The notes beneath the pieces were generated by a model. That model had not been told where the DNA came from. It saw only the letters and a list, made by a program, of their open reading frames with translations, and did no database searches. The position numbers and the translations under genes are program-made. A stretch of 64,000 nucleotides of DNA from Lingula anatina (Eukaryota > Animalia > Brachiopoda): positions 15,290,651 through 15,354,650 of the forward strand of contig CM120647.1 of assembly GCA_051362555.1 (NCBI GenBank). The letters run 5' to 3'. Below, in pieces: positions 1 to 64,000 of the stretch (its first letter is position 1; every line of letters begins with the position of its first letter).

Positions 1-95
1 ACTGGGGCTATTATTAAAACACTCACTTATATGTTTGTTTTTACAATTAAAGCACATTAATAATATAGTCTTAATCAAATTAAAGACGTGTAATT

Positions 96-3000
96 CTAAT
101 CCCAGCAATTTTCCTCATCACTGCCGTCTCCACAGTCGTCGTTCTTGTCGCACTGATAGATAGGATAAATGCAGCGACCGTTTGTGCATTTGACGTTGGG
201 CTGAGGGCATGGACAGTTCTTCTCGTCGCTCCCGTCTCCACAATCGTCCTGCATGTCGCACACCCACTGGGGAAATATGCAAATCCCAGTGGGGCACTGG
301 TGGGTCTTGTTCTCGGAGACGCATTGGCAGTTTCCGGTGTCGTCTGCTTCGTCACTTCCGTCCCCACAGTCGTCGTAACCATCGCATTTGAATGCGACCA
401 TGATGCATTTGCCGTTTGCGCACTCGAATTGCTTGTCCCCACACGGAGACGGGCAATCTAGTTCGTCGCTGCCGTCAAAGCAGTCCTTCGTGCGACTGCG
501 ATCGCAAGCCAAAATCGCATGGATGCACTGCCCGTTTGCGCACTTGAATTGCCGTTCGGGGTCACAGTCAGAGAACGTACAGTTATCTTCGTCCCCGCCG
601 TCTGCGCAATCGAGAGAGTAATCGCACACGAAATCTTTCGGAATGCACTCAGCGTTTGAGCATTCGAAGCCCAGGCTACCGCAGCGGTTTGGACAGTCTT
701 TTTCGTCACTTCTGTCGGGGCAGTCGTTGACAAAGTCGCACCTCACTGACTCTGGCACGCAGCCTCCCTGGGCACAGGTGAACTCCGTGTCGTTACAAGG
801 CCTGTAGGTGCAATTTGTTTCGTCGTACCTGTCACCACAGTCGTCATAATGGTCGCAGACAAGAGCGACAGGAATGCATCTACCATTTAGACACCGAAAT
901 TCGAAACTTTGGCATGGCGGCATGCAGCCTGTTTCGTCACTTCCGTCTCCGCAGTGATCTATGTCGTCACACACCAGTGACGCTTGGATACATCGTTTGT
1001 TAGCACACTCATACTGGTCGCCAGTACAAGGGCATTCCATTTCGTCCTTTCTGTCTTCACAATCGTATCGCCCGTTGCAACGCCAAGAGAGCGGAATCAA
1101 GGCGCCATTTCCACATTGGAAGGTGGTGCCCTCTATCGACTTGATCTGATCGCATTCGATTTTTGAGCAATTGCCGTTGGCCAGAGAAGGTCCTTGTAAA
1201 GCGAATTCGGTTAAGCGGCTCCATTCGCAATCAGAACCACCTGCAATGAAATAATTGACCGGAGTGAAATGCATGTATATGAAATAGGGAGAACTTGATA
1301 ACACGAGAATAAACATTTGTTACGAAAAATATAAAAAGACGTTTTGATCTAATTTCCCATTATTTTATTATTTTTTGACTTTGAGCTCGAAACAGCAGTT
1401 ACGTTAACTTGCCACCAACCATCACACTTGAATACCGTTAACATCCAGCGTTGACGAGGTCTCTCCTTATTAAAGTTTTACCTACATGTAAAACGCACCC
1501 TTTCATTCATTGTTTCAGATTACTGGCTGTAAATTTTCTGTAAGTAACATACGCTTTTCGAAACCCTGCCTTTCATAGCACTTTCACATGAATCTCCTTA
1601 AATGAACCAGACACGACATTGTAAAAAAAAAAAAAAAATTCAACTTTTTTCAACATCGTCGTTTTGCTGGTTAACAAAGTTCAGATTCTCCAATTGTCTA
1701 TCATATAGACTGAGCAAAGGTATAAACGCCCCGTGTGAATAATACCTAACATTTGCACGGGCCGTTTATATTTTTATCTCAGTGTACGCAATGTACTGGA
1801 CCAACCTGCAGACGGATCCACCAGGCCATTGCAAATGGCTTCAGGGTCCACATTCATACAAGTCAGCTCCTTGTAACACACGGATGTCACATCTGGAAAG
1901 GAAACGTGGTCACATTTCGGTGCGGTTGATGGAGAACCCAAAATGAACTAGTCTGACAATGGTAGATGTTGTCAGACGTGGGTTATTATATTAGAATATC
2001 TTTGTTTGTCCGAGGCATTGTCTGGGAAGGTTTAGGATTGTCCGGAGGGAAGGGGAGGTCGTACTGATACCGTTAAATCAATTTTATTGTGATAACTTAT
2101 CACTGTTCTTACATGTTTACATACGTGTACTAATTATAGTGTCTTTGTAAAATAAGTGTATCCCAGTATACACAATGTACGGTGATTTAAAAAAAAAATA
2201 ATATGATGTTGATCGCTTGTCAGTAATGGATTAAAAAATTGAAAGTATCATATCCAATGATTCATAGCAAAAGGCTCATTTCTAATAATACTATCACTCT
2301 CATTAGATTGATCAAACTCTTTGGGGACTCTCGCTGAGTGCAATCAGATTGACAGATTAACACGCCTCTTCTTGTTTTCAACGTAGGCCTACTCGGGAAA
2401 TCACCGGCTTTTCTCTAGCGGTACGGCTACAATTTTCTCTAGCGGTACAGTTTTCTGTACCTCCCTATCTTGCCAGACAACTATCGCTCGATGTGAAAGA
2501 GGTCGGGTCTTACATTTGCAAACCTCCATACAAGGCAGAACAGGGAAAGGGCGTCGGTTCTCGTCCTGATAGCAACGGGGAAATAGCGCCTGACACAAGA
2601 AGGGCACCATGTACTGCGAGCAGTCGTGACACGCAGCCACACTCCGCAAGGACGCCAAGACGCTGGACTCCAGCGCTGTGGTCTAGAATTTAATGCAAGA
2701 ATAAATGGATTAACTAAAATATAAGTTGATTAAGTAATCAGAATACGTACGTGAATCCGAACATATAATAATAATAATAATAATAATAATAGTGAAAATG
2801 AAATAACATCAGTATTCTACTTACGGTGTCTTCGTGGCCAAATACATTTGGAAAGGCTGTCCCAAAACGTATTACGTGGGGGCACACGTCCACGCGTACA
2901 AATTCACATGGGTTCCAGGTTGCTGAAAAATATTAATAATAACAATAATAAGAAGAAGAAGAAGAAAGAGAAGAAGTAGAATAAGAAGAACTTAAGAGAC

Positions 3001-3716
3001 TCCAGAGATAATGGGTCGATATATAGGACCAGAAAGCTTATTTTTTAAATACCGTTTGTTGTTTCCTGGTCGTAAGATAAAAGCAGACCCATTGGCCTGA
3101 TTGCGTTGTACTTTAGTTTAATTCTCGCTTTAACAGTTTGTCTAGATTTATATTCAATACAAAGACTTGATACAAGGTATCCAAAAGTAATTCCAAAAAA
3201 GATCTGCCAAAATGGTTCCAGAAATGGTTTTGCATATACCCAATGTATTTTCTCATAAAGTAACCATGAACCCAAACATAAATAAATAAATAAAGGACAC
3301 AAAATGCGTATGCTTATGCATATACATAATACATGTATTTCATAAATTAAAAACCAGATAACCACACGCTCACCTTGTATAATAAAATACGCCATGATCG
3401 TCACACAGCCGAATATTGTAGCGGACGTCAACAGAACAAAAGGTCTGGAACACCACCCCGGCCTCGTGAAGCCACCGTACACCTCGCGTTCTTTTTCCTC
3501 TGTCTTAACCTTGTCACTGCAGAGCATGATCCCATTGAGGTTTACCTCCCGCTCCTTGTTCGCGATCAGCGCATCTAAGCTGTATTTACTGTCCATGCCA
3601 ACTTCTCGCTGTTGACCACCGGCCATAGCGCCTTCAATTAACCAATAAGGGAGGTGGTCAGCTTTCTCTGGCACCGACCAGTACTCGGTTTTGGCCAGTT
3701 CTTCTTTTCCGTCCAT
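96..3716 (-). CDS. Paralog 1: type II TM + Frizzled CRD + 9 LDLa repeats (corin-N-terminus-like architecture, no protease), ~613 aa
   Basis: Exons 3716-3374 (tail+TM), 2922-2825 ([10 protein letters not shown]...[12 protein letters not shown]), 2682-2514 ([20 protein letters not shown]), 1892-1806, 1240-96 (LDLa array, DCxDGSDE motifs). All introns are GT-AG, phases 1,0,1,1; total 1842 nt is in frame. Confidence 0.85.
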
Positions 3717-6094
3717 CGCTTGCGCCAAAGGTTCAAACAAGGCGACTGGTTGACCCTAAGTGTGTTGTTCGATGAAAGAGTTATGGAAGGACACCCAAAT
3801 TCTCACGAAACACCAGAACGCAAAATTAAAGCTTCCTGTAAAGCGTTTCAGAACCAACTGTGTCAGGGTTTTCAGGTCTTTCGGTAAACAAGTATTTAAA
3901 AATACAATGATACATATCAAAACAATGAAAACCGAGCCTAAAGTATACTTCGCGTTGCGGATAGCGCTGTTGATTCTCGTACAGCTTTTCTTTGAAAGAA
4001 ACCAGTGTCAAAGCTAGTTTCCGTTCTGACGAATCGTTGCGTCAACGTGCTCTAGGGGAAATATGGCGACGAATGTCGTTGATGAACAACAGCAAATAAT
4101 GACAATAATAATTATAAATAAAAATACTGAAAAATGTATATCAATTAGTTCATAATTTAAAGAATCTTCGAGATTGCATGCACGACTGATAAGGAAAGCC
4201 ATCAATTATTCTTAAATATAAATTTCGTTTAGATCTTTTCTTTTTAGAATCTTTTAGATATGATATAACACGACGCAGCAACTTTTAATAAAAGTAACTT
4301 ATTTAGGAACAGAATTGCAACAGCTTTCAGGGACAGAAAAGGATGTTTTTTTACCACAGTTTGGTCATAATCATTCCAGCATATCCACAAACATGTCAGA
4401 CATCTCATTATGATGTTTGTGATAACCCATAAATAAGAACAAAAAGTCTGAAGTCTTGTTTATCTGACAGTTGTTATTCACATTGCAGCTAGATATTTGA
4501 GACGTCATGCAAAAGACACAAAAAACAATCGAATTACTAGAAAAAATAAGGTGGTATCGACAGCCCCAGGTAAACTCTGCCATATGATCTAGACCTACAA
4601 AAGCAACTCTTCGAAATTCATTGCATGCCGCGCCCGCCAACGTGCCTACGGCTCTTTACTTTAAGTGTCCATAATGGTAAACAAAATGCACACTGCAGCT
4701 GCGCCAAGACGTTTCCTTGTACAGATGATAAGTCTATTTTTTTTTTACAAATAACCAACCGTTGCCTTCTTTCTGATCACTAATGCAACTGTTCAATTTG
4801 TGCGGCAGGTTTTGTACAATCCGCCAATCTTATAAACAACATGTGCGCTTGTGTATAGTGACAAGTCATTTTTTTTGCACGAATCAAGAAATGAACTCAT
4901 GCGCTCATACAAATATGTGCTCTGTATAAATACATTACACACAAAAAAGTTTACAAAGTCGACTGATATACAATGAAAAATGAAATAATTAATGAAGAAA
5001 TGGATCAGGAAATAATTCATCCAGAAATTCAAGACGTTTCCCATGTAGATATGTTTTAACATTAAAATTCTAATTTTTAAAAAATTAATTTTTTCTTCAC
5101 AACTGAACAGCAATGACATCATTTCGGCACCCTCACCCGTAAGTCCTCCGGCTCGTGATCTACCACCTGAAAAACAACTGCACGCACAGAGGGCGTCGCT
5201 AAGCAGGAGGTAGGGGTATATGAGGGAGTAGAGGTAATAGGAGTCAAAACCCTACCCTAGGTTCTAGATTCCGGTATTGCCAGCTCGATCTTGATTTCAT
5301 ATATAACCCATAGCAGCAATACCAGGTGAAAGTGACTCCATGGTATATTTAATATTTAACAAACTAACTTTCACGTTGCTCTGACACTCAGGGTACAAAA
5401 CCCTTGCCGATAAACATTATCAGCAACACAGAGAATTAAATTTGTACTCGGATACGCATCGATAATAGAATTAAGAAACGAATAAATGTTTGAGAAAATA
5501 ATTGTACATAAATACAAAATAACAAAACAGAGGAAACAACCAGAAAAATGCCATACATACTTTTTAAAGCAGAAAACGACTATAATGTTGCTTCATGATT
5601 GCTCTGTTCTTGAACTCCGGAATAAATGTATAGATTTTATGTAAAGACCAAATAAAACGATAAGTTGGTTAGCGAATTCCCTCTACCATGATCAGAGATT
5701 GTATTTTCCCTGGATCGTCAAAGATAATTTCTCTGGATAATTCTTTGGACTTTTCTGTAATGTGAAGATTTGTGCACATAACTGTGGACGTGTAGTCACC
5801 TGGCCTCATTCTGATAGAGAGTAGTTCACGAGCGCGACGGTCCCCAATTTTTAGGAAATTTGGGCATTTATTACCAACTTTTTTGATTAAGAAAACTGCA
5901 AAAGACATTGGTACGTTAAGTAGAATTTTGGGATCCCCCCTCCCGACCCCCCCCCCCCAAAAAAAAAAGAAACTTAATTTGACGTTTACTTGTGAATTTG
6001 ACACCCTCCACCTCAGCATCAATTGCTGAATATTTATATCAGTATATATTCAACAATTACAAATTTTACAAAATTTTCTATCATCATCAACAAC

Positions 6095-6143
<49 letters not shown>

Positions 6144-6174
6144 TAATACCATAAAAAATATCAAACAATTTCCT

Positions 6175-8586
6175 TCACACACGGCAGTTGAATTCATCAC
6201 TTCCGCCTGCACAGTGAGGGTAGCCATCACAAACCAGTGATCTTCGAATGCACTCACCGCTTGAACAGTGGTAATACGTCGAATCAAAACACGTGCAGTC
6301 TCCTTCGTCACTTCCGTCGAGACAATCGTCATCGAGGTCACAGTACGAGAACCCCATGATACAGTTACCGTTATCGCAGCGAAACTGCGACTCCCCGCAC
6401 GAGGAGCAGTTGCGTTCGTCACTTTGGTCGGGACAGTCTCTTTTTCCGTCACACACCATGGTAGTGTCGATACAAAGGGGTCCTTCCACACACCGAAAGT
6501 CAGTCTCGTTACAACACATGGCGTCCACTTCATCGCTCCCGTCACTACAGTGCTGGATTCCGTCACAGACGATTTCGTTGGGAAAGCAAAAACCACTGGG
6601 ACCGCAAAAGAATCCTTCGCACGTATTTGTGCAGTTTATTTCGTCACTTCCGTCACCGCAGTTATCAACACCGTCACATTCATGCCACAAATTGACGCAG
6701 TTTTTGTTGCTACATGTAAAACCAGGACAAGGGCAGTTGGATTCGTCCCTCTCGTTCGTGCAGTCGATCACGCCGTCACATTCCTGTCGTGCGTCGATGC
6801 ACTGTGCTTCGTCGCACTCGAAACCTTCGCACGTGCAACCGACTTCGTCACTTCCGTCCCTACAGTCGTCCATCTCGTCGCATACCCATGCAGGATTAAT
6901 ACACCTCCCATTAGAGCAGAGAAACTCCAAGCAAGGGCAGTTGTCTTCGTCGCTTCCGTCCCCACAATCGTCATATTCGTCACACTCATAATTAGAGTTG
7001 ACGCATTTGCCACTGGAACACTGGAAGTGCCCATGCGCTGAGCAGTTGCAGTTGAGTTCGTCTGACCGGTCACCGCAATGGTCGAAAAGATCACAATAAA
7101 GCACTCGTGACACACAATTATTGTTCTTGCACCAGAATTCGTTTGTGATGTCACAGGGTGAGCAGGTTTCTTCTGTTTCGTCACTTCCGTCCTCGCAGTC
7201 AATTATGTCGTCACACAGCCAAGATTTCCAGATACACTCTCCGCTGTGGCACTGGACCTGCAGGTTTTTGCAAAGCGAGGGACAGTTTTTTTCGTCACTG
7301 CCGTCCACGCAATCGACTCGTCTATCACATCTTGAAGAGATAGGGATAGTTGCCCCATTTTCACAGTAAAACTTTGAATCGTCGATAACTTCGCCTTGAC
7401 TTGTACATTTCGGGACTGCATCGCTCGGTAGCGCTAGCAGTTCAGAAATTTGCTCATTGAATCTGTACCAGTCGCAACGGCGTGGGCCTGAAATCAAATG
7501 TTGATACTTTTAACTTTCTTTCAAATACATAATTATCTGTTCATATGTGCCAATCCACAGATCCGTATTTCTTTCACTTAATATTATATAAATAAATATG
7601 ATCATTTCATGATCGATTGAAGGAAAGACGTAAGTAAAACCAATTCCTCCGAGTTTTGCTATACGTAAAGACAATAATCAAATCATTTATAAAAAGTACC
7701 CTTCATACTGAAGATATAGAATATATAATCCCATCTGAGCAGTCACAAAGCCGCCATACCAAAGTGACGGCACAATGACGTATTATGTCCACCTGCGGGA
7801 TCATAGTCCGCTGTCCCATATGCTGTTATATAGCGAATGCCAGCGTCTTTGCGTAAACGACATGTAACACACAGAGAAAAAGTAGGGTGCAAAGGTGCAA
7901 ACAAAAACTTTAATACAGCGAGATGTGGGACCAGCAGGTAAACAACCAGTTAGACTGACATCGGCCCTACCGCACATCAACCAGCAGACAAAAATGAAAC
8001 CGAGACAAAACAAAGTTTCACATGTGTGTGACGTCATGTATGTGACGTCAAAGCGTTGAAATGACGTCGTGTACGTGCCATCTTGGTCTTATTTCATGCC
8101 TTACCTACCTGTCGGCACAGCAGTATGTTGACATAGATTGGTGATGTTTAATCCAATCCTGTTAAGATCACGTTGGCACACTTTCGTCACAACTACAATG
8201 ACAAAATTTTGAAAATTTGAATTGAATTAACACTTTTGGCTCCACAGTTGTGTCGATAGCGCATTAGTTGAAATTAAGTCTCTCTTCTAAATGCTTAAGT
8301 GTCTTATCCTGCACTAAGAATATTTTTCTGTATTTATTCCTGTTTTTATTCCTACAAAATAAATCAAAACGGGCAAATTACAGTTGTTCGTGCAGATACA
8401 CTGTACATTGTATCCTTTATAATTATTTCCGTCCACTTATACGTTTAGCTGCGGCGATGCATTTGAAAAATATCGGGAAATCAAGAAAATAAGATGAATA
8501 AAGTAATATAAAAGTAATAAATAGCAAATATAAAACTAGTAACAGTTATTGGATTTGCCAGTAATGCATGCACATAATCACAAAAA

Positions 8587-8633
<47 letters not shown>

Positions 8634-8893
8634 AAAACATACATTTGCAAATATCTTCACAAGGTGGCGCTGGCGACATCCGCCCGCCCTTGTCTACGTG
8701 GCAACGTGGGAACATCATTCCGCACACGAAGGGTACAAGGTATTGAAAACATGGCGGACAAAATGGCGTCTCTTGGAACCGTGAGTATATCATGGACTTC
8801 AGAGCTGCCTCCTGGTGAAAAAGATGGATATGAATATTCAATAAAGACATAGCATTAGAACAGCAATTGTTTATTGCCTGGATACGGTTTTTG

Positions 8894-8943
<50 letters not shown>

Positions 8944-11842
8944 TTATTTGTTCTTATTGAATAACAATACCAATTTTTATTAGTCCATTATAATGATAAT
9001 CTTCATATTTTGCTTTAGATATTTAATGTTTCCTAATTTTTAATTGGAAAATGCTATCATCAAAAGTAATGCCTTAATACTTTAAAAATGGAAGCAAACA
9101 GAGTGAAACGCGAGTAACTATCCAATGTGAAGGTGGTGCGTTAATTGAGTACAATTCCTCAACTTACAGCATCTTCGTGGCCGAATGCATTGGGGAAAGC
9201 GGTGCCCTCAGTGAGTACGTTGGGGCAGGCGGTGATGTTGATATATTCACACGGGTCCAGCTTCTGTTCTGCTGAAATTGGAATTCAGTGATTGTTTAAC
9301 TCCATAACACTTCGGTGAAATTCAAATAATAGTGTAGACAGCAAAGATAGCAAATATACAGACATCATGACAAACAGGAAAACCGTGTTTGTAAAACTAA
9401 ACCGATCGAGCTGACTTTTTGAAAGGAACATGTCTTTCTTAAACAAAGTCACTCAGATAAAATAATAAAATGTTTTGCACTCATGGGGTGAACACCATCA
9501 AAGCACTTGCAACAACAACAAAAAAAAAGGGGGGGGGGGAGAACACACATATACATACACACAAAATTAACAACTTTTGTAAAAATCAGCCTGCTCATCC
9601 TAATTTTCAAGGAAATCTTTTTAGGCAAACAATGATACTCAGAAAATTTAAAGTGAAACAAATATATAGTTTTGGCAGTTACAAGGACTGCATGACGTTT
9701 CGGACGGGACAGCAACGGCGAAGGTCACATCGACGTCACGGACAAACAGTCATTACATGTAGAATAAAGACAAACAGTGTCTGTACGTAAAAACAAATTA
9801 TAAATGTTGAATGAATTATTTTAGGTCATGATGTTGACACTTTGCATTATGATTAGAGTATAAAAAGAGAATATAAAAGCCGTTTCATGGAATATTTTAT
9901 TTCATACCTTCGGCAATATCTTTTAACGGAAGGTGTGGACTCGGAAAATCTAGATTTGCGCAAATACTGTACACTTATAATATAATTTACCCCCCCCCCC
10001 CATAAATACCTATCGAGCTCCAGACAATATTACCACCTCATCTGCCTATACTATTAACGTATGCTACTAAGCTTTAAATGGATGTGCATATGTTTATGCG
10101 TTCGTCTTTTCGGACTCCACCACATGGTCAAAATGAAAACTTGCTTGTGGTGTATGAATGCCACACACATGCGTACACATAGCAATTCAACCGCTGTAAT
10201 CACTGAAGCTACACTGTAAAAACAGTGTTTAGCACTTAAACACATTTTTAAGCCCCTTTTTTGTCTCCTTTTTTTCGACGCGTTTAGCTCCTAAGCACGT
10301 TGAGCTCCTTAACATGTTACACGCTTTGACGCGTTTGACGCCTATTAAATGTATGGTGTATTTGCTTAACTTTTAGGTGGTAAGGGTCTCAACTGTTTTA
10401 GTTTCACATGCGCGCGCGTACACACACACACGAAGTCACGGTCACCTGTAACTGCTATAGCTATCTGCGTCTATAACAGGGTTCCGTGAACTGTCAACAT
10501 TGTTGACTAAGCACCATCACCTTTGCAGCGTGACTTATTCATCCTTGTGTTAGCTGACCTTGCGAAAATGTTTATTGGAATATATTTCTGAAAATCAAGT
10601 TAGGAAAATTCAGTAGTTTACTAAAAACACTAAACAGCTATCAGTTTTACTTTAAAACATTTTTTTCATATTTTGATGAAATGCGTTACGGTATTGATGT
10701 CTACTTATTTTTTACTGGAAGTAATGAACAATAGAACATCAGGATGATGGTGGGGTATTCATTATAATGGTTTATTTAAGCTTTCATCGCATGCTGGTTA
10801 TTTTGGTAACGATAGTCCGAATATTTAACAAATCGCACCGCTCTAGTCGTCTACATGTACTAACCCCAAGCCAAATTTGGAATAAACCGCTAACTGTAGT
10901 TCATACAGCACTAAGATCTAATAAACGGATATACAAGATCTTAGTACAGCATAAGACGTATTTGGGTTTTTTATAAAAAAGGTTTTCAAAACATTGAATA
11001 ATGTTTTTCCGGAATGTTATAAAACGCTTATAAAACCGCAGGGGCATCATATTGCATGGAGTTAAAAACACCCATAACGTTACCATACATTATTCTATAC
11101 CATCACCATCATGTAACCAGCTGATAACGTCGTGAATTTGTTATTTGGATTATTACTTAACACAACGCGTTCGAGCAGGCTGCTCCACGCCTCCAACAGC
11201 TCCATACGTTTACAAAGGGAAGAGTTAAGCCAAATTGTTGAGTCTTGTAATAAACTTGTTAAGGGATTCTGAAAATTTTTTTCTGTGACAAGCTTGAAAA
11301 GCTAAACCTGTTGTTCAGCAGCTCCACGCGTTTAGGAGTTCCACACCTATAGCAGCTCCATATGTTTAGCAGCCTCACGTGCTTAGCAGCCTCACGTGCT
11401 TAGCCAATGTGCTTAGCTTGTGATAGACTTGTTATAGAATCATATGCCGGTGAAGCTAAACACATAGCTAAGCATGTAACACTGCCAACGTGTCTAGCTT
11501 TTTCTTCTGTGAAACGCTTGAAAAGCTATACGTGTTTGGCTTTTACACATATTTCTAAATGCGTATAGGCGCCTAACGTGTGTTGTATGTATTTAAATGC
11601 TAAACATCGTTTTACAGTGTAGTGTAACTTCTCCATATTTAACCCCCCCCCCACTCAACCTGATTTCCCAACCCCCACCACCCTACAGATAAAAGAAGAA
11701 AAAGAAGAAAGACAGAATTAAAACAAACAAAACCTACAAATAACATTTCCGGCTCAAGGCAATCTCAGCCACAGTCACATCTATATACACGTTTAGTGCA
11801 TAAAATTACATTACCTGGATTGAGATAATAATAACATTTATA

Positions 11843-11896
<54 letters not shown>

Positions 11897-12346
11897 GACA
11901 TGGTACAATATACAAATATTAAACTTTGCCATTAATTAAATCACAAGCAAAATGAGTAAAAGAACCGAAAGCCAATCCCGATACTCACCACGTATTCCCA
12001 GATACGTAACAACTGCAGTGCCGGCTACTATACTAGTTAGCAGAAGTATTACCATCGGGACCAAACAGGGGTCTCTGCTCGTGTCACTTAACTCTCTCTC
12101 TTGGTCCTTGCAGCTAGCACTTCTCGGTTCCTTGGCGCCGTCACCGTTCATTTCATTGCCTCCATGGTTGTTTTCGACGTCAGCATCTGTTAACCAAAAG
12201 CGTTGGTCAAGTTGACCGGTTTTAACACTGGCAACCGAGCTGCTGGACGCAGCGTCCTCACCTGGTCCATTATCACACTGGTCAGTTTCGTTTTTATCGG
12301 ACATGCTTGTTACGCGCGCAGGTTGTTCACAGTTTTCCCCCTGCAT
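6175..12346 (-). CDS. Paralog 2: type II TM + Frizzled CRD + 11 LDLa repeats, ~675 aa
   Basis: Exons 12346(or 12304)-11989, 9271-9168 (CEYINITACP...TAFPNAFGHEDA), 8811-8643, 8192-8109, 7487-6175. GT-AG introns with the same phases as paralog 1; total 2028 nt. The start codon is uncertain. Confidence 0.85.
10212..11619. mobile_element. Non-autonomous EnSpm/CACTA-like DNA transposon in intron 1 of paralog 2
   Basis: Imperfect TIRs CACTGTAAAAACAGTGTTTAGCACTTAAA ... TTTAAATGCTAAACATCGTTTTACAGTG, TA on both flanks, and subterminal short repeats (ACGCGTTTAGC / CACGTGCTTAGC). Confidence 0.7.
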
Positions 12347-12889
12347 ATGGATTAGCCTGGTTAGATTTTGGTTATAATCTGACAGATACACCCAACGATT
12401 TTATCACATCTGTTATCGAAGCAATTCTTTATCTTGTCGTATATTGTGGTTTCTAAATCACGTACAGGGGGTCCGTAAGCTCACGAAAACGAGTCTCTAC
12501 CCGGCGTAACCTTTCCACGTAAATATCTGATTTTCTGAAAGCTTTCTAAACCCGTTTCTATTGTACACATAAGGGGATGTCAATTTATTACAGTTATAAT
12601 GTAGGTCAATTTAATGTCAGTTTTACGACATCTTCCGAGTAATGTTCTATTACACAGATCAAAGACACCCGTACGTCATACTGCATACATGCTGCTTTTT
12701 GTACCTTGGCCCGTCGTCATATTTTATATTGTACACTCCCTTAAAAAAAAGGTGTCAAAAAGTGTAAAATTTGTCACAAACATAGGAAATAGAATGCTGC
12801 TAACATGGCTTACTCGTAGAGCAACATTTAATCAAAACAGGACAAAACACATTTCCGGGTTTAATGCCAAAAGTAACATACACAATCAA

Positions 12890-13250
12890 CGTTTTCCATG
12901 AGGAGACCAGTGATAAAAGCCAGACAACATCTACGTCGAGTAAGATCTGGACATCAGCCAACAACTGGGCAATGAGGCTGTACTCAAATAAAAGCAAGTT
13001 CAGCGTTGACAGAAATAATTAATGGACTCGTATTAGTTGTAGAACAGCTGGTGAGAAAGTGTCTTTCCAATCGTCTGTTTCCTACTGGACGCACCACATA
13101 TCATGGTATGGGGTGTATTGGCTACCATGTTGTTGGCGAGCTTTCAATGGTCAACGGGAACACAGAGCAATACTTCCAAGTACTGGAAATAAAGAAAAAT
13201 GAATACTTGTGTCGAGAATATCATTGGAGATTGTGACCACCTAGTTAGAA
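12890..13250 (+). pseudogene. Decayed Tc1/mariner transposase fragment
   Basis: Frameshifted translation gives W..LYSNKSKF (cf. W..VIFSDESKF) and IMVWGCIGYHVVGELSMVNGNTEQYFQVLE..VENIIGD (cf. the Tc1 VMVWGC block). Confidence 0.65.
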
Positions 13251-14376
13251 AGCGCCAACATCTGAACACCAGCTTCATTTTTGTCTATGTGGAGAAATCT
13301 TTAAGGCCTGAAAGTCCAATAAATGACAAAGAGCACTGTCTTCTTTTAAGTTTTAAGTTTGTTTGTTTTAACGAGCCATGATAGTTCTTAGTTTATCAGT
13401 AGCGAACCTCGTAAAAAAACGCACCGGTCACAAACATGCTAATGGTAATGATTTCTGTCGTGAGTGCCCTAGAGGAAGAAGCTGGTTAAAAGTTTTTAAC
13501 AGGACAAAAGAGAAGCCCCGGGCAGGAAAATCTCTTGCAACAGGTGTATGTTACCGATGGTGGGGAGTTAATGCACACTGTAATATTCATCAAAGACACG
13601 CGATGTGAAAGAGCCTACAGAGCCTGTATACCTCAATCTTTTTTTATTTAATCTTGTTTTCAGAAATGGAGAAAGGCACGATCATCCTGTTAGATAAGCA
13701 GATAAAACACACCCTCAGAATTTACATTATACTTCTTCACTAGGTGTCCAAGAGGTACAGCTTTATTTCCAGATTCGGGTAGAAAAAATAAGAAGGTATT
13801 TTGCCCTCAGCCAATGAGCAGGTCTCACTGCGTTGCTAAATCATTTTAAAACGGTAGAAAAAACCCGACGCAGATTCTGCATGCTGAAAGCATCAGCACA
13901 TTTAAGATGCAAGCCATTTAGCTGGCAGGCAGGGGTGGGGCTTTCCTGCAGATATACAGATAAAACTCAGTATGCAACACCTTTTTTCCAAATGAAAAAG
14001 CATTACACAGCTCAAGATTACAAAACCGAAATTCTTAACCAGATTTAATTTGCTGTCTATTCAAATTTAGTATTGCTTGGGCATTCTACATAGATATTAT
14101 CGATTTTGAAAATGACGAATCACGTGTTATTTTTATTTTGAGAGAGAACTTTATAAGAGAAACGCCAACATGTACAATACCATTGTGCTGTTTGATCGTG
14201 GTCGCTGCTGGAATAAATAAGACGTTCACCAGCTTTTAAATGTATATTTCTCCTGGTCACGAACATTACCGATGAAGCCATTGGCCATTCCCATATCCCC
14301 TAGGGCTCTGTGCTGGCGTCTACCTCCATTATTTATTTTATCTGTTATTGGATAAATCCCGTGTCGTCAGTCGAGT

Positions 14377-14384
14377 TATAAATA
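14377..14384 (+). promoter_or_regulatory. Candidate TATA box of paralog 4
   Basis: TATAAATA about 100 bp upstream of ATG 14480. The background is AT-rich, so this is weak evidence. Confidence 0.3.
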
Positions 14385-14479
14385 AAGCTGCGATATTCTT
14401 TCCTTTTTCTATTATATTTGAAGTTTCGTAGATCCAGTGTCGACCGAAAGCACAATCTACGTCACCATAGTAGGCCAGT

Positions 14480-17400
14480 ATGTCTGAGGCGGACCAAAAC
14501 GTCCCTTCTAGCGAGAAAAACATTATGCCATCCAACGGAACAACCCATCCGGAAAATCCGGAGGCTCACGTTATTGATGTCAACAACGACAAATTGGACG
14601 GCCAAGAAGACCCGCAGGATCACGAAAAGAGCGACAGCTTAGAGAAAAAATTAGAGAGCGAACTGAGCAATTCTAAAGTGTGGTGGGTGTGGCCCATAAT
14701 CTTGATGACTTTTCTGATCATAATCGGCTGCGCGGCCTACATAACATATTACTTTTTACAAGGTAAGTGATAATCCAAACTTGTTTCGGTACAAAACACG
14801 CTTTCATAATGTTTTAGTTAACGGCGAATGTTTACAAGACCGACGGCTTTCAAACTCTTTCAAACCCACCCAGTCTGGCTGTAGAAAAAGCGACATATAC
14901 ACTGTAGGCCTAACACTGCATTATTTGACGGTACCATGATATTAGCTTTGTTCGGTTGCATCAGATTCAATGACCATTAGTGAAATAGAACAATTTCTGT
15001 TCTCTTGCAAACCCTGCCCAACCTGCTTTAGGTGATGATTTATAGATATCAGATGAGTACTAGCTCAATAAATAATATTATATGTATAATCGAACAATTT
15101 CTTTGCTTGGACATATACTTCGTCAGACAAACAACCCGTAGCCCTCCTTAACAGATAGATATTTTTCGGGCCCTGACTTGAATATTTATCTCCTCTACCA
15201 TTCCCAGCTTGGCCTCGTCAAGTGATTTTCTTTACATTTTCTGATTTTAAATTGGATGGGACTCTCGCAAACGCCATGATTCTTGAAGAAATATTCAAAT
15301 TAACTTTGACTCTCGTTTTGTCACGCGAGATGAACACGGGCACCATTTTGCTGAGATTTGGTGGTGAGGCCGGTGTAACAGGGATGGAAGTCCGCTAGGA
15401 ACCGTAGTTCGCTTTCCATTACTTTGTACAGGTGACATTGGTCCCATATACTAACCCCAATGCTCCAACTAACCCTTACCGATACTAAGCATACGGGAGC
15501 CGGACTTGCATTCCTAGGATTGCCATCCCTGATACACCTGTCAGCACTACGCCGCAATTATCAACTTTTATAATCACACATTTTAAATGATATATTTTCT
15601 GTTGTGGGGAGTTAATTCACTTGGTCGAGGGTTGACCCTCATGGTCTATTTGAACCAATTTTGCATTTGAGATCTCAAGTGGCGGCACGTTCAGGTTGAA
15701 AGTGAAGGAGGAGATACAGGTGTTGTTATATACTCTTAGTACAACAGATATAAATAGGGACCAACTGGAACAATTACGTAAAAGATGACGCAGTTATTTA
15801 GATGCATAAGCCTACCAAAGAAAAGTCAATCCACACTACTGAATTCTCAAAAGTTACATTAAATAGTTCTAAAATTCAATAAAACTGCCACTACGTATTC
15901 TGTGGTCCGCACTTTATTAATATCATGATCTTCGTTAAATGTGCACACACTAAGACAAAATGGTGTATACGAGAAACAATTATACTATACTCAGAAAATA
16001 ACAACAGTGCAATTTATACATATATTATTACTTCTATTCTTTTACGCGCCATCATATAATTATATTATTCTAAAAGTCTCCGTATAATTTTTCTAGTTGC
16101 ATTCTGGAGGATGAGAAGTCTTGGCTAAATACACAATGGAAGGATACGACGATTTCAGGCATTTTTTCTAAAATAAATAAACTTAATTTACAAATAGTGA
16201 AGATCGAAAAAAGAATCTCTTAACGCTTACTGTATAAAAATACAAACACTGGTTCGGACAAAATAATAATAATGATAATAATAATAATAATAATAATATA
16301 CCGCCACAGTTAGAAGTACTTTTAAATGGATGCGGCCCACTATTTAGTATTTCAGGCTTTTTCTAATGACAAAAACAAGTAAGTACATAAATAAATGCAT
16401 GGTGCAGTGGTCTAAAGAAACTGTGGTTCCGAATAATAGGGAGTCTGCCCTCTATTAGATTCACACGAATTAGATAAAGCGTGGCGTATGTGAGTGCCTC
16501 AAAATCTATTATACCGGCAGAATTACTGGTAGAATACGATGGGAACGTGCCTCTGTGTCAACATAAGGGCTCTCCCCTGCATGATGATGGAGGATAGAGT
16601 GTCTCAATCAAAGCAGTCCTCTTCATCACTTCCGTCATCACAGTCCAGGTATTCATCACACAGCCACCTAGATTTTATACACTCCCCATCTCGGCACTGA
16701 AAATACGTCGAATCAAAACACGTGCAGTTTCCTTCGTCACTTCCGTCGAGACAATCGTCATCGAGGTCACAGTACGAGAACCCCATGATACAGTTACCGT
16801 TATCGCAGCGAAACTGCGACTCCCCGCACGAGGAGCAGTTGCGTTCGTCGCTCTGGTCATAGCAGTCTCTTTTTCCGTCACATACTTTGTGAGGTGCAAT
16901 ACATAGGGTGTTTCCCACGCACCTGAAATCGGTGCTATTACAACACATGTCTTCTTCTTCATCACGTCCATCTTTGCAGTGAGAGTACCCGTCACAAAAT
17001 ACAGCGCTTTTGTCAGGAAAGCAAAAATCACCGGGTCCACAGTAAAGGCCTTCACACAACTCCGAGCAGTTTCTTTCGTCACTTCCGTCACCACACGAAT
17101 CAAAAAGGTTGCACACTTGTGATTCGTAAATACATAAGCCGTTGTCGCAGACAAAACCATCACACGTGCAGTTGCCTTCGTCACTGCCGTCGTCACAGTC
17201 CAACCACTGGTCACAGACCCAATGTGACTTGATGCACTTGCCGTCGCCGCACTCAAAACCGTCGCATACGCACATGGTCGCCTTCTCGTCGCTTCCGTCC
17301 CCGCAGTCGTCCATGCCATCACACACCCAGAAATTGAAAATGCATTTGCCATTAGCGCACGGAAATTGGTCGCACTCGCAGTCCGCTTCGTCGCTCCCGT

Positions 17401-19571
17401 CCTCACAGTCCTCGCTCCCGTCGCATTCCGAACCAGATTGGGCGCACTGTCCGTTGGAGCACTGGTAGTGCCCGTGACTGGCGCAGTCGCAGTTCCACTC
17501 GTCCGTACCATCTCCACAGTCGTCGGTTAAATCGCACGTGTTTAACTTCGACACACACTTGGTATTGTTGCACTGGATCTCCCTGTCTGCGTCACAATAG
17601 AAACACCCGCTTTCGTCACTTCCGTCTTGACAATCTCGAATTCTGTCGCACAGGAGAGACGTCCACACACACTCGCCGTTTGCGCACTGGGTCTGCAGTC
17701 GCCCGCACGCTGTTGGGCAGTGTATTTCGTCACTTCCGTCAACGCAATCGTCACGTCTGTTACACCTTAGTGCAATTGCAATAATTGCCCCGCTATCACA
17801 CCGATAATGTGACTGGCCCAAAGGTTTTCCATTAATAGTGCATTGAGGTTCCTTCGCCCCATTCGTTTTTGTTAGGGAGAGTATCCGAGTTGTTTCTTCG
17901 TTGAAGTTGTACCAGTCACAACGAGGGGGGCCTGAAATAAATGGCAGTCCAGAAATGTCCGATATCAAAATCATCTCAATTTTCTCTAAAATAAAATGAC
18001 ATGTACTATTGTTTGAGGTGTAGCTTACCGGTAGTCAGTGACGCCGCAGAGGTCAATTCAGTGCAGAACGATGTTGTGTTGATTCCCATCTTCGTCATCT
18101 CTTTCTGGCAGGCTTTTGTAACGACTGCAAGAATAGAACACATTTCATGACCAAGTGAAACTCTTCTAACACTAATGCTTTTGCTCATTTTGCAGCCCCG
18201 CGTATTTTGTTATTTTTATTTTTGTTGTTGTTGTTGTTATGGATCCTTATGATGTCCAGAATGTGTGTTTGGCCATTTGAAGTCATCAACAGATGTGGTA
18301 AAAAACTTCCAACAAGCACAATTACTTAATTTAAGTATTTCAATATAAAGGGATAAAATTAAAACAAAATACAGCACTTTTTAATGATAGATGTAAAATT
18401 ATAAAACAAAACAAAAAACGGTATTATAGCTTACATGTGCAAATATCCGTACAAGGCAGAACCGAAGATACTCTTCCGTTGTTGTCATGGTAACATCTCG
18501 GAAACATGACGTCACACAGGAATGGCAACAGATACAAAGAACAGGAAGGGCATAACACCATAGACTGCATTGCTAAGTATGTACTCGATTCCATAACATC
18601 TTTCTGGCAGAAAAAGAAAAAAATCAACGTAAATAAAATTCCCTTTGTGTTTTTATAATTGTTCTGTTACGCATAAGAAAATAGACAAATAAGCACTGTT
18701 ACCATGATGTATTCTAGCAGACAAACAATACGAAGTTACCAAATCTAATTTAAATTCGATGATCTATTCCTTTCAGCTTGCCTCATTCATTTTGAACTAT
18801 ATGTACGTATATATTTGTTTGCTTATAAATAGATAATGCAAGAGTTCAACTCACAATGTCCTTATGACCAAAAAAGTTGGGAAATCCTGCGGCTGCGGTT
18901 TGGACACCTGGACATAAAGTGGCATTCACTACAATACAGGGCTCTAGCTTCTTTACACCTGAACAACCAAAATAACACAAACTTAATTTCGCACTTAATA
19001 TACACACAATAACAATTGTGGGTTACCCTTGAAAGGAAAAGCCCAGCAATCCAAAACCAAGTTATACAAATGGCGTGCTTGATTTGACTGATTTGACCCA
19101 CCGAGTCCAATTTGATGGACGATCACCTACCGCATGCTTCAAATTGTTAATGAGATATAATAATTTTTGCCAGTTGATGACACATTTAGAGGTTATGAAT
19201 GAATTGAGTGAAAGTTTGGTCAAAAGCATTGAGTACCAGGTATTAGCATAAAGTTATCACAGACAACTGTTCTTTTTTTATATAAATCAATGGTACATGT
19301 AGGACTTCAACACCAACAGAGGACATCGGTGAAAAAATTATTTTTACAGAATCAGTGTAAAATGACTTCTTGATACCAGTGTGATGGCACAGTGATGTTT
19401 GCTGCGAGTTGTAGATGGTATACTTAAGAGAATTTGTGAAAGAAAATAGTATGTGTCTTAACTTGATATACACAGGTGACTTTAAATATTTGTTTAGCAT
19501 TAAGAAGGCAACAGGATGAAAGATGTATGCAATGGAAACGCTACAAAATTAACGATTAAACGAAAAAGCAA

Positions 19572-19618
<47 letters not shown>

Positions 19619-22600
19619 AAAATCCACTCACCGGCATCCGCGAAGTAGGCAACAACACCAATACCGGTTACAATGGCAGCAATCAACAAGGCAACCATAG
19701 GCATCAAACACCAATCTCTTTCAAGGTGGGATTTGAGACTCTCTCGGTCTGTGTCCGTGAGTTCCTTGCTGCCGCTAGTGTCCGTGCTCTTTAGGCTCTC
19801 CGTGCTGTTATCGGATGTCTTCATATCAACTCCTTCTTGATCATCTTCTTGACCATGTGTCGCAGTGCTCACGCCAACCGAATCGGGACACTGGTCATTG
19901 TCCTTGACCACATCATGCGTGGTGTCATTAGGGAGAGGGGTCTCCATGTTAAGCTTCCTTTCAGGGGAAATTATATCGGGCTGTATTTTCTAAAGTGCTT
20001 TCAAAGTCTCACAAAACTCTCGCAGAGAAGAAAAGTTTTCTATATGCAGTTCAGAATATAAGCTCAGGAGCTTCCAAAGACGCAGACCAGTATCCAGAAG
20101 GCGCCAAAACACGTCTCTTTAAAAAAAAACTTCTTTCAAGCAGATGAAAAAGTGGCCGGTTGATCTATTTCTCTGTCGTGAACCACATTGCCGCTTTTGA
20201 GAAGCATGCAAACAGTTCACATAATACCGGCTTGGTTCTTCGTATGGTTACAAAAATATCCTCTGGTATTTATTGAAGTGCCACCCGTGAGGTAATGGAC
20301 TGACGAGGCGTCTAAGGATAGTGAAGGGCATGATCGCCTCTGGGATAATAAAAAAATGGGCACATCTGCTTAGGCAGTGGACTTAAGTGGGTTTAAGGAT
20401 ATTGTGCGGCGCGACTGCCCTTGGGATAAGAACTGACTGGGCACCAATACGAAAGTGCAATACTTGGAAATACATCATTATGACAGGTGCAGGGGACTTA
20501 GATATGCACTGGTAATGGGCACCTGAGGTTAAATTTTCTCTGGAAGTCACTAAAATATCATTTATGTACAGATGTTTGTTTTATTTGTTGATACGTCAGT
20601 TGTTAACCTGAAAAGAACGCTGCGTGAAACAAAGGAAAATTGTTTTCGGTCGTTTGTGAACGAACAGCGAAATTACTTCTGGATGGAATTAATGAACAGT
20701 TATCGATGCCTTGTCGGGTCATTGGACAGTCATATTGGTTTGTCGTTACTGGGTAATATAAGATCTGTTTGGGTTCTTGGATATCTTAGATTACATGTAC
20801 TTTCGAACCCAGCTCAAAATATACATTTATTCTTTGTTGGTAGCAGGTTGTGGCGCATTTATAAACGTACATTAGCACGCACTGATTGGTCGTCCTATAA
20901 GAAATAATTAACTGCCCCATTCTTTTTATAGATTGGTACTGGTCCGATTTGTACTGTCCTATTTATAGATTTAACCTCCCGTACTGACAACAACCAATTA
21001 ACGCTTGTCAACGAAAATTTTCATGGTCCATCTATTTGTCATATATTTTTCATATCTGTCTTAGACAAATACTGTGATGTCCGGTCTGTGTAAAGCCGAG
21101 ACTTTGTCAAGAGGAGCTCTGGATAAATGTTGGAAAATCATCACCTGCTGGCGTTTAATGTATTGCATCTGTTTTTTTTTTTTTTTTTTTTTTTTTTTTG
21201 TTTTTTGTCGATTATGGCAAATAACTCACTGTTTTTAAAAGAACTTCATGTTATATTTCTCCAGCTGTCAAAAGACTGTGTATCTCAATTCATGACACGG
21301 AAACCAAGTAAAAACTATAGATCTAAGGGTGCTTTTTAAAAATATCAAGTTGTTTTTTATTCTCTCTCCTTACCGACATCCGGCATCTGTTTTGTACTTT
21401 CACATTAATTTTTGTTGTAATGTGTTGAATACGTCTCCTCCTTGACTTTCTATTGTTTAGATCAAAAAATTTATTCATATATCTCTATGGTGTTTATTAT
21501 TCGCGAACACTTTAAAGATGTATCCATTTATGGTTATATACACGTTATTTCGAGTTAATATAAAGAGAAGTAGATCAAAATGTGTGTCAAAATGTGTGTA
21601 ACGTCCAAGAAAAATAATATTACTTCAAACTAGTATTTATTAACAATGCATTTTTCTTTGACAATTTATTAGAATTTTATTTTATTAACAATACATTGGA
21701 AATGGCGGTAAAAGTTTGGGAAACTTCAAACCTATGACTTCCTGCTTGGGTTGCTGATGGGTGCTCTCTGATAACAGGTATCGCCACCGATCTGTCTTTA
21801 AACTGTCGAGACCATTCTTCAGTTATGTTATAGGCTGTACTCGAGGTCCCTGTGATATCTGAGGGTAGCCAATTCGTACTTCATGGGTGCCGTAATGGCT
21901 ATTTTAAAGCCGAATGTGGGTCTAAATATGGGTCCACTGAATGGTGACCCACAAGAAACCCTTTGGCCTCCTGGGACCCCTTTTCTGCTTTATTTCAAAA
22001 GATGAAAAAAAAAACACTGTTAATACGTTGAAACACCAGCCGAACCGTCAATTAGTGACGTTCTAGAAATCGTCCTGTGACAGATAATTTCAGCCTAGCA
22101 ATAGTTTAAGTATTTTTATACACATCTCTTCTCCTTTTACTTTATTTCACTAGCAAATGAGTAACATAGGGACAGACAGGTTTACTGGTTTAAAACCGTT
22201 AGATGTTACGTAAAGTAACGCCTCATATAACAATGTGTAGCAATACTTAAAAAAACATTTCTTGGCTGATTTCAGGAAGTAAATTCTTGCTAATGCTTTT
22301 TGCCAATGCTTAAATGGCACCGCCCCAGGCACTAATTCTCATGAAGCAGGTGCTCTTAAAATCAATTAGTTATACAAAGTCTGCTAAATAGGTGAAAAAC
22401 CTCTTATATATTCGTGTAGGATTAAAATCGAGAAAGCAAGAATCCTCAAGGCATTGTTCTTTATTTACCTAACTCACGGTAATAGAACAGTAAGGGGTGC
22501 TGTCAAAACGCACGGGGCAGTAGTCGGCAATTTCGATCAAAGATGATTTTTTTCTGGAGAAATGTAACTTTTTAGCTTCTTAGTTGACCCAACTTGAATA

Positions 22601-23796
22601 TAATGGCAAAGAGCCTAGATTAAATTTTGATACAGAGCGGACCGGTCGTTTCTGGTTCTATTATTAATATCAGAAGAGCATGTACAACAACAATTCACAC
22701 TTATTGATAATATTTATATGGGCCGATTAAAACCCTCTGTTCTTTTCGAACTGCTTAATGTACTTTAAAGATTATTCTATTGTACCACACATGTAAAATT
22801 GGGGCCCAAATGTACCCATTAACTAAAACGTCTTTCTGTTTGTCACCAGGCAAATAAAACTGCTCTTTGGGCGTGGGTTTTTGCTCTTCATGATGTCATA
22901 TGCTCTATGAATGAATAAATTACAACAACTGAAGTACTTTTGATATGAAATCTATCCATTCAAAGAAGTTGATGCAATTAAAGACTTTTAAAAATTTACA
23001 AAAAAAAAAAAAAAAAAAAAAAAAAAAGGAGAGCTTGTAAAATTCTTCACTACATATACATGTATTTGTTTTTTAGTTGGACCTAAAAAGTGTGAGTACC
23101 ACGACGTCCCGATGTGCCCAGGTGTCAGCTTTGGGGGTGTCATGTTTCCTAACACACTAGGGCATCAAGATCTGGTAAGTAGACATAGGAACGTCAAGAT
23201 GATAAATGGTAGACATATAGGGTGTACAATGGCAAATATAGTATGGATGAAGAATTACAATGTATATTTTTATTCTTTTATCACTTCTCTCTCTCTCTGT
23301 CTCTCTCTCTCTCTCTCGCACACAGTAGAATTAAATGAAATAAATGAGAAATTACTATTACTCCTACATGTGCTACTACTAGTACTACCACTAGTAAAAA
23401 TAATGAAAATTAAGAAATGAAGAAAGAAAGAAAGAAACAAAAGATAAAAAGAACAGATGATAGAAAAATCGATAAATAAAGAAAATAAAATAAAGTAAAT
23501 CAGGGTAAGACTGCACATCGACCACTATGCTGTTTGTATTTTTATTTAGGCCACAGCAATGAAATCCGCCATGTATTCGTCGCTGGAGAGCACGGTCCCT
23601 TGCTTTAACTGTTCTGAGTACCTCGTTCTCGTGATTTGTGACAAGTTGTTCCCACCCTGCCGCCATGATGCCCAAGGCCGTGAGTTGTTGGCTTCGACCT
23701 GTGCTGATACGTGCACAGGTAAGGTTATTGTTTCGAAATGTCTGTCGACTTTGAATAGTCTTTTAGTTTTTTTTACTTTAGAATACACTTTACTCC

Positions 23797-23837
<41 letters not shown>

Positions 23838-26286
23838 ACACACACACACACACACACACACACGTCAACCATCTGCTACAGACTTTGTTGATAAGGTGAA
23901 AAAATAACCATAAGACCGGGGAAACGTGACAGAGAGTCCCCCATGATAGAGCGTCTGCTTCCCATCCACATGTGCAGGTAAATCTCGCCCTAGATTTTCA
24001 CCCACCTAAGTCAGACTAACCTTAACCGTGATAACTAAATGGAGGGTGGGCATTCAGTTACACGGACCCTCAGTTTCGTTACAGCGAATTCGAAATTCTT
24101 TTGACACCTTGATATTTCTAGTTAAAAGTCGTAACTATCCAAATAAACAATCTAAGGAAAACACGCTCCTGGGACTACTCTTAATCTTGAGGATCTTTAA
24201 GCAATTGCTTTAACTCATTTTATTCTCTGTGTATATAACGCTCTGTTACTTAAGATGATAAACTTGTATATCAATGCACATAATACAATTATGAATATAT
24301 ATGTTCTTGCAGCTGCGGTGGCTTCCTGCCAGGCAGAACTGCAGTATATGGGGATCGAAAAAGACAACTTATGCACTGGTATGGAGAATGCTTCTTCTGA
24401 CCATCTCGGTAAGATCGCACGTTCGCTTCATGATAATAGCTTCAAAATTTTTCATCGAGGTATACATCGTCATTTTTTTAAAAATAAGAATAAGATGAAA
24501 AATGTTTTCATTTTTGAGCTGATACGAACTTATTTAGTATCACTGGTACAAAATTACACGATTTGCACAATAAGAAACTGAAGACTTCGGCATTAAATTC
24601 AACTGATGGACATATGAATTAATGTCTTTCAAATAAGTTTTTAATCTATACAATATATATTCTAGCTTTTAAACCAGTGAAAATTTGCTGGTTTCAGATA
24701 TTCCAGACTGTCATTGGCACCAGTGGCCAATGAATGAGACTCGGTCGTCACTTCCGGTTCCGGCTGACTGTACCCAAGTAATGCAGGGATTGGTTGGTAA
24801 TGTAAATAAAAATGTCAAGACCGACTTCCAGTGCAGTAACGGGACGTTCATTCCAGTGACTTTGCTATGTAACGGCCGAGGAGACTGCGCTGACGAAAGT
24901 GACGAACAGAATTGCCCTTCTGTCGGTTGTGGCAGCCTCGAGTTTTCGTGCCAAGATGGCGTTTGCATAGACGCTTCTTTGGTCTGTAACGATAGAAACG
25001 ATTGTGTGAACGGAAGAGACGAGGCGGACTGCCCATGTGATTCATCCGAATTCCGCTGCACAAATGGTCAGTGTGTCCGAAACAGCAAGACCTGTGACGG
25101 CAGTGACGATTGCGGCGACGGAAGTGACGAAATGAACTGCGCGTCAACCTGTGGCTCTTTGTTCACCTGCGGTAACGGCCAATGCATCCCTAGCCGACTG
25201 GAGTGCAACGGGGTCGACAACTGTGGAGATGGCACCGACGAAATTAATTGCAGGTGCGACGGCATGTTTTGCCTTGATGGACGATGCATACAAAATAACC
25301 AGATATGCAATGGGCGCCCTGACTGCGATGACGCACGCGACGAAACCGACTGCCCGTGTGAAGAGTCCGAATTCCGCTGCACGAATAGCACGTGCATCCA
25401 AGACGTCAAGATCTGTGACAGCATCGATGACTGCGGCGACGGAAGTGACGAAACAAACTGCACCATCACGCCGACTTGTGATGCTTTCTACTTCACCTGC
25501 AATAACGGCGAGTGCGTTTATAGGCCATGGCAATGTGATGGGGAAGCTGACTGTGAAGACAGTAGTGATGAGGAGGGTTGCGTGTGCAGCGGCATGTACT
25601 GCGCTGATGACAGCTGCGTACGGCAGGACCAGATCTGCAACTATCGCTCTGATTGCGATGACGGGCGTGACGAAGTGAATTGCACGTGCGACCGTTTTCT
25701 TTGCCATGACGAGTCCGGGTGCGTCTACGACTCTTGGTTGTGTGACGGTGAGGATGACTGCACGGACGGAAGTGACGAAATCAACTGCACCATAACGTGT
25801 GACATGTTCTTATGCGCCAACGGGAAGTGCATTTATACCTTTTGGACGTGCGATCTAACCGACGACTGCGGAGACGGTAGTGACGAAGAGAACTGCACAT
25901 GCGGTGAGTTCCTTTGCGCTAACGGCAAATGCATATACGACAACTGGCACTGCAACGGACTCGACGAGTGCGGTGACGGAAGTGACGAAATAAACTGCAC
26001 GTGCGACGGTTTTGAATGCACTAGAGGAAAATGCATCAGACTTTCGTGGCAGTGTGACGGCGAAGATGACTGCGGGGACCACAGCGACGAGAAAGGCTGC
26101 CCGTGTGAAGAGTCCGAGGTCCGCTGCCCGGATGGGCTGTGCGCCCAAAACAACGAGACGTGCTACGCAGTTGAGTCTCATTGTGGTTCGTTTTTCACCT
26201 GCGCAAACGGCGATTGTATTTTACATTCGTGGGTGTGTGACAAGGAGGATGACTGTGGGGACGGGAGCGATGAAGTGGGTTGCTAG
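14480..26286 (+). CDS. Paralog 4: type II TM + Frizzled CRD + 13 complete and 1 partial LDLa repeats, ~744 aa
   Basis: Exons 14480-14762 (tail+TM, ends CAAG|GTAAGT, phase 1), 23077-23174 ([10 protein letters not shown]...[11 protein letters not shown]), 23550-23718, 24313-24408, 24698-26286; total 2235 nt in frame. Joining exon 1 across the 8.3-kb intron is inferred from phase and homology; exons 2-5 are firmer. Confidence 0.78.
16604..19947 (-). CDS. Paralog 3: type II TM + Frizzled CRD + 11 LDLa repeats, ~670 aa
   Basis: Exons 19947-19632, 18958-18855 ([10 protein letters not shown]...[11 protein letters not shown]), 18603-18435, 18124-18029, 17931-16604. GT-AG introns; total 2013 nt; the LDLa array is colinear with paralog 2 repeat for repeat. 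Confidence 0.87.
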
Positions 26287-26609
26287 TGTGATGTCGTTTA
26301 TTGTGATGATGATCGCCGCAAACAGAATAACGGGACATCCAATCCTCGCCATGGTAATAATGACGTTTGACCAATTACATGATACCTCATAGTGGAACCA
26401 GAGTCGGAAATAGCCTCGCTTTGCAAAATGTAAGCCTACTGAGTAATGTACTCTACGAGCCGCACGAGGTTACCGAAGAACATTAATCAGTTGTTACTGG
26501 GTGAGGAAATAAGTGAGATAAATGGATACAGTTTTCAATATCTCTTAATGAACCAATTCTTGTCAGAACTACTAGACGGACCGTAGCAGACGGTATAAAT
26601 ACGCCGTCA

Positions 26610-26662
26610 ACTTCTAGGAAAATTATTATTAACTATATATAGACTTATAGGAAACTTATAAT

Positions 26663-26739
<77 letters not shown>

Positions 26740-26790
26740 TTAAAGGAAAATTATAATTAACTATATAAGACTTCTAGGATAATTATTATT
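26610..26790. repeat. ~32-bp minisatellite with a long (TA)n expansion in one unit
   Basis: Repeated GACTT[C/A]TAGGAAAATTATAATTAACTATATA units flank the TA run. Confidence 0.75.
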
Positions 26791-27846
26791 ATGTATTAAA
26801 ATACATGCAGAGATTTATTCAAGATTTTATATGATTTGCAAAGCGTTGCAGTACATAACGTATGTCGTCATGTTTATACAAATACACAGACCTTTGGTTT
26901 TTACAGCGAAGTAAGTTCTTCTTTGTGTCTCGTGCAGAGACGGTCAAAAATTAAATTGTGAAAAAAAAGACCAAATGTGTCCTAACCTCCGCAGCGTGAC
27001 GGGTCTGTCACGTGAATGAGGTCATTTGAAACATGTAGCAGTACATGTACAGGTAGCAGCCTCTTTTACAACGGTTTACTTTTTTCCCATTAAATTTTCA
27101 TCTGTATATCAATTCAAATCTAGAAGTTTAAAAACTAAAGCGTTTTTTCAAAAGCGGATGTACTTGACCTATCCATTACCTATACCTGTATGTGTACAAA
27201 TTTCCACTATATTATTATTATTATATTCGGACAAAGGGAACGTTTATCGACGCCTTATTGCATATAAAGGAAAGTGTAAATTGTGTAAGTGTACTCTTAC
27301 ATGTAATTATCAAAATATGGTAAGTAGCAAATGCGAAATTGGCTGCCCCGATTTCATAGTGCCAGTATATAAACATTATATGGGAAATTATATAAATAAT
27401 TGGATATCTTTTAAGTAATCTATTTCGGAAAGATTAAATATGCAGAATAAACATGAAGGTTGTAATGAAAAACAGACTAGGTGCTATCTTTATCTGATAT
27501 ATAGTGTTTTTCGACTCTTGTTTGTTTCTCTTCCTTCCATGGGAAATCTCAAACTTTTAATTATTAATGTGTGTGTATTTCAAATTAGGCCCTAGGCCTA
27601 CTGAAGATTTTAATTTAAAAAAAAACTGAAAACAAAAGACAGTTCTTTTCTCCATCCAAAGATATATTATATTTTATAAAATACAATATAAAGAAAGCGC
27701 GCTATAACAACAGTGAACATTTTTCAGATTAACTTTTAGGCATATGCTTAAACCATGAAAAGACACTAATATTTAAAATAAAAAATAAATAAACGTAACT
27801 GCAGAGAACTCATTTTGAGAGACTACGTGTCACTTTACACAATGTA

Positions 27847-28214
27847 TACCAAAATGACACGAACTGACGCAAAATGGCACCTCAATGTTTTAAAAAAACA
27901 TCAAAATAACTTGTAATTTGGATTTTGCACCCAAAATTACAAAAACTCAACAAATGTTTATCTCTAACGGAAAAATATTTTTACAGTTCTTGAGTTACGC
28001 CAAAAAGGGCGACCATTTTGAAATTTCCAACAAGGCCATCCACTTCCGTCGCAGTTGCAATATTATTTCTTCTCCATAGATCTCGATCGGCAGAGAGACA
28101 TTGTGCTAAGTTCAAGACAAATATCTTATTTTGGGCGCAAAATCATAAAAAGTTATATTGATGTTAAAAATAACATAAAGGTGTCATTTCGTGCCATTCT
28201 GTGTCATTTCGGTA
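27847..28214. mobile_element. Degenerate inverted-repeat element (MITE-like)
   Basis: ATACCAAAATGACACGAACTGACGCAAAATGGCACCTCAATGTT (~27847-27890) is an imperfect inverse of AACATAAAGGTGTCATTTCGTGCCATTCTGTGTCATTTCGGTAT (~28171-28214). Confidence 0.5.
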
Positions 28215-28735
28215 TTTGGTCACACCGATTTCGAGAAGGCATTTTCATTCGCAGTTATTCGGATGTAGGCTTTTCTGTTTACCGAGAAAATCAGGGGCGT
28301 ATCCAGGATTATTTGAAGGAGGGGGCGGATGCAAAGCCGACCCCCCCCCCCTCACTTGGCGTGGGGTTTGGGGCCCCTCAGCGGGCCCCGAAAAGAATTG
28401 GTATTTTAGAGGGCGAACGGTGCCATTTGGTACGGTTTAGAACTATGAATCAGCTGGTAAATATTCTAATTTCAAGATTGGACCAGAAATCAAAGGGGGG
28501 GGGGGGGGGGGGGGGGTCAGGACCCCTCTCCCTGTAAATCCGCCACTGAAACCCCTCAGTCATTCCGTCTCTTCGATCTGCCCTTTGCATTGAGAACGAT
28601 TTCACATTTGCACAAATTACTTTCAACGCCTATAATTGTTTGTAGGAAGTCTGCGGGTATACATACTGCATAAATTTAGAGTAAATATGAAGCAAATTCA
28701 CATTAAACCACATACAGCATGGCGTGATCTCCGCG

Positions 28736-31614
28736 TTACCAGCAACCGGTTTGCAGAGTCTGAACGTATTTCAAATTTTCTGTATTCAGTCCAAGTGATT
28801 CAGCAAAAGTGAGGAGCTTCTGCGTCACTTCCGGTGATTGTGTCGGCCTCCTTGATAATATATGGATGCAGTAATTCGTGAAGCCGAGAGTAGTCCCGCA
28901 GTCGTACTCAACGGCGTAATCTTCATCCAAAGCAATAATGGTGTAGTCAACCTTGAAATGGTAAAAATGCCTATTGTGAGGAGTCAGAATTTTTTGTAAG
29001 CGTTTATTTTTTAAGAGAAAAATAAATAAATGAATAAGGAAAGAAAGAAAGAAAAACGGGCATAGGAGAAAACATCTAGCTTATTTTTTTCTTTGAATTA
29101 AATTTAATATCTTATGTAATCCATTACAATATACGTGTACCTTTGGTGCAAACCAGGCAAACCCTTCTTTCCATTTACCTGCTGGGCTCTCGTGAGATAG
29201 TTTACCTACATACAAACGTTTGCAAGTGTTTTAGCCTTAGAGACCATTCAGAACAGAAGATCCCAGGATCTAATGATCCACGGATCAATTATGGTGGGCC
29301 CTATATGAAAGAAGATCCGACTAGTTCTCTGATGGTCTCCCCGTCTCTAAGTGATGCAATAAACAGATAAAATCACGGCTCCGTGGTTTAATTGCTAGAC
29401 CCCTGCAAGGACGGCCCGTGTGGAGGCGGGAGACCATCAGGGGATTAGTCGGCTCGTGTAGGGTCCGTCCATATTTGCTCTGCTCTGAATGGCCTCTTAG
29501 AATAATTTACATACGCGGGCTTTATTATACAGATTTATGTTTTAAAAGCACAATGTAAGCCTTCCTGAATAAAAAAAGGCAAACATATAACAATGAGGTA
29601 CATCTGAGGGGACATGCTTATGTCTAACCTCCTCATTGAAAATTAATGCATTGAAAAGGAGATCGTCCGAGACAGGCTAAGGCTCCGTTCACATGGAAAA
29701 TCTATTTTCTAAAACTCTAAAAATCTATTTTCGGTATCTTGTGATCACGGTCTGTGTCCTGGATATCCCGCGGCGTAATTACTGGCAGCGCGAGCGAGTT
29801 ACTTCCAAAGCTGTAATTTATTCTCGGCTGCGCTCGGAGGAGATTCTGATACCTTGACGCATGCGCAGTAGTATCTCTAAGCTGTGAAGTTCATCAGTTT
29901 AGTTGTGACGACTCAAGCATACAGACACGTAATATGGCTAGTGGTAGTGCAAAACAAGTTGGAGTAACTTCCCAGCAGACAAACGACATTGATTCACCGT
30001 TGAATCAACGTTAATTTTGGTGGATCAACGTTGAATCAACGTAGAATCAATGGCGTTTGCCTGCTGGGTTCCTACTGCTGTACAATTCTGACAAAACTCT
30101 GCTCCGGTTTCCCCAACATCTAGATTGACTCTTTCCCTAATTAGCTAGACTTTGGACTATCTCAGACGATTTTTTAGCATTACCTGTGGCGTTAAGAAAC
30201 GCTCCTTGTGGTGTCTTCTTCCGGCAACTGTTTATGACCGAAGCATCACCTCTGACGTCAGAGTTGGAGAGTGGTTTGACGTCAATGGTCGTGCATACGC
30301 AATCCTTCTCGAAAAAGGCCCCTCCCGCCGTCTGGATTTTGCCTGTTGAAACGTATATATAGATGAGACCGAGTTTTAGGGATTACAGTGAATAAATTAT
30401 TAGCATGCGTTTTCAGTTCTTTTCAGGCTCCAAATTCATGATGAAAGATCAGCTTCTGAGTTTTTTTTTTTTTTTTTTTTTTTTTGTGAGTTAGATCTAT
30501 CGTTTTGCAATTTTCATGTACTAGAGCGTCCACTGTTCCCTTTGATTTCTTCATGTAAGCGCCATCCTAGATTTTGACCCATTTACGTCGCGCTAATCCT
30601 AAACCGTGTGAATCTAATAGAGGGCGGACTCTTTCACACGGACCCGTAGTGATTTAACACCTATGCTACAGCAGCATATACGACACACCCATGACACGCG
30701 CTTGCACCGTATCAAGTCAAGAATAATTTTTATGACAATACAGGACCGTAGGTGAAACAGATGAACTGGAAAAGAGTGCATGTTTTTCATAGGGTCTGTT
30801 TGATCCGCCGACTAGCTGATCAAATATGGCCGACTCACTTGAAAGCTCGTCGAGTGACACCCTTATGGATTCCCCTCACGAATTACGTGGCAATTTTCAA
30901 GTGGGTCGGCCATATTTGGTCCGCGGATCAGTTAGTCCGCGGATCAACTGGTTGTGAACAGAGCCATACGTACCAATCTCGTACCACAAGCCATAGTATC
31001 TGCTGTTGGTGAAGTTCTTTGCCGGTGGAGGATTCTTGCAGCCAGAGCAGTGCACGTACTGGGGCAGAAGACAGGTCAAGCAGACCGAGACAATAACACA
31101 AACCTGAGATCATTAAAATTCATGAAAATAAGGTGATGAAGCCAGTTGACTGTTGAATAAGCGGTGGCGAAAAAAGAGTGTGAGGGAGCGCTCGGATATA
31201 CCCATCGTTCCAGCTCCTTGGTCAGACCAACCCTAACCATTATCACTATATGGAGAGCGGACCTTGTTACACGGACCCTCGGTTTCGTTACACCGGCACA
31301 GCTATTTCGCCAGGAAAAAACACTATAGAAAGATCTCAGGTTTCAGTTTTATCAGGAAACCCAACCCTTAAAAAAATTATTATAATGATATTTAAAGTTA
31401 CAACTAAAATGCTTGAGTTTTACATTCACAGGTAAAATACGTAGGAAAGATGTACCAGAAAAAAAAAATACATTTAACTCTAAATTTTACCGACTACAAG
31501 ATAGCACAAGTCATTTTAAACAATGTTTCCCAGCGGCATTTCTCTACATATATTCTCCGCAAATGGATAAAATATACATTAAATGGAAATACATACCTGT
31601 AAACTGGGAAACAT
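28736..31614 (-). CDS. Secreted lipocalin (apolipoprotein D-like), ~195 aa
   Basis: Exons 31614-31597, 31103-30974 (signal peptide; NFTNSRYYGLWYEIG = lipocalin SCR1 GxWYEI), 30342-30184 (KIQTAGGAFFEKDCVCT), 29205-29141, 28951-28736 (DYTIIALDEDYAVEYDC..HILSRRP = SCR2/SCR3). Total 588 nt in frame. Confidence 0.9.
29971..30068. mobile_element. 98-bp palindromic MITE
   Basis: CCCAGCAGACAAACGACATTGATTC ... GAATCAATGGCGTTTGCCTGCTGGG, flanked by TT on both sides. Confidence 0.7.
30792..30965. mobile_element. PIF/Harbinger-like MITE
   Basis: Long imperfect TIRs (GGGTCTGTT..CAAATATGGCCGACTCACTTGAAA vs TTTCAAGTGGGTCGGCCATATTTG..GAACAGAGCC) and a 3-bp ATA duplication on both flanks. The superfamily assignment is tentative. 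Confidence 0.6.
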
Positions 31615-32584
31615 CGCTAAGCTGACTCGAGTTCTACGGCGAGTGGGTAAAGTGTGATCGCTGTTGGATATTTGATGTCAAAATGGGCATTATGACACTC
31701 CGGAACGGTTTTAACTCACAGATTTAATCCCAAAACAATGCTATCATATCATACTTTTGTGACCTCGTGGCCTATCCGCCGGCCGTTATCGCTTATTATA
31801 CAAGGGGCTGCACGTGTCGCGTGCCACAACACGTGTGGAAACTTATTGGTTTCAACCCAAGTTCTCACGATAAATTCGCCGGCTTTAGTGAGTTAAAAGA
31901 ATTTGTGAATGCAATTTTGCATTATAAGAGAAGGCGAAGGGCGATAGTACAAATTTTGCATAAAAATTATTTGAATTTTTTAAAAAATCTAATTGGCAAA
32001 TGTACAATCATAATTATGTTTGGCAGCAATTGCATAAGCAAAATAACTGGCGTGTTAAGTACATGAAATTACAGGTAATAATAAGAATAATAATAATATA
32101 GAATTTTTCAGAAAGCACGTGATTTAAATCACTGAGATGAGTACAAACAAGATCATATTTTCAATTTATTTTCAGAACATAACAAAATAATTCCACATAA
32201 ACATGATTCAGAAAAATTATGAATCGGTTCGTTTGAATAATAGCCTCGTTCTGACTTCTACATGCCCCTGTTTTAAACGCTGAACCAGAGGCTCTATGAA
32301 ACGAGCAAAATCGACTTGGCTAGAAAATAAACGATCTCAATCTGAATAATAAATGGCATGAAAAAGTAGAAGATATTTTGTCAGTACCTTGACAAATAAA
32401 GTGATACTCCACCGTGCAATATTTCATCTGCTTGCAGTCCGACTTCATCAGGAAATGGCTTCTTAGATGAAGTACAAAGTAAGCAGACGATCAAGTATCA
32501 TGATATTCCCAAAGTTACTGACAAAAAATTCTTCATTTCTATTGAAATAACATAACTTCTAAACATTTCGACACAATACTTTTC

Positions 32585-32622
<38 letters not shown>

Positions 32623-33967
32623 GCTACATCCTATCCAGTTTGTGTTTGATCCAATGGCATACATATTACAACAAACAAATAAATCAATAAATGATAATTA
32701 TAGTGGATTTGGTGAAAATAATCAGCTTTGGATAAATTTCAAAATTTTGAACTTCGTTCACATCTACTATTACTTTATTTACTGATCATTTTCTACGGAG
32801 TTTAGCCTTGATCCAAAAACCTGAAAACATAAAGAGTTCAAACTGACATGGTGAAACTTAGCCAAATATCTTGTACTCCTTGGGTAGGTTCCATCAAAGA
32901 CATTTACACCGGTAGCTGGTTTTCACTTTTAGACCAAAAGCTTAGCCTTCTTTGACTCACGTGGTGCCTCCATGACTCACCAAGAAAACACCAATGACAA
33001 AATTCTTTAACATTGTCTATGATCCACAACTGAGAAACAGTTTTGCAGAGATCGCATTAATGAAAAATTAATTATAACTTTTTCCTGATACACTACTTTG
33101 TTCATTCGACATGATGACCTATAACCAGGGGAAAAAGCGACTCACACATAAATACAAAAGATCAATGTGACAAAGGGTATTAATTATACCGAGATATCCG
33201 CGTTACACCCAATTTACTTTAGAAGATGTCCCATCAACAAACTTTCAAAACCTTTACCCTCCAGTGTCACAAATTTTCTCCTGGCTTATCAGAACACACC
33301 ATCTTTTTTTCCATTTCCATAAAACCACATCTAACTTTCATAATACAATGGCAATAAATATTACCTACAATAAATTAACACTAATTAAATCAAGTAATAT
33401 AAATATTTCTCACAGCTAGGTATAAAGACTGTAAAACTTTTACCATTTAATTGCAGATAAATTATTTTTTTCAGTTTGATATTAAGAAAAAATTAGGACA
33501 CAATTTGTTCTTGAAGTGAAGATACATGTTAGTTACATTGGTGTAAAAGCTTGATACATATATAAATCAACAAAATTAATAATTAAACATAACTGGCCAA
33601 TCTAGGATATTACTTTCAGTGGGAGGTCAGCTCAGTGATGAAGTAGTTGTGCAAAAAAGAAAACAGGGCAGCAAAGCTAGTGAATAACATAGGATATGCA
33701 TGTGACTAGCTGGTGAAAGAGTGCTGTGTATGGCAGTGGTAGAGGGAACCTGAATATCAGAAAGTAAGTGTCTCAATATTTTCTGAAAAAATTCATGAAC
33801 ACAAACAAACAAAATTGATCATGAAATACCACTGGCAGAAACCAAGCTAATAAGGAGGGGGATAGCAAAAAAAAAAAAAAAACCTCTGGGCCATTTCAGA
33901 ATGTAAGCAATTGCTTCTTCAAAATATCTGGGTTAGGAGGGGGGATCTCAATGGTTGCAATGTTTAA

Positions 33968-33999
<32 letters not shown>

Positions 34000-34488
34000 G
34001 CCAAAGTACAGACCTAAATGAAAATGCAGAACAAGTGCAATTTCTTGTAAACTTAAGATGAATGACAAGAATACCTTAAATATGTTCCCATAACAAATCT
34101 TACTTCTTTTGTTCTTGAATAATTATAGACAGTAGCAAAAAAAAAAAAAAAAATCACAAAATGTCCTTTCCTTTTCGCAATTTCAGAATCGATCATTAAG
34201 CAAATTAAGGTTATTTGTTGAGATTCCTGCTGTAGTCAAAAGATGAATAAGAAAGAAGTGAGCAAGCTCAAAACAGAGTCAAATTTGTCAAAAGTGGCCA
34301 AAAAAAAATTGTTATTATATGTCCCTTACCACTTAAAGCTAATAAAACTCATGTGAAGAACAACCTGACATACTCATTACTATCACTTATAAATCCAGAA
34401 AAAAATCTATTGACAAATTTTTTTTTTTAAATGTCATAAAGAATTCTTGTAGGGATCCATTCTGATACGACAACATAAATAAAATATG

Positions 34489-37400
34489 TTAGGACTTCTT
34501 AATTTGTTCATCTCCCTTCCCATTGGCTGAGACCCAGAGTGAGGCTGTCGGGGTACGCTTGGCGGACTTTGATTCCAGGAGTTGCTCAAAAGCTACCGTT
34601 TTCCTTTTCAGCTGTGCCTTCTTTTGTTCAATTTCTAATGCTTTTCTTCTGAGATCTGTGGAAAGAGAGGGGCCTCTTTTTGTAACCAATAAACAAATAT
34701 TAACATTAAAAAATAAAATTATCAATTTTTTTGAATGATTAGTCAGCATTAAGAACTCAGTCTACTCCATCTTAGGAAATTTCATAAACAAATAAATAAA
34801 TGATTCAGCGCATTATATTTTGATAATTATGTCACAGAGAGTGTCAAATAAAGTTTTTATAGATAAAAATACAACAGAACATACTGCTGTGAAACATTTA
34901 TATTGAGTTACAAATTAATCAGCATTTAAAACCAATACAACAAAGAATGCCACGCTGGCCCCCTTACCTTCCATTTCTTGGCTTAACTGTGCCGACAACT
35001 TTTCCGTCTCTGAACGGCAAGCTGACAACTTCACTTTAAACTTGGCAGTGAGACCCAGTTCCTCAACAATTCTATTGATCCTGTTGGCTTCTGAGGTAAT
35101 AATAATAATAACAATAATAATAATAATAATAAATAAAACCTTTGTGAGCACTACCAGAGCAGATGAATGTTAGTGCTAGGTATCACTTAGTTGGTGCTAA
35201 ATAATTGTACGGTGTGTTGGTTCATTCTTAGTTTTGGGGTAAAAATGGGCGTCAGTGGGCAGTGTTAGTGGGTAGTCTTAGTAAACGCTTAATACATTTA
35301 AAAGACCCGATTAGTGGCAGCCCAACTTCATTTCACCTGATAGAAGTTGTGATAAGGCTGAAACGTATGGACGCCGTTTCAAGCATAACCAAAAGTGTGA
35401 GACTTGTTCTAATTCCATCTTTATCTTTAATATCAGATCTAAATGTTTGCAATCCAGAAGAAGAAAAACAAGGCAGCAAAGCTGTCAAATGTACAGACAA
35501 AAAACAGAAAATAAAGATGCAAAAAAAGGTAATTTTGTCAATTTTGATGCAATAATAAATAATGCTTATAATAGCACTGTCAGTCAACACTGAATTTTAA
35601 TCATGCACAACAGGTAACATGGTCAATAACAGGACGGGCCCTGAGATATTTTCTGACAGTATTCCAAAGTATCTATGTTGATCCATCCTCCATTTTGATG
35701 GTCTTCCAACAGAAAAAAATAGATACCAGTCAATATAAACTTAATAACCTGTCTTCAAGAAGACCCAGAAGATGGTCTCAATCCACCCCTTCAATAAGAT
35801 TACAGTTTCAGGACCATGAGAGACTATAGTCACATGATGAAAGTCTCAATATTTGAAAAATGATGACAGTGCATAAAATAATTTTATATAATGTTTAAAG
35901 ACATAAAAAACAATACAATTGCTTATGTGGAAATACAGAAAATGTGCAGAGCCTCGAGCGGATGAGAGTTAAAAGTCACAAATGCAAGTGTTTGAGAAAA
36001 AATTTAAAATTAAACGAGACTTACCTTGGTTAAGTCGATGTTTGATTGTAATTCTGTGAGTGTAAAAATGAGGGAGGGCTTAAATGAGATATGCTTGCGC
36101 ATGCGTACTCAGCCTTTAAAGCTTGATGTTTTCACATTTTTTTAAAGAACATTTTATTTATATTTATATATCTGTGAGCTGATTACATTGGAATTATATT
36201 ACTGAGTAAGCTGGGTGGGGAGGGTGGCATTTAAGCCCTCCCTCATTTTTACACTCACAGAATTACAATCAAACATCGACTTAACCAAGGTAAGTCTCGT
36301 TTAATTTTAAATTCTATTTCGTATAAAAATATCGGTCAGTCTTAAATGAGACTTTAAAGTAAAATGTGACAAACATCAATAAACCAGTATTCAATGGCCT
36401 TTATTTCAGCTTAAAATATCGTTTAGAACAGTTTCAACAAATCATCAACAGATACTCATGTAAACCTATACATGCCAGTATATATACTAGTATATGAATA
36501 TGCTCATTACTTCCTTTTTAAAACTCCATATTCAAATGTGGTAGCTTTATCCTCGATTTGTTTCTCATAGAATTTTGCAAATGTTTTTTCAGTACTCCAA
36601 CCAGCTTTGTTCAAAATATCTGTCACTGGCACAGAATTCATTTTTGCCTTTGAAACAGCAGCAGCTCTCACACTGTGAGCACCAAATAAAGTAGTGTCTA
36701 TTCCCGATTTTGTCATTACAACTTTGATCCATCTAGAAATCGTATCTCTTTGAACAGGTTTATAAGGTTTCATATAACTTATAAGCAAATTTTTATCAAC
36801 ATTATGCCTACGCAATGTCTTTGTACGAGCTATATACTCTTTTAAAACAGTATAAACACACAACCTCCTATCTGGAGGGTAAGCTTTAAACACAATATGT
36901 GATGAATTACAACCTGGTCTACTTTGCTTCAGTAAACCACATAACTGAAACACAAACTCTGAACTCAACTTTTTCATATCAACAACAGAAATTAAATGTA
37001 ATGTTTGTACACGTGTGGCATTAATTAATGCCATGAGCATTGTAAGTTTTAAAGTCAGATCCTTCAAAGTCAAGTGCTTTACTGGTGAAAGTTTCCTTAA
37101 GAAAACCAGAACTTTATTAACATCCCAAATTTGAGCATAACGTTGTCTTGGTGGCCTCAAATTATAAATGCCTTTCATATATCTTATCACCAATGGATGA
37201 CTCCCTGCTGAAACTCCATCAATTTGAATACCCATTGATGAAATAGCACCTCTTGCTGTATTTAAACTGTCATAAGCTAAGCCATCATTAAACTGTTTTG
37301 TAAGAAATTCTATCACCTCTTCCACATGTGGTGAAATTGAATTAATTTTCCTTTCACCACAGTATTTGAACCAGCGTTTAATGAACACGTTGTATTGTTT

Positions 37401-40400
37401 CTTTGTCCCTGTACGCCAAGATGACATAAGTATGTGGGTTGATTGCTCAGAAAGGCCTCGTTCTCTAAACTGTTCCCTGATACTTTGCATACAATGAGTT
37501 TCAACTTGTCCATAAGAGGATGTTCCACTGGGAGCTTGTTCCCTGGTAAAGTTAGCAGACCTTTTTTCTTTTGAATGACTATTGGGTTTTCCACAAGTAA
37601 TTCCATCAACTTTGCAAACCATATCTGTGTTGGCCATACAGGAGCCACTATAATACCCCTGGCTTTGTCTTTGCGAATCTTCTGGATACAATGACCCAGC
37701 AAACTGAAAGGTGGAAACAGATAAACATAATTCAGTGTTCCCCAATCATAAGTAAATGCATTAATACCCCAAGCAAAGGGGTCTGCCTGCCATGAACAAT
37801 ATCTTTCAACTTGCGCATTTAATCTAGAGGCAAAAAGATCAATAAATGGATTTCCAAATTTTTCACATATCTTTTGAAATACATTCTCATTCAACTTCCA
37901 TTCTAAACGTTCATTAAACTTCCTAGAAGCATCATCAGCATCTACATTATCTTTCCCTGGCACATGGACACAGGTGAGCCAAACATTTTTCTCGATACAC
38001 CAATGCCAAATCTTTTTTGCTATGTTATTGCAATCATAAGATTTAATTCCACCCATATTCTGAATATAGTCACATGCTGTAATATTATCACTCATGATCT
38101 TTACATGTTTATTTTCAAATCTAAATGTAAAAGACTGCAATGCATATAATATTGCTAGTAACTCTAAAGCATTTATATGAAGGTTAGCTTCTTCTGGAAA
38201 CCATCTACCACCAATTTTTTGACCCTCCAAATGAGCACCCCAGCCTAATTTGGATGCATCAGTATACAATATAATGTCAACATTTCCTTTGTCAATTTTC
38301 CTTCTTTGCAAGTGGACATTTTCCATCCACCATTGTAATTCTTGCTTCATACTAATTGTAATGTGCATCATAGCATCATAATTTCCATTGTTGCTTTTTA
38401 AAGCACTTATCTTCTGCTTTTCAAGTTCTCTATAATGGAGTTTACCATATTCAACAGCTGAGAATGTTGAAACTATAATTCCAATCACTTTAGCTACTAG
38501 TCTTACTTTTGCTTCTGTTTTAATGATAAGCATTTTACACTGCTGTACAATGTGATCAATTTTATCTTTAGGTAAAGTCACCGTCATACTTTCAGAATCA
38601 ATTATATTTCCCAAAAACAACAATGATTGTTGGGGAATAAGGACAGACTTATCTGCATTGATTATAAAACCAAGTGTTTCCATTAGATGTTTTGTGCATC
38701 TTATATTTTCAACACATTCAAGGTAATTATCTGAACACAATAAACTGTCATCAATAAATCCTGAACTAGAATGGCCAAGACTTCTCAATTTTGCATATAC
38801 AGGCTTTAATAATTTCGTAAATATTTTGGGCCCTTCAGAAATGCCATTTGCAAGGCATGTGTATTGATAGATATTTCCTTCCCAAACAAATCGAAAAAGA
38901 ATTTGCTGTTCTTCTGCTATTTTCACACTATAATATGCATGCTTTATATCAATTGATGCTAGGAAGCATCCTTTTGTCACTAAGGTCAATGCCTTTTCAA
39001 AAGTGTCCATTTTAAAATGTTCATAGGGAATGTGTTGATTCAGCTTCTTAAGATTTAATATCATTCTGTATTCTCCATTCTTTTTAGGGCGTACAAAAAT
39101 AGGAGATAAAAACTGCCCCGGTACACTTTGAACTTTCTTAATAACACCAAGATCAAGTAGTTTAGAAATTTCTTTCCTGATTATAATTGTTTCTTCTGTG
39201 TTAAACCTATATTTCACCATATCATTTAAGTTTTGAAATCCAATGTTGGTATCAACATTTATATGACAATTTTGTACTATATCCAAGATATATGGGTCAC
39301 TGGTCAATTTTCTCCATTCATCTACAAACAAATGCAATCTACCAGCTTGAAATTTATGTCTCACCTCTAGTATCTGTTCTGATCCCACTGGCTGCTTTGC
39401 CATGAGAAGTTTTTTGAATCTGCATGTGCACCCCTCTGGGAAGAACTTCCTCGGCCACGATTGTACCTTCCTCTCATGCGTCCCCTGAATCGTGGGCCCC
39501 TTTGGTATGGGCGGTTTCTATAATCCAAGCCCATTCTACTCTGCATCATTTTATAACTCATTTTCGCAGAATCTTCCACTTCCCTTGCAGATTTGGTAAT
39601 ATCATCTCCAAAGAGAAAAGTTGTGCACGGAATGTTATGATTGCACAAAGGTTTGTACTCTGGCTTGAGGTTTGGTTTTAACAAATCCTTTCTAAAACAG
39701 TTAATCTGTGTATTGGCATGACCAAGCAAAGCAATACTGTCATTGAACATATCAATGAGTTTTCCAAGCCCTTCACTCGTATCATTTCCTGTTTCTAACT
39801 TAGCCAGTTTGTCTATTCCTTTAGTCATCAACGTAGCTGCTTTTACAACTGACATTTGAACATCCTGTAACTTCTTATCATTTGTTTTGGCATATTGAGG
39901 AATAATGTTCCATACCATTTTATTGGTTTTGACTATCACCAAACTTTCACAGTTTTTTGGCCGTGAGTTATTTTCATCTTTGGTAAGTTCTGTATACTTT
40001 GAATGATCTACTATCCCATTGGTGAACAAATCATTGACACTACTCGCCAACACACTGTCAACTTCCACGTCTGTATACTCTATTAATTTATATCTCTTCG
40101 TCATATCATCAAATCTGTTTGTGCTACTAGTACCTGCCTCCGGGCATGTTTCATCCTCCAATCTTTCATCATACCGTTCATCAAAGTCATAATTCTCCTC
40201 ACAATATTCATCGTGATACAGGTACTGTTTCTCTAAAGTATCTATGCGTCCCACGACGCTATTAATGTTCGTTTCCTGTCTCTGCACAGTTTCTTGTATA
40301 TTTTTCATTATAGTTAAATATTCATCACTGTTATGACTAGATTTTGCTTTGTCGTCTAGTTTCCCCTTTCCTGTTCTAGTTTTTACTTTCTTTGCTTTAA

Positions 40401-41044
40401 CGTCCTCGCTATTCTTACATGTATCTATTGCGGGTTTTGAAAGGCCCGGTAAAACAGCACTACACGTGCTTTCGGCCGCCATATTGAAAATAAGTTTGGA
40501 ACACAAATGATTCGTAGCCTACAATGTGTAACTACGTTACAGATCAATATATATGCCGCATAAAAGATTGCAACTCCGTTGCAAAAATGTTTCCAACTTA
40601 AGCAAACAAACTACGTTTGTTTTAGATTATAATTCTGATAGAAATAGATCGCATCTATTTTCAGGCTGACTACCCAGCCGCATGTCACAAGCTAACTGAG
40701 TACGCATGCGCAAGCATATCTCATTTAAGACTGACCGATATTTTTATACGAAATAGAATTGTAAAGGAAAACCTAACAAAACTAGAAAACCACCGAGAGT
40801 GCAGACCTCTGCCAAGGCAGCAATTGTTGATTATTGTTGATTATTGAGCCAGACCACCACTAAAAACTAATCATTGTCCTCTTTGGCCCAATTCTGACAG
40901 TTCCTGAAAATTTCAGCAAAATCGGTCCATTACTTTTTGAGTTATGTTGATGACAGACAAACAAGGGTGAAAATATAACCTCCTAGGCAGAGCCTGAGGT
41001 AAATATAATTTCAATGAAGCTGCCATTCAAACTTTTAATCTTTG

Positions 41045-41089
<45 letters not shown>

Positions 41090-44000
41090 ACCTGCATAAT
41101 TATCACTGCTTCCTTATTATTAATCTAGCAGAGAGCTTAACTTTTGGGAGTTTACAAGGAAATATCAACAAGTGTGCTTTATGTAATCTCCTTTAATGGC
41201 CTATCAATTAGGCAAATTACTTTATAACTCAGAAATTAGCTACGTGATACCCAAGGGATATTAAAGGGATAATAACTCTTCATATGAGATCTATATTTCA
41301 CAATAAAAACCTTGTGAATAACTCATAGAAATATAATATATTCTGTTTTACCACAAAAACAGCAGTTATAGCTATTATTCTGATATCTGAACTTGTCTTT
41401 AGACCACGTGACCTCCATTGATGTCTATACTCTCTTAAAATCTCTTAAGAGATTTTAACAAAAAACCAAACTTTTTAGAAAAAACCAGGGACTAACTTTG
41501 AATGTAAAAATGGATTCATTAACCATTGGTAAGTATGGGAAAATTGATGTTTACTCCAGGAAAATTCATTTTTTGGCCAAAACGAAGAGTTATTATTGCT
41601 TTAACAGACTGACCCTCTCAAAGGTCTTTCAGGCCCATAAGTCACATCTTAAGAAAAGCACAAAACAATAATGCACAAAATAGGAGACTACCAATTCTGA
41701 TGCAATAATACATTATGTTTTACTGCACAGTCAACATCAAATTTTAATTATGCACAACAGGTAACAACGACGAAAGTAAAAGCATAAGGCTTCAGGCCCA
41801 TCAGAGTTCAAGTTTATACTTAGAAAGTGCCAGAATGAGAAAAATGAAAATTTCACACAAAATTGCATAAATTCAATAATAAATGATAACCCAATTGACC
41901 TGGCTTTCTAATTTGAACTGCATGCCAATCCTAAAAATCATACTTGTAAGTTAAAAATAATAATAAGTAACACAGTTTTCTTTTCATAATGTCTGCAGTA
42001 GCAATGCAAAAATATTGTTGTCAATTTTGATGTAACATTACATAATAAATTATAGAATAATTATCACCAATCTTTGATTATTGACAATAAATAGCATGGA
42101 CAAGTAGAAAATTTGATTACCATTCGGCTTCATGTCCATGGGAGCTCCGAGTCCCACAATGAATATGCCAAAAAGATAATGAATATTTCACTCAAATGTA
42201 TAACTTCCAGAAAAAGAAGCCAATTTGACTGCTTTTCCAACTCATTCTGCATTTTAGTCCTGTCTTTCTTTTTTAAAGGTTTGACAGTCATAACACGGTT
42301 TTCCCATAATGCTCATCATAGCAGCAGCACCAAAAATTGTGTTTTGATGCAATATTCTATTTTGATGCAATATTACATAATGCTTAACAGCATAATGACC
42401 ATCAATTTTTAATAATAGAATATTAGTAACATGGACATTCAGAAAACATGACAAGCAAAGGTCTTCAGGATCATGGAACTTCAAAGTCACACCTTGAAAA
42501 TGCCAATAAGTGAAAAATTAAATTTTCACAAAAAACTTTTTAACTGTCAGAAAAAATTACCAAACAGACTGCATTGCCAACTAAAGCTGTATTTTAGACC
42601 TGTTTCTTTCCTGTAAGTTGTTGTTGTGTTGGGGGTGGTCGGCTCATGCCCTAGTTAGATTCCACTTTACCAAAATAACACGATTCAGAGCTGGGCCTCT
42701 GAGGACGTGTATTTTGACAGCGCCCCTTGCATAGTTGAGAGCGACCTTTTGAGTGTGTAAGGCTTCTCGCCTTTATTATGAGGAAAGATTGTCTCTGATA
42801 GGAAGGTAGGTGTCTCACCTACATAGTATGAGATTTATAGATACCGATCTACTTAGGGTGCCCTGAAAAGGGCATTTCGTGATTGGCACGATCGAGGCGT
42901 CTCGCCTTTCCGGGGGAGGGGGAAGGGTGGACTGGTTGCAGTGTTGGGGGTGTTGGGGGTGGTCGGCTAATTGACATGATTTTTGTTAAATGGTCATTAT
43001 GAGAGCAGTGCCCAAAATAGGGGTTTCTTCTAATTTTGATGCAATATTACATAATGTTTAACAGCATAATGACCATCAATTTTTAATAATGGAATATTAG
43101 TCACATGAACATTCAGAAAACGTGACTAGCAAAGGTCTGCAGGCTCATGGAACTTCAAAGTCACACCTTGAAAATGCCAATATGTGAAAAATTAAATTTT
43201 CACAAAAAACTGTTTAACTGCCAGAAAAAATTACCAAACAGACTGCATTGCCTACTGAAGCTGTATTTTAGCCCCATGTTTCTTTCCTGTAAGTTTGAAA
43301 ACAGTAAGTGACATGGTTTTTGTAAATGGTCATCATGGGAGCAGTGCCCAAAATAGGGGTTTCTTCAAATTTTGATGCAATATTACATAATGTTTAACAG
43401 CATAATGACCATCAATTTTTAATCATAAAATATTAGTATCATGAATATTCAGAAAATGTGATTAGCAAAGGTCTGCAGGCTCATGAAACTTCAAAGTCAC
43501 ATCTTAAAAATGCCAAAATGTAAACAAGACAGCACTGTTCTGAAATGGGTTTATTTCCATTTTTAACATAAAACAAAATAAACAGTTTGTTGCCATTTTT
43601 ATATGACCAACTAAGAAAATTGATGAGATGGGAAAAATATCAATAGAACAGTGTTTAATGTCCAATTTCCTCCATTCTGAGATTCTGAACATAGTGGATG
43701 ATTGAATCTGACAAACTGCAATGATGAGTTTATTACCATTTTTGACACTTTATTACACAATACACGATAACAAGTTTACCATCATTTTTACAAAATCAAT
43801 TAACAATGTTGTAAAGATGCAGGAAATATCAAACAAACACTTTTACGTATCTTATTAGTTAAATAATGAGACTGTTAACATGCCTAATAATTGAATCTGA
43901 GGAAATGTGAAAAAACAGCATAACTTCTAAAATAAAGGCCCGATCATGCCGATTTTTTAACTTGACCTGCGTATTATGAATATCCATCAGTTCTGTTAGT

Positions 44001-46391
44001 TTCAAGCCAAAAGGTAAAATGTTATTTCACTTATCGTGTTATCGGTGTTGCATATATGCTGAGAAAAGTGAAAAAACAGCGTAACTTCCCTAAAAATGAC
44101 CCGATCATGCTGATTTTCGAACTTGACCTGCGGATTATGAATATTCATCAGTTTTGTAAGTTTCAAGCCAAAAAGTAATATGGTTTTCCACTTATCGTGT
44201 TATCGGTGCTGCATATATGCTGAAAAAAGTGAAAAAACAGCATAACTTCCCTAAAAATGGCCCGATCATGCTGATTTTTGAACTTGACCTGCGTATTAGG
44301 AATATTCACCAGTTCTGTAAGTTTCAAGCCAAAAGCAAAAACGGTGTTCCACTTATCGTGTTATCGGTAAAAGTGCACGACGGCGACGACGGCGACGACA
44401 GACGCAGATGATGGCTATATGTACAGACACATCTGTGTCTGTACATAAAAAGTTACAAAGAGACATTACCAGTAAGCTCTAGCATGAGACTTTTAAGATT
44501 AAAATTATAATGCAATCTTCATCGTAACTTTTATAACTGATTCAGGTTTCCATAAAAAAAAAAAAAAAAAAAAAAAAAAATTATACGCAGAGATTAAGAG
44601 TGTCAACCAATTTCATGGCGATGTCAGTAATAGAATCATAAAACCTAACAAACCCTGTCTGAAGATTTTATTACTTATTCTAAAACCTCAAAAATTTAGT
44701 GAGTAACTCAAAACGTTGAACCTCCAAAGAAGCAAAACATTTTAAATTTTAAGAATTTACCATAAAAAAAAATCTGTGGCTTACCCGCCTCTGATGCCTT
44801 AGATTTGATAAGTGAGTTTTTCAAAGTGTCCAGCCCTTGTTTGATTTCTCTGAAGAATTCATCCAGCAGACCGACCTCCATAATACCTCTCCAGAACAAC
44901 TGGCTCTCTGAAAGGTTGAAAGGGTATAATGTCAAGGAACTGGTATCCACGGGTAGATCCAGGATTATTTGAAGGGGGGGAGGGGGGGCCAAGGATGTGA
45001 ACCCCCCCCCCACCTTGGCATGGCGTTCGGGCCCCCAAAAAATTTAAATTATAATTTCAATTCATCATAATACAATTAAATTTAACTTTACAATTACTAA
45101 AACCAGAATTTTATTTAAAATATTTATAACTGATCATATTACAATTACATTTACAATGAAAATTATGTAATGACTGTACATATATTTACAACTGCTCACT
45201 CTATTCACAAATTATTATGTTACAACAATTAACAACGTACCCAGCACTGCTTCATCCTCGCCAGGTAGACCTCGACATGCTGCCATTGCCAGCTTCTGTA
45301 ACTCATCTGCGGACGGTTTAATATCCAAGTCAAATTCACTGTCATGTGAATCTCCATTCACAAAAGAGCCATTATTATTAATTCCTGGTTCCTTGTCTGA
45401 ATTAGATCCTCCACTGTCTTGATTGCTGATGTCATCTGTGAAGGTCACGGGGCCAGTCGCTGACACTAACACAGCATGCGGAAATACTGCTTGCGATAAT
45501 GATTTCTTTTTGCTGCTCGTAGACGATGAGCCACTGGAGTCTGCCTTCCACCGATTTGTTCGAGACTGGGAGCTATACGCATGCTCTGTGAGCTCCGGAA
45601 TGGGGTTGAATACTGCTTGAGTAACTGGGGTCATCGTCGGCGGATTTAGACTGATTTCTGGTTTGGTCGTCTTAGTCTCCAAACTGCCAACAGTCAGAGG
45701 TGTCCGCGCTATACAACGTCCTGAGCAGTGGACGGAATGGTTGAAGAAGTCTAGTTGTCCAGTGTCCATCATTTTTCTGGTGAAGAAAATAATGAGAACT
45801 AGACAATTACGCAGAAACAAAAATAAAATTAACAAAAACTGGCAATAACAATATGATATAATTAACTGACAAAGCAACTGAATAATATGTTTCTAAGAAT
45901 ATAAAAACAAACTCAATATATATATATATAGAGAGTAATGAAAAGGGCAAAATTTGAAGTGTCTTTTCTGAATAAATTTACACAGAAAAAAAAAAAATAT
46001 GTGAAATGATCTTTACAAATGCATGTACATATCACACATCTTAATCAATGTATTCTTAAGACAATTTATTTGGGTATATTTCTTATTTCTAATTATTTTC
46101 TCTAAAAAAACTCCAAATGTGAAAAAAAAAAAATAAATGTAAGCTTTAATATAATGTATATATAATACTTTTAAAAATCTCATACCTAAAGTTTGTTCCA
46201 TTGATACGTATTGCGTTTTTCCAGTCTTTCAGTTTTTCCTTATCTCCCATCACAGAGAACATCTTAGGTGTGACAAAACTTCCGTCTTCTGTCTCAATAC
46301 AGCTCTGATGAATGCCTGGACACAGGAACTTTTCCCTGTGTAACTTCCCTGTGATGGTACCGCATGTCACAACTATTATCTCATCTTCCAT
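34489..46391 (-). CDS. GMEB: GMEB-family SAND (KDWK) domain transcription factor, ~384 aa
   Basis: Exons 46391-46186 (TCG..KFLCPGI..KDWKNAIR), 45776-45241 (KMMDTGQLDFFNHSVHCSGRC, Zn motif), 44907-44785 (FWRGIMEVGL), 35090-34968, 34655-34489 (coiled coil); total 1155 nt in frame. Motifs match GMEB1/2 as I recall them (KFVCPGI, KMMDSGQIDF, FWKGIADVGL). A probable 5'UTR exon ends at donor 47308. Confidence 0.85.
36228..36351. repeat. DIRS internal complementary region (ICR)
   Basis: 36228-36313 is the reverse complement of 36001-36086, and 36310-36351 is the reverse complement of 40719-40760. Confidence 0.92.
36507..37745 (-). CDS. DIRS tyrosine recombinase
   Basis: ATRVQTL (R), LKQSR (K), AHSVR (HxxR), AGWS (W), FAKFY (Y). 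Overlaps the 3' end of pol in another frame; the true start codon is uncertain. Confidence 0.93.
   Translation of the reverse strand: MGNTELCLSVSTFQFAGSLYPEDSQRQSQGYYSGSCMANTDMVCKVDGITCGKPNSHSKEKRSANFTREQAPSGTSSYGQVETHCMQSIREQFRERGLSEQSTHILMSSWRTGTKKQYNVFIKRWFKYCGERKINSISPHVEEVIEFLTKQFNDGLAYDSLNTARGAISSMGIQIDGVSAGSHPLVIRYMKGIYNLRPPRQRYAQIWDVNKVLVFLRKLSPVKHLTLKDLTLKLTMLMALINATRVQTLHLISVVDMKKLSSEFVFQLCGLLKQSRPGCNSSHIVFKAYPPDRRLCVYTVLKEYIARTKTLRRHNVDKNLLISYMKPYKPVQRDTISRWIKVVMTKSGIDTTLFGAHSVRAAAVSKAKMNSVPVTDILNKAGWSTEKTFAKFYEKQIEDKATTFEYGVLKRK
37313..39403 (-). CDS. DIRS reverse transcriptase / RNase H / methyltransferase-like ORF
   Basis: AGRL, FLSPIFVRPKKNGEYRMILNLKKLN, IDIKHAY, FIDD (RT); LYTDASKLGWGA, HINALEL, SDN (RNase H); IDLFAS..YLFPPF..APVWPTQIWF (MT-like). 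Confidence 0.95.
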   Translation of the reverse strand: MAKQPVGSEQILEVRHKFQAGRLHLFVDEWRKLTSDPYILDIVQNCHINVDTNIGFQNLNDMVKYRFNTEETIIIRKEISKLLDLGVIKKVQSVPGQFLSPIFVRPKKNGEYRMILNLKKLNQHIPYEHFKMDTFEKALTLVTKGCFLASIDIKHAYYSVKIAEEQQILFRFVWEGNIYQYTCLANGISEGPKIFTKLLKPVYAKLRSLGHSSSGFIDDSLLCSDNYLECVENIRCTKHLMETLGFIINADKSVLIPQQSLLFLGNIIDSESMTVTLPKDKIDHIVQQCKMLIIKTEAKVRLVAKVIGIIVSTFSAVEYGKLHYRELEKQKISALKSNNGNYDAMMHITISMKQELQWWMENVHLQRRKIDKGNVDIILYTDASKLGWGAHLEGQKIGGRWFPEEANLHINALELLAILYALQSFTFRFENKHVKIMSDNITACDYIQNMGGIKSYDCNNIAKKIWHWCIEKNVWLTCVHVPGKDNVDADDASRKFNERLEWKLNENVFQKICEKFGNPFIDLFASRLNAQVERYCSWQADPFAWGINAFTYDWGTLNYVYLFPPFSLLGHCIQKIRKDKARGIIVAPVWPTQIWFAKLMELLVENPIVIQKKKGLLTLPGNKLPVEHPLMDKLKLIVCKVSGNSLENEAFLSNQPTYLCHLGVQGQRNNTTCSLNAGSNTVVKGKLIQFHHMWKR
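39367..40482 (-). CDS. DIRS ORF1 (gag-like)
   Basis: Long open frame 5' of pol, with RPKNCESL and FLFGDDI blocks and an R/G-rich C-terminus typical of DIRS ORF1; first ATG at 40482. Confidence 0.8.
   Translation of the reverse strand: MAAESTCSAVLPGLSKPAIDTCKNSEDVKAKKVKTRTGKGKLDDKAKSSHNSDEYLTIMKNIQETVQRQETNINSVVGRIDTLEKQYLYHDEYCEENYDFDERYDERLEDETCPEAGTSSTNRFDDMTKRYKLIEYTDVEVDSVLASSVNDLFTNGIVDHSKYTELTKDENNSRPKNCESLVIVKTNKMVWNIIPQYAKTNDKKLQDVQMSVVKAATLMTKGIDKLAKLETGNDTSEGLGKLIDMFNDSIALLGHANTQINCFRKDLLKPNLKPEYKPLCNHNIPCTTFLFGDDITKSAREVEDSAKMSYKMMQSRMGLDYRNRPYQRGPRFRGRMRGRYNRGRGSSSQRGAHADSKNFSWQSSQWDQNRY
40779..41000. mobile_element. Helentron-type non-autonomous element (HINE-like), degenerate copy
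   Basis: Same family as 49781-50221: AACTAGAAAA..AGACCTCTGCCAAGGCAGC start, GACA microsatellite, and ATAACCTCCTAGGCAGAG end. Confidence 0.6.
42361..43515. repeat. ~336-bp tandem repeat (2 full + 1 partial copy), first copy interrupted by a ~350-bp insertion
   Basis: TTTGATGCAATATTACATAATG..CATAATGACCATCAATTTTT recurs at 42361, 43035 and 43371. Confidence 0.85.
43895..44451 (+). mobile_element. Helentron-type (HINE-like) element with three 161-bp internal tandem repeats
   Basis: Units start at 43909, 44070 and 44231, followed by a GACGGC microsatellite and the terminal hairpin TATGTACAGACAC-ATCT-GTGTCTGTACATA (44418-44447). The left boundary is approximate. Confidence 0.65.
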
Positions 46392-46618
46392 TATCTGAAG
46401 TATGCAAGGATATGTAATTTTTCAGTGTCACCGAGTTAATTTAAATGAAGGACATTATCCAGGCAACCTGCCTTTAAGACTTTTGTCTTTTGGACTCCCT
46501 ACTTGTTCTATTGTGGATTTCTTTTTGAAGCCCATAGGAGCTAAAAGGCCTGTCTCAATAAGAAAATCCTGGCTTAACCCATATCTCGCTGGCTAAAACA
46601 TATTACAGTTAATTTTTA

Positions 46619-46652
<34 letters not shown>

Positions 46653-47169
46653 CAATTTTAATGAATTGGAGGATTTTAAACAATGTTCACTGAAAGCCAA
46701 TGTATGAACTACCTGTAAAAATGACAGAAATTGCGGAATATTTACTATCTCTTTAAAGTGTGTATTACTTAGACATTGCTCACAGCACCATTAGCAATTT
46801 TACATACTGATATGACAACCATGCTCTCCTTTAAATAATAGCGATAAAGACATCCAAACCTGTTTCGAATACTAGTATAGAGTGAAAATGAAACTATTAC
46901 ATAATATTACATTGTATCACTTCCTAGTACTTTTACTTCAACATATGCACATACTGGGGTACAGTAATACTTTTAATTTTAAAACTATTTTTTATTTGAA
47001 ATTCCTTTCTTCTTTTGAAAAACATAAATGCTTGACTGTGCCGCTCGCAGCCATTTTTCACCAACAATCTATTGTTACATATTTCACAATTAAATGTGCT
47101 TTGCCTTACCAAAATTGTTTGAATTTTGTTGCACCACAATCTTGCGGAAATCAACATGATTCATGAGTA

Positions 47170-47600
47170 ACAGGAAGCACGTGTTGAAGTGAAAGCGGAA
47201 ATGACATCATTACTTCACATGTCAATCACTCTCTTGCGTGCAGGAGACGTTACGGCCTCCCGTAGCAATATGTAATTACGACGCTAATTACACTCAAACG
47301 TACTCACGTTTTATTTTTCTTTTGCGACCCCAGAAAACCTCAGCTCAATTTAAAATCCTCATCATACTGACGTAAAGAAAACAGGCCGCCAGAGTAGAAT
47401 TTTTCACGCTTTCACTGGCGTAAAACGACAGTCCGCTTTCTTCCTGACACAGTGACGTCAACGACGAGATTTACGCTCACGTAACGTGAGGATACGAGAA
47501 CAAATAAGGTGAAGGTCGCGGAAGAAGGAAATTTATTTTCCCCTGGACCTGACACAAACCCGATTCATTTCTGCAAGCACAGAAGAAGGGGGTCTTTGCG
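47170..47600. promoter_or_regulatory. Bidirectional promoter region between the GMEB-like gene and EXOC3
   Basis: CpG-rich patch between divergent genes, with a minus-strand donor at 47307 (GTGAGT), a plus-strand donor at 47600 (GTAAGT), and a CRE TGACGTCA at 47453-47460. Confidence 0.65.
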
Positions 47601-48036
47601 TAAGTAGGCGTTTTTGACCAGTGTGTAAATGTGATGACAGCGAAGGAAGGAGGGGCGTTAAAGACCGATTTCTGCTAATTGCCGTGCAAATTGCCAAATC
47701 GTTCATAATCGGTACCCTGGCATTGTGGCAAGTGTTTTTATATATGTCAACCCACATCCTGTGGTATGAAGTCGGTTTCCTATCCCATTCAAAACTTGTT
47801 AGATTTGCAGATTATATAATTAAAACAACCAATTGCAGGTGGCATATGTACAGCTGATTTACTAGTATTCAAGATTTGTACAAGTGACAATTCTTAAAAA
47901 TAATTATAAAATAAATAAAATAAAAAAGCAAAAAGCAATTCAATAAGTTAATAAATAACAAGAAATTGACCCCATAGTCAGATTTAAATAAAATAATTTA
48001 TTTTATCTAAATTCTTATTCAGTGTAAACATCCAGT

Positions 48037-51000
48037 ATGTCTCACCTGGTCCCGCTGGACCTAGAAAAGCTGGAGGGGGACGCTAAGAGGAACGCTACCA
48101 AGCAGGTAGCCGCCATGATCCAGAGACCTGATCAGCTGGAAAAGGTGGACCAGTATAAAAGGAGGGTTGTGCGCAAAAAGGTGGGTACCACTGAACATCT
48201 CAGTGGCAGATCTGGGAGGTAGGGCAGGCCACAAACCTCATATTCCACATACACACACCAGATCTAGGGGTGCCTCTAATCCACCAACACAGTAAAAGGT
48301 CCTTTTTTCAGACCCCCCCCCCCTTCTTGAAAGTGCTGGCAGATGATGGCTCTTACTGCATTATATCTATATAATATTTGTAATGATGATGTGTTCCAGG
48401 CGAAAGTTCAAGCCATGTTGAAGATGGCCCTGCAGATGATGGTTCCTACTGTCCTACTGATATGTCTATATAATTTTTAAATGGTGTTTTGTTTTAGGCC
48501 GCAGTTGAAGCCATGTTGAAGACAGCCCTCCAGTCTCAGTTGGAAGGTGTCAGGACTGGTCTGTCACAACTACAGGCGGGGTTACATGATGTCAAGGAGA
48601 CCAAACAAAGGTATCAGAGTATACAGTGCATCATGGCAACCACTCACTGTATTTGGTCATGGATTTCTATTACCGACAGTTAATACTCACAAAACTCAAA
48701 CAAAACTGTACTAATCGTTTTACTCACTGTTGAAAGCCAAGTCCAGAAATTAATTCCAAAAAAGGTGTCCAGAAATCTCCATAAACAAGTTGCATATTAT
48801 TCAGAGCAGTTATTTTCCTTTGCAGTCTCCAAGAGTTGGAGGATACGTATAAATCCACTGCACACCTTCAAGAGAAACTGAACAAAGTTAGAGATGAGAA
48901 TCTAAGACATAGACAGGTATGTCATGCCCCAGATCCACATGAAAATTTCAATGCAATGATATTTTTACATTTTCTTTAACCCATTTTGAATCTGTTCAGC
49001 GTGTGGCTAAGAACAGGTAGAGTTAAAAAAATTATGTACTCAGTAACACAGTGGTTTGTGGAAATGCTATACACTAATACAGATTGTTGGTATTATACTT
49101 GACATATCGTTTTCTTTATAGCTGGCTGCTGCAGTGGAGAATTTAAAACATATTTTCACTGTGCCAGAGACAGTTAAGAAGACAGGGGAACTTATCACTG
49201 ATGGAAAGCTGCTGCATGCTCACAAATGGTAAATACTCAACACAGGTGGATTTAGAGTGAAGTTTGAGAGAAAGAGAGAGAGTGTGGTGGGGAGAGGACA
49301 ATTCTGTTTCTCTTATGATTTGGCTTTTTTGCCTTCAGATATGGCTAGGAAAATTAGGCAGATATTTGCAGTGAAGTGAGGTGTTGATTAAGAAAAAAAA
49401 AGGTGCAGATTGCTGATGATATCTAGGAATACATCAGACAAGTGTTATTTGTGTTTGAATTATTAAGTCTATAAATGTCTCTTACTGATAAGATGCTCCC
49501 AATCATATCCAATCACACTGACCTAGAGATATCTAAAAATTACTAATAATTCCTTTCAGTCTCACAGATCTGGAGATGTCCCGAGATGATCTCCTCCTTG
49601 AACTGGACAGGCAGCCATCTGTGAGCCAAACCGACAAAAATGTGAGTAAAACATGATACAAGCATGACAAACATGTTTATTATACTTGTGTAAAATTTGT
49701 GGCAAAATTAGCTGGTATCCAAATGAATGATACAATAAACAAACAAACAAAGGAATAAATAAATACATAAGTAAATGGATAAACTAGAAAAGCGCTCCGA
49801 GAGCACAGACCTCCGCCAAGGCAGCAAAGTCTCCACCCAATGCCGTTTCACTCCTAAATTTTCATTCTATAATGATTTAGTTTTATGATTTTTGATTATT
49901 GATTGATATTATTGATTGATTATTGATCCAGATCACCACCAAAAACTAATCATCTGTTCCTTGGCCCACTTCTGACAGTTCCTGAAAATTTCATCAAAAT
50001 CAGTCCATAACTTAGATTTTTGATTATTGATTATTGATCCAGATCACCACCAAAAACTAATCACTTCTCAGTTAACCCATTTCTGACTTACCCTGAAAAT
50101 TCCATCAAAATTCATCCATAACTTTTTGAGTTATGTTGCTGACAAACAGACAGACAGACAGACAAAAAAAAACAAACAAACAAACAGGGGTGAAAACATA
50201 ACCTCCTTGGCGGAGGTTATAATTGGACATTGATAAATTAATAAATAAAGGAATAAATTAGAGATGAAAGTCTTTGTTTTAGCTCCCTCCTCTGAGGTTC
50301 TTGCATTCTTTAGAATTTTCAAAGGTCCACTTTCATCTCTGATAAATGAATAATTAAATAGGTAAATGAATAGATGAATAATTTGATTGATTAATTAACA
50401 GATCCTTTACCTCTCCAGATGATTCTGAATTACTTCAAAGATGTGAGCACGCTGTCCCAGGAGCTGGGCAAGCAGCTGTGGATCAGGCTCCAGAGAACTC
50501 TGACCACTGTCCGGCGAGACCCCACTGCCATAGTAACAGCACTAAGGATCATAGAGAGGGAGGAGAGGTTGGTAGGACTTGAGTCACCATGGTTACCATT
50601 GCTATGGTTACTGCTGCTATGGCTACCACTGTAATGTAGAAATGTTAGAAAGCATACTTTCTAGTCTCAATGAAAAATCTACGTTGAAAGTTAGTTTTGA
50701 CTTAAATTTTTTTTGGTACTAGTACTTCCAAGCAGGGACATATGTTGGTAAAAGAAAGTATGAGTTTATGCTGGGTAATACATCAGTGGTATTGACTGTA
50801 TTAATGATTATTTGGCCTGAACCCAGCCCATTGTATTGAACAACTTTAAGATTAAATTTTACTCTTGGAAGTACTTTTCATTATTTTAATTGAGTGTTTG
50901 ATAACATTGAAAGTAATTTCTGTTTACAGGAAAGACAGTTTTATGCTGAAGAGACAAGAACAGACAGGGTTTCTTCCTCCTGGAAGACCTAAGAAATGGA

Positions 51001-54000
51001 GAGAGAAGTGTTTTGAGGTGCTTGGAGAAGCTGTTGCTGCCAGGTAAGAATAAGACCCATAATGATATTAATTTGTGCTTTTTGATAAAATTATTTATTT
51101 TAAAGCATGTAGAAAGTTCCTTGTTTCCTCTTTCATATTTGTATTACCTTTGTTGTGTAAAGGTGATAGTTAAACAATAGTTTAACAATATAGATCAAAA
51201 CATTTATGTTCCAAATTTCATTATTATAGGATTAGTATGATAGCATGATAGTATTATCAGAAATAAAGAAACCTGGCTTTATCAAGGGCAAGTCAATACA
51301 GCTACCCAATTTTCGTTTCCACTCCATTTATGGTTATGATTTCTGAATTGAGAAAAGCCACCTTGAGGACCAGAACTCCTTATAGTTGCCTTATTCTGAT
51401 GCCCACTTTATTTCTGCCTCTGGTTTCAGAATTGAGGGCAGCCAGCTTGAGGATCGAACTCTGGAAAAGATGTGGCTGGTCAGACATCTAGAGATCACAA
51501 GACAACTGACCATAGAAGACCTCAGGGTAGTCAAGGTAACAACACTGAACAGGAATATGACCATGACATAATTGTGTTCTTGTTAGAATTTGTAAATATA
51601 ATTTAAATATATTATCCAGCGAAATTCTATGCAAGAAATAGATTATATGATTACTGATAAAACGTGAGTAGCTTCTGAAGAGACCCAATGTTTCTCAACC
51701 TTGATCATTACACAGTAGACAAAATTATTAAGGTATTTTCGGGTATTAGTATTATTATTATTCCAGTCAGTATGTGAGCCCTGTTTTCCACCAGAATATG
51801 ATGTTGTACAGAGATACTTGAAGATGTACCATGAAGCCATAGGAAATCATGTGAGTTAGCATAGATATAAATAAATAAATAAATAAATAAATAAGTTATA
51901 AACTTTGGATAAAAGATTATACAAGATTGAAGAACTGTTAACTTTCTACTGCAACAGAATGTATCAGAGTGAAAAAGAAAGTATAATGTGGAGTTTAGCC
52001 TTGTTATTTTATCAGTCTTACAGGATAGATAGAGTTTCATCAATTTGATAATTCAGTAGAACAAAATGTTGAGATGACCAAAGACATATTAAGTGATTTT
52101 AAGCTAAACAATGTTCATTGAAAAAAGAGTTGACATGAAAGGTTGCCTCAGTAATTGTTATTTACAATTTATGTTTCAGATTTTGGAATTAATATCGCAG
52201 GATTTAGAAAAGAATGAAATAGTCTCACTCCTGACCTGGGTGAATGCATATTGGTGAGTGGTTTAAATCCATTCTCCCTCCCACTTCTCTCTCCCTCTCA
52301 CTCTCTGTCTCTCTGGGAGGTGATATTAGTCTCTCAACCACCCTGAACTTATAGATATTGTTTGTAGTATTTTACATTCAGTTGAATATTCATGCTCAAG
52401 TTTGAAGATATAAGGTCCCATTTAAACACCCAGAGCTTCAGAGATGCCTGGTCCAGGAAACAGCATATCGTGTACATGCTGACTAGTGATTTTAGGTCTC
52501 AACAATCTCTTAAGTTCTGTGTACAACCTGCTGATAAGTGATGTTAAGTCTCAACAATCTCTGAAATTGTGTGTCTGTTCAGGTCTACTCACCTGATGAA
52601 CCATCCTGAGCTGAAAGATTTGAATAAAGACAACCTGGGCCCTCTCCTGGAGAACAGTGTTCTGGAGGATCTGCAACAAAAGTCAGTGCACAGTTCTAAT
52701 CCATTCTTTCTTTTTTAAGTAAATCATTTAGATTCTGATTTATAAATAATAATCTGTCTCTCTCTCATACTCTTCATACAAAGGTTAATGTGATAAGTTA
52801 AATGCTAAATCATGTTATAATGTACTGGTATGGCAAAACATTACTGATTATGAATAAAAAAAGTTATTCATCTTATTTATTTGATTAGAATATTATCATC
52901 TTCACATGAAATAACATATTATGAGTAAACATGAAATAAATCATACTGTTACATTTCAAGGTACCTGACCACTATGAAGAAGGATATAGAAGACTGGATG
53001 AGCAAGGCTCTGCAGTCAGATCTAAAGGTGGGCAGTAGTGAGCAGTGGGCGGTAGTGGGGTAACAGCTTAATTAGGAATAGGCTCAGAAATCTACAATCT
53101 GAATCAAAATTCTATAGTTTGAGGACCATATGTATATATAATTGAATATCATTTAAAATAAATGCTCAAATTCCCAGTGGTCCTAATGTCTTTTTAAATT
53201 TGAAAAATATATTTTTACAAGAAATGTTTTGATAACAAATGTACTACTAGTTATCAGAGGGTTGATATTGCAGGCTGATTGTATAGTTGACTGTATAGAA
53301 GTCTTATTCTTTTCCAAGGACTGGTTTCGGGAGATCAAACCTGACTCTGATGCTCAAGGTTACTTCAGCACTCCAATGCCTATCATACTATTTGAGATGA
53401 TTGAACAGAATGTGAGTTTTTTCCAGAAATTATTTCACAGCTTAATACTTATATCTGTATGTAACATGTATTTTATCTAAGCTATTGAGCAAGGTGTAGG
53501 CTATTACCAGGTTTTGTCGTTAGGATTTAAGTACGGCTCTGGTTTGATTGCTAAAAGGTTTCAGGTAGAAATAATTCGAGCATGTTCTGTTAAAAAACTA
53601 TAACAGTAGACCACATGGGAGCCAGGGTTTTCTCTTAAGCTTGCTGACTTACACTCACACTTACCATAAAAAAAAAAAAAAAAAAACGTAACACATACAA
53701 AAACACTGTTAAACCTTACTTATTCTTACCAATAATTGTTATAAAAACAATGATATATGTATATCTGTATCTGAAGCTCCAAGTTGCAGCTCACATCAAC
53801 AAGGACCTAACCCTGAAGGTGCTGGATCTGTGCATAGATGAACTGCAGGCTTTTGCCAAAATGTTCAGTGGTAAGATTCTATGTTTTTATGTTTATAAGT
53901 CTTTTAAGGCCTATTTTAAGGCATTTTTGCTGTGTGAAAATATTTACATAGATGTGCATGGCTTAAACTTTGAGACAAGCATGTGACTACTGGCAGGTCC

Positions 54001-57000
54001 TACCAGATAGCTAGTTGGTCTTTCAAAGCTCCGTGTCTTAATGTACATATATTTTAACTTGATAATGCTACTTTGGAACGAATGTTTCAGGTGTATAAAT
54101 AAACAAACTGACCAAAAAAAAAAATTTTTTTTTTCTTTTTTAGGAGAGATGAGGCGATATAAAGAACAACACTTTGAAGATAGAGGGCAGCCTCCCTGCT
54201 ACATCCATTATATGGTGACTTCACTTTGTCCTCTTCTAGCTCAATGCAAATATTTGAATTGGGAAACAATAATAACTATAATTATAAAAAATCAATTTAT
54301 ATTTATTTCAACATAAATTACATTTTAATCTGTTGCTGCACTTACTAGAAGACTGGATTTAAAGTCCAGTTGTAATTTGCACAATATTTGCTATTTATGT
54401 CACATGGCAATCCATGACGGCCAACCTGCTGAGAGTGGATTGCTCCCAATGGGGATGATGATTTGCTATTCTTCCTTCTCCTTTCACCCAGATGGCCAAC
54501 ATCAACAACTGCCTGGCATTTGTGGACCTGATGGATCACCTGTGTAATAAGTACATCAAAGGGGACTCTGCCACGGAGCACAAGAGGTTTCGAACCATGG
54601 CCAAGATATTTGAATCCATTTCCAGAGAGGGGTGAGTCTGTAATGCAGTTATTGTTTTTGATAAGAATAATTATAAGGAAAAAAAAACTATAATGATGCT
54701 GATGATGATTATTTATTTAAAATCACAATCAAGAGGTTAAAGTTTTTTCTTAATGTAAACACAATACAGATTGTTATACATATTTCAATATAATGTACTA
54801 GCCTAAGGAAATAGCACTAAAATTTATTACGTTAGATCTTGGTTTACATGTTTTAAAATTTAGGTGGTTTGTATTGATACCATATTAAATATTTTCCCTA
54901 AAATAAAGCCTGTACTATTCATTTGAGGTGAAATCCGTAAAGGCCGTGTGGTATCTAATATATTTTTTATTTTTTGATGTTTTTTAAAGTTTTCATCTCT
55001 AGTTTTGTCCTTTCTCTTTGCATTATAATTTTTATTATAATTTATTTATACTAATTGAATGATTTCCTGTGGTTTCCGTTTCCATAAATTTTATATTACA
55101 TGTGTGTAACATCAAAATTATTTTTGTTTCTCAGCTGTAGCTACTTACTGGAGGAGGTGTTTATGGATCTCCGTGAACATTTGGATGCACTTCTCACACG
55201 AGACAAGTGGTATAATAGTCAGGTAATAAATGCTGTAAGAACAGTGATAATTGAAGGGACCATAGGTCTTAAATTGTTGTTTTAATCATTATTGGTTTGA
55301 ATTTCAGCTAAGATTTTGTAAGATTTTGTTGGTATGGCTAAGTGTGCTCTTGATTTGAAGACTGATCTCGTTCCTAAATTTATCATTGAAGAAAAATGCA
55401 GAAGAAAGTAAGAATAAATGAATAAAAAAGGTATAAAACATTCCGTGTAATCATACATTAACACCAGGCACTTGAATTCACTCAAGTAAATTGAAAATAG
55501 TAGAGAATAGAGTTATTTTCAAATGAACGCAGCAATTTTATATGTTCCCAGGTTCCCATAGACACCATATGTATCACAGTAGAAGATTACTGCTCTGACT
55601 TTATTCACCTCAAACCAAAGTCCTTCACCCACATCATGGTGACTGCCTTGGAGAGGGTCATGTTGGAATACATCAAGGCACTGGTGACTCCCAGCAGGTG
55701 AGTGCTATATTCACTGATGATGAATTTTGTCCAGACTTACATGAATTTTAGGGTATTTGGGTGTTGTATTTATGCCCTTTGACCCCCCATCCACACACAC
55801 CCCCCCAATGTAAATTGAAGTAGAATGCCTCTAAAACCATGTGTAAAAGATAAGATCATAAAATGTTGCATGTTGATTGCTTAATAGGAAGATCACTTTC
55901 CGGAACTATGAAGATCGTCGCACTGCCGGTGATAAAATAGTACAGGAGGCTGACCAGTTGTTTAACACTTTCCAGCGCCTGGCCCCTGTGTCTGCTGAGG
56001 TATAGTACACATTACTTCTACACACACTACCATACCTAATACATGGCCAAACCTAACACACTGTCACAACTAACAAAGTGTCACATGTTCCACAGTACCA
56101 CATTTAACAGTGCCACCTTTCACACACCAACACATCATTCACATATTAGGTAATTTATTTTTAAATGTGTCCTTTTCATTGATCATAGTATGTTGTGATT
56201 TCAGCAAGAGGCCATGATCAACACACTCCCTATGTTGGCTGAGGTACTGAAGTTACAGGACACTGCTATGTTGGCTCTAGAAATTTCTGTAAGTTGCCAG
56301 GTTTTGTGAAGATATTTTTGTTAGTTTGTTTGAAAGAAAAAACATCTGTAAGAATTGGATCTGTGAGCTTCAAAGCCTGCAGGAAAGCGAATAAAATGTG
56401 AAAACATAATTGGTTTGTTTTAAGTTTCACTTCAAATACAATAGATATGAATGTGAGTGTCTTTTGGCTTAAATTCAAGTGTATGAAATGATTTTCCATC
56501 ATTTGCCATTACTTAGATGACTGCTGCCCACAAAGTAAAACACTTGAAATTATGTAGAAGCAAAAACTTGTTGACATCTTATGAAAACAAGACATTTTGA
56601 TATGAGAATTGTATTTATATTTAATTATATTGACTGTATTTTGATTTTATTTGATTGTATTTATAGTTAATCATTTTGAATGTACCTTGATTTTATTTCC
56701 CCACTCTTGCAGACAATAGCCCAGAAGCACCCTGACGTCCACCCTGAGCAGCTGGTTAACTTGATGGCACTGAGGGGGGATATTGGAAAATCTGATGCCA
56801 GAAATGTAAGTTTTTTTTTTTTTTAATAATAATTTTAAGTCCCGGAATCTGTTTTCTTTAAATGACTTGGTCAAAAATGTATCTTTTTAACATCTGATAA
56901 GCATTTTAGGTTACTGTGTTGCCTTTCACAGATAGCCTAAAGGCTGGCTTCCCTTATTTTATCTAAAATTCCTTTCGCAGATGAACCAAAGGCCTGCTCT

Positions 57001-57335
57001 CCTTAACTCATCTGACAAAGTTGCCTTTCACAGATAAATTTAAGACCTGCTCCCCTTATTTTACCAACCTATCGATTGCCTTCAAAATGATGATATTAAC
57101 TCAGAGTGTTGACATTATCCACAAAGGTATATTAATTTTAGGATACATGACTCATTCATCAGATTCAGAAGCTCTGGAACCAGTATAAGCTTAGATTTAC
57201 GTATTTTATTTCTCACTCTATATTCTATGTATTTTAAATTATTTTGAAATTATTTCTTTCCAGTTGGCAATTGAAGCAGTGGGCGAGGAAGAGTCGAGAC
57301 CAGTGGGGCTGTTTACTAAAGTGCAAAATTTATAA
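48037..57335 (+). CDS. EXOC3: Exocyst complex component 3 (Sec6), ~740 aa, 22 coding exons
   Basis: [60 protein letters not shown]. Exons 48037-48180, 48498-48610, 48826-48916, 49122-49228, 49560-49641, 50419-50567, 50930-51043, 51430-51535, 51767-51850, 52180-52253, 52583-52681, 52961-53027, 53319-53411, 53777-53870, 54144-54214, 54492-54631, 55135-55222, 55552-55697, 55888-55999, 56205-56288, 56713-56805, 57264-57335; total 2223 nt in frame. Confidence 0.95.
49781..50221. mobile_element. Helentron-type non-autonomous element (HINE-like) in EXOC3 intron
   Basis: Subterminal ACCTCCGCCAAGG, two internal tandem units, (GACA)n/(CAAA)n, and the 3' palindrome ATAACCTCCTTGGCGGAGGTTAT. Confidence 0.7.
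56917..57085. repeat. Degenerate ~50-55-bp intronic tandem repeat
   Basis: GTTGCCTTTCACAGAT..CCCTTATTTTA recurs about three times. Confidence 0.6.
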
Positions 57336-58629
57336 CAGACACAAGTTTAACTACAGTGTTACATTGCATGTGATATAAAAAGTTGAATAATTGCTAAACT
57401 GATAATTATAATTGGTAAAAAAAATCATGGCCAGTATATCCTTGTAAGATGGCGGGGAAATTATTACAGTGCTTTCCTAATTGTTATGACTATACTTGCT
57501 GTATTGGAGAAATCTGCCCGTAGAAAGCAATTTCAGAAAGGGGGGGGGGGGGGGGGGGAGGTCTTTTTCTGATAAAAAGGACCTTTTACCAGAGCAGAAA
57601 TTTTCCTGGCAAAAACTGGAGGAGGGGGGGGGGGGGGGGGAGGTCTTTGCACCCATCCCAACAGTAACAACAACAGGTTTAGACACTGACACTAAGCTGC
57701 TGTCACTGCACCAGTTTGGTCTTCTCTCTAGTGACCATGACTGTGGATGAGGAAGAATTATGTGTCAGCTTTCCTTTAAGTTGCAAAAAAAAAAAAAAAA
57801 AACTGTCATCAGATTTTTAAAGTCTGGCAGCAGTTCAGGAAGGAAACTAATTTTGCTTTCCTTGTAACGTGTTGTATAAAGACTGCCATATACATTTATG
57901 TGAATTAAAATTGCACATTGTCATACCAGAATACAGGCAAATATATGGATATGATGTAATTATTTGGTCAACGAAATCAAAATGGTGCTTAATTGTCAAT
58001 GAGTTAAAAAGTGCATGCTGTACTTGTCTTGAGTATTCAAAGGTTGATACAATACAAAAAAAAAAAAATATATAATAATAAATAAATAAAAATAAATAAA
58101 TAAATAAATGGTGAAATAAATAGGTGGAATACCCTAGTTTACAGTTTTTTTATTATTTATTTATTTATGTCTTATGTTACTGATGATTCTTTGGAGTTAA
58201 AGCCGTTATTGTTTTTTTACAGATGTAAATTTTTTTATTAGTTTCTTGATCTAGAGTAAGTGCATATTTTTGACTTTATCAAAATTTGATCACAAGGGAA
58301 CTTCGTCAAATACAACTGTTACAGTGTAAAAAATGATAATTCTAAAAATAAAAATACTATGTATAAGTACTAGTATGTATGTTGAGTCTGAAATCCAAAT
58401 TTGTTCAGTGTACAAAATAACATGAAAAAAAAATTAAAAGGCAAGTAAAAAAATGATTAAAACAGGAAAATTAATTAAAACAATGTAGATCTAGAAGTAA
58501 ACATGTTACTTGATCACTCACTCTAAAAAGTCATTAATAGAAACCTACTATATCTACTTTATCTCCCTTGCAATATACGGTGCTGCCATCTGGCGATAAG
58601 AAATGCACTCACAAGTAACATTTTAGACA

Positions 58630-58800
58630 AATCACTGATCAAACTTACCTTCACCTCGGGATGAGCGAGCACCGGTCTTCCGGCTATTTCCGGTGTGGCG
58701 TGTAGGGCTCGGAGCGTGAACCATCCGTTCTGCACATGCGCACAAAGCGCAGGCAAATCTGAGAGACTTCGGCGTGTACAGTCCGTCTCTATCGATTTAT
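58630..58800. promoter_or_regulatory. CpG-rich promoter-like patch of an unidentified transcription unit
   Basis: Local CpG enrichment in CpG-poor surroundings, with divergent GTAAGT donors (minus strand at ~58648, plus strand at 59041). Confidence 0.4.
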
Positions 58801-59809
58801 CAAAACATTATGCTCGATTTATATAAGATTTGATAAGTAGAGGTATTTAACAGAAGACAAGAAACATGGAGTACGATGTTTGTTTACTTTTAAGATCCAT
58901 TTACTTCAGGAAAACACAGCATGTAGGAGGAAATCACTAAAAGTGAAGGGACTGAGGAAGGCTGATATCGGCGATTTTTTTGGTCTACTTCAAAAGAACA
59001 AAGTAGAAAAAAAGGGGAAAAATCATCTACCAGTTGGCAAGTAAGTCTAACGTACGTTTTACTTGTTGATGTCAATTTGTAACCTTACACAGCAGGTAGA
59101 GTTACTACTACTAGTAAGTATAATGTACTACTCAGAGTAGTGCCCACCAATTTCATAATGACAAAATCAAAAATGTGTCGAAATGTGTCTACACTCTTCG
59201 GTGTATTAACAAAATCACTTGAATTACCTGGACAGATGTTCAGTAAAGATACACACAGTTGCAGTAGAAATAAACATTTTCTGCACACTGATGCTGAGAA
59301 TTGCCTTTAAATTTGGTGAATGACAATTCTGTATGTCTATTATTGATTTTAAGTTATTATTACAAGTCCTCTCTATCTGAAATGCTTGGAATTTCGTTGC
59401 TGAATATACAATGTTGCACACTATAATAGACATTTGATTGTTTAACTAATATGTTTTAATTTGATTCTTACTACAGTGCACAGCCTAGGTTTTTTTCATA
59501 GCCATTGTTAACTGAATCGGTCTGTGGGAAGAAGTATTCAACATACTGTTTATGCTTATTTCTTCAATTGTCTTTAGTAATTCATCAACTAAGATCTATA
59601 TTGTTTGACTTAAAAGGTGAGAAGAACTCTAATAACAAGCTGTAAATGCAGAGCCCTGGAATCATTATTTCAACACATGTGAAAGAAAGATGAATTTTGT
59701 AGATAAAATTCACTTTTTGGGCTTGTAATAAAGAACAATCATTCATGTACCTAATATTTCATTGAAAATTGGCAAATCTCTGATGAAAATTATGTATTTT
59801 TAAATTGTT

Positions 59810-59867
<58 letters not shown>

Positions 59868-62800
59868 CTTTAAGTTAATCATATAATCAGATATATTCCA
59901 AATTTAACTATGTATAGTAAGTACAAAATATATGTATGTGTATGGAGAGTTGTTGGTTTCCTTGTAAAGAAAGTCAAACAGAAATAGTCTCATAATAGGA
60001 AGAAGGGTTTGTCTCCAACTTTGTTATTAGGTAATTTCCTAATTACCTTTCAGCTTGCAGGCTTGTATCTGTGGTCCTTACCAAGATAATCATTAAGTTA
60101 AAAAAATAAAATTTTTATTTAGCTCACTCTTTTCCTAAAACACTGAAACAAAGATATTAAAGTAGGTCACCTGTTAGATTTTTTAACTTGATTATACGGT
60201 CTTAACCATCTGTATGTCTGAAATCAAGTGAGTTTTTTTATCACAGGTGGACTGTTTTCAGTTTGAATATCTTGAAGAATTGATTTGATTAAAGGTACAT
60301 ATGTTTGTGTCACTTTGACTTAGTTAAAATGTCATTTTGGCTTAAGCTCAGAGCTAATCACCTGTCAGTTTTGGTCTGACATTATGAGAACATGAAATGA
60401 CAACGCTCAGGTACAGCATAAGTTTATATCTTATCAGGAGATAACATCACGAGTTACGGTTGATTGTTCATAAACTGTCTTATTGCAGCATTATTATCTG
60501 ATAACTTTCACTTACTTTTTAACCAGCCTAATCAAGATGACTGACACTTTAAGCATGATGGCTTTAAAAAGGAAGAAAAAACTCCTCCTCATATTGCCCA
60601 GCAGCTTTCAGAGAGGGAAAATGTCTTCAGGGTGCAGTATTTATTTTGATGTTCCTCAGACTATGCATGTTTGTGTAGCAACTTCTTTATTATTGTTGTA
60701 AATTGAAATATCTGGATGTAAATTTGAAATATTTGGATGTAAATATGAATATAAACTAGGAGCCACACTATTGGTGAAAATTCAGATTTAAAACCTAATT
60801 AGATGGAAGTTATGGTCCTTCTTTTTCTGCAGAAGGCATAATGAGCAATGTTTTTATTTGTGACTTTATACATTTTTCAGCATGGCTACAAAAAATGATG
60901 ACTTTATTACATTTATGAGGGAAGTGAAGTGGTACATACAGTACAGGAGACCGAGAGACTTTTTGGAAGACCCTAAAGAATTAAGGAAAATAAGAGAAGA
61001 GCACAGACTCATGTTTTAGATGATGAAGGTCAGTAGTTGTAGTTAGGAATATCAGATTGGTTTTTAAAATGAGTCCAGATGTCTGGCAAAGAAATCATAT
61101 TTTCCATCTAAGTCAATTCTGATTCATGATATGCTCCTTACCTCACCCTTACAGTGCATCATGATGTGTGGCACAATATCTAGATATCACTCTGGCTGGT
61201 AAACCATTATTATCCAAGATAGATGGTTGAATGGCTTCTATCCCTTTGCAGGATTCTTTATATTTTGTAGTAAACAATGAATATACGTTCTAAATTCCAT
61301 GTGTATTTGATGTACGGGAATGCATATAAGTAACTTTTTTCTCTTCAGAAGACCTTTATTATGTTGGCAAACGTGACAAATCAGGCATCAGACAAAGAGT
61401 TATTTAGGATGTAGAGGATATGTCTGGTACAAGATGACACAGGATGTAAAAGAATATGTAAGTATGTCTGAGCAAAACAGGTACACTTTGTTTTAAGCTC
61501 TTCTATATAAAGATCTTCAGGTACATTTCTTAATATGTATGTATTATCAGATACTATTCTGATCAGAATAAGCCATATCAACTTATTGTACTTAATACAC
61601 ATGGAAATTCAAACATTAGCTTTTTGCTTTAAAGAGTTTTCTTATATTTTTACTCCCTGATGATGGTGACTGACAGTCACAGAAATATTGGAGGTAATAC
61701 CAACATATTTTATAAGCTCTTGATAAAAAGAATAACAATAATTTTAATTTATAAATACAGAGATAATGAAACTGTTCTCTCATTTTCTTATTATGTTCAC
61801 TCCAGAAACAGTGTGTTTGTAAACTATTCAGCATCAGTAACTGATTTGTAGTAGTTTAGGAGTTTTCAGTGTACTTGTAGTTTTATTATTTTTGCATAAT
61901 AATAAGAAGGATCACAATTGATATATGTCAGAAAAATTTATCTTTCTGCTGCAGATTGAAGCGTGTGATAATAATCAATATGTATGTCATGTAATGTAAA
62001 AGGTTTATTAGAGCATCTGCACAAATGTTGGTAACATTCAGACTTTAAATTGTTGCGTCTGGTTACCTCCACAATATGAAGCTGTTCATAATGTTTCAAA
62101 GTGGTTAAATAGCATTTGTACTTGAACCTTAGTCATATTAGTACAGGTGCTTATTTTGTAATATACTTCTCTTATGTATAGACATGGCATCCCTCACAAA
62201 ACAAAGATTGAATATGTCTCTTCTTGTATAGCATAAGAGATAAAATTTAAAAAAAAACCTTTCCATTACATTTTATTGTTGATGACTAGTTTTATTTTTC
62301 TGTTACCTATTTAGTCTGTACATTTGGTAGCTTGTCTTGTAGCATTTACCAAGTTATCAGAATATAATTTTTTTTTTTAATGTATCCCTCGAAATAGTAG
62401 CTTTATTTACTTAATTACTGGTTAAATTAACAGAAACTACAAGCTTTGAAAAACCTTTTTCAGGTATAAAGGAATTTTTAACTGTCTTACACTTTTTTCA
62501 CTCTTATTTACAGAAGCTATCCTTAAAGGAGCTGGACTGAACAGTATCGACAACACACACTGCAAGTGGTTTAGGGAATAGGTTAGACAGAAAATAAGAA
62601 AGAGTGGAAGAAAGTCAGAGGATGAAGCCTGCGACTTAGCATTCTGCCAAAATAAAGGATACCATCGATGGATACAGTGTAACACGCCAAAGTTGGCTAC
62701 ATACCATTTGTGCTAAAGTCAAATGTTCTAAAAAAACACTTCCTAAAACCCAGTTTACATGCCCAATGTGCATTTCTGTACAAGGTTAGCAGAAAATTGC

Positions 62801-64000
62801 ATCTGTATTACTGGTTTAAAGTTTTCTCAACCCATAACATAATGCAATTTACATATATTTATATGATAGTACTGAAATCTGATAAAGTTTTTAAAATAGT
62901 TTTCGATGCAAACTGAGACTGAAATAAAAACTTAAAATTTTATTAGAACATTTGATTTAGTACATGCTACAAAAGTGTATCGATTTAATGAAAAAAATGA
63001 TAATCATCCACTTGCAGGGATCCCAGGGACCTACTATATTGTCACTTATTTTACATGTACATGACTTATTACTGTAAGGTGAGAATAAATAAAATAAAAG
63101 TCTTGTAACTAAGACAACTTGTTTTAGCATATTTATTCATTTTATGTTACTTTTCTCCTAGACCAGCATTTGTTGGTCTAAATAATTGTATTGATAACCA
63201 CTATACATTTTATAAAAGGCTCTATAAAGAAGAAGAATAAATGCTGAAAGCAAAAGGATGTTACAGTAACCAAAAAAAATCATTTGTAAAAGCTTTCTAA
63301 ATAGCTATATGGAATGTTTCCAATAACCATTAAATGAATAAGGTATCAATTCTCCGAAAATAATGATAAGGTAAAAGTAAAAACTGAATGGAAACATATG
63401 TATACATCGTAGCAGTTATAGCTAATAATCTGTATGACAGTGAAATTAATTAATCAAAAAAATACTTCATTTGAGTATATATGACATTGACCTTGTAAAG
63501 AACACACTGCAATAGTTACATTATACAAAATATACAAATAAGAGAATAAAAAAATGTATAAGAAATATTAGAAAATCAATCGGATGTGCTGTCCAAAACA
63601 CTTTCGTTCTCACCAATTCTGTCAACACTTGATGTTGGTAAATATGAGGCATCTAAACAACCTCCACAACTTAATTTTCAATTGTCTCAACATAACTAAT
63701 TTTATGAAATTATCGAAAAAAAAATGGGGGGGGGGGGGGGGGGATAAATTATTTGTTTGTGATGTTCAAGTTATTGCAGCAATTACTGTGAAGGCATATA
63801 TCCGAGTCTGACCATTATTAAGCGCTGCTTCTTCCTTAGCAAACCCAATCACCCAACAAAAAATTACAAATATTCATCAAAAATTGTGACCAAAATTGTC
63901 CAGACAATAAAAGATAACAAACATACCTAGATCTATACACAAATGAAAATGAAAAGGCAGAAATCGGCTTTCATGCATGGTTATTAAAAAAAATAATGTG

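What the first reader, a model, noticed from the sequence alone, without database searches (positions are those of the whole stretch)
96..26286. Four-gene cluster of protease-less type II membrane receptors: TM + Frizzled CRD + long LDLa array
Seen: four paralogs share a five-exon plan (phases 1,0,1,1; exon 3 is exactly 169 nt in all four). Each has a hydrophilic N-tail, one hydrophobic helix, no signal peptide, an FZ/CRD (C..C..FPNxxGH..C..FPxC..C..C) and 9/11/11/13 LDLa repeats running straight to a stop. Established: TM-FZ-LDLa in type II topology is the N-terminal arrangement of corin, which continues into a second FZ, an SRCR and a trypsin domain; MFRP combines TM, CUB, LDLa and FZ differently. 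LDLR-family proteins are type I with EGF/YWTD modules. FZ-CRDs bind lipidated Wnt, and LDLa arrays bind basic ligands and lipoproteins via Ca2+. Inference: this is a lineage-expanded, diverging family of non-catalytic cell-surface binding proteins (Wnt/lipoprotein capture, scavenging or recognition) that I do not recognise as a described family. The ORF track shows only disconnected pieces of it.
Basis: partly seen in the sequence, partly recalled or inferred. Interest (0 to 1): 0.85.

Follow-up and report, generated by a model that had tools for sequence, protein, structure and literature searches.

The report
Protease-less corin-like surface receptor cluster
Four intact neighbouring animal genes, one apparently nested backwards inside another's intron, are predicted to encode membrane-anchored proteins with a Frizzled-type domain and 9-13 LDL-receptor repeats but no protease, so they likely act as enzyme-free surface tethers for protein ligands that remain unidentified.

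Summary
Four five-exon paralogs (613-744 aa; phases 1,0,1,1; exon 3 always 169 nt) read open from a hydrophilic N-tail through one hydrophobic helix, a 10-cysteine Frizzled-type domain and 9/11/11/13 LDLa repeats to a stop. No protease exon was found in the window. New here: gene 3 lies antisense inside the 8.3-kb first intron of gene 4's model. The four FZ domains form one old clade (100/99) with dN below dS, and no member at comparable divergence appeared among 1.84 billion representatives. The layout has precedents: hemichordate TM-FZ-LDLa7-trypsin proteins, corin's stem, an arthropod Fz+LDLa-only cluster, and worm EGG-1/2. RNA support is thin: sparse exon reads, 0 of 16 junctions listed. 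Best reading: non-catalytic type II surface tethers whose LDLa arrays bind protein ligands. Wnt capture is untested, and the FZ lacks three Frizzled-type sequence motifs. Verdict: a real, apparently undescribed, lineage-restricted family; a new variant of a known kind.

The parts
96..3716 (-). g1: TM-FZ-(LDLa)9-stop, 613 aa; exons 3716-3374, 2922-2825, 2682-2514, 1892-1806, 1240-96
   Evidence: single read pairs on exon 5 in X2, X3, X8 in the sense-consistent orientation, but about two pairs in X1 and one exon-1-bin pair in X2 in the opposite orientation
6175..12346 (-). g2: TM-FZ-(LDLa)11-stop, 675 aa; exons 12346-11989, 9271-9168, 8811-8643, 8192-8109, 7487-6175
   Evidence: about one read pair in the exon 1 bin in X2
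16604..19947 (-). g3: TM-FZ-(LDLa)11-stop, 670 aa; exons 19947-19632, 18958-18855, 18603-18435, 18124-18029, 17931-16604; nested antisense in the predicted intron 1 of g4
   Evidence: sparse sense-consistent reads on exon 5 (X1) and in the exon 1 bin (X2)
14480..26286 (+). g4: TM-FZ-(LDLa)13-stop, 744 aa; exons 14480-14762, 23077-23174, 23550-23718, 24313-24408, 24698-26286
   Evidence: sense-consistent reads on exon 5 and its 3' end in X1 (depth 0.6-3.8); 5 X2 reads whose loose end matches g4 25939-25968
14480..14762 (+). g4 exon 1: acidic hydrophilic tail, signal-anchor helix, phase-1 GT donor; starts 2134 nt from the g2 start codon, head to head
14763..23076 (+). predicted g4 intron 1 (8314 nt), containing all of g3 on the opposite strand
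   Evidence: junction not seen in RNA
2514..2682 (-). g1 exon 3 (169 nt): FZ core, C3-C7 plus the family's extra CxxC cysteine
8643..8811 (-). g2 exon 3 (169 nt): FZ core
18435..18603 (-). g3 exon 3 (169 nt): FZ core
23550..23718 (+). g4 exon 3 (169 nt): FZ core
6273..6420 (-). g2 tract identical at 147 of 148 nt to g3 16849-16702, inside exons otherwise about 55-67% identical: likely recent gene conversion
16702..16849 (-). g3 copy of the near-identical tract
26287..26304 (+). six codons after the g4 stop that read like the start of a further repeat; possible relic of a longer array
   Evidence: interpretation is inference

Best explanation
These four intact paralogous genes are predicted to encode non-catalytic type II membrane proteins that likely hold protein ligands at the cell surface through calcium-dependent LDLa arrays. 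Shown by the sequence: a hydrophilic N-tail, one hydrophobic helix, a Frizzled-type domain 5-10 residues beyond it, then 9-13 LDLa repeats ending at a stop, with no catalytic or signalling domain. Inferred: the helix is an uncleaved signal anchor, so the tail is cytoplasmic and the disulfide domains are outside. The FZ domain forms a membrane-proximal base and the LDLa array points outward, binding basic patches of secreted or coat proteins. They would work like the substrate-recognition stem of corin without its protease, or like worm EGG-1/2: as tethers or co-receptors for partners that do the catalysis, uptake or signalling. The paralogs are old and differ in repeat number and sequence, which would give them different ligands or cell types. 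The ligand is not identified.
For: Four open five-exon models with one shared exon plan. Pfam Fz and LDLa. The FZ cysteine pattern holds in 4 of 4, and 35 of 44 repeats keep both acidic positions flanking C5 besides the terminal DE. dN is below dS in all 6 FZ pairs, where dS is 1.6-2.2 or saturated. No trypsin or EGF motif in six frames; one SRCR-like and two YWTD-like hits lie off-frame or outside the genes; the best tblastn match of the two hemichordate protease domains is E 2.2. g1 and g3 have no donor-like site in the last 60 coding nt. g4 reads are densest in the bin that includes its stop and 354 nt beyond. In corin, LDLR repeats 1-4 are substrate-recognition elements (PMC8365884, passage). 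EGG-1/2 are transmembrane LDL-repeat egg-surface proteins (PMC9936096, passages). Tails are unconserved; YxxPhi-type motifs occur only in g1.
Against: No splice junction was listed in 7 of 9 RNA runs laid (6-26% of each read), so TM-to-FZ joining, above all g4's 8.3-kb intron, rests on prediction. Reads on g1 and g2 are single pairs of mixed orientation. g2 has a weak phase-1 donor-like site 8 nt before the end of its stop codon, and g4 has donor-like sites near its end. Only 95 nt downstream of g1 are visible and no whole genome was available. Charges beside the helix do not clearly mark the orientation. No ligand, tissue or structure data.
Confidence: 0.6

Rival explanations
1. Wnt or lipid capture: the FZ groove binds the Wnt acyl chain or a free lipid/sterol, while the LDLa array grips the carrier (lipoprotein or lipocalin), making a membrane-bound Wnt or lipid sink.
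For: All 10 FZ cysteines are kept, with the FZD-type six-residue C7-C8 spacing (pattern from PMC6938638, passage). The nearest solved chains are sFRP3, ROR2 and Smoothened CRDs, though weak (E 0.024-0.87). A lipocalin gene lies about 2.5 kb beyond g4.
Against: Against a Frizzled-like row and corin FZ2, the four lack the proline of the F-x-P-L-V helix (3-4 extra residues and a CxxC instead) and the W-P after C8 (alignment; their role in Wnt binding is recalled). 0 of 4 have the NxS/T six residues after C2 said to be common to Frizzled receptors (PMC4669655, passage; sequences). The Wnt relevance of most non-Frizzled CRDs, corin's included, is unknown (PMC6747125, passages). Gene neighbourhood is weak evidence in an animal.
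Confidence: 0.17
2. Gamete- or egg-coat proteins in the manner of EGG-1/2 or the LDLa proteins of the sea-urchin fertilization envelope: a redundant, diverging cluster acting at the egg surface (a special case of the best explanation).
For: EGG-1/2 are redundant duplicated transmembrane LDL-repeat proteins. LDLa proteins build the sea-urchin envelope (bioRxiv 10.1101/369504, passage). The cluster is lineage-restricted, barely read in the runs laid, and has CpG o/e near 1.0 against 0.27-0.53 in the housekeeping half of the window, which fits narrow expression.
Against: Tissues of the runs are not known. No sign of positive selection (dN below dS). The EGG-1/2 passages seen name no FZ domain.
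Confidence: 0.1
3. Endocytic scavenger or lipoprotein receptors of inverted topology that take up LDLa-bound cargo themselves.
For: Long acidic LDLa arrays; g1's tail has three YxxPhi-type motifs.
Against: g2-g4 tails have no YxxPhi, NPxY or acidic dileucine match. There is no YWTD/EGF module, which LDLR-family receptors use to release cargo (recalled).
Confidence: 0.08
4. The models are incomplete or wrongly joined: these are 5' parts of type II serine proteases, or g4's TM exon is an orphan.
For: Hemichordate TM-FZ-LDLa7-trypsin proteins have this order. No junction reads. Weak donor-like sites near the g2 and g4 ends.
Against: g2, g3 and g4 have kilobases of downstream sequence in view with no protease match. 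All four arrays end at an in-frame stop within 3 codons of the last repeat's final cysteine. g4's TM exon ends in a consensus phase-1 donor at the same position as in the other three.
Confidence: 0.05

Closest known systems
Hemichordate TM-FZ-LDLa7-trypsin proteins (Saccoglossus LOC100373316, P0078; Ptychodera 'ST14-like', P0143)
   Same: N-terminal hydrophobic helix, one FZ immediately after it, then a continuous LDLa array.
   Different: They end in a trypsin domain, have 7 repeats and almost no N-tail. Their FZ scores 23.5 bits (P0078) on the window profile against 114-145 for family members and does not group with the window clade in the best tree (AU p 0.117).
Corin (type II serine protease; P0026, P0076, P0085, P0102, P0111)
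   Same: Type II anchor, FZ, then LDLa repeats. Corin FZ2 is among the best-scoring domains for the window FZ profile (42-45 bits; FZ1 19-21).
   Different: Corin has 2 FZ, 8 LDLa, SRCR and a protease (PMC8174325, passage). The window proteins have 1 FZ, 9-13 uninterrupted LDLa and nothing after. Sisterhood with FZ1 or FZ2 is unresolved (AU p 0.21, 0.23).
Unnamed arthropod Fz+LDLa cluster (ESM Atlas, 69 members, 938 aa, auto-named ANP-converting enzyme)
   Same: Only Fz and LDLa are listed for the cluster, with no trypsin or SRCR.
   Different: Longer; domain order, repeat number and topology were not seen, and it was found with a hemichordate query, not a window protein. Drosophila CG6739 may belong here (recalled); the one passage seen lists its function as unknown.
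C. elegans EGG-1/EGG-2
   Same: Duplicated transmembrane LDL-repeat surface proteins; type II topology is recalled.
   Different: No FZ is named in the passages seen. Relationship was not tested, and no egg expression is shown here.
LDLR/LRP family
   Same: Long Ca2+-type LDLa arrays; LRP-like fragments are common among the LDLa-exon hits at 45% identity or less.
   Different: No YWTD propeller or EGF, no C-terminal TM, inverted predicted topology.

Membership tests
Corin / type II transmembrane serine proteases | N-terminal signal anchor (type II) | tested here: met
   One hydrophobic helix at residue 70-95, none at either end; orientation is inferred, not measured
Corin / type II transmembrane serine proteases | FZ plus LDLa stem | tested here: met
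Corin / type II transmembrane serine proteases | C-terminal trypsin domain with activation site | tested here: not met
   Stops after the last LDLa; no IVGG/TAAHC/GDSGGP match and best hemichordate protease tblastn E 2.2 in the window; DNA beyond g1 not visible
Corin / type II transmembrane serine proteases | Second FZ and SRCR domain (vertebrate corin) | tested here: not met
   Only four FZ exon sets in the window, one per gene; Pfam finds only LDLa-type families on exon 5
Corin / type II transmembrane serine proteases | FZ domain descends from a corin or hemichordate protease FZ | tested here: inconclusive
   AU p 0.12-0.23 on a 24-row tree
LDLR/LRP receptors | LDLa cluster with acidic Ca2+ motif | tested here: met
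   35 of 44 repeats keep both acidic positions around C5
LDLR/LRP receptors | Type I topology with YWTD/EGF modules and NPxY tail | tested here: not met
Frizzled-type CRD (Fz domain) | 10-Cys pattern CnCnCX8CX6CnCX3CX6,7CnCnC | tested here: met
   4 of 4, plus one extra Cys in a CxxC (pattern from PMC6938638)
Frizzled / sFRP Wnt-binding proteins | Frizzled-type motifs (F-x-P-L-V helix, W-P after C8, NxS/T at C2+6) | tested here: not met
   Alignment and sequences; first two motifs recalled, third from PMC4669655
Frizzled / sFRP Wnt-binding proteins | Binds lipidated Wnt | not testable with these tools
   No model of the spliced FZ and no binding data
MFRP | CUB domains with a C-terminal FZ | tested here: not met
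   No CUB on exon 5; FZ is next to the membrane helix; MFRP order recalled
EGG-1/EGG-2-like egg surface proteins | Transmembrane protein with LDLa repeats | tested here: met
EGG-1/EGG-2-like egg surface proteins | Oocyte-surface expression and role in fertilization | not testable with these tools
   Run tissues not given; sparse reads

The most novel reading that the evidence does not exclude
An undescribed class of inverted receptors that puts a Frizzled-type lipid pocket against the membrane and an LRP-type ligand array beyond it, so that one chain catches a lipoprotein or lipocalin carrier and unloads its Wnt or lipid cargo; the four paralogs are tuned to different carriers, and the nested antisense and head-to-head layout coordinates which is expressed.
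Probability: 0.12. Interest if true: 0.8.

Novelty: new variant of a known kind. Interest (0 to 1): 0.45.

Why it matters
The family appears to be missing from public protein sets at its own level of divergence and from the papers searched, and annotation pipelines would likely call it LRP-like or corin-like. It is a natural experiment on what a corin-type FZ+LDLa stem does without a protease; the role of corin's FZ domains is described as unknown (PMC6747125). It also shows that such FZ domains are easy to miss: Pfam did not report the FZ of P0078, P0143 or P0006. Without a ligand or tissue it remains a domain-architecture finding in a group of modules that invertebrates shuffle often.

Tried and rejected
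No whole genome was held, so further paralogs and DNA beyond g1 were not examined. RNA index: no RNA holder listed; 9 same-label raw-read runs offered, 7 laid; most laid reads came from repeats near 5250-5400, 15416-15480 and 23920-24080; the one listed joint (15435-23985, CA..TC ends) joins two repeats and was rejected as a splice. Word-indexed search with the exon-3 alignment: 0 of 667 candidates at E 10, weak evidence. LDLa-exon search: best 120 of 383 hits, none above 45% identity; 5 of 120 carry precomputed Fz+LDLa, all mammalian corin. Of 143 fetched proteins 27 have an FZ by my profile and none is TM-FZ-(LDLa)n-stop with a single FZ; two predicted bat corin isoforms lack the protease but have two FZ. 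P0128 and P0137 were left out as repeat-like false hits. The 53-row tree finished only as a quick tree with long-branch warnings; the 24-row tree left out the long-branch rows P0006, P0129, P0131, P0134, P0125_59 and near-duplicates. The Atlas could not read the window peptide; a feature search excluding protease and Frizzled clusters gave no usable hit. Earlier scan findings: none by words, sequence or place; one search listed unrelated FZ fusions. Alternative first exons for g4: 5 other short ATG-to-donor candidates, none with a TM-length helix (best 19-mer 0.93); one has a short hydrophobic start (13378-13459) and cannot be excluded as a signal-peptide exon. No structure or complex was predicted. 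The animal group was not determined.
Full report
Setting. The window is animal DNA with spliceosomal introns; its second half holds a lipocalin gene, a DIRS-type retrotransposon, a SAND-domain gene and Sec6. No whole genome was held and the animal group was not determined.

Observation. A six-frame scan found four LDLa arrays, three on the minus strand and one on the plus strand. Reading the DNA and scanning for hydrophobic helices gave four five-exon models of 613, 675, 670 and 744 aa. All 16 introns are GT-AG, phases are 1,0,1,1 and exon 3 is 169 nt in each. Each protein has a hydrophilic tail of 69-94 residues, one hydrophobic helix, an FZ domain over exons 2-5 and an LDLa array within exon 5. 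Pfam gives Fz on exon 3 in 4 of 4 and 9/11/10/13 LDLa stretches; motif counts are 9/11/11/13. The FZ meets the published 10-Cys pattern (PMC6938638, passages) in 4 of 4 and adds a CxxC cysteine. In all four the first repeat lacks its third cysteine (alignment). These shared oddities mark one family.

g4's TM exon is at 14480-14762, head to head with g2 (2134 nt between start codons). Its FZ exons start at 23077, and g3 lies on the opposite strand in the 8314-nt gap. Of 34 donor-like plus-strand sites examined, 6 had an upstream ATG frame of 12 or more codons and only this one carried a TM-length helix. The junction itself was not seen in RNA.

Function or decay. FZ identity between paralogs is 35-47%. 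dN is 0.45-0.69 and dS is 1.6-2.2 or saturated in all 6 pairs. Old duplicates with unbroken frames point to working genes. g2 and g3 share a 148-nt tract with one difference inside exons otherwise about 55-67% identical, likely recent gene conversion.

Is a protease missing from the models? No trypsin or EGF motif occurs in six frames, and the two hemichordate protease domains find nothing better than E 2.2. Each array ends within 3 codons of its last cysteine. Caveats: g2 and g4 have weak donor-like sites near their ends, and only 95 nt beyond g1 are visible.

RNA. No indexed RNA holder was listed; 9 same-label raw-read runs were offered and 7 were laid, 6-26% of each. All 16 predicted introns lay within a laid stretch and 0 were listed as joints (threshold 3 reads). 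X1 has sense-consistent reads on g4 exon 5, rising to depth 3.8 in the bin spanning the stop, and on g3 exon 5. X2 has 5 reads that trace to g4 exon 5. g1 and g2 have only single pairs, some in the opposite orientation. X4, X5 and X7 showed essentially no exon coverage of g3 or g4. So transcription of g3 and g4 has weak support and splicing has none. CpG o/e is about 1.0 across the cluster and 0.27-0.53 in the housekeeping half, which would fit unmethylated, narrowly expressed genes (inference).

Relatives. The LDLa exon retrieves generic LDLa proteins at 45% identity or less (best 120 of 383). The exon-3 profile against 1.84 billion representatives gave 14 hits; the 4 single-domain hits scored 35.8-38.7 bits, whereas a left-out family member scores 59-80 bits. 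No member at the family's own divergence is therefore among those representatives, which could mean lineage restriction or missing annotation. Similar layouts exist: TM-FZ-LDLa7-trypsin in Saccoglossus and Ptychodera, LDLa5-FZ-LDLa6 in Amphiura, and a Ptychodera polycystin-like protein with 12 Fz and 19 LDLa. With the Ptychodera protein as query, the Atlas listed a 69-member mostly arthropod cluster carrying only Fz and LDLa. Among 143 fetched proteins, 27 had an FZ and none had the window's layout. On a 24-row FZ tree the four form a clade (100/99) on a long stem; joining them to corin FZ1, corin FZ2 or the hemichordate proteases is not rejected and not shown (AU p 0.21, 0.23, 0.12). 'Corin that lost its protease' is thus a description of architecture, not a demonstrated history.

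Mechanism. Shown: domain order, lack of catalytic or signalling domains, and retention of acidic motifs in 35 of 44 repeats. From established knowledge (recalled): LDLa repeats bind basic ligand patches through Ca2+-caged acidic residues, and disulfide domains fold in the secretory pathway, which implies type II topology. Corin's LDLR repeats 1-4 serve substrate recognition (PMC8365884, passage); its full layout is in PMC8174325 (passages); insect corin is TM-Fz-LDLa-SR-protease (PMC1761132, passages). EGG-1/2 are duplicated transmembrane LDL-repeat proteins on the worm egg (PMC9936096, passages; bioRxiv 10.1101/369504, passages). Inferred: the four are surface tethers or co-receptors. Only g1 has YxxPhi-type tail motifs, which argues against a shared endocytic role. 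Wnt binding is possible but unsupported: three Frizzled-type motifs are absent, matches to solved CRDs are weak, and most non-Frizzled CRDs have no established Wnt role (PMC6747125, passages).

Literature. Ten searches were run. Six aimed at this architecture and listed no paper describing it; the others concerned EGG-1/2 (29), sea-urchin envelope proteins (48), corin's stem (65) and CG6739 (68; one passage seen, function unknown). The library omits most subscription papers, and no supplements were read, so a genome-paper domain table could already list such genes. PMC4669655 (passages) shows that lineage-specific FZ genes are a known phenomenon. PMC7605860 was seen only as a search listing.

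Verdict. It is not a member of the corin/TTSP, LDLR, MFRP or Frizzled/sFRP families by the features tested. It is a new variant of a known kind: a protease-less FZ+LDLa type II stem, expanded in one lineage. Interest 0.45, held down by close architectural precedents, no junction evidence and no ligand.

Noticed in passing
window 14763-23076 (+) and 16604-19947 (-): g3 is nested antisense in the predicted first intron of its own paralog g4, and g2 and g4 start head to head 2134 nt apart; shared promoter or transcriptional interference is possible.
   Followed up: partly
window 6273-6420 and 16702-16849: 147 of 148 nt identical between g2 and g3 across about one LDLa repeat: likely recent gene conversion; an assembly artefact is not excluded.
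   Followed up: partly
window 26287-26304: The codons after the g4 TAG read like the start of another repeat, and a half repeat precedes the last full one; the array may have been shortened.
   Followed up: partly
g4 residue 503 (exon 5): One g4 repeat has a DSSDE motif, reported (search listing of PMC7605860 only) to direct apical targeting of corin and CD320; absent from g1-g3.
   Followed up: no
window about 28736-31630 (-): Lipocalin gene convergent with g4; last exon matches Pfam Lipocalin at E 7.6e-5. Upstream exons were only read by eye.
   Followed up: partly
window 36507-40518 (-): DIRS-type retrotransposon with long open frames: gag-like 383 aa, RT/RNase H/Dam-like 734 aa, integrase-like 412 aa; the family name is recalled from this layout.
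   Followed up: partly
window about 44700-47060 (-): SAND-domain gene (E 1.8e-22 on 46149-46418), apparently head to head with Sec6.
   Followed up: partly
window about 47700-57350 (+): Multi-exon Sec6/EXOC3 gene (4 of 7 plus-strand frames tested matched Pfam Sec6).
   Followed up: partly
window 1-31000 versus 32000-64000: Sharp change in CpG o/e from about 1.0 to 0.27-0.53, as expected for mosaic gene-body methylation.
   Followed up: partly
P0121 (Ptychodera flava): A 4406-aa polycystin-1-like protein with 12 Fz and 19 LDLa domains before REJ, GPS, PLAT and channel domains.
   Followed up: no
P0078, P0143, P0006: FZ domains that Pfam did not report in my scans but a custom profile found, so architecture searches may undercount FZ+LDLa proteins.
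   Followed up: partly
window 5250-5400, 15370-15500, 23920-24080: Short interspersed repeats that attract most RNA reads laid on the region.
   Followed up: no
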